A stretch of 64,000 bases of DNA from Alphaproteobacteria bacterium (GCA_964291675.2 OZ219866.1:2528001-2592000); one strand, 5' to 3'; shown: positions 1-64,000, counted from the stretch's first letter. Notes: generated from the letters alone by a model not told the origin. Made by a program: numbers and translations.

Positions 1-787
1 CGACGGCGGCGACGATCGCCTCATGGTCGATGGGCAGGCCCGAGGAGCGGATGTTGTCCGCCATGGCGCGGTTGCGGAACAGGAAGGCGAGCCGCCCGCG
101 CAGATGGTCCACCGCCTCCCGCCCGTCCGCCGAGACCGCGAAGTAGAGGAACGCGGCGCTGCGCAGCGCGCCCGGATCGCGCCCCGCCGCAAGCGCGCCT
201 TCGGCGATCCGGTCGAGGCTGTGGCGCACATGGGCGAGCGTCAGCCCGCCCGACAGCACCACCCCGTCGGCGATGCGCCCGGTCAGCCGCAGCATCTGCT
301 CCCGGGTCGCCGCGACATAGATCGGGATGGGCGCGGGCGGGGCGAACGCCATGCGCGCGCCGGCGAGGCGGAAGAACGCCCCGTCATAGGTCACCGCCTC
401 GCCGGTCCAGAGCGCCCGCAGGCACTCGATGAACTCGCGCACCGCCCGGATTGGCCGCTCGGGCTCGACCCCCGACTCGCCGAGGAACAGCGGATTGCCG
501 ACGCCGATGGCGACGCCGACCCGGCCCGGCGCCACGTCGGTCAGGGTCGCGAGCGACATCGCCGTCGGGGTCGGGTGCCACAGATAGGGGCTGATCGCGG
601 TCGGGATCACCGTCGCCCTCTCGGTCGACATCGCAAAGGCCATGCAGCCGGCGACGGCCTCGCGATAGCCCATGTGCTCGGCCATCCAGATCCGCTCGGC
701 GCCCGCCTGCTCCGCCTCGCGGACGATTTCGAGCGAATCGGTCAGTCGGTCGAACCCGTCGAAGCGAATACCGAGTCCCGGGCTCAT
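1..787 (-). CDS. LLM-class flavin-dependent oxidoreductase (luciferase-like), 3' end outside window
   Basis: Not in the ORF track. Manual translation from ATG 787 (GGAGG RBS upstream): MSPGLGIRFDGF...IWMAEHMGYRE...PGRVGVAIGVG...PIPIYVAA...GRIADGVVL, typical LLM motifs. Confidence 0.85.
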   Translation of the reverse strand, partial: MSPGLGIRFDGFDRLTDSLEIVREAEQAGAERIWMAEHMGYREAVAGCMAFAMSTERATVIPTAISPYLWHPTPTAMSLATLTDVAPGRVGVAIGVGNPLFLGESGVEPERPIRAVREFIECLRALWTGEAVTYDGAFFRLAGARMAFAPPAPIPIYVAATREQMLRLTGRIADGVVLSGGLTLAHVRHSLDRIAEGALAAGRDPGALRSAAFLYFAVSADGREAVDHLRGRLAFLFRNRAMADNIRSSGLPIDHEAIVAAV

Positions 788-807
788 CGATCCTCCATCC
801 CTCGCCG

Positions 808-2019
808 CTATGCCCGGGCGGGGCGCGCGGCGAGCACGCCGCCCTGCGGCAGCATCAGCACCGCGGCGAGGATGGCGCCCGCCGCCGCCGCCATCGCCAC
901 GAACAGCGCGCCGAAACCCCAGCTCGCATGGATTCCCGCGATCGCCGGCAGCGCCGATGCCATCACCGAGAACGTCACGATGTAGCGGATGGCATACAGC
1001 CGGCTGCGCCACGCGCTGCTCGCGATCCGCCCGATCAGCACGTCGTTGATCGGGATCTGCCCGAACACCGCGAGCATGAAGGCGATGGCGACGACGAGGG
1101 CGGCGATGCCGGTGAGCTGGACCATGATCGCGAAGAACACCGCCTGGAGCAGGGCGACGACGGCAAAGACGGCGCGCAGCGAATGGCGGTCGACGAGCCA
1201 GCCCACCACGAGCTGCGCGAGCGCCGCCACGGCGAAGACCAGGAACGCGTAGCCGCCGATCTCGGTGGCGGTCCCGGCGAGGTCGGCGAGGCGTTCGTCG
1301 AAGATCTTGGGCAGCGCGAAGGTGGTGCTCTGGAAGATCAGCCCGCCGATCGCGGTGGTGATCACGACGACCGCCAGCACGCGCCGGAAGGCCGCGCGGC
1401 CGATCGACGACGCGCCCCCGGATGCCGCCTTCGCCGGCGCGGCGGCGCGGCCGGGAAGGCGGCGGCCGCGCCCGGTCCAGAGGAACGCCGCATAGGCCGC
1501 GCCGAGGCCGATCGAGACGGCGCCCGGCAGGACGAACGCGCTGCGCCAGCCGCCGGTGTCGATCAGCCAGCCGGTCAGCAGCGCCGCCGCCGCGACCCCG
1601 AGATTGCCGAACACGCCGTTGACCGCCAGCGGCACGCCCGTCCTGTCGCGGCCCTCGACCACCATGGCGAGCCCGACCGGGTGGTAGATCGCCGCGAACA
1701 CGCCGATCGCCAGCAGGCCGAGCGCGATGCCGAGCGGCGTATCCGCCAGCGCGGTGGCGATCGAGCCCGCCCCGATGCCGACGAAGAAGACCACCATCAT
1801 GCCCTCGCGGCTCCACTTGTCGGCGATCCATCCCGCCGGGATCGCGCAGATCCCGAAGGCGACGAAGCCGGGCGTGGCGTAGGGGATGAGCGCCGCGTAG
1901 CTCATGCCCCACTCCTCGGCGAGGCGGAGCGCCGCGACCGTGGCGAAGATCAGCATGAACAGATGGTCGAGGAAGTGCCCGACATTGAGGAACAGGAAGT
2001 TGAGGCTGCGGCGCGACAT
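808..2019 (-). CDS. MFS transporter
   Basis: About 12 hydrophobic segments; motif A-like GWIADKWSR and GWLVDRHS; start taken at MSRRSLNF. Confidence 0.9.
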   Translation of the reverse strand: MSRRSLNFLFLNVGHFLDHLFMLIFATVAALRLAEEWGMSYAALIPYATPGFVAFGICAIPAGWIADKWSREGMMVVFFVGIGAGSIATALADTPLGIALGLLAIGVFAAIYHPVGLAMVVEGRDRTGVPLAVNGVFGNLGVAAAALLTGWLIDTGGWRSAFVLPGAVSIGLGAAYAAFLWTGRGRRLPGRAAAPAKAASGGASSIGRAAFRRVLAVVVITTAIGGLIFQSTTFALPKIFDERLADLAGTATEIGGYAFLVFAVAALAQLVVGWLVDRHSLRAVFAVVALLQAVFFAIMVQLTGIAALVVAIAFMLAVFGQIPINDVLIGRIASSAWRSRLYAIRYIVTFSVMASALPAIAGIHASWGFGALFVAMAAAAGAILAAVLMLPQGGVLAARPARA

Positions 2020-2026
2020 GGCGGGG

Positions 2027-3010
2027 TTATCGCAGGAGGTCGGCGGCCGTGCCAAGCGCCGCGACCGCCTGGTCGACGATCCGCTCCACCAGCGCGCCGG
2101 CGCGAGGCCGGTCGGCGATCAGGTCCAGCCCCTCGCCGGCGAAGGTGACCGCGACATCGGTGTCGCCGTCGCGCTGGGCGGCGAAGAAGCGTTCGTGCAA
2201 CGCCGCGCCCTCGCCGCGCAACGCCGCGTCGCGCCCGTGCCAGGTCTCCGAGAAGGCGTTGCGTATCGCCCTGCCGGTATAGGGCTCGGGCCAGACGATG
2301 CCGCGCGCGGTGTCGAAGACCCTGGTGCGCAACGTGTCGTCGCCGCCGGCGCGCGCGATCAGCGCCTTCTGGTTCGGGTGGCCGAGCGCCTCCTCGGTCG
2401 CCCAGAAGCGGGTGCCGATCAGCGCCGCTCCCGCGCCGAGCGTCAGCGCCGCGGCGAGCCCGCGCCCGTCGGCGATGCCGCCCGCGGCGACGACCGGGAC
2501 CGGCGCCACCGCGTCGACCACCGCCGGCACCAGTGGCAGCGTCGCCCGGTCCGCCCCATGGCCGCCGGCCTCGGTGCCCTGGGCGACGACGATCCCGGCG
2601 CCGTTCGCCGCCGCCTTCCGCGCGTCCTTCAGGGTCTGGACCTGACAGATCGGCACGGCGCCCGCATCGCGGATCTTCGCGGCGTAAGGCCCGACGTCGC
2701 CGAAGGAGAGCATCACCGCGAGCGGGCGCAGTTCCAGCGCCGCGTCGAGCGCTTCCGGCCGCCGGTTGAGCGCCCAGGTGATGAAGCCGATGCCGACGGG
2801 CGCATTGCCCGCCGCGTCGAACTCCGCCCGTATCCACTCCTCCGAGCCCCAGCCGAGCGCCGGGTCGGCATAGCCGGCCCCGATCAGCCCGAGCCCGCCC
2901 GCCGCCGACACCGCGCCGGCCAGCGCGCCGCCGGCGACGCCGCCCATCGGGGCGAGCAGGATCGGATGGTCGATGCCGAGCAGGCGGGTGACCGCGGTCG
3001 AGAGCGTCAT
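2027..3010 (-). CDS. Nitronate monooxygenase / 2-nitropropane dioxygenase family
   Basis: PILLAPMGG, VAQGTEAGGH, VVAAGGIADGRG and GTRF motifs. Confidence 0.9.
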   Translation of the reverse strand: MTLSTAVTRLLGIDHPILLAPMGGVAGGALAGAVSAAGGLGLIGAGYADPALGWGSEEWIRAEFDAAGNAPVGIGFITWALNRRPEALDAALELRPLAVMLSFGDVGPYAAKIRDAGAVPICQVQTLKDARKAAANGAGIVVAQGTEAGGHGADRATLPLVPAVVDAVAPVPVVAAGGIADGRGLAAALTLGAGAALIGTRFWATEEALGHPNQKALIARAGGDDTLRTRVFDTARGIVWPEPYTGRAIRNAFSETWHGRDAALRGEGAALHERFFAAQRDGDTDVAVTFAGEGLDLIADRPRAGALVERIVDQAVAALGTAADLLR

Positions 3011-3014
3011 CGGC

Positions 3015-3320
3015 TCAGATCGTCTGGATCAGCTCCACCACGTCGCGGGTGCGGGTCACCTTGCCGCTCCAGTGGCGGTCGAACTCGGCGATCATTCCCT
3101 TGAGCGCGTTGGACCCCATGATCCGGTTCACCGCCGCGAGATCGGCGAATTCGTAGAATGCGACGTGAACGTTCTCCTCCACGTCGCTCCACCCCCGGCT
3201 CGCCCCCGCCGCGTCGAACGCAGCCACGGCGTCCGGCAGGTGCTCCTCCTGGTACCAGCGGTCGAACGCCTCCCTCGCGTCGGGGTCCACCTCCGCGCGC
3301 ACGATGAAATATGCGGTCAT
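3015..3320 (-). CDS. Small dimeric alpha/beta-barrel protein (EthD/DUF4286-like)
   Basis: FDRWYQEEHLPD motif, 101 aa, same-strand run with neighbours. Confidence 0.65.
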   Translation of the reverse strand: MTAYFIVRAEVDPDAREAFDRWYQEEHLPDAVAAFDAAGASRGWSDVEENVHVAFYEFADLAAVNRIMGSNALKGMIAEFDRHWSGKVTRTRDVVELIQTI

Positions 3321-3500
3321 CCACTGCCTCCGTCCGACGATGCGCGGCGAGATTAGGACGTAGCCGTCCTGGATGGAACCACGGCGGCGTTGCGTTCCTC
3401 GATTCGGCGCTTCGCGCCTACTCGAGACTAGGGTCTTGGGCCGTCTACCGCCCCACCCTCATCCTGCGGATCGAAGGACTCACCCTGTCCTCCCCACAAC

Positions 3501-3657
3501 GTCATGCCCGCCCCCGGATCAAGTCCGGGGGTGATCCGGGGACCCATGCGGCCTCTCCGCACGCACGGCGATCCGTCTGGAAGGGCGGCGACGGGACGGG
3601 CCGCACCCGGCTCTTCATGCACCGCCCATGGATGCCCGGATCAAGTCCGGGCATGAC
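3501..3657. repeat. REP-like palindromic intergenic repeat pair (GTCATGCCCG...CCGGATCAAGTCCGG...CATGAC family)
   Basis: Inverted GTCATGCCCG / CGGGCATGAC ends; the core CCGGATCAAGTCCGG recurs near 57025, 58648 and 58944. Confidence 0.8.
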
Positions 3658-3780
3658 GAGGGCGGGAAGCATGACGAGGGAGGAAGCGGGCGTATCGAAG
3701 CACGGCCGCCTCCATGGGGCACAATAACCCCGCCCCATATGCGATAGTTGGCGCCCAGGCTGCGGAGGCGGGGGCGGGCG

Positions 3781-4680
3781 GTGGACGACCATCTGATCGG
3801 GATTCTGTCCAATATCGGGATGATCTCGTTCATCGCGCTGTCGGCCTATCTGCTGCTGATCGTGGGCGAGATCTCGTTCGGGCAGCAGGCGTTCTTCGCC
3901 ATCGGCGCCTATGCCGCGGGGATCGCAACGGCGATGTGGGGCTGGGATTTCTGGCCCGGGCTGGTGTGGGGGGCGGGTATCGCCGCGCTCGCCGCGGTGC
4001 TGGTCGGCATCCCGACGCTCAGGATCCGCGGGCTCTATTTCTCGATCGCCACGCTCGCCTTCGCCGAGATGGTGCGCTTGGTCTTCGAGGTGTTCGAGTA
4101 CCGCATCGAGATCGACGGCGAGACGGTCGGGCCCGACGGCTCGGACGGGTTCCGCGACATCCGCTACATCTTCGAGAACGACATCACGGCGTTCGAATAC
4201 ATGACGATGATCTACGCCCTGCTCGCCGCCGTGCTCGCCGGGTTCTTCCTGCTGGAACGCTCGCGCCTGGGGTCGATCTTCCGCATGATCGGCCAGGACC
4301 AAATCCTCGCCGAGATGCAGGGGCTCAACGTCACCCTCTACAAGATCCTCGCGCTCTGCATCGCCGGCTTCGTCGCCGGGATCGGCGGCGCGCTCTACGC
4401 GCACCTGACGACCTTCGTCGAGCCCAAGATCTTCAACGTCATGCTGGGCGTCCACAGCCTGGCCTACGGGCTGATCGGCGGGCTCGGCACCGCGTTCGGC
4501 CCGCTCATCGGGGTCGCCATCGATATCGGCTTTCTCGAGAGCGTGCAGTTCATCTCGGGCTACCGGATGATCGCCTTCGGCGGGCTGGTGGCGGTGCTGC
4601 TGATCGTCCGCCCGCGCGGCCTGCTGGACGAGGCGGCGGTCAACCGGATCAGGCTGGCGCTGCGCCGCCGCCATGCTTGA
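3781..4680 (+). CDS. Branched-chain amino acid-type ABC transporter permease (LivM-like)
   Basis: GEISFGQQAFFAIGAY, LRIRGLYFSIATLAF and IGGLGT motifs; GTG start at 3781. Confidence 0.88.
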   Translation: MDDHLIGILSNIGMISFIALSAYLLLIVGEISFGQQAFFAIGAYAAGIATAMWGWDFWPGLVWGAGIAALAAVLVGIPTLRIRGLYFSIATLAFAEMVRLVFEVFEYRIEIDGETVGPDGSDGFRDIRYIFENDITAFEYMTMIYALLAAVLAGFFLLERSRLGSIFRMIGQDQILAEMQGLNVTLYKILALCIAGFVAGIGGALYAHLTTFVEPKIFNVMLGVHSLAYGLIGGLGTAFGPLIGVAIDIGFLESVQFISGYRMIAFGGLVAVLLIVRPRGLLDEAAVNRIRLALRRRHA

Positions 4681-5431
4681 GGTCGAGAACCTGGTCCGCA
4701 AGTTCGGCGCCGTCGAGGCCATCGCCGGGCTCGATCTCGCCGTCACGCCCGGCGACTGCCTCGGGCTGATCGGTCCCAACGGGTCGGGCAAGACCACGCT
4801 GTTCAACGTGGTCACCGGGGTTTACCCGCCGAGCGCGGGCATCATCCGCCTCGACGGCGAGGACATCGCCGGGTCGAAGCCCGACCGGATCGTGAACCGG
4901 GGCGTCGCGCGCACCTTCCAGAACCTCCGCATCTTCGAGCGCATGACGGTGTTCGAGAACGTTTGGGCGGCGCAGCACCGGCGCGGCGACGTGGCACCGC
5001 GCGAATTGCTGTTCGCCCGCCCTGCCGCCGAGCGCGCGCGGCGGGCGGAGGTCGACGCGCTGCTGGAACGGGCCGGGCTCGCGGACCGGCGCGACATCCT
5101 GGCCGGTGGGTTGCCGCTGCCCGACCAGCGGCGCCTGGAGCTCGTGCGCGCACTCGCGCGCGGCCCCCGGCTGCTGCTGCTCGACGAGCCCGCCGGCGGC
5201 ATGACCCCGGCCGAGACCGAGCGCATGGCGGAGCTGATCCGCGAGGCGGCGATCCCCGGGCGCACCTGCATCGTCATCGAGCACAAGATGGAGATGATCC
5301 GCGAGCTCTGCGACCGCGTCTGCGTGCTCGATTTCGGCCGCAAGATCGCCGAGGGCTCGCCCGGGTCGGTGCTGCGCGACGACCGGGTGATCGAGGCCTA
5401 TATCGGGCGCGAGGTCGGCGAAGATGCTTGA
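4673..5431 (+). CDS. ABC transporter ATP-binding protein (LivG-like)
   Basis: Walker A GPNGSGKT, ARTFQN, LLLLDEPAGG, IEH. Confidence 0.92.
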   Translation: MLEVENLVRKFGAVEAIAGLDLAVTPGDCLGLIGPNGSGKTTLFNVVTGVYPPSAGIIRLDGEDIAGSKPDRIVNRGVARTFQNLRIFERMTVFENVWAAQHRRGDVAPRELLFARPAAERARRAEVDALLERAGLADRRDILAGGLPLPDQRRLELVRALARGPRLLLLDEPAGGMTPAETERMAELIREAAIPGRTCIVIEHKMEMIRELCDRVCVLDFGRKIAEGSPGSVLRDDRVIEAYIGREVGEDA

Positions 5432-6146
5432 GCTGCGCGACCTGCGGGTGGATTACGGCCGGATCCGGGCGCTCCAGGGGGTCTCGCTCGACGTGCGCGA
5501 GGGCGAGATCGTCGCGCTGATCGGCGCCAACGGGGCGGGCAAAAGCTCGACGATGAACGCGATCTCCGGCATCGTCCGGCCGTCCGGCGGCGAGATCCGC
5601 TTCGCGGGCGAGGACCTCGCCGGGCTGGCCTCGCACGCGATCGTGCGGCGCGGCATCGTCCAGGTGCCGGAGGGGCGGCTGATCTTCGCCGGGCTGACGA
5701 TCGAGGAGAATCTGCGGCTCGCCGCCGCCGCCTGCCATGACCGGCGGGCCGAGGAAGCGGCGCTCGACCGCGTGCTGGCGCTGTTTCCCATGCTCGCCGA
5801 CCGGTTGAAGGACCGGGGGTCCGGGCTCAGCGGCGGGCAGGCCCAGATGCTGGCGCTGGCGCGCGGGCTGGTCGCATCGCCGCGGCTGCTGCTGCTCGAC
5901 GAGCCCTCGCTCGGCCTCGCCCCGGTCGCCGCCATCGAGGTGTTCGACCTGATCTCCAGGCTGCGAGGGAGCGGGGTCACGGTGCTGCTTGTCGAGCAGA
6001 ACGTGCGCCGGGCGCTCGCCATCGCCGATCGCGGCTATGTCCTCGAAAGCGGACGGATTACACTCGACGGCGAGGCGCGGGAATTGCTCGGCCACGAACT
6101 TCTGGTGCGCTCCTATCTCGGCATCCACAAGAGGGAGGTCGCGTGA
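5424..6146 (+). CDS. ABC transporter ATP-binding protein (LivF-like)
   Basis: GANGAGKS, VPEGR, LSGGQ, LDEPSLGLAP, VEQN. Confidence 0.92.
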   Translation: MLELRDLRVDYGRIRALQGVSLDVREGEIVALIGANGAGKSSTMNAISGIVRPSGGEIRFAGEDLAGLASHAIVRRGIVQVPEGRLIFAGLTIEENLRLAAAACHDRRAEEAALDRVLALFPMLADRLKDRGSGLSGGQAQMLALARGLVASPRLLLLDEPSLGLAPVAAIEVFDLISRLRGSGVTVLLVEQNVRRALAIADRGYVLESGRITLDGEARELLGHELLVRSYLGIHKREVA

Positions 6147-6565
6147 TGGTCCGGACGGCATTGGCGATCGCCGCCGCGGTGTCGGCGGCGCTCTTGACGG
6201 GCGGCGCCGCGGCCGCCGACCGGGCGAAGGCGACGGTCGAGTGCGCGCCCACCGCCGAGCGGCTGGTCTATGACTGCAAGATCATGCTGATGGGCCGCAA
6301 GAGCGGCGCCCCGCTCGCGGGCGCGAAGCTGGTGGTCGGCGCCGACATGCCGTCGATGCCGCTCGCCCACAATGTCAGGCCGGTGACGGCGGCGCCCGGC
6401 GGGGCGCCCGGCATGTACGAGGCGCGGATCGAGCTCGAGATGCACGGCGAATGGGCGCTCAGGCTCGACGTCTCCGGGCCGCTGCGCGACCGCCTGATCC
6501 ACAAGATGCATTTCGGCGGGGCGAAGGGTGGCGAGACGGAGCAAAAGCACCACATGAAGAAATAG
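6143..6565 (+). CDS. Secreted YtkA/FixH-like Ig-fold protein
   Basis: Signal peptide; ADMPSMPLAH and GMYEARIELEMHGEW motifs; Met/His-rich. Confidence 0.65.
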   Translation: MMVRTALAIAAAVSAALLTGGAAAADRAKATVECAPTAERLVYDCKIMLMGRKSGAPLAGAKLVVGADMPSMPLAHNVRPVTAAPGGAPGMYEARIELEMHGEWALRLDVSGPLRDRLIHKMHFGGAKGGETEQKHHMKK

Positions 6566-6624
6566 ATGCGGCGCCTCCGTTGCGCTCGAAGGGATTGGCT
6601 CCAATATCATTGCGAGGGGTGACC

Positions 6625-7110
6625 ATGTGGCGATCAGTTGCGATATTCCTGGTCGGCGGCGTTCTCGGAACGGGGTTCGGCGTCGCGGTGGGTTTTTTTG
6701 CGTTCCCCTACGTGTTCCCGCCGCCGCCGGCGATGGAGACCCTGGCGCCCGGGGAGCAGACCGCCGTCGTCGCGCGCGGGACGTTCATCCACGCCGATCC
6801 CAACGACCCGATCCATTACGGAAAGGGCCGGGTCACGGTGCGCGAGAAGGTGGTCTTCCTGGAGGACGATTTCGAGGTCGGGCCCGGCCCCGCGTTCCAC
6901 GTCTATCTGGTGCCGCGCGAGAAGATCCGCGACTCCGCGTCTGTCAAGGACACCATGTTCGTCGATCTCGGCAAGCTGCGCGCCTTCGAGGGCAGCCAGA
7001 GATACCCGATTCCCGCCGGGGTCGATCTCGCCAAATACCCGAGCGTGGTGATCTGGTGCGCCCAGTTCGGAGTCCTGATCTCGCCCGCCGACCTCGCCTT
7101 CGGCGCCTGA
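6625..7110 (+). CDS. DM13 domain-containing protein
   Basis: N-terminal TM; GPGPAFHVYL, DLGKL..FEGSQRYPIP, SVVIWC.QFGV motifs. Confidence 0.85.
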   Translation: MWRSVAIFLVGGVLGTGFGVAVGFFAFPYVFPPPPAMETLAPGEQTAVVARGTFIHADPNDPIHYGKGRVTVREKVVFLEDDFEVGPGPAFHVYLVPREKIRDSASVKDTMFVDLGKLRAFEGSQRYPIPAGVDLAKYPSVVIWCAQFGVLISPADLAFGA

Positions 7111-7119
7111 GCGCCGCCC

Positions 7120-8352
7120 TCAGCCGTAGTCGCGCCGGTCGTCTATGACCTTGCCGTCATTGGGCAGCGCGCCGGGCTCGACGAGCTCGACTTCGGTGCG
7201 GAGCTTGCACTCGGCGCGGAAGGACTCGGCCAGCGCGGCCGCGAGGTCCTCCGATCCGCCGCTCGCCTCGCAGCGCAGCAGCGGGGCGTCGATGCCGTCC
7301 TTCTCGCCCACCACGAGGCGCATGCGGCCGACCCCCGGGTGGGCGCGGAGAACCCGGTCGATCTGGGCCGGGTCGACGAACATGCCGCGGATCTTGGTCC
7401 TCTGGTCGGCCCGGCCGAGCCATCCCCTTATGCGCGGCGCGGTGCGCCCGCAGGGGCTCTGCCCGTCCAGCATCGCAGACAGGTCGCCGGTGGCGAAGCG
7501 GAGCAGCGGGTAGTCCTCGTCGAGCAGCGTGACCACCACCTCGCCGACCTCGCCGTCCGGCACCGGGGTGCCGGTGCCGGGGCGGACGATCTCGACGATC
7601 ACGTCCTCGTCCAGGATCATGCCCTCGCGCGCCTCGGACTCGTAGGCGATCAGCCCGACATCCGCCGTGCCGTAGGATTGCAGCACCGCGATGCCCCGGT
7701 CGTCGTATTCCTTGCGAAGCGGCGGCAGCAGCGCCCCGCCGCCGACCGCGCCGCGCCGGATCGAGGAGACGTCCGCCCCGGTCTCGTCCGCCCTGTCCAG
7801 GATGATCTTGAGGAAATCGGGCGTCCCGGCGAAGCCCACCGGCCGGAAATGCCCGATCGCCTGGATCTGGCTGTCGGTCTGGCCGGTGCCGCCCGGGATG
7901 ACCGGGCAGCCGACCGCCCCGGCGGCGCCGTCGAACATCATGCCGGCCGGGGTGAAATGGTAGGAGAAGCAGTTGAGCACGATGTCGCCGGCGCGGAACC
8001 CGGCGGCATGGAGCGCCCTTCCCATCCGCCAGTAATCCGGGCGCCGTCCCTGCGGGTCGGCGATCGGCCCCGGCGAGAGGAAGAGCCGCGTCATCTTCTC
8101 GGTCGGCAGGCGGTTGAGCCCGGCGAGAGGGGTCGCCGCCGTCTGGCGTTCCAGGAGGTCGCCCTTGCGGATCACCGGCAGCCGGGCCAGCGCCTCGCGG
8201 CTCGCAATGTCGCGAGGCTCAATCCCGGCGAGCGCCGCGGCCTGGCCGGGGGTTTCGCCGGCGCGCGCGACCTGCGCCGGCAGCGCGGCCATCAGCGCGG
8301 CCTCGCGCGCCTCCGGCGGGCGAGTCTCGCGCTCGTCGAAAAAATCCGTCAT
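7120..8352 (-). CDS. Phenylacetate-CoA ligase-like (PaaK family) AMP-binding protein
   Basis: FLSPGPI, YGTADVG, RFATGDLS, GRADQRTKIRGMFV. Confidence 0.88.
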   Translation of the reverse strand: MTDFFDERETRPPEAREAALMAALPAQVARAGETPGQAAALAGIEPRDIASREALARLPVIRKGDLLERQTAATPLAGLNRLPTEKMTRLFLSPGPIADPQGRRPDYWRMGRALHAAGFRAGDIVLNCFSYHFTPAGMMFDGAAGAVGCPVIPGGTGQTDSQIQAIGHFRPVGFAGTPDFLKIILDRADETGADVSSIRRGAVGGGALLPPLRKEYDDRGIAVLQSYGTADVGLIAYESEAREGMILDEDVIVEIVRPGTGTPVPDGEVGEVVVTLLDEDYPLLRFATGDLSAMLDGQSPCGRTAPRIRGWLGRADQRTKIRGMFVDPAQIDRVLRAHPGVGRMRLVVGEKDGIDAPLLRCEASGGSEDLAAALAESFRAECKLRTEVELVEPGALPNDGKVIDDRRDYG

Positions 8353-9164
8353 CAGGCGAGCCAGCGCTTGCGGCGGCGATAGGATTTCACGTCGCGGTAG
8401 CTCTTGCGGCCGGAGGACGACAGGCCGAGATAGAACTCCTTCACGTCCTCGTTCTCGCGCAGCACCGAAGCCTCGCCGTCCAGCACCACCCTTCCGTTCT
8501 CCAGGATGTAGCCGTAGCGGGCATAGCGCAGCGCCATGTTGGTGTTCTGCTCGGCCAGCAGGATCGTCACGCCTTCCTCCTCGTTGAGCCGCGAGACGAT
8601 GCCGAAGATCTCCTCGACGAGCTGCGGGGCGAGCCCCATCGACGGCTCGTCGAGCAGGATCATCTTGGGCCGGGTCATCAGGGCGCGGCCGATCGCGGTC
8701 ATCTGCTGCTCGCCGCCCGAGGTGTAGCCGGCCTGCGCCTTGCGGCGCTCCTTGAGCCGGGGGAAGTAGCGGTAGACCAGGTCGAGGTCGTCGGCGAAGT
8801 TCTTCTTGTCGCCCCTTATATAGGCGCCGGTCAGCAGGTTTTCCTCGACCGTCAGGTGCTCGAAGCAGTGGCGGCCTTCCATCACCTGGACCACGCCGCG
8901 GGTGACCAGGTCGTGCGCCGTCAGCTTCTCGATGCGTTCGTTGCGGTACTCGATGGTCCCCTTGGTGACGTCCCCCCGCTCCGCCCGGAGCAAATTGGAG
9001 ATCGCCTTCAGGGTGGTCGTCTTGCCGGCGCCGTTGGCCCCGAGGAGGGCGACGATGCCCCCCTCGGGAACGTGGAAGGAAACCCCCTTGAGGACCAGGA
9101 TCACCCGGTCGTAGATGACCTCGATGTTGCTGACATCGAGCAGGGCGTTCCCGTTCTCCGCCAT
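8352..9164 (-). CDS. ABC transporter ATP-binding protein (LivF-like)
   Basis: GANGAGKT, SGGEQQM, LDEPSMGLAP, C-terminal YRRRKRWLA. Confidence 0.92.
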   Translation of the reverse strand: MAENGNALLDVSNIEVIYDRVILVLKGVSFHVPEGGIVALLGANGAGKTTTLKAISNLLRAERGDVTKGTIEYRNERIEKLTAHDLVTRGVVQVMEGRHCFEHLTVEENLLTGAYIRGDKKNFADDLDLVYRYFPRLKERRKAQAGYTSGGEQQMTAIGRALMTRPKMILLDEPSMGLAPQLVEEIFGIVSRLNEEEGVTILLAEQNTNMALRYARYGYILENGRVVLDGEASVLRENEDVKEFYLGLSSSGRKSYRDVKSYRRRKRWLA

Positions 9165-9195
9165 GCCAACGGTTCCGCTACGCCTCGCTGGGGTC

Positions 9196-10521
9196 TCACC
9201 CCTCCTTGGAGCAGTCGCGCGGGGTGATGTTGTTCTCCTTGGCGTACTTGGCGGCCTCCTTCTCGACCTGCTCGCGCACGATGTCGTACATCGGCTTGTA
9301 CCACTTGGAGATCAGCTTCCACTGCTTGCCGTCCCATTGCTGGAAGATGACCGGCCCGCCGCCCTCATGGTCCTCGCAGGTGATGCGGTGCGCCTGCATG
9401 AAGTCCTTGAAGCCGAGCTTGGTCAGCTTGTCCTGGGTCAGGTTGAGGTTCTCCATGCCCCAGCGGACCTGCTCGCCGGTCATCGGCTTGTTGCCGAACT
9501 TGCCCATCGCGGTACGCATCGCTTCGGTGTCGTAGACCATGTTGGTCAGGCCGCGATTGTAGAGCACCTCGCCCCAGTTGTTCTTCTTCGCCGCCTCGAC
9601 ATCGCCGTTGTAGATCGTCTTCAGGATCTGCTGGTGGATGTCGTAGTTGGGGCCCACGCCGTGGAAGTTGGCCGCCTTGTACCCCTTGGCGGCTTCGCCC
9701 GCCGGGCGGACGTCGCTCTCGGAGCCGGACCACCAGACGCCGATGAACTTGTCCATCGGGAACCTGATGGCGGCGGCCTCCTTGATGGCGACCTGGTTCA
9801 TCACCCCCCAGCCCCACATGAAGATGTAGTCGGGCTTCTGGCGGCGGATCTGCAGCCAGGTCGATTTCTGCTCCTGGCCCGGGTGGTCGACGGCAAGCAG
9901 GCCGAGATCGTAGCCGTGCTTCTCCGCCAGGATCTTCAGCGTCGGGATCGGCTCCTTGCCATAGGCCGAGTTGTGGTAGATCAGCGTGATCTTCTTGCCC
10001 TTGAGCTTGTCGAGCCCGCCCTCCTGCTCGCCGACATACTTGATGAACGCCGTCGCCTGGCTCCAGTAGCTGGTCGGCGCGGTGAACGCCCATTTGAAGA
10101 CGCGCCCGTCGCCCGCCGCCGTGCGGCCGTAACCCATCGAATGGATCGGCACCTTGTCGACGAAGGCCTTGGGGATCAGCTGGTAGGTGATGCCGGTGCT
10201 GAAGGGGTTGACGATGGCGGCGCCGGTCGGACCCTTCTTCTTCAGCTTCTCGTAGCATTCCACGCCGAGCTTGGTGTTGTACTTGGTCTCGCACTCCTCC
10301 CAGACCAGCTTGACGCCGTTGATGCCGCCGTCCCGCGCGTTGAGGAGCTTGAGATAGTCGACCATGCCGTTCGCCGCCGGAATTCCGTTCGGCGCGTAGG
10401 GGCCGGTGCGGTAGACCAGCAGCGGGATGAACATTTCTCCCGCCGCCATGGCGGTCACCGGAACCGCGGGCAGCCCGACGGCCGCCGCGGTCAACAGCAG
10501 GCCCAACTTCTTGAGATTCAT
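9196..10521 (-). CDS. ABC transporter substrate-binding protein (Liv/PBP1 type)
   Basis: Signal peptide from MNLKKLG; YRTGPYAPNG, NARDGGINGV, ITCEDHEG. Confidence 0.9.
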   Translation of the reverse strand: MNLKKLGLLLTAAAVGLPAVPVTAMAAGEMFIPLLVYRTGPYAPNGIPAANGMVDYLKLLNARDGGINGVKLVWEECETKYNTKLGVECYEKLKKKGPTGAAIVNPFSTGITYQLIPKAFVDKVPIHSMGYGRTAAGDGRVFKWAFTAPTSYWSQATAFIKYVGEQEGGLDKLKGKKITLIYHNSAYGKEPIPTLKILAEKHGYDLGLLAVDHPGQEQKSTWLQIRRQKPDYIFMWGWGVMNQVAIKEAAAIRFPMDKFIGVWWSGSESDVRPAGEAAKGYKAANFHGVGPNYDIHQQILKTIYNGDVEAAKKNNWGEVLYNRGLTNMVYDTEAMRTAMGKFGNKPMTGEQVRWGMENLNLTQDKLTKLGFKDFMQAHRITCEDHEGGGPVIFQQWDGKQWKLISKWYKPMYDIVREQVEKEAAKYAKENNITPRDCSKEG

Positions 10522-10659
10522 GGCATCCTCCCTCGAGGTGATTGACGATTGCGTCCGCCGGAGCATTCCCGGCCCAGCCAAGCCCGTTTCCGCGATTCCG
10601 CCGGCCCGAAACGCCGCAGAAACGCTATCACGCGTCCGAATCCAGCGTCAACCGCGCCC

Positions 10660-11736
10660 TCAATAGGGGAACGGCCATCGCCTGAGCTTCTCCTTGCCGA
10701 TCTGCCACAGCCGGGCCAGCCCGGCCGGCTCGAAGATCAGGAACACGATGATCAGCGAGCCGAAAATCATGACCTCCAGATGCTTCTGGAAGTCGACCGG
10801 CATCGACAGCCCGACCAGCTGGGGCGCGTTGGTAAGAAAAATCGGCAGCAGCCAAATAAAGGCGGCTCCCAGATAAGCCCCCAGAATACTGCCCAGCCCG
10901 CCGATGATGATCATGAACAGGACATCGAAAGAAACGAAAATATCGAATGCTTCGGTCTCCGCGCTGCCGAGATAGGAAAACAGCAGCAACGCTCCCGCGA
11001 CGCCGCAATAGAAGGAGCTGATGGCGAAAGCGAGCAGCTTGTTGGGAAGCAGGCGGATGCCGATGATCTCGGCGGCGATATCCATGTCGCGGATCGCCAT
11101 CCAGTGCCGCCCGATCCTGCTGCGCACCAGGTTCTTGGCGATCAGCCCGGCGACGATGCACAGGGTGAGGACCAGCAGATAGCGCGTCTCGGCGGTCGCC
11201 GTCGGGCCGGTGAGCATGATGCCGGCGACTTCGCGCGGCGGCGCGGTGATGGTTCCGCTGGAGTGGTAATTGTACCACCAGGGAACCCGGTTGAACATCC
11301 AGACCAGGAAGAACTGCGCCGCCAGCGTGGCGACCGCGAGATAAAATCCCTTGATGCGCAGGCTGGGGAGGCCGAACACGATGCCGACCAGCGCCGTCGC
11401 CACGCCGGACAGGACAAAAACGACGATGATGTTGAGTTCCGGGAACCCGGTGGTCAGCTTGTAGGCGGAATAGGCGCCCATCGCCATGAAGGCGCCCGTG
11501 CCGAGCGACAGCTGGCCGGCGTAGCCGGTGAGAATGTTGAGCCCCAGCGCGGCGATCGAAAAGATCATCATCGGAATCAGCACCGCCTGGAGCATGTATT
11601 CCGATGCCATGAGCGGTACCGCGAGATAGGCGAACAGGATCAGGGCGAAGAGGAAGACGCGATCCTGGAAAATCGGAAAAATCGCCTGGTCGGCGGCATA
11701 GCTCGTCTTGAACTGGCCGGTCTCCCGGTAGAGCAT
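10660..11736 (-). CDS. Branched-chain amino acid-type ABC permease (LivM-like)
   Basis: GYAGQLSLG, LRIKGFYLAVATLA, IIGGLGS. Confidence 0.92.
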   Translation of the reverse strand: MLYRETGQFKTSYAADQAIFPIFQDRVFLFALILFAYLAVPLMASEYMLQAVLIPMMIFSIAALGLNILTGYAGQLSLGTGAFMAMGAYSAYKLTTGFPELNIIVVFVLSGVATALVGIVFGLPSLRIKGFYLAVATLAAQFFLVWMFNRVPWWYNYHSSGTITAPPREVAGIMLTGPTATAETRYLLVLTLCIVAGLIAKNLVRSRIGRHWMAIRDMDIAAEIIGIRLLPNKLLAFAISSFYCGVAGALLLFSYLGSAETEAFDIFVSFDVLFMIIIGGLGSILGAYLGAAFIWLLPIFLTNAPQLVGLSMPVDFQKHLEVMIFGSLIIVFLIFEPAGLARLWQIGKEKLRRWPFPY

Positions 11737-11739
11737 GAC

Positions 11740-12678
11740 TCAGACCCTCTCGATGATGCGCTCGCCGAACAGGCCTTGCGGACGGACGAACAGGAAGGCG
11801 AGCGCGAGCACGTAGGCGAACCAGTTCTCGATGGCGCCGCCCACCGCGGGGCCCCAGTAGACCTCGGCGATCTTCTCGCCGACGCCGATGATCAGCCCGC
11901 CGACGATCGCCCCCGGCACCGAGGTGAACCCGCCCAGGATGAGCACCGGGAGCGCCTTCAGCGCGATCAGCGAGAGCGAGAACTGCACCCCGCTCTTGGC
12001 GCCCCAGACGATGCCCGCGACCAGCGCCACGATGCCGGCGACCGACCAGACGATGATCCAAATCTTCTTCAGCGGGATACCCACCGCGAGCGCCGCCTGG
12101 TGGTCGTCGGCGACGGCGCGCAAGGCCCGCCCGGTCGGCGTGTACTGGAAGAAGAAGGCGAGCCCCGCCACCAGCAGCGCGCAGGCCAGCGCGGCGATCA
12201 GCTCGAAGCTGTTGACCAGCATGCCGGCGATGTCGAGCGGGACATCCGGGACTCCGATATCGAGCTTCTTGACGTTGGAGCCCCACAGCGTCTCCCCGAA
12301 CCCTTCGAGAAAGAAGGTGAGCCCGATCGTCGCCATGAACAGGATGATGTCCGGCTGGTTGATGAGGTGCCGCAGCACCAGGAGCTCGACCAGATAGGCC
12401 AGCGCTACCATCGCGCCCACGGTGACGATGAAGCCGAGCCAGACCGGCAGCCCGAGCTCCATCAGCCCGACCAGGGTCAGCGCGGCAAACAGAACCATCG
12501 CCCCCTGCGCGAAGTTGAACACCCCGGACGCCTTGAAGATCAGCACGAAGCCGAGCGCCACCAGAGAGTAGAGCACGCCGGTCAGCAGGCCGTTGAACAC
12601 GACTTCGCCGAAGAAGACCGGGAAATCGGCGGCGATCTGGACGAACGGCGTGATGGTGACCGATTCGATGAACTCCAT
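11740..12678 (-). CDS. Branched-chain amino acid-type ABC permease (LivH-like)
   Basis: YSLVALGFVLIFKASGVFNFAQG, LGGFTS, RPQGLFG. Confidence 0.92.
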   Translation of the reverse strand: MEFIESVTITPFVQIAADFPVFFGEVVFNGLLTGVLYSLVALGFVLIFKASGVFNFAQGAMVLFAALTLVGLMELGLPVWLGFIVTVGAMVALAYLVELLVLRHLINQPDIILFMATIGLTFFLEGFGETLWGSNVKKLDIGVPDVPLDIAGMLVNSFELIAALACALLVAGLAFFFQYTPTGRALRAVADDHQAALAVGIPLKKIWIIVWSVAGIVALVAGIVWGAKSGVQFSLSLIALKALPVLILGGFTSVPGAIVGGLIIGVGEKIAEVYWGPAVGGAIENWFAYVLALAFLFVRPQGLFGERIIERV

Positions 12679-12702
12679 GCCCGGTTCTCCGCCCGCCCGC
12701 CG

Positions 12703-13518
12703 TCAGTCGCGGACCACGCCGAGATAGGCGTTGACCACGTCTTCGTTGCCGCGCACCTCGTCGGGCGAGCCGTCGGCGATCAGGCGGCCGTAATCGAGCA
12801 CCACCACGCGGTCGGAGATGTCCATCACCACCCCCATATCGTGCTCGATGAGGGCGATGGTGGTGCCGAACTCGTCGTTCACGTCGAGAACGAACCGGCA
12901 CATGTCTTCCTTTTCCTCTGAGTTCATGCCCGCCATCGGCTCGTCCAGCAGCAGCAGATCCGGCTCCGCCGCGAGCGCCCGGCCAAGCTCGACGCGCTTC
13001 TGCAGACCGTAGGGCAGGCGTCCGACCGGGACCCGGCGGATCGCCTCGATCTCGAGGAACTCGATCACCCGTTCGACATGCGCCCGGTGTTCCAGCTCCT
13101 CGCGCCGGGCCGGGCCGAGATAGAGCGCCTGCCACAGGAAATTGCGGCGCATCATGGTGTTGCGCCCGGTCATGATGTTGTCGAGCGTGCTCATGCCGCG
13201 GAACAGGGCGATGTTCTGGAAGGTGCGCGCGATTCCCTGACGCGCCGCCTGGTCCGGCCGCATCCTGGTGCGGGTCTCGCCCTTGTAGGTGATGGTTCCG
13301 TCGTCGGGGTGGTAGAAGCCGTTGATCACGTTGAGCATCGACGACTTGCCGGCGCCGTTGGGGCCGATGATCGCACGGATCTCGCCCTCGCGGATGTCGA
13401 AGCTCACGTCGTCCAGCACGGTGACGCCGCCGAACGCCAGCGAGATCCGGTTGAGGCTGAGGATCGAGCCGTCCGCCGCGGGATCTGCGTCGGTGCCGGC
13501 CGGCGCCGCATGGTTCAT
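12703..13518 (-). CDS. ABC transporter ATP-binding protein (LivG-like)
   Basis: GPNGAGKS, ARTFQN, LDEPMAGMN, IEHDM; start MNHAAP overlaps the upstream stop. Confidence 0.92.
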   Translation of the reverse strand: MNHAAPAGTDADPAADGSILSLNRISLAFGGVTVLDDVSFDIREGEIRAIIGPNGAGKSSMLNVINGFYHPDDGTITYKGETRTRMRPDQAARQGIARTFQNIALFRGMSTLDNIMTGRNTMMRRNFLWQALYLGPARREELEHRAHVERVIEFLEIEAIRRVPVGRLPYGLQKRVELGRALAAEPDLLLLDEPMAGMNSEEKEDMCRFVLDVNDEFGTTIALIEHDMGVVMDISDRVVVLDYGRLIADGSPDEVRGNEDVVNAYLGVVRD

Positions 13519-15476
13519 GCGGCGCTCCTCGCGGCGGCGGCGATGTCGCGGACCTGGATATCGGCGCTGACCGTGCCCTTGCGCCCGTCCTCGAAGGTGA
13601 CTTCGGTCTCGATCGCGCAACGATCGCGGTCGGAATAGAGCGCCTCGACCAGGCTGTCGTACTTGTCGGCTACGTGCCGTCGGCGCACCTTGCGGGTGCG
13701 GGTCAGCTCCCCGTCATCGGCGTCCAGCTGCTTGTGCAGCACCAGGAACCGCCGGATCTGGGCGCCCGCCAGGCTGGAATCCGCCGCGAGGTCCCGGTTC
13801 ACCTGCTCCACCCGGTCCTGGACGATGTCGTAGACCTGGGGCAGCCCGGCCAGCTCCTGGTAGCTGGCGTAGGAGATGCCGTTGCGCTCGGCCCAGTCGC
13901 CCACCGCCTCGAGGTCGATGTTGATCAACGCCGTCACGTAGTCCCGCTCGTGGCCGAAGCTGACCGCCTCGAATATGTCGGGGAAGAACTTGAGCTTGTT
14001 CTCGATATATTTGGGGGCGAACATCGTGCCGTCGTTGAGCTGGCCGACATCCTTGGCCCGGTCGATGATCTTGAGATGGCCCTCGTCGTCGACGAATCCG
14101 GCATCGCCGGTGCGGCACCAACCGTCCCCGGTCTTGGTCTCCGCGGTGGCTTCCGGGTTGCGGAAATACTCGACGAACACGCCGGGGCTGCGGAACTGCA
14201 CCTCGTTGTCCTCGATTCTGAGCTCGACCCCGGTCGCCGGCCGGCCCACGGTGTCCGACCGGACCTCCCCGTCCGGCTGGATGGTGATGAACACGCTCGC
14301 CTCGGTCATGCCGTAGAGCTGCTTCAGGTTGAGCCCGATGCTGCGGAAGAAGTCGAAGATGTCGGGGCCGATCGCCTCCCCCGCCGTGTAGGCGACGCGG
14401 ACGCGCGTCAGCCCCAGCGTGTTCAGCAGCGGCCGGTAGATCAGGGTCGAGCCGAGGGCGTAGCGGAACCGTCCGGCCGCGCCCACCTTCTGCCCGTCGA
14501 GGATCCTCTTGCCGTACAGCTTGGCGACTTCGAGGAAGTGGAAGAACAGCTTGCGCTTGAGCCAGCTCGAATCCTGGATGCGGATCATGACCGTCGTCAG
14601 CACGTTCTCGAATATGCGCGGCGGCGCGAAGAAATAGGTCGGCCCGATCTCCCACAGATCGTTGAGCACGGTGTCCGCCGATTCAGGGCAGCAGACGCAG
14701 AACCCGGCGACCAAAGACTGCCCGCACGAGAACATGTGGTCGCCGACCCAGGCCATGGGCAGATAGGCGAGCACCTCGTCGGTCTCCCGCAGCCCTTCGA
14801 GGCGCACCGAGTTGAGCGCGCTGACCAGGATGTTGCGGTAGGACAGCACGACGCCCTTGGGGTTCCCCGTCGTGCCCGAGGTATAGAGGATGACCGAGGT
14901 GTCGTCGGCCGAGCCCCGGTCCACCTCCGCGTCGTAGAAATCCGGCTGCGCCGCATCGCGGGCGCGGCCTTCGCGCATCAGGAATTCGGTGCTGTAGAGG
15001 CCGCCCGCTTCGTAGTCCCGAAGACCGCGCGGATCGTCATAGATCACCGCTTCGATGGTGGGGCAGTCGTCCTTGACTTCGAGAACCTTGTCGACCTGTT
15101 CCTGGTCTTCCGCGAAGACGAAGCGCACCTCGGCATTGTTGAGCACGTAGCGCGTCTCGTCGGCCACCGAGTCCTGGTAGATCGGCACCGGCACGCCGCC
15201 GAGCGACTGGACCGCGAGCATGGCGTTGTAGAGCACCGGCCGGTTGTCGCCGATGATCGACACCCGGTCGCCGCGCTCCAGGCCGAGCGTCTTCAGACCG
15301 CAGGCGATCTCCCGCACGCGGGTCGCGGCTTCGCCCCAGCTCATGGTCTGCCAGATGCCGAGGTGCTTTTCCCTGAGGCAGGGCCGGTCGCCCCGGGTCG
15401 CCGCGTTCCAGCGCAGCAGCTTCGGCGACGTGTCGTGGCTCGCCAGGTCGGGAAGCGTGGCCGCGGTGCCGGTCAT
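13515..15476 (-). CDS. Long-chain acyl-CoA synthetase (AMP-forming)
   Basis: YTSGTTGNPKG, YGMTE, RTGDAG, ELTRTRKVRR. Confidence 0.92.
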   Translation of the reverse strand: MTGTAATLPDLASHDTSPKLLRWNAATRGDRPCLREKHLGIWQTMSWGEAATRVREIACGLKTLGLERGDRVSIIGDNRPVLYNAMLAVQSLGGVPVPIYQDSVADETRYVLNNAEVRFVFAEDQEQVDKVLEVKDDCPTIEAVIYDDPRGLRDYEAGGLYSTEFLMREGRARDAAQPDFYDAEVDRGSADDTSVILYTSGTTGNPKGVVLSYRNILVSALNSVRLEGLRETDEVLAYLPMAWVGDHMFSCGQSLVAGFCVCCPESADTVLNDLWEIGPTYFFAPPRIFENVLTTVMIRIQDSSWLKRKLFFHFLEVAKLYGKRILDGQKVGAAGRFRYALGSTLIYRPLLNTLGLTRVRVAYTAGEAIGPDIFDFFRSIGLNLKQLYGMTEASVFITIQPDGEVRSDTVGRPATGVELRIEDNEVQFRSPGVFVEYFRNPEATAETKTGDGWCRTGDAGFVDDEGHLKIIDRAKDVGQLNDGTMFAPKYIENKLKFFPDIFEAVSFGHERDYVTALINIDLEAVGDWAERNGISYASYQELAGLPQVYDIVQDRVEQVNRDLAADSSLAGAQIRRFLVLHKQLDADDGELTRTRKVRRRHVADKYDSLVEALYSDRDRCAIETEVTFEDGRKGTVSADIQVRDIAAAARSAA

Positions 15477-15648
15477 GACAGGCTTTCCGTCCGGCGCCGG
15501 AGGCGCCGGTCGACATCCGCAATTCCGCTCCGCCGCGCGCGCATCGGGCCATCCCGGGACAGGCTGAAGACGTGACCCGCGATTCTATGGCTCAGCGCCG
15601 CCGCATTGGCAACCGAATATCGTCCAGGCGCCGGTCCGCGGCGCGGGT

Positions 15649-16581
15649 TCAGCCCGTCTGGCGCGCCGCCGCCGCCCGCACCACCTCTTGCAGGACGCGG
15701 AACGATGCCATGCTCTCGGCGGAGCGCCGCCAGACGATGCCGGTCCGGTGACGGTGCTTCCCGAACTCGATCGGCAAGGGCTTCAGAGCGGGTGCGGCGA
15801 TCGCTTCGAGGAACGGCAAGGGAAGCCAGGAAAGGTAGGGACCGGTCCCCAGCAGGAACAGCCCGGTCGCGCCGGCGCTTATGACGGTGGCGACCCGCCG
15901 CCTGGTGACTTCGTGGAGTTCGTCGAGCACCGTGGCCAGGGAAGGCCGGCCGTTGCCGTTCCGCAGCCCGGCCGGCGAGATCCCGTCATAGTCGATCCAC
16001 GGACAATCGGCGAGGGCGGGAAGCGCTACCTCTTCCTCGTGGAACGGATGATCCCGGTGCGCGACGATGCCCCATGTGACCTTGAGAGGGGTTTCCCGCT
16101 TCAGCCACGGCGGAAGCGCTTCCAGCGTATCGATACCGCCGCAATGAAGGTCGCTCTCCCCTTCCTCCAGCCGGCGCAGCCCCTCGCTCACATTCGCGGT
16201 CCGCAGCTTCAGCTCGATCCCGGGGCAGGCGTCGCGGAAATCGGCGATGGCGGCGGGCAGGACCGCCTGCATCCATACCGGGCTCGCGGTAATCCGGATG
16301 CGGCCCGACCGGCCGCCGACCAGATCCTTGATCTTGCTCTCGGCGATCTCGATTTCCTCGAGAATGCGACGCGCCAGCTCGGTGGCCGTGGCCCCGAGCT
16401 CGGTGAGCCGCACGCCGGTCGGAACGCGTTCGAATAGCTGCCCGCCGAATTGGTCCTCGAGTCTCGCGATGACGCGGGACAGCGCCGGTTGGGTGATCGC
16501 CAGACGGTCGGCTGCCGCGAGAATCTTTCCCGTGTCCGCGACCGCGAGAAACTTGATCAGATCGCTTCGCCTTTCGAACAT
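15649..16581 (-). CDS. LysR-family transcriptional regulator
   Basis: AADRLAITQPALSRVIARLE..G.QLFER HTH plus C-terminal substrate-binding domain. Confidence 0.9.
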   Translation of the reverse strand: MFERRSDLIKFLAVADTGKILAAADRLAITQPALSRVIARLEDQFGGQLFERVPTGVRLTELGATATELARRILEEIEIAESKIKDLVGGRSGRIRITASPVWMQAVLPAAIADFRDACPGIELKLRTANVSEGLRRLEEGESDLHCGGIDTLEALPPWLKRETPLKVTWGIVAHRDHPFHEEEVALPALADCPWIDYDGISPAGLRNGNGRPSLATVLDELHEVTRRRVATVISAGATGLFLLGTGPYLSWLPLPFLEAIAAPALKPLPIEFGKHRHRTGIVWRRSAESMASFRVLQEVVRAAAARQTG

Positions 16582-16662
16582 GTCGCCGCTTCAGGTTCCC
16601 CCCCGGGAAGGCTCCAACGCCTCCCGCAACGCAGATTTGGGACGCGAACGGTCGCCCACCCA

Positions 16663-16699
16663 ATACCGATTTCGGATCGGGCTGATAAACTTCCGCAAT
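16663..16699. promoter_or_regulatory. Two T-N11-A LysR-type boxes in the divergent lysR/VOC intergenic region
   Basis: ATACCGATTTCGGAT (16663-16677) and ATAAACTTCCGCAAT (16685-16699) in an AT-rich patch. Confidence 0.45.
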
Positions 16700-16742
16700 G
16701 AGCGGCGGCTCGCGGCCGCGCGCCCGAAAGCGGAGGCCCCCC

Positions 16743-17210
16743 ATGATCCGGATCAACGGCATGGCGCATGTCGTCCTGACCGTGAGCCGCTTCGACGAAG
16801 CTCGCGCGTTCTATTGCGAGTTGCTGCCGTTTCTCGGCATGCACAAGGTCTATGACGGCAACAACTTCGTCTATCACGTGGGCGGGCGAACGGCGCTCGG
16901 CATCCAGCGTGCCGCACCGGAATGGGAGGGCGAACGCTTCGTGCGAAACCGGGTCGGCCTGCACCATCTGTGTTTCCGCGCCCGTTCGCGCGAGGACGTG
17001 GACATGGCGGCGGCCAGGCTGCGCGGGATGGGGGCGAAGATCGACCGCGGGCCGATGGAGGGCGATTGGGCGCCCGGCTACTACTTCTTCGTCTTCGAGG
17101 ACCCGGACGGCATACGGCTCGAGATCAACCACGTTCCCGGCAAGGGCCTGCTGGCGGGCGACAGCCCGCTCTCGCCCAGCGACGACCCGGACTGGGACCA
17201 GGACCCGTGA
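16743..17210 (+). CDS. VOC/glyoxalase family protein
   Basis: GMAHVVLTV, GLHHLCFRARSRE.VD, FEDPDGIRLEIN. Confidence 0.9.
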   Translation: MIRINGMAHVVLTVSRFDEARAFYCELLPFLGMHKVYDGNNFVYHVGGRTALGIQRAAPEWEGERFVRNRVGLHHLCFRARSREDVDMAAARLRGMGAKIDRGPMEGDWAPGYYFFVFEDPDGIRLEINHVPGKGLLAGDSPLSPSDDPDWDQDP

Positions 17211-17470
17211 GCCGGTCGCGCGCGCTCGATACGCCCGCCCCGCGGGGCGCGGGGCGCGGGGCGAAACGATTCCCGGGACGTCTTCAGGATTCTGTTGAGT
17301 GTCGACGGCAAATCGCGCATGCTCGTCCGGTTAACGAGGTTCGCCAAAGCGGCCGACGGGTCGGCTTTCGGTTTGCCGTGAGGCAATCTGAACGCAGCGC
17401 CGCACGCCGCTGCCAGCAACGTGCGGTTGAAAACCGCTTCTTTTTCTGATGCGCAGGCATTGCGAGTGGC

Positions 17471-18397
17471 ATGAAGGAGCGTGGTCCCTATCGCATCCCG
17501 TCGATCAGCGCGTTGATCGCCTTTGAGAGCGCCGCGAGAAAGGGCAGCTTTACCGGCGCCGCGGAAGAATTGCGCACTTCGCAATCCGCGCTCAGCCGCC
17601 GCATCGCCGCCCTGGAAGACCAGCTCTCGACCCGGCTGTTCGAACGTTCCAGGTCCGGCGTGACGCTGACTCCCGCCGGATTTCGTTTCCGCGATGCAGT
17701 CGTCGCGGGGCTCGGGGTCATTCAGGTCGGCACCGAGGAAGCCGCCGGCCGGCCGGAAACGGGAGACGTGGCGATCGCGTGTTCCCACGACGTGTCCCAG
17801 CTCGTGATGTTCCCGCGCCTCGGCGCGCTGCGGGAAGCGCTCGGCAGCGAGGTCGGGACACGCATCCTGATCCACCGGAGCTCGCCGCAATATCGACACG
17901 TCGAGCCGAACGCCGACATGGTCGTGACCTGGAGCGCCGATGACGCGCTTCCCGGCATCGCCGCCGGCGACGCGGCGGTGATCCTCAGAGAGGAAATACA
18001 GCCGATCTGTTCGCCGGAATATGCCGCCGCCCACGCGGAGATCGTCCGCGGGCCCGTTGCCGGTTGGGGGGCGTTGACCCTCCTCGACCTGTCCCAGCCC
18101 AATATGGGATGGACGTCCTGGTCCGACTGGTTCGAGAGCGCAGGAGGCCCGGCGCAGCCTGCTCGCTTCGAGCTGCTCGACAGCTACATTCAGGTGCTGG
18201 AAGCGACTGCCTGCGGGCGCGGCATCGCCATGGGCTGGCGCCACTTTATCGAGCGCTATCTCGATGCCGGCGCGGTCGTCGCGCTCGGCGGGGGATTTGT
18301 CGAATTCGGCAACAGGCTGGTCGCCGTTCTCACCGAGACCGGCCGCAACAACCCCAACGCCCGGCGATGCCTCTCGCTGCTCCGGCTGTCGGGGTAG
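17471..18397 (+). CDS. LysR-family regulator (GcvA-like)
   Basis: LIAFESAARKGSFTGAAEELRTSQSALSRRIAALE HTH; WSDWF and G.GIAMGW in the C-domain. Confidence 0.9.
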   Translation: MKERGPYRIPSISALIAFESAARKGSFTGAAEELRTSQSALSRRIAALEDQLSTRLFERSRSGVTLTPAGFRFRDAVVAGLGVIQVGTEEAAGRPETGDVAIACSHDVSQLVMFPRLGALREALGSEVGTRILIHRSSPQYRHVEPNADMVVTWSADDALPGIAAGDAAVILREEIQPICSPEYAAAHAEIVRGPVAGWGALTLLDLSQPNMGWTSWSDWFESAGGPAQPARFELLDSYIQVLEATACGRGIAMGWRHFIERYLDAGAVVALGGGFVEFGNRLVAVLTETGRNNPNARRCLSLLRLSG

Positions 18398-18490
18398 CGC
18401 GGACAAGCGGCGACGAAATCGACGGGTACGGGAAGAGTTGGGCGCCCGTTGCGAACCCGCCGGACTCCGCATCGCCCCGCCGAGACGGTC

Positions 18491-18796
18491 TCAGACCGCC
18501 CGGTCGCAATCGGAACGGTTGGCGGCCTCGGCCACGCCGGCCTCGATGACGCACAGACCCTCGACCACCGCATCGCGGAAACGGCAACCCGCTTCGGTGA
18601 GGCTCAGCCCCGACCGCGAGCGTTCGAACAGCCGGATCGACAGCTGTTTCTCGAGCCCCGCCACGCGGCTGCGGACCGCCGATTGGGAGATCCGCAATTC
18701 CTTGGCCGCGCCCGCGAAGCTGCCATTCCGCGCGGCGCTTTCGAACGCGATCAGCGCGCTTTCCGCAGGGATCCGAATTGAGCCTTTGTAAAGCAT
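18491..18796 (-). CDS. LysR HTH-only protein (paralog of 17471..18397), possibly a remnant
   Basis: 101 aa; RIPAESALIAFESAARNGSF...RLFERSRSGLSLT closely matches the N-terminus of the full-length neighbour; no effector domain. Confidence 0.7.
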   Translation of the reverse strand: MLYKGSIRIPAESALIAFESAARNGSFAGAAKELRISQSAVRSRVAGLEKQLSIRLFERSRSGLSLTEAGCRFRDAVVEGLCVIEAGVAEAANRSDCDRAV

Positions 18797-18892
18797 ATCT
18801 TGTAGAGTATCATACCATATCCCTGACGGAATGTCAAAATTACCAAATCACGGGACGGGTGTTCCGCGGGTTCGCATCTCGCCGCCTTCGAT

Positions 18893-18907
18893 ATGTCGAT
18901 ACAGCAT
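18893..18907. promoter_or_regulatory. Putative LysR box (ATG-N9-CAT dyad, T-N11-A) between the divergent HTH-only genes
   Basis: ATGTCGATACAGCAT in an AT-rich intergenic region. Confidence 0.4.
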
Positions 18908-19099
18908 GGTTTTCCATCAATTCCGCATTTGCCTTTTGGCCGCGAACCGGATACCGGATTCGGGGGCAGGAAGCACGCTCCGGCGCCTGCATGCGAGACG
19001 CGCACCGGCCGGAGAGGCCGCGGGCCATCGACCGGGAGGCGTTCGCGATGCCGCGGGACGCCGGAACGACAACCCGCCGGGCCCTGAAACAGGTACATC

Positions 19100-19408
19100 A
19101 TGGAACAAATCGACACATACCGGATCCCGTCCGAAGCCACGCTGATCGCGTTCGAGAGCGTCGCCCGGCTGGGCAGCTTCTCGCACGCCGCGGCGGAGCT
19201 GGGCACCGCCCGGTCCACGGTCATGCGCCGGGTCGCCGACCTCGAGCGGCAGCTTGCCACGCGGCTTCTCGAACCGTCCCGGATGGGCCTCGCCCCGACC
19301 GAAGAGGGCCGGCGCCTGTACGAAGCCGTCGCCAGGGGGCTGAGGATCATCGAGGAAGCCGTCGCCGAAGCCGACGCGCCGCCCACGGGTCGCCCGCCGG
19401 ATCAATAG
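19100..19408 (+). CDS. LysR HTH-only protein, possibly a remnant
   Basis: 102 aa; YRIPSEATLIAFESVARLGSFSHAAAELG...; stop overlaps the convergent tadG-like gene. Confidence 0.7.
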   Translation: MEQIDTYRIPSEATLIAFESVARLGSFSHAAAELGTARSTVMRRVADLERQLATRLLEPSRMGLAPTEEGRRLYEAVARGLRIIEEAVAEADAPPTGRPPDQ

Positions 19409-20994
19409 ATCCGCCTCACCGATCGAAGCTGACTCGCGATACTGGTGAACGCCGCCCTCAGGGTCGTCGCGTCGCTGTTGTTGAGGAAGGTGTAGGTTCC
19501 GGTTCGCTCGCCCTGGCTCGAGCATTCGGTGAGGGCGCTACCGAGGTCCCCGGACACCTGGCTCGGCGGCATCGCCGCGACCACGAAAATTTCGGAACCG
19601 GCAGCCTTGACGGAGGTGCATATCTCGGCGCGGTCGTACCCCATCCTGGTACGCGAACAATCCGCGTCTGCCTCGCCGCACTGCGTGTCCTTGCCGTCCG
19701 TGAGCAGCACGATCGCCTTGCGCACGGCGGGGCCCTGGTCCACCGGATGGGTGTTGTCGCCCCAGGCGTCCCGCCACGCCGGCGTGAGCAGCCTTTGTCC
19801 CCACAGCAGGCCCAGCCCGGAATGGGTCAGGCCGCCGCCCGGCACCATCGCGTTGATGTGGTCGACGATGTCCGTCCGTTCGGTCGAGAGCGGGAGCATC
19901 GAGGGTCGGTCGGCCGCGCATTCTCGCTGGGGATCCCGGTTTCCCAGCACGCGGAACGGCCTGGTGGGATGCCGCGGACCGTAGCAATATTGCAACCGGA
20001 GGTCGGAGGGCAGGGGATCCCCCAGGCAGGTATACGCCATATCGATGTCGGCGGGATAGATCGCCTGGGCGAACGCCTTTACCGAAGGATGATCGAACCA
20101 GTCCGCGGCCGACGTGAGGTCCGCGAGGTCGCCGGTCATCCTGTGTTCGTCGAAGCATCCCGCCCAGGCTTCCGGCGCATCGTCGGGCAAATCGTCGATG
20201 ACGGACGGCGGCGTGCAGGCGTCCCGGGGCGAGCACTGGTACGGAAAGCCGTAATAGCGCCTCCCCGGGTATACCGCCCAACTATTGGCGGTCCAGGTGG
20301 CCCGCAATGTCGGGTCCAGCCGCACCCACTGGTCCCACGGCACCACGCCCACCGCGATCCCGCTATCGGCGCTCGGCTGCAATACGTCGACCAGGTCGAT
20401 GGCGGCCTGTTTCACGATCGACATGCGGCTGTCGGAGTCCGCATACCCGACAACGGTGCCCGCCAGATTCCGCGACATGGAGATGCTGACGTCGATGGCG
20501 AGCACGACCTCCACGGTCGATTCGACGGTCTCCACGCCGGCCACGGACGTTATGGTGCCGGGCCCCCTGTAGTCGTAAAGCCAGCTCGATATGAGGGTCT
20601 TTCCGGTGTCCGCCGAGACGGTCGTGTTGACGACCATCAGATCCCGGTCCATGTCGAACGTCATGGCGATGTCCCGGGCGGTCATGTCCGCGTCGTTGAC
20701 GTTCCCGAGCACGTTCAGCACCGCGTATTTGCGCGCGAAGGACAGAACGCTGTCCTGCATGTCGTCGTCGCTCAGCGTGTCCGGCAGGCTGTTGAGCTGC
20801 AGGGTGGCCGCCATGGACGCGGCATCGGCCGCGCTCTTGAGGATGTCGCGCTGCCCGACGAGGTGGTTGTGGTCGATGATCAGCGCGCCGCCGCCCAGGA
20901 TCATGACGATGACCCCGGAGGCGGCGATGCTGGCCGCGCCGCCGCGCGTGTCTCGCAGGAACCGCTCGCTGATCGCCCTGATGGTGTGAAACAT
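19402..20994 (-). CDS. TadG/CpaL-like pilus protein with vWA domain, copy 1
   Basis: Prepilin-like RFLRDTRG|G plus TM, LKSAADAASMAA Tad motif, MIDAS DVSISM...LLTDG, Cys-rich insert. Confidence 0.82.
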   Translation of the reverse strand: MFHTIRAISERFLRDTRGGAASIAASGVIVMILGGGALIIDHNHLVGQRDILKSAADAASMAATLQLNSLPDTLSDDDMQDSVLSFARKYAVLNVLGNVNDADMTARDIAMTFDMDRDLMVVNTTVSADTGKTLISSWLYDYRGPGTITSVAGVETVESTVEVVLAIDVSISMSRNLAGTVVGYADSDSRMSIVKQAAIDLVDVLQPSADSGIAVGVVPWDQWVRLDPTLRATWTANSWAVYPGRRYYGFPYQCSPRDACTPPSVIDDLPDDAPEAWAGCFDEHRMTGDLADLTSAADWFDHPSVKAFAQAIYPADIDMAYTCLGDPLPSDLRLQYCYGPRHPTRPFRVLGNRDPQRECAADRPSMLPLSTERTDIVDHINAMVPGGGLTHSGLGLLWGQRLLTPAWRDAWGDNTHPVDQGPAVRKAIVLLTDGKDTQCGEADADCSRTRMGYDRAEICTSVKAAGSEIFVVAAMPPSQVSGDLGSALTECSSQGERTGTYTFLNNSDATTLRAAFTSIASQLRSVRRIY

Positions 20995-21275
20995 GATCCC
21001 GGTCGCTTTCCCGATCGCCGTGGGAGGGTTCCGGCCGGCCGCCCTCCGCCGCGCGGCGGGAGGAGCCCGTGCCCGGCCTTCCCGAGGGCGGGGACTGTCT
21101 GCCACGCGGCCCGCCGACGTCAATCCGGCACGCCCGGGGCGCGACCATATGTCTCACACGGGCGGCGCGCTTCCGGGGCGCGGCGCCCGGTGTCGGGCGG
21201 TCGGCGGTGGCAGCCCCGGGTTGCGCCGGGCGCCGTCGCCGACGCCGATGCGCCGCCCGAGGGTCGCCAGTCGGA

Positions 21276-22865
21276 TCAATAGACCCGCCGCACCGATCGA
21301 AGCTGCCTCGCGATATTGGTGAACGCCGCCCTCAAGGCCGTCGAGTCGCTGTTGTTGAGAAAGGCGTAGGTTCCCGGAAAGTCCCCCTGGCTCGAGCAAT
21401 CGGTGAGGGCGGTGCCGAAATCCCCTGACACCTCGCCGGGGGCCATCGCCGCGACGACGAAAATCTCGGAACCGGCGTCCTTGACGGCATCGCATGCGTC
21501 GGCGCGGTCGTAGCCTAGCCTGGTAGCGGAACAATCCGTGTTCCCGTTGCCGCATTGCGTGTCCTCGCCGTCCGTGAGAAGGACGATGGCCTTGCGCACG
21601 TTGGACGCCCGGTCCACCGGATGGGCGTTGTCGCCCCATGCGTCCCGCCACTCGGGCGTCAGCAGCCTTTGCCCCCACAGCAGGCCCAGCCCGGAATGGG
21701 TGTTGCTGCCGCCCGGCACCAGCCCGTCGATGTAGTCGACGATGTCCGTCTGCTCGGTCGAGAGCGGCAGTATCGAGGGCTTGCCGGGCTCGCATCTCCG
21801 CTGCGCGCCCATCCCGGAGCGCACGTGGGGCGAATTGCCGCGACCCGGAGGGCCGTAGCATTCCTGGCGCCGCAAGCTCACGGGCAGCGGCGCGTCCTGG
21901 CAATCGTACGACACGCCGTACTCGGCGGGATAAATGGCTTGGGCGAACGCCTGTTCCGAAGGGTGATCGAACCAGTGCGTCTCCGCCGTGATGTCCGCGA
22001 GGTCGCCGGAAATCCTCTGTTCGTCGAGGCAGCCCTCCCAGGCCGGCGCGCTCGCGGGCATTCTTGCGGTGGCGGAGGGCGGCGTGCAGGTTGCATGGGG
22101 CCGGCATGCGTAGGCGGCGCCGTAATGCCGCCGCCCCGGGAACGTCGCCCAGTTGTTGGCGGTCCAGGTCGCCCGCAATGCCGGATCCAGGCGTACCCAG
22201 AGGTCCCAGGGCACCACCCCCACCGCGATTCCGTTATCGACGCCCGGCTGCAGCACGTTCACCAGGTCGGTCGCGGCCTGTTTCACGATCGACATGCGGC
22301 TGTCGGGGTCGGCATGGCCGACATAGTCGCCGTCGAGGTCGCTATCCATCGAGACGCTGACGTCGATGGCGAGCACGACCTCCACGGTCGGTTCGACACT
22401 CTCCACGCCGGCCTCCGTCGTTATAGTGCCGGGCCCCGCGTGGTCGTAGACCCGGCTGGATAGGAGCGTCTTTCCGGTGCCCGCCGAGACGGTCGCGCCG
22501 ACGATCATCAGATCCCGGTCCATGTCGAACGTCATGGCGACGTCCTCGGCGGTCATGCCCGGGTCGTTGACGTTTCCGAGCACGTTCAGCTCGCCATATT
22601 TGCGCGCGAAGGACAGAACCCTGTCCCGCATGTCGTCGTCGCTCAACGTGTCCGGCAGGCTGTTGAGGCGCAGCGTGGCCGCCATGGACGCGGCATCGGC
22701 CGCGCTCTTGAGAATGTCGCGCTGCCCGACGAGATGGTTGTGGTCGATGATCAGCGCGGAGCCGCCCAGGGTCATGACGATGATCCCCGTGGCGGCGATG
22801 CTGGTGGCGCCGCCGCGCGTGTCTTGCAGGAACCGTCCGCCAATCGCCTTGATACAGTGCAACAT
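21276..22865 (-). CDS. TadG/CpaL-like pilus protein with vWA domain, copy 2
   Basis: Tandem paralog of 19402..20994; RFLQDTRG|G, DVSVSM, LLTDG, same C-terminal QLRSVRR(I/V)Y. Confidence 0.82.
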   Translation of the reverse strand: MLHCIKAIGGRFLQDTRGGATSIAATGIIVMTLGGSALIIDHNHLVGQRDILKSAADAASMAATLRLNSLPDTLSDDDMRDRVLSFARKYGELNVLGNVNDPGMTAEDVAMTFDMDRDLMIVGATVSAGTGKTLLSSRVYDHAGPGTITTEAGVESVEPTVEVVLAIDVSVSMDSDLDGDYVGHADPDSRMSIVKQAATDLVNVLQPGVDNGIAVGVVPWDLWVRLDPALRATWTANNWATFPGRRHYGAAYACRPHATCTPPSATARMPASAPAWEGCLDEQRISGDLADITAETHWFDHPSEQAFAQAIYPAEYGVSYDCQDAPLPVSLRRQECYGPPGRGNSPHVRSGMGAQRRCEPGKPSILPLSTEQTDIVDYIDGLVPGGSNTHSGLGLLWGQRLLTPEWRDAWGDNAHPVDRASNVRKAIVLLTDGEDTQCGNGNTDCSATRLGYDRADACDAVKDAGSEIFVVAAMAPGEVSGDFGTALTDCSSQGDFPGTYAFLNNSDSTALRAAFTNIARQLRSVRRVY

Positions 22866-23070
22866 GATCCTGGTTGCCTTCCCGATCGCCTGAGGATGGT
22901 GCCAGCCGGTCGCTTGCCGCCTGGCGAATGGAGGGGTCGATGCCGCCCCTTACCGAGGGCTGCGACTCTCTGTCACGCGGTCTGGGGGCGTCAATCCGTC
23001 ACGCGGGGGCGCGACACTATGTCTCACCCGGGCGATGCGTCCCCGGCGAGCGGTCCGCGGAGAAGAGGGA

Positions 23071-25179
23071 TCAGAAGTGATACCCTCCGTTGCGCCTGGA
23101 TGCCGGCGCCCGGGATTCGTCGGAGGCATTCCCGGGTTCCACCAGGCGGGCGGTGACGATCACGATCAGCTCGAGTTCGTCGGACCGGGCCGAGCGGTTG
23201 GCGAACAGCATGCCGAAACCCGGCACGTCCTTCAGCACCGGCAGGCCGGCCTCCCGGGCGTTCGACGCGTTGCGGAAGAGCCCCGCGATGACGATCGATT
23301 CGCCGTTGGCGACCTCGACCGTGGTTTCCGCGCGGCGCACGTTGATGACCGGGATGCTGATCCCGGAGATCTGCACCGACCGGTTGATCGACGGCTCCGA
23401 CACTTCGGGCCGGACGTGCAGCGAGATCCTGCTCGAATCGATGACCGTCGGCACGAAGTCCAGCAGGATCCCGTATTTCTTGTATTCGAACAGGAGCACC
23501 CCGTCGTCGAACCCCGTGGGGAGCGGAAATTCCCCGCCCGAGAACAGCGAGGCCGGTTCCCCGGAGATGGCGGTCACGTTGGGCCGCGCCAGGACGTTGG
23601 CCAGCCCGGCCCGGGAGAGCGCGTCGATCACACCCGCGATCCGGGAGGTTCCCGTGTCCCGGCCGAGATACAGGAGCGGCGACCGCTGACCTTCGAAAAT
23701 GGTCTGCGCGGCGTTCACGACGCGTCCGATGCGGAACCCGAACAGGCTGTTGTTGCGCAGCCCGAAGGCTTCCCAGTTGATCCCGAGATCCTCGGAGATC
23801 GAGCGCTGGACTTCCGCGATCTGCACTTCCAGGTTCACCTGCTGCGCGCCGGTGACGCGCAGTTCGTTCTCCACCGGCGTGTTCTCCGGCAGAGACGCGA
23901 CCGCGAGCCGGACGGCGCGCGCCGCCAGCGCGGCGGAATCGACCTCGCCGGTCAGCGCGACCCCGTTCGCGAAGGGCAGGGCGATCACGCCTCCGAGTGC
24001 CGGCTTGCCGGCCAGCGCCGCGCGAAGCGGGCCCAGATCCAGCTCCACGGATATGACCCGGTCCTGGACCTCGCCGTCGGTTCCCACCACGGTGAAGGAG
24101 GTCTTTCCGATGCTCTTGCCGATGATGTACAGCATCTGGGGCGACAGGAGCTGGACATCGGCGATGGCCGGGGAGGCGATCACCACCGATGCCGCATCGC
24201 CGTCGAGCCCGAGACGCAGACCCTGCCTCGGGGCGATCGTCAATCGGCTCCGCGGGTCTCCGTCAGACGCTTCGGCGGGCTCTTCGACCGGTTCGGCGGC
24301 GGTCTCCGGCGCGCTCCGCGGGGCCTCGCGATGGGTCAGCGCAGCGAGGCGGAGCGCAAGACCCGATGCCAACGGCAATCCGATTCCGTCCGCCGCCGGC
24401 GGCCAGCCGGTTTCCGGCAATCGCAGCGCCATGCCGGGCGCGAAAACGAGCGCCAGGGAATAGTTGCGGGGGTCCCGCCGCGCCTGCTCGATCAGGCGGG
24501 ACAGTGCGCCGGCGTCGTCATCCAGCCAGAAGGACGGCTCGTGCTCTTCGAACACCCGGGCGGCGTCGTCGTGGCGCCCGGCGGCGATCAGCATGCGCAC
24601 GAGATTCGCCGCGATCCGGGGATGGTCGGAGGACAGGCGGAGCGCCTCGTCGAAAGCGGCCTCGGCCGCATCCAGGTCGTTGTCGAGCGCGGCGGCGACC
24701 GCGACGGCGTTGGCGATCCACGGCGTCAGCGGCAGGTTCCCGGCGCTGTCACGCGCATCCCGCAGGTACCGCCGGGCCGCGCCGATCTCGTTGCGCGCGA
24801 GCGCCGCCCGCCCGGCGCCGAGCAACGCCTCCGCCCTTATTGCGGGAGCGTTCTCCGCCAGGGCAGCGGATCTCGCGAAAAGACGTTCGGCGTCGGGGTA
24901 GTCGCCGGAGCCGAACGCGACATAGGCGAGGCCGAGGATCGGTTCCGGCGCGCGTTCGAAGCGTCTGGCGAGGGACAGGTACTGCCTGCGAGCCGCCTCG
25001 GGCTGGCCGGCGGAAAGGGCGGCGGCGGCGATCGACAGGTTGTTGCGCAGGATGTTTACGCGTTCGACGCCGTCCTCCGGCGACTGCCGGGATGCGCAAC
25101 CGGCGAGCGCAGCCAGCGCGAGAATCATCACGGCCGTCCGCATGCCGCTCGCGGACGATGGAAGCAATCTCTGGATCAT
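23071..25179 (-). CDS. TadD-like TPR lipoprotein fused to a CpaC/RcpA-type secretin
   Basis: Lipobox LAALAGC, then TPR-like helices, then pilus N-domain (VVIASPAIADVQ...IGKSIGKT) and secretin core (QVNLEVQIAEVQR, LARPNVTAISGEPAS..SGGEFP, GLPVLKDVPGFGMLF, ELIVIVTARLV); start may be 25143. Confidence 0.85.
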   Translation of the reverse strand: MIQRLLPSSASGMRTAVMILALAALAGCASRQSPEDGVERVNILRNNLSIAAAALSAGQPEAARRQYLSLARRFERAPEPILGLAYVAFGSGDYPDAERLFARSAALAENAPAIRAEALLGAGRAALARNEIGAARRYLRDARDSAGNLPLTPWIANAVAVAAALDNDLDAAEAAFDEALRLSSDHPRIAANLVRMLIAAGRHDDAARVFEEHEPSFWLDDDAGALSRLIEQARRDPRNYSLALVFAPGMALRLPETGWPPAADGIGLPLASGLALRLAALTHREAPRSAPETAAEPVEEPAEASDGDPRSRLTIAPRQGLRLGLDGDAASVVIASPAIADVQLLSPQMLYIIGKSIGKTSFTVVGTDGEVQDRVISVELDLGPLRAALAGKPALGGVIALPFANGVALTGEVDSAALAARAVRLAVASLPENTPVENELRVTGAQQVNLEVQIAEVQRSISEDLGINWEAFGLRNNSLFGFRIGRVVNAAQTIFEGQRSPLLYLGRDTGTSRIAGVIDALSRAGLANVLARPNVTAISGEPASLFSGGEFPLPTGFDDGVLLFEYKKYGILLDFVPTVIDSSRISLHVRPEVSEPSINRSVQISGISIPVINVRRAETTVEVANGESIVIAGLFRNASNAREAGLPVLKDVPGFGMLFANRSARSDELELIVIVTARLVEPGNASDESRAPASRRNGGYHF

Positions 25180-25690
25180 GGGCTCTTCGCACCCGATTTG
25201 GTTGAATACCCCGGCGCATTCCGGCTCGCACTCGAAACGGGCCCGGGATTCGACGGCTAAAGGTGGGCGCTGCGGCTGCCATGTTCAACTGATGATAGAA
25301 ATTCTTCGGTCGGCGCCAGGATTTCGGGCTGCGAGGCAGCGGCCGCCCGAGCGGCCGGCGCATCCCCGAACTGCAATCGGGGATCGTATGTCCGAAAGCC
25401 CCGCCGCCGGGCCGCTCCACGGCCGAATCCGGGTCTTCCTTTTCCGCGAGGATCGCCGGGGCGGGTCCCCGCGATCCGTCCGGCGGTCATCACGGATGCG
25501 CGAGGCGCACGGGCGGTGGCATTGACACCGTGCCGGCAGTGACAACATTCAGCGCACATCCGAGCCCGGAATGCGGGAGCGAGGATCGCTTGACAAACCT
25601 TGTCGCCACGTCGCCCGGCGGCACTATTGCGGATCGCGCCGTCCGGTTGTCGTTCGACCCGGCGCGCGACGGCGCTGTTGGAGGTGTGTG

Positions 25691-26107
25691 TTGCTTGAGT
25701 TCTGGCGCCGGCATTGCCGGCCTTGCGTTGCAGCGGCGCTTGTTCCCGCATCGTTCCTCGGCGGATGCGTAACTCAGCTTGTCGTGCACGATCCCTATTT
25801 CTCCCCTTTCGCGCCGGCGGGGCGGGACAACGCCGCGGATGCGCGGCAGGCATTGACGGACGGTCGGTCGGTGCAGGCCCTGCAGGCGGCCTGTGCCCCG
25901 GCCGGGTCGGGCGCGGAGGCGACCGACCGCGCGGAGCTCGATGCCGCGGGCGGGCGCAAGGCGCTCGAAGAGCTGTGCGCCGCCTGGCGCGGCCGTCCGC
26001 CGGAATCGCACGGCGCGATCTCGAATGCGCACCGGCGATGGGTTGAGGACAACCGTCGTCGGTTGCCCTCCCTGTCCGCGACCGCCGCTTCCGCCGGCGG
26101 CGGCTGA
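25691..26107 (+). CDS. Putative lipoprotein heading the tad operon (CpaD-like position)
   Basis: GGAGG at 25680-25684 before TTG 25691; signal ending LGGC; two further Cys. CpaD homology not demonstrable by eye. Confidence 0.5.
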   Translation: MLEFWRRHCRPCVAAALVPASFLGGCVTQLVVHDPYFSPFAPAGRDNAADARQALTDGRSVQALQAACAPAGSGAEATDRAELDAAGGRKALEELCAAWRGRPPESHGAISNAHRRWVEDNRRRLPSLSATAASAGGG

Positions 26108-26152
26108 TGCCCGGCCGGGGCGGTCCGGCCCCGCCCCTTCGGTGATCCGACT

Positions 26153-27282
26153 ATGGCGCCATCTTCCAAACGACTATACGCCGCGGGTTCGCCGTCGACG
26201 CCGAGACGGAACGCGCGCTGCGCGCCGGGCTCCCCGGCCGCGAGGTCAAGATCCAGCGCGGGCCCCTGTCGGCCGCGCTGCGCGCATTGGCGACCGAGCC
26301 GCCGTCGAGGCTCGTCTTCGTCGACCTGGACGGCGTCCCGGACCCGGAGACCGCGGCTGCTCAGCTCAGCGAGATATGCGCCTTCGAGACCGCGCTGGTG
26401 GCGATCGGCTCGACCGATACCGCCGCATTCAGCCGCGCGCTGCTGCGACGCGGAATCGCCGACTACCTGGTAAAGCCGGTTTCGCCCGTCGTCGTCCGCG
26501 AGGCCAGCAAGGCTGCGACGGAGGAAGCGCCGGAGCAGGCCTATGCCGGACGCGTCGTCACCTTTGTCGGCAGCCCGGGCAGCGGAACCTCGACGGTGGT
26601 TTCGGCGATCGCGTACGGGATAGCGGCCGGCGGCCGGTCGGCCTCCGTCGTCGACCTCGACCCCATATCGGGAAAGATCCCGGCCCTGCTCGCCACCGAA
26701 CCGAAGGGCAGCCTGTCCATGCTCCTGGACTCGCTGGCTCCGGCGGCGTCCGAAGCCGACGACCCGGCCGTCGACCCGGAGCAGCTCGACGCGGTGATCG
26801 CCCCGGTCGCGTCCGGCGTGTCGCTGATCGGGTATCCGCTGGCCGGGACCCTGCCGCAGCGGCCCGCGCTGCCGGCGCTGTGCGTGCTGCTGAAACATCT
26901 CGCCAACCGGGCGCATGTCGTACTGGTGACCGGCATGTCCGAGCCGGGCATGGAGCTGGATGTCATGCGCTGGGCCGATGCCCGCATGCTGCTCTACGAG
27001 CCCACCCTGCCCAGCATCAGCGCGGCGGTGCGTCGACTTGCCTGGCTCGGCCCCGATCACCCGGCGCGGATCGTCCAGAGCCTTCCCCGGATGCGCCGCT
27101 ACGCGCTGTCCTCCGCTCACATCCGGTACGCGCTTGCCGAGCGCATTCCGGACGCCGTCGTCCCGTTCGATCCGGCATTCCGCGAGGGCACCGCGGCCGC
27201 GGCGCTGGGCGGGCTGGGCAAGCCCTGCCGGGAGTCGCTCGACCGGATCGCGGACCTCGTCGCGCGGGGCGCGGGTGCTTAG
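26153..27282 (+). pseudogene. cpaE: CpaE/TadZ-like protein (receiver-like + MinD-like), apparent -1 frameshift near 26185-26187
   Basis: LVFVDLDG, GIADYLVKP, deviant P-loop GSPGSGTST, VVDLD. Homology to the paralog starts about 26185, upstream of any in-frame standard start; ATG 26153 is in another frame. Confidence 0.65.
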
Positions 27283-27523
27283 CCGCGACCGGCGCCGCTG
27301 CTGCGTCGATCCGCCGCACTGACCCCCGCGAGCAACCCCCGATACCGAAAAACGCTTCTGGTTTCATTACCTTACGCCGGTTCGACCGGGCGCCCGCGGA
27401 GTGCCGCCAGCCGTTTCGCGGCGCGCTTCCGGGAGAGCATCGTTGACGGAAATCGCCGATCCCAATAATACCGCTGCCGCTATGAAGAAATGCTTTTCAG
27501 TCATGTCAAACGGGTGCAGCGAC

Positions 27524-28276
27524 ATGTATGACGGCGAATCGACTTCGTTGGATGGCCCCAAGGGTCTGCGGCACTGGTTGGCCCGACAGCGCGGATGCGT
27601 CGCGCGGGATTTCTGGCGCGCGCGCTGCGCTTCGGTCGCGATCGAGTCGGCCGCGGTGGTTTCGGTGCTGGTCGTCGTGGCCGGCGGGTTGATGGAAGTT
27701 TTCAGCTCAGTCTACATGAACGAGACCATGAACCGCGCGGCCCGCGCCGCGGCCCGCGCGATCGCCCTGTCGCCGAGCGTGCAGAACGACGCCGCGGCGG
27801 TCCAGACCCTTGCCTGCGAGGCGATCAGGCGCGAGCTCGACCTTCCCGGGGATTTGGACTGCAGCACCGCCTGGACGATGACCGTGGACACCGGGCTCAC
27901 CACCGACGATCTGCTGAACGGGGCAAGCCCCGATAGCCGGAACGGCGACATGGTGCGGATCCACATCGCGTGGCACCGACAACCCTGGAGCTTCGACGCC
28001 GATCCCTCCGTATCCGATCCCTCCGTATCGGATTCCTCCGGAACCGATTCCTCCGGCACCGACTCCGCCGGGGCCGGCGCCTCCGGGGGCGATACCTTCG
28101 GACACTCGGGCCCCGATGGCGGGCCTCTCGAAACCCAGCCCATCGCGGTCATGCCCGAGCCACTCGATCCACCCGATGGTCCGCCCGTCCAACCCGCGCC
28201 GGTCGTGCCCGATTCAAAAACGCTCCGGATTTCGGTCGCCGTGGCGCGCAGCGAACCCGACCAGCTCACGCCGTGA
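27524..28276 (+). CDS. TadE-like pseudopilin with a low-complexity insert
   Basis: RARCA|SVAIESAAV plus TM and NRAARAAARA TadE motif; start uncertain. Confidence 0.72.
   Translation: MYDGESTSLDGPKGLRHWLARQRGCVARDFWRARCASVAIESAAVVSVLVVVAGGLMEVFSSVYMNETMNRAARAAARAIALSPSVQNDAAAVQTLACEAIRRELDLPGDLDCSTAWTMTVDTGLTTDDLLNGASPDSRNGDMVRIHIAWHRQPWSFDADPSVSDPSVSDSSGTDSSGTDSAGAGASGGDTFGHSGPDGGPLETQPIAVMPEPLDPPDGPPVQPAPVVPDSKTLRISVAVARSEPDQLTP
28001..28075 (+). repeat. Five degenerate 15-bp in-frame tandem repeats (DPSVS/DSSGT)
   Basis: gatccctccgtatcc gatccctccgtatcg gattcctccggaacc gattcctccggcacc gactccgccggggcc. Confidence 0.8.
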
Positions 28277-28292
28277 GCCGGGGCTGAACGTC

Positions 28293-28901
28293 ATGATCGC
28301 CGCTTCGACCCTTGCCCGAATCCGCCGTTTCGCGCGCCGCACCGACGGTGCCGCCGGGATCGAGCTCGGTTTCGGCGCCGCGGCGCTGCTGACGGTCTCC
28401 ATGCTGTGCTTCGATCTGTACTCGGTGGTCAGCGTGGATACCGGGGGCGCGCGCAGCGCGGTCACCCTGGCGGAGTTCGTGTCGCGGGAAACCGCGCCCC
28501 GGAAAGACGTTCTCTCCTCGCTCGGCGGGTTCCTCCACCGCGGCGAGTTCGGCGCTCCGACCAACGTGGCCTACGCGATTTCCGCCATCCAGCGTCCGAC
28601 CGGCGAGGATCGGGCCGTCGTGCTCTGGACCGAGGACACGATCCGGTTCGGCGACGACAGCGCGACCGCGGAGCTCGCGAACAAGTGCGCCGAGCGCGCA
28701 CGCCAGGGCTGGCAGGCCATCCTGCTCGGCCCGCCCGGGACATCCGGCATGATCGAGGGCGAGGTGGTCGTGGTCGCCGAAGTCTGCGCGCGGCCTTCGC
28801 AGCAGGGGCTGATCTCCAACGTTCTGTTCGTCGGAGACAGCTACCACCTGCACATCCTGCCCGCCCGCGATCAGGACCACCCGCCGGCGAGTCCCGTATG
28901 A
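28293..28901 (+). CDS. TadE/TadF-like pseudopilin
   Basis: RRFARRTDG|AAGIELG plus TM; VVVAEVC near the C-terminus. Confidence 0.75.
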   Translation: MIAASTLARIRRFARRTDGAAGIELGFGAAALLTVSMLCFDLYSVVSVDTGGARSAVTLAEFVSRETAPRKDVLSSLGGFLHRGEFGAPTNVAYAISAIQRPTGEDRAVVLWTEDTIRFGDDSATAELANKCAERARQGWQAILLGPPGTSGMIEGEVVVVAEVCARPSQQGLISNVLFVGDSYHLHILPARDQDHPPASPV

Positions 28902-29064
28902 GCGCGCGGCCGATCATCGAGGAGAGCTGGGAAACAGCCGATCGGCCATCGACCGAAACCAGGCAAAGGAGGTTGAGAGACGAAGGAAATCCGAAACCGA
29001 ACCACCAACTTTCTCGCCGGCGCGAAACGCCGGCAAACGCTCAATCCAGAGAGGACATGAAACG

Positions 29065-29295
29065 ATGATTGAACGTCAAATCCGGAACTTCCGTCACTTC
29101 CTGCGGGCCAGCGAAGCCGTCTCCGCGCTGGAGTACGCGCTGCTCGTGGGCATCATCACCGTCGCCATCGGAGCGGCCGTCGCCCAGTTCGGCACCGACA
29201 TCCAGAACACCATCGAGGGTATGGGCGACGACGTGGTGACGCGCGGCAACCTGGTCGGGCAGAGCACCGCGCCGGCCACCCCCGCCACCCCGTAG
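29065..29295 (+). CDS. flp: Flp family type IVb/c pilin
   Basis: 76 aa; FLRASEA|VSALEYALLVGIITVAI with the E+5/Y+6 Flp motif. Confidence 0.88.
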   Translation: MIERQIRNFRHFLRASEAVSALEYALLVGIITVAIGAAVAQFGTDIQNTIEGMGDDVVTRGNLVGQSTAPATPATP

Positions 29296-29586
29296 CGTGC
29301 GGCCGGGGGCACGCCGGTCGCGTCGCCTTGGCGCTGCGACCGGCGCGCCAACGCCGGGAAAGCGGTCGGATATGCCAACCCCGCAGCCGCTTTCCCGGTT
29401 CGCCGTTCCCGCCACCGGTCGGATCGCGGACATCGATCCGCCCTCGGGGACAGACCGGAACAGCCCCGCTCGGTACCCGACCGGCGGGTCGAGGATATCG
29501 GCTCCCGGCGGTGAGTTCCACGGCGGCGGTCGTTCCTCAACCCCTCTTTGCACACAGGCCCGACATTGCCTTCCGAAAGCGTGGCC

Positions 29587-31392
29587 ATGAACCTCGACCC
29601 CTCGCGCGATAGCGATTTTCCACCGCCCACGCCCGCCCGGCCGGAGCGGGCGGTCGGTGCCGGCCGGGAAACCCTCCCGGCGCAGAACCTCACCGCGGGC
29701 GCGGCGATCCCCGATCGCGGGGCGGAGCCCGGGAACCCTGCTCCGGGTCTGGATCCCCTCGTCGCGTTCAGGGGCACGCCGGCCGCGCCGGGTACGCCGT
29801 TCAACGGGTTCGCGGCCGATTCCGGGCACCCTCCGGCGCAGCAAACCCTGCCCGGGGCCGCGATCTCCAGCGGCGTGGCGGCGGCGTCCCCGGCTCTCGA
29901 TCCCGCGTCCCTGCTGGGCAACGGAGCGCCGGTGCCGGGCACCCCGTTCACCGGGTTCGCGCCCGATACCGGACACGCGCCTCCGGCGGGCCCCGGCGAC
30001 GATCGGCCGGCTCTCGATCCCCGGCTTTTGTTCGCGAACGCACCGCCGGCGCCCGAGACCCCGGTCGACGGGTTCACCGCCGACTTCGAAGACGCGCTGG
30101 TCGAGGGCCTCTCCGAAGACGCCGCGACCTCGTCCCACGATGTCGCGCTGTTCGATCCCGCGGCGTTGAGCGCGGGCGCGGAATCCGGCGCGGCAGCGAC
30201 CGTTCCCCGACAAGACGCCGACCCCGGACGCGCGAAGCCCGGCGGCCGGGTCGCCGCGCTCGCCTTCGCCACCGATCAGCAAACCGAGAACGCCCTTCGG
30301 CAGGGCTTGCTGAATTTCAAGAAGCCGTCGCCGCAATACGACGATCCCGAGGTCTGGAGCGGCGGACTCCGGGCCGCCGTCTCCGCTCTGGCCGACGGGT
30401 ACTTCGCGCATCTCGTGATCGTCGACGTCGACGGAATCCCGTACCCGGCCGGCGCGATCCACGAATTGGCGGAAGTCTGCGACATGGGCACGACCGTGAT
30501 CGCGATCGGCTCCGACAATACCGCCAGGAGCAGCCGCGAGCTGCTGCTCGCCGGTGTCAGCGACTACCTGGTCAAGCCGATCACCGCGGCGGCCGTTCAG
30601 GAGTCGGTCGCGCGCGCCGCACGGTCCGACCCGATCGGGTCGGTGACGGGGAAGGTGGTCGGGTTCGCCGGCACCGGCGGCAGCGGAGCGACCACGCTGG
30701 TTGCCGCCGCCGCCCTGGAGGCGTCGGCGCGCGGTCGCTTCGTGTCGGTGGTCGACCTCAGCCGGACGGTGCCCACCTCGGCAATCCTGCTCGACGTCGA
30801 TCCGTCGGCCGGGCTCGATCAGCTCCTGGACGTCGCGGTGGGAGCGATCCCCGACCCGCAGATGCTGGATGGCGTGCGCACCCAGCGCTCGGAGCGCATT
30901 TCGGTCTACGCCTATCGCTGGAACGTCGAGCCGCTGGCCGTTCCCTCGCTTCAGGCGGTGGAGTGGCTGCTCGACGAGTTGAGACAGCGCTCCCAGCTCG
31001 TGCTGGTCGACGGGCTGGACGATCCGGATATGCGTTTCGCGGTCCTCGAACAGACCGACATACGCGTTGTCGTCGCCGAACCGACGGTCAGGGATGTCCT
31101 GCGCGCGGCGCGGATCGTCGATCTGCTCGGCGGTCGAGAGCCGACATTGCGGGTGCGGAACCACACAAGGGAGTTCAAACGCGGCTCGGGATCCGGGCCG
31201 CTCGTCGGGGCGGGAACGCAGCTCCCCGCGGATGTCGAAATTCCCTTCGAGCCGTCCTTGCCGGCGATCGCCGACCGCGGCTGGCCGGACGGCCGGATGC
31301 CGCGCCAGCTCCGCAAACCCCTTGCCGGGCTGATCGACCGGTTGCTTACGGATGCGGCCAGCGACCCGGCCGCCCTGTCCCGGGGAGGCTGA
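29587..31392 (+). CDS. cpaE: CpaE/TadZ-like protein with a Pro-rich repetitive N-terminal extension
   Basis: LVIVDVDG, GVSDYLVKP, GTGGSGATT, VVDL; about 200 aa N-terminal extension with three LDP...TP(F/V)xGF repeats. Confidence 0.78.
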   Translation: MNLDPSRDSDFPPPTPARPERAVGAGRETLPAQNLTAGAAIPDRGAEPGNPAPGLDPLVAFRGTPAAPGTPFNGFAADSGHPPAQQTLPGAAISSGVAAASPALDPASLLGNGAPVPGTPFTGFAPDTGHAPPAGPGDDRPALDPRLLFANAPPAPETPVDGFTADFEDALVEGLSEDAATSSHDVALFDPAALSAGAESGAAATVPRQDADPGRAKPGGRVAALAFATDQQTENALRQGLLNFKKPSPQYDDPEVWSGGLRAAVSALADGYFAHLVIVDVDGIPYPAGAIHELAEVCDMGTTVIAIGSDNTARSSRELLLAGVSDYLVKPITAAAVQESVARAARSDPIGSVTGKVVGFAGTGGSGATTLVAAAALEASARGRFVSVVDLSRTVPTSAILLDVDPSAGLDQLLDVAVGAIPDPQMLDGVRTQRSERISVYAYRWNVEPLAVPSLQAVEWLLDELRQRSQLVLVDGLDDPDMRFAVLEQTDIRVVVAEPTVRDVLRAARIVDLLGGREPTLRVRNHTREFKRGSGSGPLVGAGTQLPADVEIPFEPSLPAIADRGWPDGRMPRQLRKPLAGLIDRLLTDAASDPAALSRGG

Positions 31393-31394
31393 TC

Positions 31395-32797
<1,403 letters not shown>

Positions 32798-32801
<4 letters not shown>

Positions 32802-33763
32802 GCCCGATTTTCGCGATACTGGGCGCGACGGCGGCGCTCGTGCTGTGCGGCCTCGGCGTCGTCTTCGCCCTGTCGCGGCGCGGCGACAAGGCGTTCAGGC
32901 TGCGGCTCCGGCGCGTGTCCGAGCCGTTGACCGGAAGGCCGCTGGACGGCGGTGCGGCGGTCGACGGCGATATCTTTCGCAGCTCCCAGAACCGCTCCCA
33001 GTCGGGGCGCTTCTGGCAGTTCGTCCAGGCCCGCTATCCGCTGCTCGACCCGAGGCGTTCGGTCCCCCGCGGCATCGGGATCGGCATCGTCGCGGGGGCC
33101 GCCTTCTGGGGCGCGATGATGGTGCTGCAGATCCCGTCGGGCTGGTGGACCGTGCCGCTGGTCGGCATCGCCACGGTCGGCGGCGTGGTCTACGCGATGT
33201 CGTCCTTCCAGATGCGCCAGGTTGCCGAATTCACCCGGCAGTTCCCCGAGACCATCGACCAGATCGTGCGGCTTTCCCGCGCCGGCGTCCCGGCCCTGGA
33301 GGCGATCGCGGCCATCACGGAAGACTCGCAGCCGCCGATCAAGCCGATCCTGAGCAGTCTGTGCGACGGGCTGCTCGGCGGGCTCGACGCGGACACCGCG
33401 CTGCGCACCGCCGCCGCGCGCGTCCGTCTCGCCGAGTTCACCCTGTTCACCTCCGTCATCCGCCTGCAGCGGCGCTCGGGCGGCAGCATCTCCGCCGCGT
33501 TCGCCAACCTGTCCCAGACCCTGCGCGAACGCCGCAGCATCGCCTTGAAGGCGCGCGCCTCCACCGCGCAGACCCGGCTTACCTTGCTGGTGCTGTCCGT
33601 GATGCCGGTGCTGGTCCTGATCGGCCAGAAGTTCGTCGCGCCGAAATCGATCGAAATGCTGTTCGGCACCGAGCAAGGGACAAGCCTGCTCCACTGGGGG
33701 GTCGGTTTGATCGTCATGGGCCTGCTGACCGCGAAGTTCATCGCCTCGCGGGTGGAGAAGTAA
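32798..33763 (+). CDS. tadB: Tad inner-membrane platform protein TadB
   Basis: TTG start overlapping the cpaF stop; QFPETIDQIVRLSRAG, QRRSGG, T2SSF-like TM layout. Confidence 0.85.
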
Positions 33764-33779
33764 GGGGAGAGCAACGCAG

Positions 33780-34748
33780 ATGTTGACGGGAACGCTTCCG
33801 CTGACCGGAGCCATCGCGGCCGGCATCACGATTCTGGCCCTCGCGCCGCTCATATTCCGCGAGATGCGGCGGGCGCGCACTGTCGACCGGCGGCTGGCCA
33901 GCGTGCGCGGCCAGGCGGCGGCGACGGCGCCGGCGCCGGAGACCTTCGACCGGCGCGACAGGAGGTCGGCTTTCCGGGTGTTCGGGCTCGCGCTGCTGCG
34001 CTGCCTCTCGATGGTCGTGCCGGTGGGCGCCGCGGAGCGCGAGAAGCTCGCCGTGATGCTGCGCAAGGCGGGCTTCGCCCGGCAGGAAGCGCTGTCGGTG
34101 TTCCTGTCCGTCAAGCTCGCGGTCGCGCTCGCGCTGGCCGCCGCCCTCGCCCTGGTGGTCGCCGGCATAGAGTCGCTGGGCCAGGAGGCTTACGCCATCG
34201 GATTGGGCGCCCTGGTGGGCTTTATCGTCGGCGGGATGTTCCCCGAATACGGCCTCCGCGCCATCATCAGCCGTCGGCTGGGCGCCATGCAGTCCGCTCT
34301 TCCCGACGCCCTCGACATGATGGTGATGTGCCTCGAGACCGGTCTGACCGTGGAGCGCGGCATCATAACCGTCGCCGAGGAGCTGATGCCGATCGAGCCC
34401 AACCTGGCCAAGGAATTCCGCCAGATCGAGGCCGAGATCCGTCTCGGCTCCGACCGGCGGGCCGTGCTCGAGGAGTACTACCAGAGAACCGATATCGACG
34501 GGCTCGGCGATTTCGCGATGGCCCTCATCCAGAGCGATCGCTACGGCACGCCGCTCTCCCAGTCCATGAAGAGCATCGCCAGCGACGCACGTCTGCAAAA
34601 GGCGGCGCGGGTCGCCGCCCAGGCGGAGCGCCTTCCGGTGCTGATGACCCTGCCGATGCTGATATTCGTGGTGCCCGGCACGATGCTTCTGGTCGCCGGC
34701 CCCGCCTTCCTCACCGCGATGTCGTCGCTCAAGAGTTTTGCCGGATAG
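33780..34748 (+). CDS. tadC: Tad inner-membrane platform protein TadC
   Basis: LPDALDMMVMCLETGL, LIQSDRYGTPL, LPVLMTLPMLIF. Confidence 0.9.
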   Translation: MLTGTLPLTGAIAAGITILALAPLIFREMRRARTVDRRLASVRGQAAATAPAPETFDRRDRRSAFRVFGLALLRCLSMVVPVGAAEREKLAVMLRKAGFARQEALSVFLSVKLAVALALAAALALVVAGIESLGQEAYAIGLGALVGFIVGGMFPEYGLRAIISRRLGAMQSALPDALDMMVMCLETGLTVERGIITVAEELMPIEPNLAKEFRQIEAEIRLGSDRRAVLEEYYQRTDIDGLGDFAMALIQSDRYGTPLSQSMKSIASDARLQKAARVAAQAERLPVLMTLPMLIFVVPGTMLLVAGPAFLTAMSSLKSFAG

Positions 34749-34749
34749 C

Positions 34750-35736
34750 ATGACCGCAACCCTCTCCCCGTACCGCCGCCGGGCCGCGTCGTCCGCGCTG
34801 CTGTGGGTGGCCGTCGGCGCGCTCCTGGTCCTTGCGGCCGGCGTCGAGGCCGAAGAGCCCATTCTGCCGATACCCAGGCAGGTCGATGTCGATCCCGCCA
34901 AGGCGGCGCTGGGCCGAGACCTGTTTCACGACCCCATCCTGTCGAAGGACGACACGATTTCCTGCGCGAGCTGCCACGACCTGGCAAGCGGCGGCGATGA
35001 CGGCCGCAGGGTCTCGGTCGGAGTCGACGACAAGCCCGGCGTGGTCAACGCGCCGACCGTGTTCAACGTCGCCATGAACTTCAAGCAATTCTGGGACGGC
35101 CGGGCGGATACGCTCGAGGACCAGATCGACGGTCCCGTGCAATCCCCTTTCGAGATGGGCAGCGTGTGGCCCGAGGTCGTCGCCAAGCTCTACAGGGCCG
35201 ACGGATACCGCATGCGATTCGAGGAGCTCTATCCCGACGGTATCAATCGCAAGAACATCAAGAACGCGATCGTCGAGTTCATGACCACCCTGTCCACGCC
35301 GAACAGCCGCTTCGACCGGTGGCTGGAAGGCGACAAGACGGCGCTGAACGCCCACGAGCTGCGCGGATACGAGCTGTTCAAGGATTACGGCTGCGCTTCG
35401 TGCCATCAGGGCGCCAATGTCGGGGGCAACATGTTCCAGGTCTTCGGCGTGCTGAACGACTATTTCAAGAAGCGCGGCGACATCACCGAGGCCGATCTCG
35501 GCCGCTACGCGATAACCGGGAACGATGAGGACCGGCACGCATTCAAGGTGCCGAGCCTGCGTCTGGCCGCCTTGACCGCGCCCTATCTGCACGACGGATC
35601 CGCCGCCACCCTGCGGGACGCCGTCGACGCCATGTTCGAGTTTCAGCTGGGGAGGGAGGCGCCCGACCAGGACAAGGAAGCGATCGTGGCGTTCATCAAG
35701 ACGCTGGTGGGCGAATCCAAGGAGCTATCACCATGA
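34750..35736 (+). CDS. Di-heme cytochrome c peroxidase (CCP/MauG family)
   Basis: Signal peptide; two CASCH motifs; NAPTVFN, QFWDGRA.TLEDQ..GP....FEM, FKVPSLR, APYLHDG. Confidence 0.92.
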   Translation: MTATLSPYRRRAASSALLWVAVGALLVLAAGVEAEEPILPIPRQVDVDPAKAALGRDLFHDPILSKDDTISCASCHDLASGGDDGRRVSVGVDDKPGVVNAPTVFNVAMNFKQFWDGRADTLEDQIDGPVQSPFEMGSVWPEVVAKLYRADGYRMRFEELYPDGINRKNIKNAIVEFMTTLSTPNSRFDRWLEGDKTALNAHELRGYELFKDYGCASCHQGANVGGNMFQVFGVLNDYFKKRGDITEADLGRYAITGNDEDRHAFKVPSLRLAALTAPYLHDGSAATLRDAVDAMFEFQLGREAPDQDKEAIVAFIKTLVGESKELSP

Positions 35737-37484
35737 GATCCGGCTCGGTCATCCTCGGCGTCTCGGTCTCCGCTGTCCTGCTGGCCGCGGCTGCCTATCT
35801 GTACCTGTTTGCCCATGACGGCAGCAGCCGGCACTACCGCAAGTCGATCGATCTCGTCCGGCAGATGCAGGTCCTGTCCACCGGGTGGAGCATGGAGGTC
35901 ACCCGCGTCAGGGCCGACGCGCTCGCCGACTTCGACTCGCTGGCCGGCTTCATCCCCCGGGTGGCGCGGTTGAAGGTGAGACTCGCCCAAAGGGCCCAGC
36001 GCATACCCGACCTGCCCGATCGCATCGCCGGGGAAATCAACGCCTTCATCAGTGCCATCGAAGCGCAGGAAGAGCGCATCGAGCGGTTCAAGACCGGCTA
36101 TGCCGTGGTGCGGAATTCCAGGCGCTATCTTCCGCTTGCCGCCGCCAGCGTGTCGCGGCAGGCCGCGTCGTCCGGCAACGCCCGTCTGGTCGAGGCCGTT
36201 CCGCCCCTGGTGCGCGATGTGAACCTGTATGTCGCGACACCGACCCTGACGGCCAAGAACCGCCTGAAGGTCGAGATCGACGAGCTCCGCAAGACGAACG
36301 TCCGCTATCCGCCGCCATTGGCCAACGCGCTGGGAAACCTGTTGGACCACGCGGAGGTGCTGGTCGACAGGCAGCGGCGGACCGAGGAGCTCTTCGCGGA
36401 GGCCACGTCCGACGAGCTCTCCCGGTTCGCCGACCAGCTGACCGTCAATCTCGAATTCGAGCTCGGAAGGGCAGCGGTCCAGGCCAGGTACTACGATCAC
36501 GGAATCGTGGCCCTGTTCGGCGCGCTCGCCCTGTTCTGGATCGCGTTTGCGCTGCTCTACCAGCTCCGCGGCCGCCGCAAGGCTGTCCAGACCGACCCGG
36601 CGCAAGGGGTCGCCGGCGAGGCCGATGCCTTGGCCGCGCCCCAGCCGCAGCCGGTGGCCCGCTTCGCGCCGGACCGCTCGCGGCTCGACGCGGCGGCGCC
36701 GGTCGCGCGGCAACCGGTCGGCCTTCCGGCGCCCAAGGACCCCGGCTCCGTGCTGCAGAACGGGTTCGTCGTGAAATGCGTCGCCGGCATCCTCGCCTCC
36801 TCGGCCGAAGAGATCGACGACCGCATGGAATTCCTGCAAAAGACGCACGAGCGAATCCGCCACGCCCTGCACCACGGCGATCTGCCTCCCGATCTGACGG
36901 CGGAAGCCGGCCTGGACGAGGAGTTCGCCGCGATTCCCGCCATAGCTTCCAGCGTGCGGCAAAGGTTGACCGGCATCGCCAGTCTCGCGAAACGCCTGGA
37001 TGTGTTCTCGGACACGCAGGCCAACCATGTCGACCGGGCGATGATCGACGTCAACGCCTGCATCGAGGGCGTGATCGCAGCGGCCGGCTCGGCGTCCAAC
37101 GCGACATTCATCACGAACCTCGGCGAAGTTCCCCGGATACTGGCCTGCCAATCCGACCTGCAGATGCTGGTCGCGGAGCTCGTCGAGAACTCGTTGGCCG
37201 CCGTGCAGGGCCAGGCGGACAAGAAGGGCATCGTCAAGATCGACACCGCCCGCAAGGACGGAGAGGTCATGATCACCGTCATCGACAACGGTGTGGGCAT
37301 CTCCGCCGACCGGCAGAGAAGCATATTCAAGCCGTTCTACACCTCCCGGGAGGGCGCCCTCGGCATCGGCCTGCCGCTGGCCGGCCATCTCGTCGGAAAG
37401 TACCGGGGAACCATCAAGGTGAATTCGCTTCCGGGCCAGGGTACCGTGGCCCGTATCAGCCTGCCCGCCGGGACGGCACGATGA
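35733..37484 (+). CDS. DAHL-like sensor domain + HATPase_c histidine-kinase-like protein with degenerate H-box
   Basis: Two TMs flanking a helical domain (IERFKT..AVVRNSRRYLP resembles DAHL); N/G1/F/G2 boxes ELVENS, DNGVGI, IFKPFYT, GIGL. Confidence 0.75.
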   Translation: MRSGSVILGVSVSAVLLAAAAYLYLFAHDGSSRHYRKSIDLVRQMQVLSTGWSMEVTRVRADALADFDSLAGFIPRVARLKVRLAQRAQRIPDLPDRIAGEINAFISAIEAQEERIERFKTGYAVVRNSRRYLPLAAASVSRQAASSGNARLVEAVPPLVRDVNLYVATPTLTAKNRLKVEIDELRKTNVRYPPPLANALGNLLDHAEVLVDRQRRTEELFAEATSDELSRFADQLTVNLEFELGRAAVQARYYDHGIVALFGALALFWIAFALLYQLRGRRKAVQTDPAQGVAGEADALAAPQPQPVARFAPDRSRLDAAAPVARQPVGLPAPKDPGSVLQNGFVVKCVAGILASSAEEIDDRMEFLQKTHERIRHALHHGDLPPDLTAEAGLDEEFAAIPAIASSVRQRLTGIASLAKRLDVFSDTQANHVDRAMIDVNACIEGVIAAAGSASNATFITNLGEVPRILACQSDLQMLVAELVENSLAAVQGQADKKGIVKIDTARKDGEVMITVIDNGVGISADRQRSIFKPFYTSREGALGIGLPLAGHLVGKYRGTIKVNSLPGQGTVARISLPAGTAR

Positions 37485-38800
37485 GGGCCTGGCGGCTCCG
37501 CCGCGCCAGCCTGCGGGCGCAGCTGGTTTCCAACGCCGTGCTCGGCATCGCGGTTCCCGCCGCGCTCGCGGGCGGGGTCGCGCTGTTCCTGTTGACCGAT
37601 CACCTCGCCGTCATCGACGCGGGCCTGGACAGGAGCCGGCAGGCGCTGACCCGGGAAATCGCCCGCTCCGAGCTCGCGGTCCGGGCGAGCGACACCGCGC
37701 GGCAAATCGACACGTTCCTGATCAGCCGAATCCTGGAGGCGAAGCTCTGGGCGTCGTCCCCCATCGTCATCGATGCCGCGCGCTCGGCCGCTCGCAAGCA
37801 CCGGGCCGAAGGGCTGACGAACGCGGCCATCGCGGATGTCGAGCGCCGGTTTCCGACGCGCAAGACCCTGGGGCTCTGGCCGCGGGCGGACTCCCATCTG
37901 CGTCAACAGGTCGCGGAGTCGCCGTATTTCGCTGAGATATTCTTCACCGACCGCAACGGATTCAACGTGGCAATGACCAACCGGACGAGCGATTTCGTGC
38001 AATCCGACGAGAGCTGGTGGAAGAGCGCCTGGGCGCATGGCGCGTCGGTCGGCGAGCTCCGGTACGACGAATCCGCCGGCGTCTGGTCGGTCGACATTTC
38101 GCTCCGTATCGACTCTTCGGACGGCCAAACTCCGCTGGGCGTCATGAAGATGGTTCTGGCGATCGAGGCGGTCCAGAAGATCGCCGATCTCGCCGCGGGA
38201 GACGTTTCCGCCGGCCGGGTCGTGGTGGCCAGCGGTCTCGGCGCGCTGATCGCCGAGACCGCCTCCGGCCACGATCCGCAGCGAATCATGAGCCGCGACA
38301 TCGACTTGCGGGAGCAGGGCGAGCCGTCCACGCGGGCCGGCTTCGACGGAGACCGGACCGGATTCGCGGTCGGCGAGAACTGGTTGACGGGCTACTCCCG
38401 GACCGGCGGGCACGAGGTCTACGCCCGGACGGTCGGCGGGTTCTCCGGCCTCGAGTGGATCGTCATCGTGCAAAAGCCGGTGGCTGCGATCCATGAGCCG
38501 ATCGCGGCGCTGCGCAGTATCGAGGACGCGCTGCGCGACTGGCGCCTGATACTCGCCGTCGCGTTCGGCGCCACGATCGTCCTCTGCACGGGCATGGCCA
38601 TCGTGCTTTCCGTCGCCTCCGCGCGCCGATACGCATCGGCGCTCGCCGCGATAAGCGAGATGGCCGATCGCGCGGCGCGGGGTGCGCCCGCAAGCTGGCC
38701 CGTCATCGAGGACCCCGAGGAAATCGTTCGCGTGAACGACGCGGTTCGCCGGCTGAGCGAGCCGCGCGACCCGTTTCCGTTACCCGGCGATGCACGCTAG
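37481..38800 (+). CDS. Cache-domain membrane protein with a HAMP-like tail and no output domain
   Basis: ATG 37481 overlaps the upstream stop; TM-[EIFFTDRNGFNVA..TSDFVQSDE.WW..YDESAG]-TM, then PEEI....AV.RL and stop. Confidence 0.72.
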   Translation: MRAWRLRRASLRAQLVSNAVLGIAVPAALAGGVALFLLTDHLAVIDAGLDRSRQALTREIARSELAVRASDTARQIDTFLISRILEAKLWASSPIVIDAARSAARKHRAEGLTNAAIADVERRFPTRKTLGLWPRADSHLRQQVAESPYFAEIFFTDRNGFNVAMTNRTSDFVQSDESWWKSAWAHGASVGELRYDESAGVWSVDISLRIDSSDGQTPLGVMKMVLAIEAVQKIADLAAGDVSAGRVVVASGLGALIAETASGHDPQRIMSRDIDLREQGEPSTRAGFDGDRTGFAVGENWLTGYSRTGGHEVYARTVGGFSGLEWIVIVQKPVAAIHEPIAALRSIEDALRDWRLILAVAFGATIVLCTGMAIVLSVASARRYASALAAISEMADRAARGAPASWPVIEDPEEIVRVNDAVRRLSEPRDPFPLPGDAR

Positions 38801-38860
38801 GCCGCGGGCGCGCCTGGGCGCAGCGGTCGGCTCGAACCTGACGCGTAGGAGACTGAGTGG

Positions 38861-39352
38861 ATGGTAGGCGCCGGTTCGTCGGTGGTGTGGCTGGTGGAGT
38901 GGGGTGCATGCGCGTTGTTCATCGCCGGGGCGATAACCGACCTGCGTTGGCGCCGGGTGCCCAACACGATTCCCGCCCTTCTGATCGGGCTCTTCGCGCT
39001 GCACGCGGCGATCGGCCAGATCCGCCCGCCGGGCGCGTTGTGGACGCATCTGGCGATCGGCCTGATCCTGCTCTGCGCCGGGTTCGCGCTGTACTTGACC
39101 GGACGGTTCGGTGCGGGCGACGCCAAGCTGATCGCGGTCGCCGGGCTGTGGGTCGGACCGGCCGATCTCAGCTTCTTCCTGTTCGGCATCGCCCTGGGCG
39201 CTTTCACTCTCTGCGCGTTCGCCATGCTGCCGATGCCCGTGGCGCGGCGCTGGCGGTCGGCGTTGCCCTTCGCGGTGGCGATCGTACCGCCGACCGTTGC
39301 CGTGTTGATCCCGCGCACGCTGTCGCAACCTCTTCACTATCCCCTGTCATGA
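38861..39352 (+). CDS. cpaA: Prepilin peptidase CpaA/TadV (A24 family)
   Basis: Catalytic Asp motifs ITDLRWRRVPN and GAGDAKL; C-terminal LPFAVAI. Confidence 0.88.
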   Translation: MVGAGSSVVWLVEWGACALFIAGAITDLRWRRVPNTIPALLIGLFALHAAIGQIRPPGALWTHLAIGLILLCAGFALYLTGRFGAGDAKLIAVAGLWVGPADLSFFLFGIALGAFTLCAFAMLPMPVARRWRSALPFAVAIVPPTVAVLIPRTLSQPLHYPLS

Positions 39353-39432
39353 CCCCTGGTTCCCGTGCCCATTCCGCCGGCCACGCCCGTCAGGGCGCCG
39401 AAGCTTCGCGGTAAACCCGGAGAAACCATCCG

Positions 39433-40392
39433 ATGCACAGATACCGAAACCTGATCTTCCTGGGGCTGCTGGCCGCGATCCCGTTGATCGGCGCGATCGT
39501 CCTGGCCAACGTCTTCCTGTCGGGGGAGGAGGCCGGCCCGGTCCGCTCGGCGCGGCAGCCCCAGCAACAACCGGCGCCCAAGGCGCCGATTACCCGCAAG
39601 GTCGTCGTGGCCGACCGCAACCTGCCGGTGGGCACGCTGCTCGGGGACGGGGATCTGGGCACGCTGGACATGGAGCAGGGCAAGATTCGGCGCGGCCACA
39701 TCGTGCTGGACGGCGCCAGGACCGTCGATGCGTTACGCGGCTATGCCATGCGCCAGCCGCTGTCGCCCGGGGCCCCGCTGACCTGGTCGGCGATCGTCGG
39801 CCCGGGGCAGCGCGGGTTTCTCGCCGCGGCGTTGCGGCCGGGCACGAGGGCGGTGACGATCCAGCTCGGCAAGGGCACGCGCCATGCCGGGCTGGTCGAT
39901 CCGGGCGACCGGGTGGATGTGATCCTGACCGCGAGGCTGCGGCTCCCCGACGGCACCAAGACCGTGTTCACGCGCACCATCATGGAGGATGTGCGCGTGG
40001 TCGCGGTCGACCGCCGGGTCGAAAACGCCGACGCGCCGAAGAAGAAGGGCGAGAGACTCAAGCGCACCGAGATCATCACCGCCACCCTGGAGGTGGCCCC
40101 CGCCCAGGCCGGTCGCCTGGCGCTCGGCGCGCACGAGGGCACGCTCTCCGTCGCGGTGCGCTCGCTCGCCTCGGCCCCGCGGCACGGCGGCAACAGGGCC
40201 GTCGATCTGGAACAGTTGATGGCCTCGCCCGAGGACCAGGGAGAGGCGGTGGTCGCGAGCAGCGGGCCGGGGGTGGGAGGGGGCAGTCTGGAGCCGTGGA
40301 AGAAGGTTCGCGTGTTCCGCGGAGACAAGGTGAGCGTGGAAAAGTTCGCCGATCCGTCGCGCAGCGGGGATAGCGAGGTCCTCGGGCAGTAG
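39433..40392 (+). CDS. cpaB: Flp pilus assembly protein CpaB/RcpC
   Basis: N-terminal TM; SAF domain VVVADRNLPVGT; LRPGTRAVTI, GLVDPGDRVDVIL, DVRVVAVD. Confidence 0.92.
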   Translation: MHRYRNLIFLGLLAAIPLIGAIVLANVFLSGEEAGPVRSARQPQQQPAPKAPITRKVVVADRNLPVGTLLGDGDLGTLDMEQGKIRRGHIVLDGARTVDALRGYAMRQPLSPGAPLTWSAIVGPGQRGFLAAALRPGTRAVTIQLGKGTRHAGLVDPGDRVDVILTARLRLPDGTKTVFTRTIMEDVRVVAVDRRVENADAPKKKGERLKRTEIITATLEVAPAQAGRLALGAHEGTLSVAVRSLASAPRHGGNRAVDLEQLMASPEDQGEAVVASSGPGVGGGSLEPWKKVRVFRGDKVSVEKFADPSRSGDSEVLGQ

Positions 40393-40452
40393 CCTAATCG
40401 TTCGCGGCCGGGACGGCGTGTCGGACCTGGCGCCGGCACCGGTCGAAAGGAG

Positions 40453-42927
40453 ATGAAATTGCAGATTGCCGAAGCTTTTGCCGCCGCGCTCGAGGCGCTC
40501 CCGGAAGCGATACGCGCGCGGCTGGACGGTGGCGAAACGCTCGACTGGGATGCGTTGGAGAGTGCCCGGATTTCCCGGACGCTCGGCGAGGCGGTCCGCG
40601 ACCGCGATCGCCTGCCCGAACCGGTGGAGACGCTGGTGCAACGGCTGGTCCGGGATGTCGGCGTCGTGCCGGAGGATGTCGTCCGCGGCCTGGAGCGCCA
40701 GTGCGCGGCCAGCGCCTGGATCGACTGGGTCTCGGTCGAACCCGAAGGCGAGACCTATCGGATCCGCAACGACCGGAGCGGCGAAGTTCACCTCGGGATC
40801 CCCGCCGAAACGGTCGCCGGCTACGCGATCCTCGCCATGGAGCTGGCGACCGCGGTGCACCGTGCCCGCGAGCGCTGGCTGGATAGCGGGGATCGCTACT
40901 GGGCGGCGCCCGGCGATGCGCTGTGCCCGCTGTCGCGATGCTCGGTTCGGATGAGCGCCGCCCTGCGCAGCCCGCCGGAGTCCGGCCCGGAGCCTACGAC
41001 GAACGACCTGGCCAGGATGCTGGAGACCGCGTGGAACGGCCAGGAGCTCCCGCTGCGCGCCGAGCTGGCGGCCGCTGCCCCGTCGATCGCCGGGCATGCC
41101 GTCCACGCGCCGCGCAGGCGCCGCCTTGCGCCGATGACCGGCTATCGACTGCACGCCTGCGACCCGGAAGAGCTCCTCTGGCTGTGCGCCCTGGCCGAGC
41201 GGGCCGGTTTGGGCGCGCCCGGCGACGATGCGGAGAAACCGCCGCAAGGAGACGTGGGGGCGCCGATCGCCGTTGGCGCGGCCGGGCCGAACGAACCGGC
41301 CGGCGACCTGGAGGCGGCGTCGGAACCGAGGGGGTCGGAGCCCGCCGGCGAGGCGTCGAATTTGCGCGGGAACCGCACCGGCGCCGGGGACGGAGACCCG
41401 GCCGGTGGCGAGCCGGCGAACGAGCCGGACCCGCCGGAGCCGGCAACGGCGAGGGACGCCGACCGCGCGGCGCGACCGGGCGGCGAGGCGTCGAATTGGC
41501 GCGGGAGCCGCACCGGCGCCGGGGACGGAGACCCGGCCGGGGGCGAACCGACGAACGAGCCGGACCCGCCGGAGGTCGCAACGGCGAGGGACACCGACCG
41601 CGCGGCGCGACCGGGCGGCGAGGCGTCGAATTTGCGCGGGAACCGCACCGGCGCCGGGGACGGAGCCCCGGCCGGTGGCGAACCGACGAACGAGCCGGAA
41701 GCGCCGGAGCCGGCAATGGCGAGGGACACCGACCGCGCGGCGCGACCGGGCGACGAGGCGTCGATGTGGCGCGGGAGCCGCGCCGGCGCCGGGGGCGGCG
41801 ACCCGACCGGTGGCGAGCCGGCGAAGGAGCCGGACCCGCCGGAGCCGGCAACGGCGAGGGACACCGACCGCGCGGCGCGACCGGGCGGCGAGGCGTCGAT
41901 GTGGCGCGCGAACCGCGCCGGCGCTCGGGACGGAGACCCGGCCGGGAGCGAACCGACGAACGAGCCGGAGGCGCCGAAATTCGGAAGCCCGGGCGAGACC
42001 GATCGCATGGCGAGATCGGAGGACGAGGCGGTTCTCCTCGACATGCAGGCATTGGAAGAGCGGATCGGAGCGGAGACGGACCGCAGGCTGCAGCTCGGCA
42101 CCGGCCCCGGCGAGATCGTCCTCGCCCGGCAATTCGACGAGCTCGAGAGCGCCGCGAGCCGGCTGCCCGGGCCGGTCAGGCAGCGCATGACGGCGTGCTA
42201 CGGTCTCAACGCGATGCAGGCGCTGATCCGGCTGCAGGACCCGCATGAGTGCGCCGCCCTCAGGGCCGAGGTGGAAGCTGCCGATGCAGGGGGCCGCGCG
42301 CCGCGCTGGCTGGAGGAGCTCGCCGCCACCCTGCTGATCGACGCCGGTGCCGAGACACGGGACGGCAGGCGCACGGCCGGGCTGCGCCTCGACGCGACGG
42401 AAGAGCCCGACGCCCGCTACCTGGTCACCGAAATGGGAACCGGCGCCCAGGGCAGCTTCTCGCTGGCCGGCCTTATGGAGCAGGTGCATCTCAACCTGGC
42501 GTTCGCGCGGATCGCGTGGAAGGCGCTGACGGTGCTCCGCAATGCCGGAAAGGAGGGCGGCTGGGCCTTGCTCGAAGGGACGAACCGGAACGTCGAATTC
42601 CCCTCCCAGGAGGGCGAGACGCTGGAAGCGGCGCAACAAATCGGAGTCGTGCTGGACCGTTTCCTCGACGCGCGGTCCGATCCCGGCGGATCGCCGAGCA
42701 GCCTGCAGCAGGCCGCGATGGCGGCGGATGCATTGGCGGAGGTCGGTCCCACCATGCGCGCCGCCGCCGGCTGGCCGGGCCCGCCCCCCGATTCGGGGCT
42801 CCCCGGAGATGTCGCGGCGATGGTCGACATGGCGGAAGCGCTGCAAGGAAACGTCCGGGCGATCTCCAACCGTCTGATCGCCGGGCGGATGGCCGGGTTC
42901 AAGGAAGGCCGGGAAATTCAGGCCTAG
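40453..42927 (+). CDS. Hypothetical protein with a central 45-aa tandem repeat
   Basis: AAGGAG RBS plus ATG; 824 aa; no recognised motif in the flanking regions. Confidence 0.7.
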   Translation: MKLQIAEAFAAALEALPEAIRARLDGGETLDWDALESARISRTLGEAVRDRDRLPEPVETLVQRLVRDVGVVPEDVVRGLERQCAASAWIDWVSVEPEGETYRIRNDRSGEVHLGIPAETVAGYAILAMELATAVHRARERWLDSGDRYWAAPGDALCPLSRCSVRMSAALRSPPESGPEPTTNDLARMLETAWNGQELPLRAELAAAAPSIAGHAVHAPRRRRLAPMTGYRLHACDPEELLWLCALAERAGLGAPGDDAEKPPQGDVGAPIAVGAAGPNEPAGDLEAASEPRGSEPAGEASNLRGNRTGAGDGDPAGGEPANEPDPPEPATARDADRAARPGGEASNWRGSRTGAGDGDPAGGEPTNEPDPPEVATARDTDRAARPGGEASNLRGNRTGAGDGAPAGGEPTNEPEAPEPAMARDTDRAARPGDEASMWRGSRAGAGGGDPTGGEPAKEPDPPEPATARDTDRAARPGGEASMWRANRAGARDGDPAGSEPTNEPEAPKFGSPGETDRMARSEDEAVLLDMQALEERIGAETDRRLQLGTGPGEIVLARQFDELESAASRLPGPVRQRMTACYGLNAMQALIRLQDPHECAALRAEVEAADAGGRAPRWLEELAATLLIDAGAETRDGRRTAGLRLDATEEPDARYLVTEMGTGAQGSFSLAGLMEQVHLNLAFARIAWKALTVLRNAGKEGGWALLEGTNRNVEFPSQEGETLEAAQQIGVVLDRFLDARSDPGGSPSSLQQAAMAADALAEVGPTMRAAAGWPGPPPDSGLPGDVAAMVDMAEALQGNVRAISNRLIAGRMAGFKEGREIQA
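41347..42010 (+). repeat. About five in-frame 135-bp tandem repeats
   Basis: Unit starts at 41347, 41482, 41617, 41752 and 41887 (exact 135-bp period); last copy degenerate. Confidence 0.92.
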
Positions 42928-43122
42928 CCCGGATTTCCCGCCGCCACCGCGGCCTGTGCGGCAGATTCGCCCTGCCGCCGCGCGTGGGGTCGGAACCGTG
43001 CACACCGAGCTCGAACCGCGCGTTCGATGCCATAATCAAATTACACTATGTCGATTCGATATGACTACGCTAAAATCGGGGCCGTGCCGCATATTTTCCC
43101 CGATACGCGCTCAGGATAGGCG

Positions 43123-44280
43123 GTGAACCCGTTGCCGAGTTCCTCTTCCCCTCGCCCGCGAGCAGGCCGCATGAGGCGGGCCCTGGCCGCGTGCTGGGTG
43201 TCGGCGGCGGTCGTCTGGCCCGGCGCGGCGCCCGCCGCGGACGGGGTCGACGAGGTATTGGCGCTGGTCCAGCAGGAGCGCTACGCGGAAGCGCGCGAGA
43301 TGATCGACCCGCTGCTCCGGCGCGACCCCGACCAACCGCGCGTGCGGCTGATCGACGGTATCCTGACGGCGCGGGAGGGACATCCCACGGAGTCGATCGC
43401 CATATTCGAGCGACTCCGCGACGACCACCCCGACATGTTCGAGCCGTACAACAACCTTGCGGTGCTGTACGCCCAGCAGGACCGGCTCGATGACGCGCTC
43501 GGGGCCCTGCTGGCCGCGTCGGAACGCAAGCCCGACGCCGTCGTCTACGCCAATCTCGGCGATATCTACACGCGTCTCGCGCGACGCGCCTACGAGCGCG
43601 CCCGCGATGTCCGCACCCGCGGCGGCGACGCTGCGGAACCGTCCGGACCCAGCGCTTCGATTCCGCTGCCCGCGGCGAAGCCGGTCGAGCCCGCTCCCGA
43701 ACCCGGACCGGCGGCGGAATCGGCGGACGGGCCCGCGCCCGAAGCGGAGACCGGGCCGGCGCGGGCGATCGTGGCGACGGGGTCCGAGCCCGTTTCCGAC
43801 GACGCGTTGAGCGGAGAATGCGTGCGCGCCGGAAGCTTCAAGGACCGGCGCTCGGCGACCGAAGCCGCTTCGTGGATGCAGAACGAGGGCGCCGAGATCA
43901 TCGACATCGTGCACGAAAACCGGCGGGACGGCAGCAGGCACTGGGTCCACCTGGCCCCGGCGGCGAGCCGCGATGCGGCCCGCAGGACGGTCCGCGAGCT
44001 TCGCGGCAAGGGCGTCCGGGATGTCGCGATCCTGCGCCGGGACTCCCGGCGCAACGTGGTTTCCCTCGGGGTCTACGGCAACAAGGGCAACGCGAACCGC
44101 CGGGTCGCCCAGATCGAGAAGCTGGGCTACGAGGTCGAGATCACGGCTTCCGGCAAGACCTCCGGCGAGTATGTCGTGCGGGCGCGCGTCGGCACCGCCC
44201 GGCCGGCCTTCGACGGCGCCTGGAAGGCGCGCTTCGCCGGATACTCCATCCGCTACGTCGACTGCCCCGCGCTCAACTGA
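43123..44280 (+). CDS. Secreted TPR + SPOR-like domain protein
   Basis: Signal peptide; TPR EPYNNLAVLYA...YANLGDIY; Pro/Ala linker; SPOR-like HWVHLAP...VSLGVYGNKGNA; start may be ATG 43171. Confidence 0.72.
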   Translation: MNPLPSSSSPRPRAGRMRRALAACWVSAAVVWPGAAPAADGVDEVLALVQQERYAEAREMIDPLLRRDPDQPRVRLIDGILTAREGHPTESIAIFERLRDDHPDMFEPYNNLAVLYAQQDRLDDALGALLAASERKPDAVVYANLGDIYTRLARRAYERARDVRTRGGDAAEPSGPSASIPLPAAKPVEPAPEPGPAAESADGPAPEAETGPARAIVATGSEPVSDDALSGECVRAGSFKDRRSATEAASWMQNEGAEIIDIVHENRRDGSRHWVHLAPAASRDAARRTVRELRGKGVRDVAILRRDSRRNVVSLGVYGNKGNANRRVAQIEKLGYEVEITASGKTSGEYVVRARVGTARPAFDGAWKARFAGYSIRYVDCPALN

Positions 44281-44366
44281 GACCGGGCTGGGGGATTTAC
44301 CGCGGCGGGGCGGCGCGCTATGAGACGCGCCGGGACCGAGCGCACACCGTCACGGAGGACGACGCC

Positions 44367-45236
44367 ATGACCGCAGCCTACGAACCGCCACGGGTCTGGA
44401 CATGGGAACGCGAGAACGGCGGCACCTTCGCCTCCATCAACCGCCCGGTCTCCGGCGCGACGCACGAGACGGCGCTGCCGCGCGGCGCCCACACGCTGCA
44501 GCTCTATTCGCTGGCGACGCCCAACGGCGTGAAGGTGACCGTGATGCTGGAGGAGCTGCTGGCCGCCGGGCATGCGGGCGCGGAGTACGACGCCTGGGTG
44601 GTCAACATCCGCGAGGGCGACCAGTTCGGCTCCGGGTTCGTCGCGGTCAACCCCAACTCCAAGATTCCGGCGCTGGTGGATCATTCGACGCCCGAGCCGA
44701 CCCGGGTCTTCGAATCGGGCGCGATCCTGCTCTATCTGGCCGAGAAATTCGGCGCCTTCCTGCCGGAGCGGGCGGGCGAACGCGCCGAGTGCCTGTCATG
44801 GCTGTTCTGGCAGATGGGCTCCGCCCCCTATCTCGGCGGCGGTTTCGGGCATTTCTACGCCTACGCCCCCTACAAGATGGAGTACCCGATCGACCGCTTC
44901 ACCATGGAGGTGAAGCGCCAGCTCGACGTGCTCGACAAGCGGCTGGGCGAGACGCCCTATGTCGCGGGCGATGCCTACACCATCGCCGACATGGCGATCT
45001 GGCCGTGGTACGGCGTGCTGACCACCGGCAGGCTCTACGACGCGGCCGAGTTCCTGGCGGCGGAGGACTACGCCAACGTGGTGCGCTGGTACCGCGAGAT
45101 CGCCGCCCGCGAGCCGGTGATCCGCGGGCGCAAGGTCAACCGGATCAGCGGCCCGCCGGAGGACCAGCTGCACGAGCGCCACGACGCGTCGGATTTCGAG
45201 CTCAGGACGCAGGACAAGCTGGAAGCGGCGGAGTAG
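44367..45236 (+). CDS. yghU: Glutathione-dependent disulfide-bond oxidoreductase (GST-like)
   Basis: YEPPRVWTW, LYSLATPNGVKV, NPNSKIPAL, FESGAIL, LHERHDASDF. Confidence 0.93.
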   Translation: MTAAYEPPRVWTWERENGGTFASINRPVSGATHETALPRGAHTLQLYSLATPNGVKVTVMLEELLAAGHAGAEYDAWVVNIREGDQFGSGFVAVNPNSKIPALVDHSTPEPTRVFESGAILLYLAEKFGAFLPERAGERAECLSWLFWQMGSAPYLGGGFGHFYAYAPYKMEYPIDRFTMEVKRQLDVLDKRLGETPYVAGDAYTIADMAIWPWYGVLTTGRLYDAAEFLAAEDYANVVRWYREIAAREPVIRGRKVNRISGPPEDQLHERHDASDFELRTQDKLEAAE

Positions 45237-45241
45237 GGGGC

Positions 45242-46153
45242 TCAGCGCGCCCGCAGCACCGCGTGGCAGGCGCGCGGCAGATCGGCCAGCATCAGCGGCG
45301 GCCGCCGCTTCTTCGGGTCCCGCGGCGCCGGGTAGAGCGCCTCGCGGCTGAACCACCAGGCGAGCGTCTTGTCGCAGCCCGCGCCGGGCCGTATCGGCGT
45401 CTGCGCGACGCAGCGCTCCCCCTTCGGGCAATGCAGGCGGACGTGGAAATGGGTGTCGTGGCCCCACCACGGCCGGACTTTGCGCAGCCAGCGTGCATCC
45501 CCCTCGCGCCGCGCCTCGCACAGGCGGCGCTTGATCGCGGCGTTGACGAAGATGCGCGCGACCGCCCCGTCCCGCGCGGCGGCCTCCAGCACCCTGGAAT
45601 GCGAGTCGGTCCAGCGCCCGTTCACCCCGAGCCGGTTGCGCGCCACCACCGAGTGGGACGAGATCCGCTCGCGCCGGGCCCGGCTCAGCCTCAGGCTGTC
45701 CGGCCGGCGCAGCCAGATATCGACGTCGAGCCCGATCTGGTGCGAGGCATGGCCGGTGAGCATCGGGCCGCCCCGGGGCTGGCTGATGTCGCCGACATAG
45801 AGCCCGGCCCAGCCCGCCGCCTGCGCCTTGCGGGCCAGGCGCTCGATAAAGGCGATCATGTCCGGATGGCCCCAGCTGCGGTTGCGCGACAGCCGCATCG
45901 CCTGCCAGCCCGGCCCGGTCTCCGGCAGCCGCACCCCGCCCGCCAGGCAGCCCGCCGCATAGCGCCCGTGCGCGGCGGCGGCGCCGGGGGCCGGCTTCTT
46001 CGCACCGCCGAAGGCGAATTTGGCGATCTGCGCCGCCGCCCCGCCGGCGTCGAACAGGAGCGCGAGGCAGGCGGCGACGGCGAGTGTCCAGCCCGGGCGA
46101 AGCGCGGGCGAGGGGGCTCTCGAAGGGAGGAATCGGGACTTCGACACGTGCAC
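45242..46153 (-). CDS. mepA: Penicillin-insensitive murein endopeptidase
   Basis: MRLSRNRSWGHP, GDISQPRGGPM..GHASHQIGLDVD, WWGHDTHFHVRL. Confidence 0.92.
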   Translation of the reverse strand: MHVSKSRFLPSRAPSPALRPGWTLAVAACLALLFDAGGAAAQIAKFAFGGAKKPAPGAAAAHGRYAAGCLAGGVRLPETGPGWQAMRLSRNRSWGHPDMIAFIERLARKAQAAGWAGLYVGDISQPRGGPMLTGHASHQIGLDVDIWLRRPDSLRLSRARRERISSHSVVARNRLGVNGRWTDSHSRVLEAAARDGAVARIFVNAAIKRRLCEARREGDARWLRKVRPWWGHDTHFHVRLHCPKGERCVAQTPIRPGAGCDKTLAWWFSREALYPAPRDPKKRRPPLMLADLPRACHAVLRAR

Positions 46154-46196
46154 CGGCCGAGCTATGCGGCCCTCCGTGTTCCGATCCGCCCCGCGC

Positions 46197-46322
46197 TCAG
46201 CCGCTGCGGACGGCCGGGCCGGAGGTGACGGCCTGGGTCGAGAAGCCGATCAGGTCGAGCAGGATATCCGCGCCGACGGCGATCACCGCCATGGCCAGGA
46301 ACGCGAGCAGCATGGCTCTCAT
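46197..46322 (-). CDS. Small single-TM hypothetical protein ending the fdh operon
   Basis: MRAMLLAFLAMAVIAVGADILLDLIGFS...; ATGA overlap with the upstream stop. Confidence 0.55.
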   Translation of the reverse strand: MRAMLLAFLAMAVIAVGADILLDLIGFSTQAVTSGPAVRSG

Positions 46323-47626
46323 CGAGTTTTCTCCCGATCCGTGGTCGCGCGCTTGAGGAAGACGATCAGGTCGTCCCGGTCGGCCGGTTTCACGATGCGC
46401 TGCATCGGCATCTTCGAGCCCGGAATATAGTGGTCCGGGCCCAGGTCGAACAGCGCGTCGATGGTGCGTTCGTTCCACACGATGTCCGAGGTGCTGAGCG
46501 TCCGCGAGTATTTGTATCCCGCCAGCGCGCCGGCGCGGCGTCCGAATATGCCGAACAGGGTCGGCCCGGCGCGGCGCCGCCCGTCCGGCCCGAGCGCGTG
46601 GCAGATCGAGCACTTGCGCTGGAACTGGCGCTCCCCGTTGCTCATCGTCGCCGGCTTCTTCAGGAAGGTCCGTTCCTCCCGGGTCATCTTCGCGTGCCGG
46701 CCGAGCGAGTCGACGGGCCAGCTATACATCGCGTCGTCCAGCCCGCCGGCGTGGATGTTCCTGCCGTCCGCCGAGAAGGTGAGCGCCCAGACCGGCCCGC
46801 GCAGCGTGGCGCGGAAGTTGCGCCGCACCGACCAGGACCGGACGTCGATCACCTTGATGAAGCCGTCGCCGTCGCCCACCGCGAGCGTGGCGAAGTCGCG
46901 GTCGGCCGCCATCGCGAGGATCGGGCTGCGGCCGGAGGTGAAGTCGGCGATCCGGTTGCCGGTCTCCGCGTCGACCACGCGGATGGTCCCGTCGAGCGAT
47001 CCGTAGGCGAGCCAGGTCTCCGCGTCGTTCAGCACCAGGGTGTTGACGCCGAAGCCGTGGCGCAGGAAGAACCGCTTGCGCGTCCCGCGCGCCGGATCCC
47101 AGGTGCGGATCGTGCCGTCCGCCGAGCCCGAATAGAGCGTCTTCCCGTCGGCCGTGAAGGCGATGTCGCTGACATTGGAGCGGTGGCCCTTGAGGAATAG
47201 CGGCTTGCCGCCGTCGAGCGGCCACAGCCCGATCGAGCCGTCCCAGCTCGCCGCCGCCACCGTGCTCCCGTCCGGCGACAGCTGCAGCGCGTTGACCTTG
47301 TTCTGGTGGCCGCCGAGCCGCCGTCCCTCGCCGGTGCGGAGATCCCACAGATAGAGCTGGAAGTCGTCGCCCGCGGAGACCGCCCGGTCGCCGCCGACGA
47401 ACCTGACCGCGTTGACCGCCGCGCGGTGCGCCTCCAGCCAGACCGGGGTCTTGCCGCGCCACAGCCCGACCGAGAAGTCGAAGCTCGCGGTCAGGATGCG
47501 GCTCCCGTCCGGCGAGACGTCGATCCCCTTGATCGGGCCGCCGTGACCCTTGAGCGTGAAGAAGTCCCCCGCCGCGGCGACCGACGGGATCAGGACCAGC
47601 GCCGCGACTAGCGCCCGGAACGCCAT
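46319..47626 (-). CDS. Secreted WD40-repeat protein fused to a class I cytochrome c
   Basis: Repeated GH...SxDG.I..W units; C-terminal CSICH, AGPTLFGIFGRRAG, YIPGSKM. Confidence 0.88.
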   Translation of the reverse strand: MAFRALVAALVLIPSVAAAGDFFTLKGHGGPIKGIDVSPDGSRILTASFDFSVGLWRGKTPVWLEAHRAAVNAVRFVGGDRAVSAGDDFQLYLWDLRTGEGRRLGGHQNKVNALQLSPDGSTVAAASWDGSIGLWPLDGGKPLFLKGHRSNVSDIAFTADGKTLYSGSADGTIRTWDPARGTRKRFFLRHGFGVNTLVLNDAETWLAYGSLDGTIRVVDAETGNRIADFTSGRSPILAMAADRDFATLAVGDGDGFIKVIDVRSWSVRRNFRATLRGPVWALTFSADGRNIHAGGLDDAMYSWPVDSLGRHAKMTREERTFLKKPATMSNGERQFQRKCSICHALGPDGRRRAGPTLFGIFGRRAGALAGYKYSRTLSTSDIVWNERTIDALFDLGPDHYIPGSKMPMQRIVKPADRDDLIVFLKRATTDREKTR

Positions 47627-47627
47627 C

Positions 47628-48863
47628 TCACTCGGCGGGCGTGGCCGGAGCTTCCCGGGAGGCGGCTTCCTGCTCCTCGGCGACCACCTCCTCGTACCAC
47701 AGCGAGTGGTGCTCCTTGGCCCATTGCCTGTCGACCTCGCCCGATTCCATCGACTCGAACGCGCCTTCCATGCCGACCGAGCCGAGATAGATATGCGCGA
47801 TGATGATCGCCATGAAGACGAAGGCGACGATGGTGTGCCAAAGCTGGGCGTATTGCATCTCCTCGTGCGGCGTCATCTCGGTGGCCAGCTCGCCCATGCC
47901 GAAGAGCTGCGGCAGGCCGAGCGCGTTCAGGATCTCGAAGGTCTTGGCGAACATCGGCATCTCGAACGGGAACAAGAGCGACAGCCCGGATGCCGAGATC
48001 GAGATGCCGAGGACGATGACGACCCAGAAGACGATCTTCTGCCCGGCGTTGAACTTGCGCGCCGGCGGGTGCACGTGCTTGGAGAACAGCCCGCCGCCCT
48101 TGGCGAGCCAGATCAGATCCGCCCGGTTGGGCACGTTGTGCACCACCCAGCAGACGAACACCATGACCAGCGCCACGATGAAGGCCCAGGCGACGTTGTT
48201 GTGGATCCACTTCGACGCCAGCGCGATCGCCGAGAAGAAGTCCTTGCCGAACACCGGGATCAGCGCGAACCGCCCGAACAGCGTGATCAGCCCGCTGAGC
48301 CCGAGCAGGATGAAGGAGCCGGCGAGCAGCCAGTGGCTGAACCGCTCGATGGCGCTGAAGCGGAGGATCGTCCGGCCGGTCTTCTCGCCCTCGATGCGGA
48401 TCGGGCCGCGGATCGAGAGATAGACCAGGACCGCCACGATCATCGCCAGCAGCAGCCATCCGCCCCATACCAGCAGCGGACCCTTGCGGAGCTCCAGCCA
48501 CCAAATGCCGGAGTCCTGGATGATGATGTCCATCGCGGGGCCCCGCGCGGACACGGTGACGTCGGCGCTGCCGTAGCGCAGCGCGCGGAACACCTCGGAG
48601 TCCGACGCGCCGCCGAGCGTGCCGAGCTGGGCGGCGATCCCGGCCGCCTTGGCGGGGTCGCCGACCGCATCGCGGCGGAACGCGTCGTCGAGCTTCTCGC
48701 CGCGCTGCCGGGCGAGGATGTCCTCAAGGGTCTGGGCGCCGCCGGTCGAGGCGCGCGGCGCCTGCTCCTTCGGCGCGCCGCCCTGCTGCGCGGCGGCGGG
48801 CGACCACGCCAGCGGCGTCGCCGCCAGCGTCAGGATCAGCAGCCTGCAAAACGTCTTGATCAT
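47628..48863 (-). CDS. Formate dehydrogenase subunit gamma (cytochrome b) with N-terminal extension
   Basis: ERFSHW, KWIHN, KFNAGQK, WHTIV, AHIYLGS.GMEGA, WAKEHH; start MIKTF after a GAGGTG RBS. Confidence 0.9.
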   Translation of the reverse strand: MIKTFCRLLILTLAATPLAWSPAAAQQGGAPKEQAPRASTGGAQTLEDILARQRGEKLDDAFRRDAVGDPAKAAGIAAQLGTLGGASDSEVFRALRYGSADVTVSARGPAMDIIIQDSGIWWLELRKGPLLVWGGWLLLAMIVAVLVYLSIRGPIRIEGEKTGRTILRFSAIERFSHWLLAGSFILLGLSGLITLFGRFALIPVFGKDFFSAIALASKWIHNNVAWAFIVALVMVFVCWVVHNVPNRADLIWLAKGGGLFSKHVHPPARKFNAGQKIVFWVVIVLGISISASGLSLLFPFEMPMFAKTFEILNALGLPQLFGMGELATEMTPHEEMQYAQLWHTIVAFVFMAIIIAHIYLGSVGMEGAFESMESGEVDRQWAKEHHSLWYEEVVAEEQEAASREAPATPAE

Positions 48864-48969
48864 GGATAAGCACCTCGCACGCAACCAGATGGCACGCGGG
48901 CGGGCTCGCGCCCGCCCGATCAAGCCGTTCGCCGCGGGGGGCGGTCTCCCGCCCCCCGCAGGATACGGA

Positions 48970-49563
48970 TCAGCTGCCCTTCTGGCCGTAGGCGGTGCCC
49001 CAGCCCCAGGCGCCGGTGCCGAAGCCCCGGGCCACCACGCGTTCGCGGTAGATGCCGGACACGACATCCCCGTCGCCCGCGAGCAGCGCCTTGGTGGCGC
49101 ACATCTCGGCGCAGAGCGGCAGCTTGCCTTCCGCGATCCGGTTGCGCCCGTACTTGGCGAACTCGGCCGTCGAGTGGGTCTCCTCCGGGCCGCCGGCGCA
49201 GAACGTGCACTTGTCCATCTTGCCGCGGGACCCGAAATTGCCCGCCTGGGGGAACTGCGGCGCGCCGAACGGGCACGCATAGAAGCAGTAGCCGCAGCCG
49301 ATACAGAGGTCCTTGGAGTGCAGGACCACCCCGTCGTCGGTCTGGTAGAAGCAGTCCACCGGGCAGACCGCCATGCACGGCGCATCCGAGCAGTGCATGC
49401 AGGCCACCGAGATCGACCGCTCGCCCGGCTTGCCGTCATTGATCGTGACGACCCTCCGGCGGTTGATCCCCCACGGCACCTCGTGCTCGTTCTTGCACGC
49501 GGTCACGCAGGCATTGCACTCGATGCAGCGCTCGGCGTCGCAGAGAAATTTTGCTCTTGCCAT
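48970..49563 (-). CDS. fdh3B: Formate dehydrogenase FDH3-type Fe-S beta subunit
   Basis: CIECNACVTAC, CMHCSDAPC...CP, CIGCGYC..ACP, KCTFC. Confidence 0.92.
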   Translation of the reverse strand: MARAKFLCDAERCIECNACVTACKNEHEVPWGINRRRVVTINDGKPGERSISVACMHCSDAPCMAVCPVDCFYQTDDGVVLHSKDLCIGCGYCFYACPFGAPQFPQAGNFGSRGKMDKCTFCAGGPEETHSTAEFAKYGRNRIAEGKLPLCAEMCATKALLAGDGDVVSGIYRERVVARGFGTGAWGWGTAYGQKGS

Positions 49564-49576
49564 CTCTGTTCCCTCC

Positions 49577-52468
49577 TTATGCCGCGTAGACCTTGCAGAG
49601 AGTCGTCTTCGTCTCCTGCATCAGCGTGACCGAATCGTAGCCGTAGGTCTGCGCGGTGTTGCTGCTCTCGCCCAGCACGAAGGGGTCGGCGCCCTCGGGA
49701 TATTTGTGCCGGAGGTCCTTGCCCTGGAAATGCCCGCCGAAGTGGAAGGGCATGAACACCACCCCGGCCCCGACGCGTTCGGTGACCATGGCCATGACCT
49801 TGACCTTGGCCCCCTCGGCACCTTCGACCCAGACCTGCGCCCCGTTCCTGACGCCGAGATCGTTGGCGTCGCGCGGGTTGATCTCCACGAACATGTCCTG
49901 CTGAAGCTCGGCGAGCCAGCGGTTGGACCGCGACTCGTCGCCGCCGCCCTCGTACTCGACGAGACGGCCCGAGGTGAGGATCAGCGGATAGTCCTTGGAG
50001 AAATCCTGCTTCTGGATCGAGGCGTACATGGTGGGCAGGCGGTAGAGCTTGCGATCCGAATAGGTCGGATAGTCCTTCACCAGATCGCGGTCCGGAGCGT
50101 AGAGCGGCTCCCTGTGCAGCGGGATCGGATCCGGGAAGTTCCACACCACCGCGCGCGCCTTGGCGTTGCCGAACGGCGCGCACTCATGCTTGATGGCGAC
50201 CCGCTGGATGCCGCCCGAAAGGTCGGTCTTCCAGTTGGTCTTCGCACCGGCCACGGCGTCGATCGCGGCACGCTCCTCCGCCGTCAGGTCCTTGTCCCAT
50301 CCCAGGTCCATCAGCATCTGCATGGTGAACTCGGGATAGCCGTCCTGGATCTCCGAACCGGCCGAGTACACGCCCTCGGCCAGCAGGTTCTGGCCGTTGC
50401 GCTCCACGCCGAACCGGGCGCGGAAGGTCAGCCCGCCCTCCGAGACACGCTTGGACATGTCGTAGAGGTTGGGGGTGCCGGGATGCCCCATCTTGGCGGT
50501 GCCCCAGCAGGGCCACGGCATGCCGTAATAATCGCCGTCCGCCGGTCCGCCCACGGCCTGCAGCGTCGTCTTGTCGAACGTGTGCTGGTTGGCCATGTGC
50601 AGCTTGAGACGCTCCGGCGACTGGCCGGTATAGCCGATGGTCCACATGCCGGCGTTGATCTCGAGGGTGATGTCCTCGACGCTCGGCTCGTCGCCGTCCA
50701 GCTTGATGTTGCGGAAGAACCGGTCCGCCCAGCCGAACTTCTTGGCGAACTTCGCCATGATCACCTGGTCGGGCAGGCTCTCGAACACCGGCTCGACGAC
50801 CTTTTCGCGCCACTGGATCGAGCGGTTCGACGCGGTCACCGACCCGTAGGTTTCGAACTGGGTCGAGGCCGGCAGCAGGTAGACCCCGTCGGTGCGGTCG
50901 TGAAGCACCGCGGAGACGGTGGGATACGGGTCGATCACGACCAGCATGTCCAGCTTCTCCATGGCGGTCTTCATTTCCACCAGGCGGGTCTGCGAGTTGG
51001 GGGCGTGGCCCCACAGCACCATGGCCCGGACGTTGTCCGGCTGGTCCATGTTCTTCTTGTCTTCCAGAACGCCGTCGATCCATCGGGACACCGGGATGCC
51101 CTTCAGGTTCATCAGCTTCTTTTCCTTGCCGTCGGCGGTCTTGAGCGTCGCGAACTGCCCCTTGAGCCAGTCCAGATCCTCCTTCCAGACCCGCGCCCAG
51201 TGCGCCCAGGCGCCGGCCGAGAGGCCGTAATAGCCGGGCAGGGTGTGGGACAGGATGCCGAGGTCGGTGGCGCCCTGGACGTTGTCATGGCCGCGGAAGA
51301 TGTTGGTGCCGCCGCCCGTGGTGCCCATGTTGCCCAGCGCCAGCTGCAGCACGCAGTAGGCCCGCGTGTTGTTGTTGCCGTTGGTGTGCTGGGTGCCGCC
51401 CATGCACCAGATCACGGTGCCGGGGCGGTGGTTGGCCATGGTGCGGGCGACGCGGCGAAGCTGCGAGCCGGGCGTGCCGGTCACGCGTTCGACCTCCGCC
51501 GGGTTCCACTTCTTCACCTCCTCGCGGATCTGCTCCATGCCCCAGACCCGGGTGCGGATGAACTCCTTGTCCTCCCACCCGTTCTCGAAGAGATGCCAGA
51601 GAATGCCCCAGATCAGCGCCACGTCCGAGCCCGGGCGGAACCGCACGTACTCGTCGGCATGCGCCGCGGTGCGGGTGAATCTCGGGTCGCAGACGATCAG
51701 CGGCGCGTTGTTCTGCTCCTTCGCCCTGAGCACGTGCAGCAGCGAGACCGGATGGGCCTCCGCCGGGTTGCCGCCGATCAGGAAGATCGCGCGGCTGTTG
51801 TGGATGTCGTTGTAGGAGTTGGTCATGGCGCCGTAGCCCCATGTGTTGGCAACTCCCGCGACCGTGGTGGAGTGGCAGATCCGCGCCTGGTGGTCGACGT
51901 TGTTCGAGCCCCAGTAGGCGGCGAACTTGCGGAACAGATAGGCCTGCTCGTTGGAGAACTTGGCCGAGCCCAGCCAGTAGACGCTGTCCGGCCCGCTCTC
52001 CTTGCGGATCTGCATCATGCCGTCGCCGATCTCGGCGATCGCCTGGTCCCAGCTGATCCGCTGCCACTTCCCGCCGGCCTTCTTCATCGGGTATTTGAGC
52101 CGGCGTTCGCCGTTGGCGTGCTCGCGCACCGCCGCGCCCTTGGCGCAATGGGCGCCGAGGTTGAACGGGCTGTCCCAGCCGGGCTCCTGGCCGACCCAGA
52201 CGCCGTTATTGACCTCCGCCATCACGGTGCAGCCGACCGAGCAATGGGTGCACACCGACTTGGCGGTCTTCACCGCCCCCTGGACGGCTTTCTGCGCGCT
52301 CGCCCCGGTGACCATCCCGCCGGTCGCGCCGATCGCCGCCAGCCCGCCGATGGCGAGGCCGGAGCCGCGGATGAAGGTCCGCCGGTCGACCGATGTCTGC
52401 GAAATGTTCGAAAGGAGCGAAGTCCGCTGGGGGCGTCTCGCAACCCCGTTGGTCTTTTTCCTCAACAT
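49577..52468 (-). CDS. Formate dehydrogenase alpha subunit (Mo/W-bisPGD, Cys ligand, Tat signal)
   Basis: DRRTFIRG Tat motif; CTHCSVGC...CAKG; DHQARICHSTTV; RGHDNVQG; C-terminal dinucleotide-binding domain. Confidence 0.95.
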   Translation of the reverse strand: MLRKKTNGVARRPQRTSLLSNISQTSVDRRTFIRGSGLAIGGLAAIGATGGMVTGASAQKAVQGAVKTAKSVCTHCSVGCTVMAEVNNGVWVGQEPGWDSPFNLGAHCAKGAAVREHANGERRLKYPMKKAGGKWQRISWDQAIAEIGDGMMQIRKESGPDSVYWLGSAKFSNEQAYLFRKFAAYWGSNNVDHQARICHSTTVAGVANTWGYGAMTNSYNDIHNSRAIFLIGGNPAEAHPVSLLHVLRAKEQNNAPLIVCDPRFTRTAAHADEYVRFRPGSDVALIWGILWHLFENGWEDKEFIRTRVWGMEQIREEVKKWNPAEVERVTGTPGSQLRRVARTMANHRPGTVIWCMGGTQHTNGNNNTRAYCVLQLALGNMGTTGGGTNIFRGHDNVQGATDLGILSHTLPGYYGLSAGAWAHWARVWKEDLDWLKGQFATLKTADGKEKKLMNLKGIPVSRWIDGVLEDKKNMDQPDNVRAMVLWGHAPNSQTRLVEMKTAMEKLDMLVVIDPYPTVSAVLHDRTDGVYLLPASTQFETYGSVTASNRSIQWREKVVEPVFESLPDQVIMAKFAKKFGWADRFFRNIKLDGDEPSVEDITLEINAGMWTIGYTGQSPERLKLHMANQHTFDKTTLQAVGGPADGDYYGMPWPCWGTAKMGHPGTPNLYDMSKRVSEGGLTFRARFGVERNGQNLLAEGVYSAGSEIQDGYPEFTMQMLMDLGWDKDLTAEERAAIDAVAGAKTNWKTDLSGGIQRVAIKHECAPFGNAKARAVVWNFPDPIPLHREPLYAPDRDLVKDYPTYSDRKLYRLPTMYASIQKQDFSKDYPLILTSGRLVEYEGGGDESRSNRWLAELQQDMFVEINPRDANDLGVRNGAQVWVEGAEGAKVKVMAMVTERVGAGVVFMPFHFGGHFQGKDLRHKYPEGADPFVLGESSNTAQTYGYDSVTLMQETKTTLCKVYAA

Positions 52469-52573
52469 TTTCTGTCTCCCTGCGGCGCCCCGGCTAGGCC
52501 GGGCCGCCTGGTTTCGCGTCGCGACGGCAAAGGGGCGTCTCGCAACCCTCCGCCGTCCCTCCGACCGGACGGG

Positions 52574-52765
52574 TCAGAAGCGGGCGCTCTCGAAATAGGC
52601 GCGGGTATGAGGCGTGTCCCGCAGCCCTTCGCCGGTGTCCTCCACCGTCGCCGCCTCGGCCACGGTCCCCGTGGCGGCCGCCACGGCGGCTGCCGGAACC
52701 GATAGCGAGGCGAGCTTGAGGAAGTCGCGGCGTTTCGTCGGTTCGCCCTTTGTTCCGTTGGGCAT
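52574..52765 (-). CDS. Small twin-arginine-signal protein upstream of fdh alpha
   Basis: GGAGGAG RBS; KRRDFLKLA; C-terminal TPHTRAYFESARF. Confidence 0.8.
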   Translation of the reverse strand: MPNGTKGEPTKRRDFLKLASLSVPAAAVAAATGTVAEAATVEDTGEGLRDTPHTRAYFESARF

Positions 52766-52818
52766 TGATCCTCCTCCATTGAGTCGGACCGACAATAGCA
52801 CAGGTTTTCTTATGGGTG

Positions 52819-53427
52819 CTAGCCGGAAATCAGACGGAAGGCCTCTTTTTCGATCTCCATGAAGGCCCGCCCGGCCGACCCCACCGGCGCGTAAAACACC
52901 GAATTCCTTGCGCTTTCCAGGTCGGCGAAGAAATGGCCGGCCCACGGCTCGACATGCCGGTCGAAGAATCCCTTCGAGCGCTCAAGCGGCACCGGCGCGC
53001 CGAACCGCCCGACGATCATCCCGGCCATCATCTCGAGCAGGCTGGCGATGTGGTCCTCGGGCTCGAAGACGTCGTCGGCGCGGACGATGCCGAGCGCCTT
53101 CATGTCCTCCCTGAGCACGGCCAGCGGCTTCTCGTTGAGGAAGCCGGTGAGGTAGTAGCTGCCATAGGGCAGCAGCTCGCCGCGGCCGAGCCCGACGAAC
53201 AGCGTGTTGTACTCGTCCTCGACCGCGCCGGGCGTGGTCGCGCCGGCGATCCGCCCGAGCGTCCGGATCGCGCGCCCGACCTCGCTGTCGTCGCCGGCGA
53301 GCGCGGCCGACTTGCGCAGCAACTCCGCGTCGGGCGGCCGGGCCAGCAGCGCGGCCAGGAAGTCGTACATGCCGGCGCGCAGCCGGTCCTCTTCCGGGAT
53401 GCGCGCGTCGGTCTCGGCCTGCGTCAT
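52819..53427 (-). CDS. TorD/DmsD-family redox enzyme maturation chaperone
   Basis: PYGSYYLTGFL, EPEDHIA, FFDRHVEPW. Confidence 0.9.
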   Translation of the reverse strand: MTQAETDARIPEEDRLRAGMYDFLAALLARPPDAELLRKSAALAGDDSEVGRAIRTLGRIAGATTPGAVEDEYNTLFVGLGRGELLPYGSYYLTGFLNEKPLAVLREDMKALGIVRADDVFEPEDHIASLLEMMAGMIVGRFGAPVPLERSKGFFDRHVEPWAGHFFADLESARNSVFYAPVGSAGRAFMEIEKEAFRLISG

Positions 53428-54062
53428 CGGTCTCGGTCTCCCGTGTCCGGGTCGGCGAAGGCGAAGCGCATGCGGCGCGCCGCCCGCGGCGCCGCCGGGA
53501 CGTCCTCCAGCCCGCCGGGCGGCGGGTCCTCCGCGGCGGTCTCCGCCGCCGCGCCGCCGTGCCCGGGCGCCTCGTCCGGCGGCGCGGCGTTCTCGTCCTC
53601 GTCGCGCTCCTCGGCCTCGGGGGGCGCCGCGTCGTCGGCCTCGTCGGCCTCGTCGGCGTCGGCGGCCTCGGCGAGGTCCTCGTCGCGCAGCATCCCCTTG
53701 CCCACCCGGTAGACCGACTGGAGGTCGGCCATCACCGTGGCGGCGTCGCTGAAATCCTCGCCGTAATCGAGCAGCTCGTCGAGATTGGCGAGCACCGGGT
53801 TGGAGAGCCAGAGCCGGCGCAGCGCGCGGCGGCGCAGCCGCTCCGGCACCGCCTTGGCCATGAAGGCGGCGAAGTCGTCGCCCTCGCCGAGCGTGTCGGG
53901 GTCGGGCAGGTCGAGCTCGGCCAGCACCTCCTCGTCGGGCCGGTCCTCCAGCGCGCGGCGCTCGGCTTCCGCCCCGGCGTCGTCGCGGGCCGCTTCCCGG
54001 GCGCGCCTCTCCGCCTCGACCGCTTCCTTGCGGCGGGTCCAGAAATCGCCGCGCTCGCTCAA
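53424..54062 (-). CDS. DUF3306-family protein
   Basis: FWTRRKEAV, LPDPDTL, RRRALRRLW, LANLD.L.DYGEDF; TTG start overlapping the upstream stop. Confidence 0.82.
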   Translation of the reverse strand: MSERGDFWTRRKEAVEAERRAREAARDDAGAEAERRALEDRPDEEVLAELDLPDPDTLGEGDDFAAFMAKAVPERLRRRALRRLWLSNPVLANLDELLDYGEDFSDAATVMADLQSVYRVGKGMLRDEDLAEAADADEADEADDAAPPEAEERDEDENAAPPDEAPGHGGAAAETAAEDPPPGGLEDVPAAPRAARRMRFAFADPDTGDRDR

Positions 54063-54646
54063 TGCACCCGCTCCCCGCCCGGCCGGCGCGGCGCCCGGTA
54101 GACGTCGGTGAGCTGGCGGATGCGCGGATCGCCCCGGCCGTCCTCCGCCTCGCCCTCTTTGCGGTTGTCGCGCTTGCGCTTGACGAACGCCTCGTCCTCG
54201 TGGTGCCGGTCGACGAAGTCGCGCACCAGCGCCGCCAGGGCTTCCGGCATCGGCACCTGCTCGACGATCTCCTCGCCGCTGTCGAGATAGTCCTGCGCCT
54301 CGTAGGGCGAGGCGGTGGCCAGCAGCACCTCGACCGGCCGGGCCTCGTCCCCGGCCTCGCGCAGCACCACATAGACCGCCGGCACCTCGGTGGTCAGCTC
54401 GGCGAGATAGGCTTCGGTGTCGGACGGCCAGAGCTCCATCGCCACGGTGGCGGCGTGGTACTCGACGGTCTCGCCCTCGCGGCGCAGCTCCAGCCAGTCC
54501 GCCTCGCCCGCGCCCGGCAGCACCGCGACCACCCGCCACGACCAGCGCGCCCAGCGGGTGACGCCGGGGGATCTGCGGATCACCACGCCGAGCGGCACGG
54601 AGGTGTCGCTCGGGTGCATGACCCGCACCGCTTTCTGCTCGGACAA
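54059..54646 (-). CDS. DUF3305-family protein
   Basis: PGVTRW..WSW, TASPYEAQDYLD.GE, FVKRKRD; start 54646 or 54619. Confidence 0.82.
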   Translation of the reverse strand: MSEQKAVRVMHPSDTSVPLGVVIRRSPGVTRWARWSWRVVAVLPGAGEADWLELRREGETVEYHAATVAMELWPSDTEAYLAELTTEVPAVYVVLREAGDEARPVEVLLATASPYEAQDYLDSGEEIVEQVPMPEALAALVRDFVDRHHEDEAFVKRKRDNRKEGEAEDGRGDPRIRQLTDVYRAPRRPGGERVH

Positions 54647-54772
54647 GCCCGGCTCCCGGCCGTGAAGACCGGCGGATTATGGTCGAACCCGCCGGGCGGA
54701 GCCACCCTCGGGACCGGAGTTCGCGCTCGAACTCCGCCCGGGTTCATCCGCGCGGGCATGGACGAAAAGGCG

Positions 54773-54896
54773 CGTCCTTCGATACGCCCGCCTGCGGCGG
54801 GCTACTCAGGATGAGGGCGGGTCGTTGGGGCGGGTGAGGCCCCAAGGAACACACCTCATCCCGAGTAGGCCCCGCAGGGGCCGTATCGAGGGACGC
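54773..54896. repeat. Second intergenic palindromic repeat family (CCTCATCCTGAG...CGTATCGAAGGA), inverted pair
   Basis: tccttcgatacgcccgcctgcggcgggctactcaggatgagg and cctcatcccgagtaggccccgcaggggccgtatcgaggga; related copies near 3400-3480, 3690, 17227, 57863-57969 and 59278. Confidence 0.75.
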
Positions 54897-54982
54897 CCGC
54901 CAACCGCCTTGCCAGCCGTGCCTTCGCGGGCCTAGGCTGCGCCACGCCAACCGTACCGGGCCGCCGGGCCGGGGAGGATGCG

Positions 54983-56944
54983 TTGCCGAAAACCCTCGTT
55001 CTGTGCGACTGCCTGGGCAGCCAGGCGGTCGACCGCGACGCCATCGCGACCGATGCCGAGGTCGTGTGCACGCGCATCCACTCGGCGCTGTGCACGACCG
55101 AGATCGAGGAGGCCGCGAAGGCGATCGCCGGCGGCGAGGCGATCCTCGCCTGCCAGCAGGAGCGCCCGCGCTTCGAGGAGCTGGCCGACGAGATCGGCGC
55201 CCCGATGCCGGATTTCGTCGACATCCGCGACCGCGCCGGCTGGTCGGACGAGGCGGTCGATGCCGGCCCCAAGCAGGCCGCCCTGGTGGCCGAGGCGCTG
55301 CTGCCGCCCGCCGCGGCGCGCACCGTCGACGTCGAGTCCGAGGGGCGCTGCCTGATCCTCGGCAAGTCGGCGGTCGCGCTGCCCGCCGCCGAGCGGCTGT
55401 CGGCCACGCTCGCGGTGACGGTGCTGCTGTCGGATGCCGCCGACGATCTGCCGCTCGACCGCGGCTACGACGCGATCGCCGGCAACCTGGTGCGGGCCTC
55501 GGGCGCGCTCGGCGGCTTCGGCCTGCGCATCGACGGGTTCCGCCAGGTCGAGCCCGGCGGGCGCGGCGGCTTCCGGCTGACCGAGCCGCGCGACGGCGCG
55601 CGGTCCGAATGCGACCTGATCCTCGACCTCTCCGGCGGGACTCCGCTGTTCCCGGCGCACGCCAAGCGCGAGGGCTATCTGCGGGCCGACCCGCGCGATC
55701 CCAATGCGGTGGCGGCGGCGGTGTTCGAGGCCGGCCAGGCGGTCGGCACCTTCGAGAAGCCGCTCTACGTGCGCCTCGACGAGACGCTCTGCGCGCATTC
55801 GCGGGCCGGCCAGCCGGGCTGCTCCAAATGCCTCGATTCCTGCCCGACCTCGGCGATCGCGCCGGCCGGCGACCATGTGGCGCTCGACCCCATGGTCTGC
55901 GCCGGCTGCGGCGCCTGCGCGGCGCTCTGCCCGTCGGGCGCGATCTCCTACGACGCGCCGCCGTCGGCGGCGCTCTACCGGCGCATGGAGACGCTGGCCT
56001 CTTCCTTCCGCGCGGCCGGCGGGGCGGCGCCGCGCCTGCTGGTGCTCGATTCCGAATTCGGCGCCGAGATGGTGGCGCTGTTCGCCCGCTTCGGCCGCGG
56101 CCTGCCCGCCGACGCGATCCCGCTGGAGCTGGAGACGCTGGCCCGTTTCGGCCATGCCGAGATGCTGGCGGCGCTGGCCCTCGGCTTCGCCCATGTCGAC
56201 ATCCTGCTGGCGCCCGCGACCGAGCGCGAGGTGCTGGAAGGCGAGATGGCGCTGGCCGCGGCGATGGGCGGCGAGGGGCGTCTCCGCCTGCTCGATCTCG
56301 GCGATCCCGACGCGCTCGGCGAGGCGCTCTACGATGCGGAGACCCCGCCGCCGGCGGCCGAGCCGGTTTTGCCGATGGGCTCGCGCCGCCAGGTGGCGCG
56401 GCTCGCCGCCAAGGCGCTGAACCCCGGCAGCGCCGACGTCCTCGACCTGCCCGCGGGCGCGCCCTACGGCGCGATCGAGGTCGACAAGGAGGCGTGCACG
56501 CTCTGCCTCGCCTGCGTCTCGCTCTGCCCGTCGGGCGCGCTCGCCGACAACCCGGACAAGCCGCAGCTCCGCTTCCAGGAGGATGCCTGCCTGCAATGCG
56601 GGCTGTGCCGCCAGGTCTGCCCGGAGAACGCGGTGACGCTGGTCCCGCAATTCGACCTCTCCGACGCGGCGTTCGACCAGCAGGTGCTGAACGAGGAAGA
56701 GCCCTACGCGTGCATCGAATGCGGCAAGCCCTTCGGGGTGAAGTCGACGGTCGAGCGAATCGTCGCCCAGCTCGCCGGCAAGCACTCGATGTTCGAGAGC
56801 GAGCAGGCCTCCCGCATGATCCGCATGTGCGACGACTGCCGCATCGGCGCGCAGTACCATTCCGAGAACAACCCCTTCGCCGCCGGCGACCGCCCCCGCG
56901 TGCGCGTCACCGACGACTATTTCTCCAAGCGCCGGGATCACTGA
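54983..56944 (+). CDS. Multi-[4Fe-4S] ferredoxin-like protein associated with fdh clusters
   Basis: TTG start after GGAGG; several CxxCxxCxxxCP motifs; N-terminal LCDC...C...ACQQE. Confidence 0.88.
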   Translation: MPKTLVLCDCLGSQAVDRDAIATDAEVVCTRIHSALCTTEIEEAAKAIAGGEAILACQQERPRFEELADEIGAPMPDFVDIRDRAGWSDEAVDAGPKQAALVAEALLPPAAARTVDVESEGRCLILGKSAVALPAAERLSATLAVTVLLSDAADDLPLDRGYDAIAGNLVRASGALGGFGLRIDGFRQVEPGGRGGFRLTEPRDGARSECDLILDLSGGTPLFPAHAKREGYLRADPRDPNAVAAAVFEAGQAVGTFEKPLYVRLDETLCAHSRAGQPGCSKCLDSCPTSAIAPAGDHVALDPMVCAGCGACAALCPSGAISYDAPPSAALYRRMETLASSFRAAGGAAPRLLVLDSEFGAEMVALFARFGRGLPADAIPLELETLARFGHAEMLAALALGFAHVDILLAPATEREVLEGEMALAAAMGGEGRLRLLDLGDPDALGEALYDAETPPPAAEPVLPMGSRRQVARLAAKALNPGSADVLDLPAGAPYGAIEVDKEACTLCLACVSLCPSGALADNPDKPQLRFQEDACLQCGLCRQVCPENAVTLVPQFDLSDAAFDQQVLNEEEPYACIECGKPFGVKSTVERIVAQLAGKHSMFESEQASRMIRMCDDCRIGAQYHSENNPFAAGDRPRVRVTDDYFSKRRDH

Positions 56945-57009
56945 GGGGGGGAAGGGCCGGTGTCCCGGTTGCGAAGTTCGTTGCCGTTCGATGCCCTGTC
57001 TCTCCCCCC

Positions 57010-57060
57010 GTCATGCCCGGCCCCCGGATCAAGTCCGGGGGTGATCCGGGCATCCATGGG
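57010..57060. repeat. REP-like element with an internal CCCCCGGATCAAGTCCGGGGG hairpin
   Basis: Near-identical to 3501-3546. Confidence 0.8.
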
Positions 57061-57211
57061 CGGGGCTGGGATATCTGCGCGCGCAGGCCTGAGCGGCGGT
57101 GCGCGCGGCCCGGCCGGCGCATCGGGCGCGGCGAGCGCGCGATGGTCGCGGACGAACGGGCCGCGCGCATGATCCGGGCCGCGCGCCGGTCTCGCCCCCG
57201 GCGCGGCGCGG

Positions 57212-57706
57212 CTAGGCCGCGCGCTTGCGGCGCGGTCCGCGCCAGCCCTTGGGGCTGGCGACCACGTCGAAACGGAGCGCCGGCGGCGAATCGTCGATCC
57301 GCCAGAGCCCCATCTCCACGGCGAAATGCCCGTGCGCCCCGCGGTTCAGCATCTCGATGGCGAAGCGGTGCTCGGGGATGAAGCGCTCCGCCAGCCAGAC
57401 CGAGGCGTCCGTATCCGACTGGTCGGCGCGGACCAGCAGCCTGCCGAAGCAGTCGTGCCGGGTCTCGCCGAGCTGGGCCTCGACCGCCACGACGGCGCCG
57501 CTGTCGGTGTCGCGGCAGATCAGCCCGGCGCGGTCCCGGCCGGGGACGAGCGTCCCGGTCGCCGGCGCGAACCGGTAGCCGAGCGCGGTGCCAAGGCATC
57601 GCAGGCGGTCCGGCTCGGCGAACCAGGTGGCGAAGCGGGACCGGTCGCCGTCCAGCAGGGTGTCGAAGCCGACGCGGTGCCAGTCGCCGAAACGGGGATA
57701 TGTCAT
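57212..57706 (-). CDS. Degenerate PD-(D/E)xK-like protein resembling the N-terminal domain of DUF4268-type proteins
   Basis: FATWFAE, VEAQLGETRH, VWLAERF.PEHR, LWRIDDSPPA.RF.VVASP.GW. Confidence 0.6.
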   Translation of the reverse strand: MTYPRFGDWHRVGFDTLLDGDRSRFATWFAEPDRLRCLGTALGYRFAPATGTLVPGRDRAGLICRDTDSGAVVAVEAQLGETRHDCFGRLLVRADQSDTDASVWLAERFIPEHRFAIEMLNRGAHGHFAVEMGLWRIDDSPPALRFDVVASPKGWRGPRRKRAA

Positions 57707-57743
57707 GCTGCCTGTCTCCATGTTGCCGATGGGTGGCGGCCAC

Positions 57744-57775
57744 AAAAAGGGGCGCCGGGGTCTCTCCCGGCGCCC
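57744..57775 (-). terminator. Intrinsic terminator
   Basis: Minus strand GGGCGCCGGG-agagac-CCCGGCGCCC followed by CTTTTT. Confidence 0.75.
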
Positions 57776-57792
57776 ATTTCGCGACCATGGAA

Positions 57793-57821
57793 AATATATG
57801 CCAAAACGCGTCCCATGTCAA
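57793..57821 (-). promoter_or_regulatory. Sigma70-type promoter
   Basis: Minus strand TTGACA-N17-TATATT. Confidence 0.65.
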
Positions 57822-57977
57822 GCACTATTTGCGATAACAGGCAATTTTCTGGCCGGGGCACGACCCTCGATACGGCGCTGGAGCGCCTGTTCGGGATGCG
57901 GGAGAGTCGATGGGCGTCCCAGCCCCTCAACCCGGGTAGCCCGCCGCAGGCGGGCGTATCGAAGGACGCCCACCGCC

Positions 57978-58295
57978 TCACCCGCCGAGCTCGTCGAACC
58001 AGGTCAGCGCCGGCAGGTTGCGGCGTCGGTGGACGATCCGGAGGATCACCGGCGCGCCGCCGGCCGCCTCGATGCGCGCGAAGAAGACGACATGCCGCCG
58101 GTAGGTCACCGAGCGCAGGCCCGGGGCGAACAGGCTGCGGTCGCGACCGCTGTCCGGATCGGCCGATATGCTCTCGAAGACCCCGACCATCCCCCGGTAG
58201 TAGTCCAGCCACCGGTCGCGGCCCCAGCGCGCCAGCGTGTAGTCGCGGATGTCGTCGAGGTCCCGCCGCGCCAGACGGGACAGCCGGATCGCCAC
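57978..58295 (-). CDS. parE: Type II toxin, RelE/ParE family
   Basis: LSRLARRDLDDIRDYT..RWG, YRRHVVFF, ILRIVH. Confidence 0.85.
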   Translation of the reverse strand: MAIRLSRLARRDLDDIRDYTLARWGRDRWLDYYRGMVGVFESISADPDSGRDRSLFAPGLRSVTYRRHVVFFARIEAAGGAPVILRIVHRRRNLPALTWFDELGG

Positions 58296-58305
58296 GACGC
58301 GGCGG

Positions 58306-58554
58306 CTATTCCGGCCCGGCGCCGGGTTCGTAATCCGCCGGATCGAACTCGGCGAAGCCGCCCGCCTCCGCCTCGCTCACGGCCTCCTCCAGCTCGGCCT
58401 TGAGCGCATGGAACTGGCGGGCGCCGTCGCGTTCCATCAGCAGCCGGACCCCGGCGCGCACGACCTCGCTCAGATTGGCATAGGCGCCGGTCTCGATCTG
58501 GCGTCGAACGTAATCCTCCATCGGACGGGTGAGGTGCACGTTCGGCATGTCCAT
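58306..58554 (-). CDS. parD: Type II antitoxin, ParD family (RHH)
   Basis: IETGAYANLSEVVRAGVRLL; directly upstream of parE. Confidence 0.85.
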   Translation of the reverse strand: MDMPNVHLTRPMEDYVRRQIETGAYANLSEVVRAGVRLLMERDGARQFHALKAELEEAVSEAEAGGFAEFDPADYEPGAGPE

Positions 58555-58564
58555 GCTCCGCTAT

Positions 58565-58608
58565 GTCCAATATTGTCCGATTCTGCTATACACCGCCCCG
58601 CCGGTCAA
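58565..58608 (-). promoter_or_regulatory. Putative parDE promoter/operator
   Basis: Minus strand TTGACC-N17-CAGAAT, then the palindrome CAATATTG flanked by GGACA repeats. Confidence 0.45.
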
Positions 58609-58760
58609 CCGCCGGCGCTCGCCCCCCAACCCGTCACGGCCGGCCCCCGGATCAAGTCCGGGGATGTTCCTCTGCCGTCCGGTCTCGACTTTCGACGCGG
58701 GCCGCACCCGGCTCTCCTTGCTCCTCCACCGCCACCGCCCCGTCATGGCCGGACTTGATC

Positions 58761-59175
58761 CACAGCTGTCCGGTTTAGCCTTCGACGCGGGTCGCGCCCG
58801 GCGTTCCCCGCCCCATCACCATGCCTCCCCCCATCGTCATGCCCGGACTTGATCCGGGCATCCACTGGCGCCGCCGCCCCTCCCGACGGGGCGTTGTACC
58901 GGTGGCGCCAGTGGTTGCGCGGATCGAGTCCGCGCATGGGTGGCCGGATCAAGTCCGGCCATGACGGGGTGGGGGTCGCGGTGGAGGAGTACGGGAGCCG
59001 GGTGCGGCCCGCCCCGCCCGTGGGTGCCCGGAACGAGGCCGGGGTGACAACGGAGGGGCAGGGACGGCAAGTGCGGGCGTGCGGCGATCCGTGTCCCGAT
59101 CCGGCGGATGCGCCGATATCCCCCCCGGAACAAGGCTTTGCGCCCGGTCCAGCTGATCTAAACCGGACAGCAGTG
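58761..59175. mobile_element. MITE-like element with 18-bp terminal inverted repeats inserted into a REP
   Basis: Left CACAGCTGTCCGGTTTAG, right CTAAACCGGACAGCAGTG (17/18 match); flanked by GACTTGATC / GACTTGTTC; contains another REP pair (58837-58965). Confidence 0.7.
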
Positions 59176-59297
59176 GACTTGTTCCGGCCATCCATGCGGC
59201 CCCTCCGCGCGCATGGCGGTCGGTGGGAGGGCGGCGGCGCCCATGGGTGCCCGGATCACCCCCGGACTCGATCCGGGGCGTATCGAAGGACGCCCCC

Positions 59298-60077
59298 CTA
59301 CCGCTTGAGCGCGCCCCTGAGTTCGGCGGGCTCGATGGTGGCGACGTAGGCGAGGATCGCGTCCAGGTCCTCCAGCGTGAGCTCCAGCGGGACGATGGGC
59401 GGCGGGCGGGATTGGTCGAACGGGTCGGTCACGTCGGGGATCTGGGTGAACGACGGGTGCGGGTTGAGCATGTAGAAGCCGCGGAACCGGACCTCCCAGT
59501 CGGTGAGCGTCTTGAGCACCCGGAACGAGGGGGTCGAGCCGAGCCCGCCCATCCGGTTGCGCGGCCCGATCACGTGGCAGCGCCCGCAATGCAGGAAGGC
59601 GAGCTTCTCGCCGCGCGCGAGGTCGCCGGTGGGCGTGGGGCGCGGCTTCTCGACCCTGGCCCCGGCCGCCGCGAGGAACACCTGGCGCCCGTCGGCGCGG
59701 AAGGACTCGACCGTGCGTTGGCCCACCGTGGACAGGAGCCAGTCGACGAAGCGCCCGGCGTGCGCAGCCTCGCCCGGGCCGTCCGGCACCGCGCGCACCA
59801 GATGCAGCGCCTTGCCGGCGCGGAACGCCGGGCGCCCCTCGCCGATCGCCGCCGCCGGGCCGAGCAGCACGTCGGCCTCGACCCCTTCCAGCAGCTCGAC
59901 GGCCGAGACCTTGATCCGCGTCTTGAGCGAGAACCGGGGCAGCAGGTATTTGAACGCCCCGCTCTCCAGCAGCTCCGGCGTGCTCGCCAGCACGATCCGG
60001 CGCTCCTGCGCCGCCGCCAGACTCGCCAGCGACAGCATGCAGAGCGCGATCAGCCCCGTCCTCGACCAGCCCGCCAT
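59298..60077 (-). CDS. Secreted protein: PBP/TupA-like N-terminal fragment plus monoheme cytochrome c
   Basis: Signal peptide; LASTPELLESGAFKYLLPRFSLKTRIKV; GDLARGEKLA..HCGRCH. Confidence 0.72.
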   Translation of the reverse strand: MAGWSRTGLIALCMLSLASLAAAQERRIVLASTPELLESGAFKYLLPRFSLKTRIKVSAVELLEGVEADVLLGPAAAIGEGRPAFRAGKALHLVRAVPDGPGEAAHAGRFVDWLLSTVGQRTVESFRADGRQVFLAAAGARVEKPRPTPTGDLARGEKLAFLHCGRCHVIGPRNRMGGLGSTPSFRVLKTLTDWEVRFRGFYMLNPHPSFTQIPDVTDPFDQSRPPPIVPLELTLEDLDAILAYVATIEPAELRGALKR

Positions 60078-60177
60078 GGCGCCCCTCCTGCGAAATCCCC
60101 GGCGAATCCCCAGCGCAACCCCCTCGGACTCTGCGGGAAAGCCAGCTAGAATTCAATCGAAGCGCGGGAGGAGGGCG

Positions 60178-60390
60178 ATGAGCGAAGGCTTCGACGAGTT
60201 CAACATGACGATGCGCAAGTTCCTCAAGCAGGTCGGCGTGACGTCGCAGCAGGCGATCGAGGACGCGATGCGGGACGCCGGGGCGGAACGCACCGCCGGG
60301 CGGAGCTTCGCGGTCCGCATGGTGCTGACGATCGACGAGCTCGATCTCGCGCACACCGTCGAGGGCCGGATCGACGGCAGGGGCGAATGA
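60178..60390 (+). CDS. Small conserved hypothetical protein (DUF6494-like)
   Basis: GGAGG RBS; FNMTMRKFLKQVGVTSQQAIE; ATGA overlap with the mrp-like gene. Confidence 0.75.
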   Translation: MSEGFDEFNMTMRKFLKQVGVTSQQAIEDAMRDAGAERTAGRSFAVRMVLTIDELDLAHTVEGRIDGRGE

Positions 60391-61448
60391 GCGCGCGCGA
60401 CGACGTGCTCGCGGCGCTGAAAGGCGTCACCGACCCGGTCAGCGGCCAGGACCTGGTGGCGGCCGGGCTGGTGCGGGCGCTCACGGTCGACGGCGGCGCG
60501 GTGCGCTTCGTGCTGGAGATCGACCCCGCGCGGGCCGAGACCATGGAGGCGGCGCGGGCCGAGGCCGAGGAGGCGGTGGGCGCGCTCGCCGGCGTCGAAC
60601 AGGTCTCGGCGGTGATGACCGCGCACAAGGCGACCGCGCCGCCCGAGCTCGACATCGGGCGCCGCGGCGAGCCGCAGGGGCCGGAAAAAATCCCCGGCGT
60701 CGAGCGCATCGTCGCCATCGCGTCCGGCAAGGGCGGGGTCGGCAAGTCCACCGTCGCCGCCAACCTCGCCGCCGCCTTCGCCGCCGAGGGCAGGCGCGCC
60801 GGGATGCTGGATGCCGACGTCTACGGCCCGTCCCAGCCGCGCATGCTGGGCGTCTCCGGCCGCCCCGCCTCGCCCGACGGCAAGACCATCCTGCCGATGC
60901 GCAACCACGGCGTCACCATGATGTCGATCGGGCTGATGACCCGCGAGGACGAGGCCGTGGTGTGGCGCGGGCCGATGCTGATGGGCGCGCTGCAGCAGAT
61001 GATGAGCCAGGTGCAGTGGGGCGCGCTCGACGTGCTGGTGGTCGATTTGCCGCCGGGCACCGGCGACGTGCAGATGACGCTCACCCAGAACGCCGAGGTG
61101 ACCGGCGCCATCGTGGTGTCGACGCCGCAGGACGTGGCGCTGATCGACGCCCGCAAGGGGGTCGACATGTTCCGCAAGATGGAGACCCCGATCCTCGGCA
61201 TGATCGAGAACATGTCGACCTATGTCTGCGCGAATTGCGGCCACGAGGCGCATCTGTTCGGCCATGGCGGGGTGCGCGAGGCGGCCGAGCGCCTCGGCGT
61301 GCCGCTGCTGGCCGAGATCCCGCTCGACATCGACATCAGGACGGCGGCCGACGGCGGCGCGCCGATCGTCGTCTCCCGGCCGGGCTCGCCCGCGGCCGGG
61401 GCGTTCCGCGCGCTGGCCCGCGCGCTGATCGAAGACGGGCACGCGTGA
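60387..61448 (+). CDS. apbC: Mrp/ApbC/NBP35 Fe-S cluster carrier ATPase
   Basis: N-terminal DUF59-like V.DP...DLV; ASGKGGVGKST, DADVYGPS, WRGPM, DLPPGTGD, ENMS..CANC. Confidence 0.92.
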   Translation: MSARDDVLAALKGVTDPVSGQDLVAAGLVRALTVDGGAVRFVLEIDPARAETMEAARAEAEEAVGALAGVEQVSAVMTAHKATAPPELDIGRRGEPQGPEKIPGVERIVAIASGKGGVGKSTVAANLAAAFAAEGRRAGMLDADVYGPSQPRMLGVSGRPASPDGKTILPMRNHGVTMMSIGLMTREDEAVVWRGPMLMGALQQMMSQVQWGALDVLVVDLPPGTGDVQMTLTQNAEVTGAIVVSTPQDVALIDARKGVDMFRKMETPILGMIENMSTYVCANCGHEAHLFGHGGVREAAERLGVPLLAEIPLDIDIRTAADGGAPIVVSRPGSPAAGAFRALARALIEDGHA

Positions 61449-62173
61449 ACGGCGAGGAGGACAGGCCGAGCTTCCCGCCGCTGTTCGCCGGAATCGAGGT
61501 CGCGGGCGGCACCGACCCCTTCGCCAAGGCCTGCGCCGAGGCGGCGCTCGGCTGCGACGCCGGCACCGTCGTCTACAACATCGCCGTCGACCGGCTGGCG
61601 GCGGCCATCGTGTTCGCCCCCGAGGTCGCGCTCCAGGACGCGATGGCGATGCTGCCGGCCTGCGGCGTCGGGTTCCAGAACGCGCTCGGCGCGCTGGCCC
61701 CGCCCGAGGTCGCCGTCCACCTGACCTGGCAGGGCGGCATTTTGGTCAACGGGGCTACCTGCGGCAGGCTGCGGGCGGCGGCGGCGACGGGCGATCCCGA
61801 TTCCGTGCCGGACTGGCTCGCGGTCGGGCTGGAGGTGCGGCTGATCCCCGACGACCCGGACGCGCCGGGCGCCGAGCCCGACCGCACCTCGCTGTTCGAG
61901 GAGGGCTGCGTCGAGGTCGCGCCGGCGCGGCTGCTGGAGTCCTGGGCGCGGCACACGCTGGTGTGGATCAACCGCTGGTCGGAGGAGGGCGCGCGCCCGC
62001 TGCACGCCGAGTGGCGCGGGCTCGCCCACGACATGGGCGAGGAGATCGCGCTGGACCGGGGCGGTGCGGCGATGCATGGTGTGTTCGTCGGCATCGACGA
62101 GCGCTTCGGGCTGCTGCTGCGCCGGGGCGACGACACGACGCTGGTGCCGTTGAGCGAGCTCCTGGAGAAGTGA
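61445..62173 (+). CDS. Biotin/lipoate ligase-like protein (DUF4444-type)
   Basis: GTG overlapping the apbC stop; NALGALAPPEVAVHL.W, PDWL.VG, LLESWARH. Confidence 0.75.
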   Translation: MNGEEDRPSFPPLFAGIEVAGGTDPFAKACAEAALGCDAGTVVYNIAVDRLAAAIVFAPEVALQDAMAMLPACGVGFQNALGALAPPEVAVHLTWQGGILVNGATCGRLRAAAATGDPDSVPDWLAVGLEVRLIPDDPDAPGAEPDRTSLFEEGCVEVAPARLLESWARHTLVWINRWSEEGARPLHAEWRGLAHDMGEEIALDRGGAAMHGVFVGIDERFGLLLRRGDDTTLVPLSELLEK

Positions 62174-62661
62174 CGGTGAACCTCGCCCGCGCGATCCATT
62201 TCGACGAGAGCGACATGCGCATCTTCTACGCGCCGGCGCGCACCGGCGAATGGTGCATCTCGGGCGGGTTCGAGTTCTCCAACTGGGGCGAGGCGGACCT
62301 CGCCGGCAAGGCGCGCCAGGCCTTCGCCAATGGCTGGCTCGGGGTGGAGACCTTCGGCCGGGTGACCTTCGTCGCGGTGACCCGCATCGAGCCCGACGAG
62401 CTGGCGGCGCTGGCGAGCCGTCTGGCCGGGCACTTCGTCGAGGTGTGGGGCGCGCCCTCGGTCGAGGCGGCGCTGCCGGCGGCGCGCGAGGAGCTGGCGC
62501 AGATGGCCGAGCTGTGCGCCGACCACGCCCCCAACACCCTGCTCACCGTCGCCCGCGAGCTCACCGGGGCGGGGGTCAAAGAGAGCTTCCGCGTCATCGA
62601 GGCCGAGGACGCCGGGCTCGAGCAGTTCGCCATCCACGGCGATGCGGAGGGGATGCATTAG
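62170..62661 (+). CDS. Conserved hypothetical protein (DUF6505-like)
   Basis: LARAIHFDESD, GEWCISGGFEF, GKARQAFANGWLG; GTGA overlap. Confidence 0.75.
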   Translation: MTVNLARAIHFDESDMRIFYAPARTGEWCISGGFEFSNWGEADLAGKARQAFANGWLGVETFGRVTFVAVTRIEPDELAALASRLAGHFVEVWGAPSVEAALPAAREELAQMAELCADHAPNTLLTVARELTGAGVKESFRVIEAEDAGLEQFAIHGDAEGMH

Positions 62662-62778
62662 GGCGCCGCACGCGGCGTTTCCCTCCCCGGTCGCGCCCCG
62701 ACTCGTTCCACCGCTGTCCGGCTCGGACTTTCAACCCGGGCTCCGCGCCCATGAGCGACAACATCTCCGCCCCTCGTT

Positions 62779-62830
62779 GTCACCCCGGGCTTGCCCCGGA
62801 TCGCAGTCCGGCGCAAGTCCGGCCGTGACG
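62779..62830. repeat. Degenerate REP-like palindrome
   Basis: gtcaccccgggcttgccccgg...ccggcgcaagtccggccgtgac. Confidence 0.55.
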
Positions 62831-63002
62831 AAGGGGGCGGGCGAGGGAGCCGCACCCGGTGGCGCCCTGTTCCCGGTCCACCGCCCGGCGGGCGCGAACG
62901 GCGGAGGCTTGCCTGGCCGAGGCGCGATAGGCAGGTTGCACGACAAGCCGCCCATCCCCGGGGCAGACCGGCCTCGCCCATTCCCAGCCCGGAGAGCCTC
63001 CG

Positions 63003-64000
63003 ATGCTGACGCCGGACGAGCTTGAGAAAGTCGTTGCCGAGCTCGCTTCCCGGCCCGGCCACGAGAAGGTTCGCACGCAGGTGCACCGGCTGTTGGTCGA
63101 TGGCCTGGGTGCGGACAGCCGCGACATAGATTTCGAACGGCCCGCCCCCGAGGTGCGCGGCCGGATCGACGCCTTGCTCGGCCGCACCGTGTTGGAATTC
63201 AAGTCCGATTTGCGGCGCGAACGCGCGGACGCGGAGCAAGGGCTCGCCCGCTACCTCTCCGAACGGGAAAGCGAAACCGGCGAACGATATGTCGGCATCG
63301 CCACGGACGGCGCCGACTTCATCGCCTTCTTCCTTCGCGACGATCGGGTCCTCGAGGTCGGGCTCCATCGCGCGGAGCCCGCCGAACCGGGGACATTGCT
63401 GACATGGCTGCGAGGCACGGTGGCGATCGGCGAGGAATTGGTCCCCGATCCGTTCACGATCACGCGTGAGTTCGGACGCCAGAGCCTGGCCGCGCAACGT
63501 GCCATGCTCGACCTGGACGACCTATGGACAGGGGTTGCGCACTCGCCCGAGGCGGGTCTGAAGCGGGAGCTTTGGAACCGCCTGCTGAGCGTCGCCTACG
63601 GGGCCGAAATCGGCGACGACGCCCTGTTCCTGCAACACACCTATCTCGTCGTCGTGGCCAAGGCGGTGGCCTGGTCGGCGATGATCGACGCGCCCCCGCC
63701 GGACGGCGCGGCGCTCTTGCACGGAACCGCATTCGCCGATCTCGGAATCGAGGGGCAAAGCGAAGCCGATTTCTTCGATTGGGTGCTGGAGGCCGAAGGC
63801 GGCGCGGAGCTGGTCATGCGGATCGCGCGCCAGGTAAACCGGTTCCGGCTGCGCGACATTCGCGTCGACATTCTCAAGGCGCTCTACGAGAGCCTGATCG
63901 ACCCGGAGACCCGCCACGATCTCGGCGAGTACTACACCCCCGACTGGCTGGCGGCGCGAATGGTCGCGGCCACAGTGGACCGGCCGCTTGAGCAGCGGGT
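63003..64000 (+). CDS. Type IIG-like fused restriction endonuclease / N6-adenine methyltransferase, truncated by window end
   Basis: Not in the ORF track. Manual translation from ATG 63003: GRIDALLGRTVLEFKSD (PD-(D/E)xK-like), GIATDG, FFDW, LYESLIDPETRHDLGEYYTPDWLA (motif X). Confidence 0.85.
   Translation, partial: MLTPDELEKVVAELASRPGHEKVRTQVHRLLVDGLGADSRDIDFERPAPEVRGRIDALLGRTVLEFKSDLRRERADAEQGLARYLSERESETGERYVGIATDGADFIAFFLRDDRVLEVGLHRAEPAEPGTLLTWLRGTVAIGEELVPDPFTITREFGRQSLAAQRAMLDLDDLWTGVAHSPEAGLKRELWNRLLSVAYGAEIGDDALFLQHTYLVVVAKAVAWSAMIDAPPPDGAALLHGTAFADLGIEGQSEADFFDWVLEAEGGAELVMRIARQVNRFRLRDIRVDILKALYESLIDPETRHDLGEYYTPDWLAARMVAATVDRPLEQR

Follow-up and report, generated by a model that had tools for sequence, protein, structure and literature searches.

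Tad/Flp pili serve adhesion, biofilm formation and host colonization in many bacteria, but their switching signals have been worked out for only a few species. The classical systems are the Caulobacter cpa and Aggregatibacter tad loci, in which the genes run flp-cpaA-cpaB-cpaC-(D)-E-F-tadB-C-D without inserted peroxidase or sensor genes. In Pseudomonas aeruginosa, Flp/Tad pili are under the transcriptional control of PprA-PprB, a classical pair of kinase and response regulator. Sensor kinases can also signal via a bound periplasmic partner protein, as in TorT-TorS and LuxP-LuxQ, and the DAHL domain owes its name to the ligand-binding domain of Tlp10. The founding example of a di-heme cytochrome c peroxidase (CCP) paired with a DAHL receptor is Campylobacter docA-docB/Tlp10. 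In C. jejuni the CCP gene docA lies immediately upstream of docB (Tlp10), and both genes are reported to be required for chick colonization, docA making no contribution to peroxide resistance (PMC3156733). Tlp10 carries a DAHL domain, which is reported to be a direct binder of small ligands (PMC9796306). A literature search whose coverage lay outside the original Tlp10 and DocA papers returned no proposal of a DocA-Tlp10 complex.

Here, we analyzed a stretch of 64,000 nucleotides from an Alphaproteobacteria bacterium (GCA_964291675.2 OZ219866.1:2528001-2592000; called the window for simplicity). It shares with the Caulobacter and Aggregatibacter loci all core components (Flp, CpaA/TadV, CpaB/RcpC, secretin, CpaF/TadA, TadB, TadC, and putative CpaE/TadZ, TadE/F-like and TadG-like proteins), but its locus is laid out in divergent units with two CpaE paralogues, the secretin is fused to a TPR lipoprotein of TadD type, it adds orf824, a TPR+SPOR protein and orf178, and a CCP-kinase-Cache cassette is placed between tadC and cpaA. 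As with PprA-PprB, a sensor kinase gene lies beside the tad genes; in contrast to that system, no stand-alone response-regulator gene was seen in the locus and the sensor has a proposed heme-protein partner. The di-heme CCP gene is located immediately upstream of the DAHL receptor gene as in DocA-DocB/Tlp10, but the output differs from that of the DocB/Tlp10 chemoreceptor, being a DHp-CA transmitter whose His is poorly conserved in the family, and the pair lies, unlike docA-docB, inside a Tad pilus operon. With TorT-TorS and LuxP-LuxQ the pair has in common an all-helical sensor domain and a periplasmic protein, encoded beside the kinase, as the proposed real detector; whereas TorT and LuxP are solute-binding proteins, the partner here would be a heme enzyme, no sequence relation was found and the resemblance is confined to the logic. 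This locus type places a heme-enzyme-based sensor within the assembly operon, and it recurs in several phyla. We consider it reasonably probable that the window contains a working-looking Tad/Flp locus that belongs to a distinct subtype spread by horizontal transfer and is equipped with a two-protein periplasmic sensor, the output of which would go to CpaE2.

Gene content and organization of the locus

GC3-guided ORF calling followed by Pfam and NCBIfam scans revealed a complete Tad/Flp pilus set at positions 19402-44280, organized as two divergent units, and recovered all genes of the near-complete Tad set listed in the original prediction. The minus strand encodes two TadG-like vWA proteins (copy 1, 19402..21123; copy 2, 21276..22865) and a lipoprotein (23071..25179) in which a TadD-like TPR domain is fused to a CpaC/RcpA secretin. 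The fusion had been predicted and is found in a single ORF, with TPR families at aa 48-215 preceding matches to T2SS-T3SS_pil_N (54.6 bits), BON and Secretin (130.4 bits) and with the lipobox LAGC; separate genes encode the TPR and secretin parts in loci of Binatia and of some Rhodospirillales. The two TadG copies are 71% identical to each other and match VWA and VWA_2 weakly, homologues of copy 1 being found in the Tad loci of relatives. The tandem pair is confined to the genome of the window; relatives have one copy, and genome G010 has one copy and a fragment. The proposed use of alternative tip adhesins finds no support here.

All further Tad genes lie on the plus strand. They are preceded by orf178 (25571..26107), a small conserved ORF with a lipobox-like FLGGC motif, which gave tblastn matches of 35-64% identity in relatives, no family in Pfam/NCBIfam and nothing above noise in the Pfam sub-domain scan. 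It is followed by the CpaE/TadZ paralogue CpaE1 (26287..27282, 331 aa), the TadE-like pseudopilin 1 (27401..28276), the TadE/F-like protein TadE2 (28116..28901) and the Flp pilin (29065..29295). The true starts of both TadE-like genes are probably later than called, and for TadE-like 1 the alignments of relatives begin at about aa 56-71; its gene also contains a 15-bp repeat (27999-28071). TadE2 occupies a conserved position and is 50-81% identical in the loci of the genus and 26-40% identical in Binatia, where it adjoins TadG; its Pfam scan, including the sub-domain scan, gave nothing above noise. The matches to Flp_Fap (26.5 bits, cut-off 32.2), to TadE (20.3 bits) and to vWA (both 'TadG' genes, about 21 bits each) are all under the curated cut-offs. 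Flp is conserved in position in relatives, the TadE- and TadG-like genes are kept there beside Flp and the secretin, and every weakly matching gene holds the same position in related loci.

The predicted long operon runs cpaE2-cpaF-tadB-tadC-ccp-kinase-cache-cpaA-cpaB-orf824-TPR/SPOR. CpaE2, the second CpaE/TadZ paralogue (29548..31392), is followed by the CpaF/TadA ATPase (31392..32801; T2SSE, 205.6 bits), the sole copy in its genome, and by both platform proteins, TadB (32801..33763; T2SSF, 57.2 bits) and TadC (33780..34748; T2SSF, 65.4 bits). The cassette then comprises the periplasmic di-heme CCP, a member of a DAHL-linked subfamily (34750..35736; CCP_MauG, 195.7 bits), the membrane sensor kinase (35733..37484; DAHL 93.8 bits, HATPase_c 68.4 bits), which is composed of a TM helix, a periplasmic DAHL domain, a second TM helix, a disordered linker, DHp and CA, and a Cache-like membrane protein (37481..38800) with TM segments and without an output domain. 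Downstream are the CpaA/TadV prepilin peptidase (38861..39352; Peptidase_A24, 52.8 bits) and CpaB/RcpC (39433..40392; RcpC 89.7 bits, SAF 33.7 bits), followed by orf824 (40453..42927) and a TPR+SPOR protein (43123..44280; TPR_19 45.6 bits, SPOR 42.3 bits) that is kept in alphaproteobacterial Tad loci. The genes of tadC, CCP, DAHL kinase and Cache-like protein are translationally coupled by the junctions TAGCATG, ATGA and ATGA: a single base separates the tadC stop codon (TAG, 34746-34748) from the CCP start codon (ATG, 34750), the CCP stop overlaps the kinase start (35733-35736) and the kinase stop overlaps the start of the Cache-like gene (37481-37484). A scan of the plus strand from 25645 to 43121 found no terminator-like sites.

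Linkage of the peroxidase-kinase pair to Tad genes

The cassette was present between tadC and cpaA in all 13 loci of the genus (10 genomes) and is no chance insert. All 14 CpaF copies in the genus (the window's counted) adjoin a kinase copy, and genome G006 has neither a CpaF match nor a full-length kinase match. At family level, the CCP gene directly precedes the kinase gene at 78 of 79 loci, the remaining one beginning inside the kinase. The same adjacency was seen among unrelated DAHL proteins, represented by the best 30 loci from 401 Pseudomonadota genomes: CCP is encoded directly upstream of the DAHL gene in 29 of these, and the thirtieth is truncated by the contig end. The adjacency spans phyla irrespective of the type of sensor output, and the invariant core is a CCP followed by a DAHL protein.

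In 56 of the 79 loci of the family the CCP-kinase pair has Tad genes beside it, and at least three gene orders occur. Two or more Tad components were found in 26/26 alphaproteobacterial, 13/34 gammaproteobacterial, 16/18 Binatia and 1/1 Thermodesulfobacteriota loci. The order tadC-ccp-kinase-cpaA is common to alpha- and gammaproteobacteria, Binatia have TPR-ccp-kinase-tadE-tadG, and four gammaproteobacterial loci have ccp-kinase-X-cpaA-cpaB-secretin with distant Tad genes that are 29-47% identical. Within at most 10 kb per side, Tad genes are missing from 23 of the 79 loci, of which five span less than 6 kb, and in L060 and L098 the pair is found amid unrelated genes. By these counts the peroxidase and sensor genes are integral to the locus, and their linkage to tad genes in related genomes, the lack of which would have refuted the original proposal, is present. 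The literature search found no description of this architecture, and the embedding of a CCP-DAHL pair in Tad operons is new here. All 79 family loci come from records with titles beginning 'MAG'; therefore it is probable that nobody has yet worked on this version experimentally.

Across four phylum-level groups, CpaF proteins encoded beside a CCP-kinase pair share 64-97% identity with that of the window. Same-order genomes that lack the kinase have CpaFs of only 45-61% identity, which are placed on the opposite side of the starred branch in the CpaF tree (a quick tree with SH-aLRT support; its rows L120 and L125, with branch lengths of 1.7-2.0, probably are wrong-frame translations and are to be disregarded). 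The linked CpaFs all lie on one side of this branch, and the split in identity together with the tree bears out the proposal of a distinct Tad subtype.

One-sided placement of the linked CpaFs would also fit the spread of a whole mobile Tad island, into which a sensor pair without functional tie to the pilus had been inserted once and then been carried along. The many gammaproteobacterial loci that have the pair and no Tad genes nearby point in the same direction, as does the finding that the 30 other DAHL loci gave no TadC, CpaA or CpaF matches within a 1.5 kb flank. However, in three distinct gene orders CCP and kinase stay within or next to Tad genes, translational coupling ties them to tadC, and presence and absence of CpaF and kinase agree within the genus, which makes a mere passenger very unlikely. 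When a plasmid collection was searched with the kinase (tblastn), matches were restricted to the CA domain and 0 records covered 80% of the query. The pair built into the Tad operon suggests that pilus assembly responds to the external peroxide or redox state.

The peroxidase and its modeled complex with the DAHL domain

The CCP is clearly closer to solved bacterial CCPs (bCCPs; PDB 9qdt, 4e-89; 1iqc, 5e-77) than to MauG (about 1e-24), and it is the only full bCCP of the genome. Across 57 sequences there is no variation in its two CxxCH motifs (C76/C79/H80 and C219/C222/H223), W119 or M299; we take M299 to be the Met ligand of the second heme and W119 to be the Trp between the hemes. The CCP and kinase alignments exclude L050 and L086, which have an in-frame stop close to the end of the CCP, L064, whose kinase is interrupted by a stop, L100, whose translation contains an X, and L056 and L093, for which a second CCP copy had been picked. 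By its sequence, the window's CCP appears to possess all the hallmarks of a normal, active peroxidase.

The CCP and DAHL genes form a pair of the DocA-DocB type, encoded on the same strand with an ATGA overlap and carrying a residue signature: Q224, N231 and R306 of the CCP each occur in 87 of 87 DAHL-linked CCPs, as opposed to 0, 1 and 1 of 6 unlinked ones. The kinase matches DAHL (PF19443) with 93.8 bits against a cut-off of 38, and its modeled helices 31-254 are placed between the TM helices. Modeling of CCP and kinase together yielded ipSAE values of 0.81, 0.81 and 0.82, the best of three controls reaching 0.02; the pLDDT of the partner was 89 and the runs shared at least 95% of the contacts. 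The pass mark had been attained by 58 of 80 solved complexes and by 2 of 110 mismatched pairs, counts that are only a rough guide because custom alignments were used here. The DAHL region had no match among PDB sequences nor in the listed Foldseek rows, and therefore the pass is unlikely to reflect memory of a solved complex. In the predicted complex the DAHL domain is placed onto the second heme motif of the CCP, and of the 19 periplasmic kinase residues that are invariant, 10 fall among the 28 interface residues. The complex model, the interface signature and the poorly kept phospho-acceptor His of the kinase family (see below) are new here.

The canonical bCCP sequence, the invariant heme motifs with W119 and M299 and the lack of a second full bCCP in the genome are what one would expect of an ordinary periplasmic detoxifying enzyme that is co-expressed with, or regulated by, the kinase and forms no physical complex with it. 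Yet such an enzyme would not need to be adjacent to DAHL genes across phyla regardless of the sensor output, nor to keep interface residues that are fixed in linked CCPs and present in at most one of six unlinked ones, and the complex model speaks against it as well. Moreover, its Campylobacter homologue DocA is reported to make no contribution to peroxide resistance (PMC3156733). Taken together, we regard simple detoxification as unlikely.

We rather favor a CCP that is more than a detoxifier. The exported di-heme protein would dock, via the face around its second, electron-entry heme motif, onto the all-helical DAHL domain, the kinase would read peroxide turnover or the heme redox state, and the signal would cross the membrane to the DHp-CA transmitter. 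Of the originally proposed tie to periplasmic sensing, the interaction of the two proteins is backed by a strong model and by the interface signature; the signal itself, peroxide or redox state, we infer. The predicted complex offers testable residues (Q224, N231 and R306 in the CCP; D66, D68, R118, K120 and H206 in the kinase), and it could account for an old puzzle, namely that DocA is needed for colonization and not for peroxide resistance.

A different view is that DAHL domains sense small molecules directly, the CCP being accessory or unrelated and the Cache-like protein adding ligand sensing. It draws on the direct ligand binding reported for the DAHL domain of Tlp10 (PMC9796306) and on the coupling of a Cache-like periplasmic protein to the kinase by an ATGA overlap. 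It leaves unexplained, however, both why nearly all DAHL genes have a CCP gene upstream and why invariant periplasmic kinase residues are concentrated in the modeled CCP interface, and the Cache gene is absent in most lineages. We consider it improbable as the explanation of this locus. Direct ligand sensing by DAHL and CCP-DAHL sensing are not mutually exclusive and can both hold.

Transmitter, CpaE2 and accessory genes

The kinase model (pLDDT 84.7) contains the DHp hairpin (helices 337-381 and 393-430) and CA domain (436-578) of a class I histidine kinase, with the N, G1, F and G2 boxes. Foldseek retrieved the DHp-CA parts of ZraS, HK853 and CckA (E about 1e-12) as well as DivL (PDB 4q20). 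The ATP-binding boxes are invariant (N486, D518-G522, G544-L547), and Pfam gave no HisKA match for the window kinase. H372-E373 of the window kinase is located at, or one residue off, the canonical H-box His of true DAHL kinases. An H-box at S356, considered on the basis of motif likeness, was ruled out by alignment with HisKA-bearing DAHL kinases and by the spacing to HATPase_c, both of which lead to 372/373. Among 74 family kinases, the H-box column contains His in 8, Gln in 28, Pro in 10 and Asn in 9. With His in just 8 of 74, phosphotransfer therefore cannot be the general output of the family. The DHp-CA fold is kept and the phospho-acceptor His is dispensable (66 of 74 members are without it), as in DivL-type pseudo-kinases; unlike DivL, the window copy has His372-Glu373, the ATP-binding boxes of its family are invariant and its sensor part has no relation to that of DivL.

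The locus showed no stand-alone response regulator. CpaE2, which is 35% identical to CpaE1, consists of a Pro/Ala-rich N-terminal region (nothing above noise in the Pfam sub-domain scan), a putative receiver domain and a ParA/MinD-like domain. The TIGR03815 matches of CpaE1 (28.9 bits) and CpaE2 (48.9 bits) are far under the cut-off of 154, the Response_reg match of CpaE2 is weak (14 bits, Pfam) and its Walker A motif is without both lysines. All of the 39 homologues with a residue at these positions keep D243, D293, S/T322 and K343-P344, and these putative key receiver residues in CpaE2 are new here. The receiver domain of TadZ/CpaE2, encoded in the same operon, would be the likeliest target of the kinase, and the signal may set when or where pili assemble. 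A farther-reaching reading, possible but tentative, is that DAHL receptors are obligate two-protein heme sensors with the upstream CCP as the real detector of the periplasmic peroxide or redox state, and that in this Tad subtype the signal passes directly to the receiver of TadZ/CpaE2, a protein that positions the pilus, oxidants from host or surface switching pilus assembly and not transcription. If true, this reasoning would also account for the requirement of both DocA and DocB in colonization by Campylobacter.

The Cache-like protein would be a lineage-specific accessory of the pair. Its dCache_1 match (22 bits) is under the cut-off of 45 and covers model positions 3-239 of 240. All 13 loci of the genus have the gene (split in genome G001), and it occurs in 14/26 alphaproteobacterial, 3/34 gammaproteobacterial and 0/18 Binatia loci; in 23 gammaproteobacterial loci it is replaced by an unrelated 399-aa gene, BLASTP detecting no similarity between the two proteins. 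The predicted three-gene peroxidase/sensor insert hence holds for the invariant CCP and kinase genes, but not for the Cache-like gene, which is lineage-limited and not part of one unit with them.

The repeat orphan noted at first inspection is orf824, a protein of 824 aa whose gene contains a 135-bp repeat in 4.7 copies (41346-41976) and is conserved after cpaB in alphaproteobacterial loci. It consists of two mutually resembling domains joined by the disordered 45-aa x 4.7 repeat as a linker, the N- and C-terminal domains being modeled with confidence and the linker with pLDDT < 50. Pfam/NCBIfam assigned no family and the sub-domain Pfam scan gave nothing above noise; residues 1-265 had no usable match in a protein atlas, the full-length model had no Foldseek match in the PDB at E <= 0.001, and VIA-align wide returned at best generic helical bundles (Z 7.8) for residues 680-823 only.

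The HTH-only LysR genes that had been described as flanking the locus both exist, but all LysR genes, the full-length one included, form the left flank, and the right end is the TPR+SPOR gene. The full-length LysR-type regulator (17471..18397, plus strand; HTH_1 75.4 bits, LysR_substrate 41 bits) is kept in G009, G010 and G001. HTH1 (18491..18796, minus strand, 101 aa; 67.4 bits) and HTH2 (19100..19408, plus strand, 102 aa; 58.1 bits) match HTH_1 only and have no LysR substrate-binding domain; they are HTH-only relatives of LysR rather than full members. HTH1 and the N-terminus of the adjoining full-length LysR share 67% identity, and dN/dS for HTH1 is 0.09 against G009 and 0.18 against G010. 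The values for HTH2 were 0.30 and 0.41, and G001 has a full-length LysR at its position.

Composition of the Tad locus and its flanks

The G+C content of the window is about 70%, and raw ORF lists were crowded as a consequence. Genes were called by third-position G+C and annotated with Pfam and NCBIfam scans, which bore out the Tad/Flp gene set of the original prediction: positions 19402-44280 hold a complete set in two divergent units. On the minus strand lie the genes of two vWA proteins of the TadG-like type and of a lipoprotein of 702 aa (23071-25179, lipobox LAGC), a fusion of TPR repeats with a CpaC/RcpA secretin; Binatia loci and some of those from Rhodospirillales encode the TadD-like TPR protein and the secretin separately. 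The plus-strand unit contains orf178, CpaE1, two TadE-like genes, Flp, CpaE2, CpaF, TadB and TadC, then the cassette of a cytochrome c peroxidase with two haems (CCP), a membrane sensor kinase with a DAHL domain and a Cache-like protein, followed by CpaA, CpaB, an 824-aa orphan (orf824) and a TPR+SPOR protein. The latter forms the right end, to which a different identity had wrongly been assigned. Core machine genes scored far above the Pfam/NCBIfam cut-offs; Flp, TadE, the vWA domains, CpaE and dCache_1 scored below them and are all positionally conserved in relatives. Towards the C-terminus of the TadE1 ORF, a 15-bp unit is tandemly repeated in 3.8-4.9 copies (27999-28071).

The cassette is closely packed behind tadC. 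The tadC stop codon (TAG, 34746-34748) and the CCP start codon (ATG at 34750) are one base apart, and CCP and kinase (35733-35736) as well as kinase and Cache gene (37481-37484) share ATGA overlaps. A consensus scan of the plus strand from 25645 to 43121 returned no terminator-like site, which by itself is weak evidence.

HTH-only LysR genes had been described as flanking the locus and are confined to its left flank, where two such relatives of 101-102 aa accompany one full LysR gene. Their dN/dS values against two relatives (0.09-0.41) lie in the range of neighbouring genes (0.16-0.46), and they thus look like kept genes rather than debris. The related genome G001 has a full-length LysR in place of the second one. 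Directly past the downstream end of the Tad locus (46319-49439, minus strand), a 435-aa protein consisting of a WD40 beta-propeller and a C-terminal cytochrome c domain adjoins a protein of 603 aa that contains a cytochrome b561 domain, a second redox pair kept in G001 and in another relative, G010.

The TadG genes share 71% identity. Their duplication was not seen in the relatives compared, and the proposed use of alternative tip adhesins consequently lacks comparative support. The orf824 product has two confidently modelled domains of similar secondary-structure order with a disordered repeat between them; neither a family match (protein atlas, Pfam) nor a fold match (Foldseek, VIA-align wide versus PDB) was obtained. 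Its homologue is a single ORF of 597-751 aa after cpaB in the 14 alphaproteobacterial loci scored. The 135-bp repeat (41346-41976) varies greatly among relatives, most homologues having 597-751 aa, and in the G010 copy about 2.7 kb separate the conserved N- and C-terminal domains.

Linkage of the cassette to tad genes

Full-length kinase orthologues (51-89% identity) were present in 10 of 11 same-genus genomes, four of which held a second match, and in none of 29 genomes that belong to the same family or order but to other genera. For synteny, 24-40 kb were fetched around 13 kinase copies. The order CpaE2-CpaF-TadB-TadC-CCP-kinase-Cache-CpaA-CpaB-orf824 was found in 13/13 genus loci, so that the tie between cassette and tad genes proposed for the window holds in related genomes. 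Exceptions in detail concern G001, in which the Cache match is split, and G003, whose CpaA fell below the 60-bit print threshold of the genus comparison and was seen at 50% identity in the wider comparison. All CpaF copies found in the genus (14 including the one in the window, the only CpaF of its genome) adjoin a kinase copy, and G006 has neither a CpaF match nor a full-length kinase match.

When 185,579 species genomes were scanned with the kinase alignment, 79 loci emerged, whose record titles all begin with 'MAG' and name Defluviicoccus, other Alphaproteobacteria, several Gammaproteobacteria, Binatia and one Thermodesulfobacteriota. CCP directly precedes the kinase in 78 of them (75/79 under a stricter 300-nt rule), and the remaining locus, L088, begins inside the kinase. 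These CCPs are 62-93% identical to that of the window even where kinase identity is just 31-40%. At least two Tad components accompany the pair in 26/26 alphaproteobacterial, 13/34 gammaproteobacterial and 16/18 Binatia loci and in the single Thermodesulfobacteriota locus; five of the 23 loci below this threshold are shorter than 6 kb. The order tadC-CCP-kinase recurs in alphaproteobacterial and some gammaproteobacterial loci. In Binatia the order is TPR-CCP-kinase-TadE-TadG-Flp-secretin-CpaE-CpaF-TadB-TadC with TPR and secretin as separate genes, and four gammaproteobacterial loci read CCP-kinase-X-CpaA-CpaB-secretin-CpaE with distant Tad genes. In 23 gammaproteobacterial loci (L060:11701-12900 and 22 others) the kinase is followed not by the Cache-like gene but by one for a conserved membrane protein (about 399 aa) that shows no relation to the Cache protein and matches no Pfam family; L060 and L098 carry the pair and a gene of no family (399 or 381 aa) amid unrelated genes. 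The CCP ORFs of Binatia-type loci (L062, L072, L073 and others) mostly have 402-419 aa versus about 330 aa elsewhere, and the one in L072 continues for about 85 residues beyond the end of the CCP match as a C-terminal extension. In-frame stops occur in the L064 kinase at residue 390 and in the CCPs of L050 and L086 two to three residues ahead of the end; they may reflect decay, errors of assembly or true stops that lie slightly earlier.

Across four phylum-level groups, CpaFs encoded beside the CCP-kinase pair share 64-97% identity with the CpaF of the window, versus 45-61% for CpaFs of same-order genomes without the kinase. In a quick tree, whose outgroup rows L120 and L125 are probably wrong-frame and were disregarded, nine unlinked same-order CpaFs and the reverse-strand CpaF of the kinase-scan locus L068 group in a starred clade (98) that includes none of the linked CpaFs. 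This pattern would fit a horizontal spread of the locus type. Both the identity ranges and the tree uphold the distinct Tad subtype that had been postulated. The locus is a real and complete Tad locus of this subtype, and the CCP-DAHL sensor pair is integral to it.

The CCP-DAHL pair and its predicted interface

Among the 401 Pseudomonadota genomes sampled, 66 contained proteins of the DAHL family, compared with none of 14 control genomes, and the window's genome encodes a single one. A CCP (40-58% identical) lies directly upstream on the same strand in 29 of the 30 best DAHL loci, the 30th ending at a contig end. Ten of these 30 DAHL proteins were scanned: six contain HisKA, typically arranged as DAHL-PAS-HisKA-HATPase, three are full-length with HATPase and without HisKA, and one is cut. 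The pair in the window is thus a member of a widespread module. A study on C. jejuni (PMC3156733) describes docA as a CCP with no contribution to peroxide resistance, located immediately upstream of docB (Tlp10), and states that both genes matter in chick colonisation; a second paper assigns the DAHL domain to Tlp10 (PMC9796306). No proposal of a CCP-DAHL complex or of a Tad-CCP locus was found in the literature searched, outside of which the original DocA/Tlp10 papers lie. Four points are new: the pair is embedded in operons for pili, its modelled interface has signature residues, the H-box is decaying, and the receiver of CpaE2 is conserved.

Mature CCP (residues 36-332) and the DAHL domain (30-258) were modelled as a complex with our own 57-row alignments, resulting in ipSAE values of 0.81, 0.81 and 0.82 versus at best 0.02 among three controls, a partner pLDDT of 89 and at least 95% of contacts common between runs. 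Solved complexes reached the pass mark in 58/80 cases and mismatched pairs in 2/110, counts that apply only roughly when own alignments are used. Since the DAHL region had no match among PDB sequences or among the Foldseek rows listed, the pass is unlikely to represent recall of a solved complex. The predicted interface is centred on CCP residues 215-240 around the second CxxCH (C219-H223) and would involve kinase residues 64-78, 117-136 and 198-209; 10 of the 19 invariant periplasmic kinase residues fall inside the modelled interface (28 interface residues in total). As an independent check, 57 family CCPs were aligned with 30 other DAHL-linked CCPs and six without a downstream DAHL gene. Q224, N231 and R306 were each present in 87/87 linked CCPs versus 0/6, 1/6 and 1/6 unlinked ones, respectively, the unlinked sample being small, and the two solved CCPs aligned from the PDB likewise have no Q224 or N231.

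Next to the modelled interface and these signature residues, we consider it improbable that CCP is an ordinary periplasmic detoxifying enzyme which is merely co-expressed with or regulated by the kinase and forms no physical complex with it. Such a role would suit an enzyme that, judged by its sequence, looks catalytically ordinary: both haem motifs, W119 and M299 are invariant in the family alignment, CCP is far closer to solved bCCPs than to MauG, and it is the sole full bCCP of the genome. In the alignment of residues ~93-104, the solved Nitrosomonas-type CCP 1iqc has a histidine in the loop 'sIGHkw', versus valine in the window's CCP and in 9qdt. In classical bCCPs at rest, this loop histidine is a ligand of the peroxidatic haem; if that applies, the CCP subfamily may not need reductive activation.

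Kinase transmitter and a possible receiver in CpaE2

The kinase partner of the predicted CCP-DAHL complex was modelled (pLDDT 84.7) with a helical DAHL domain flanked by two TM helices and, on the cytoplasmic side, a linker predicted as disordered (286-334) that leads into a DHp hairpin (337-381 and 393-430) and the CA domain. Foldseek matched DHp-CA to ZraS, HK853, CckA and DivL, and the ATP-binding boxes are invariant in the family; Pfam detected no HisKA. The histidine of HisKA-bearing DAHL kinases aligns to window residue 373, one position from H372 (T-H-E-R motif), and the usual 102-residue spacing to HATPase_c agrees with this H-box placement within a few residues. Only 8/74 family members have histidine in the H-box column (Gln in 28, Pro in 10, Asn in 9). 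Having H372-E373, the window's copy may autophosphorylate, but the family as a whole does not depend on this histidine.

The Tad locus contains no response-regulator gene. In the receiver domain of CpaE2, D243, D293, S/T322 and K343-P344 are retained throughout the 39 homologues wherever a residue is present there. We infer that the kinase may signal to CpaE2. Walker A is without lysine in both CpaE paralogues (29548-31392 and 26287-27282), CpaE2 lacking both lysines of the motif; the motif's glycines, serine and two threonines are kept in 38-39 of 39 CpaE2 sequences. The N-terminal region of CpaE2 is Pro/Ala-rich over about 240 aa and contains internal repeats.
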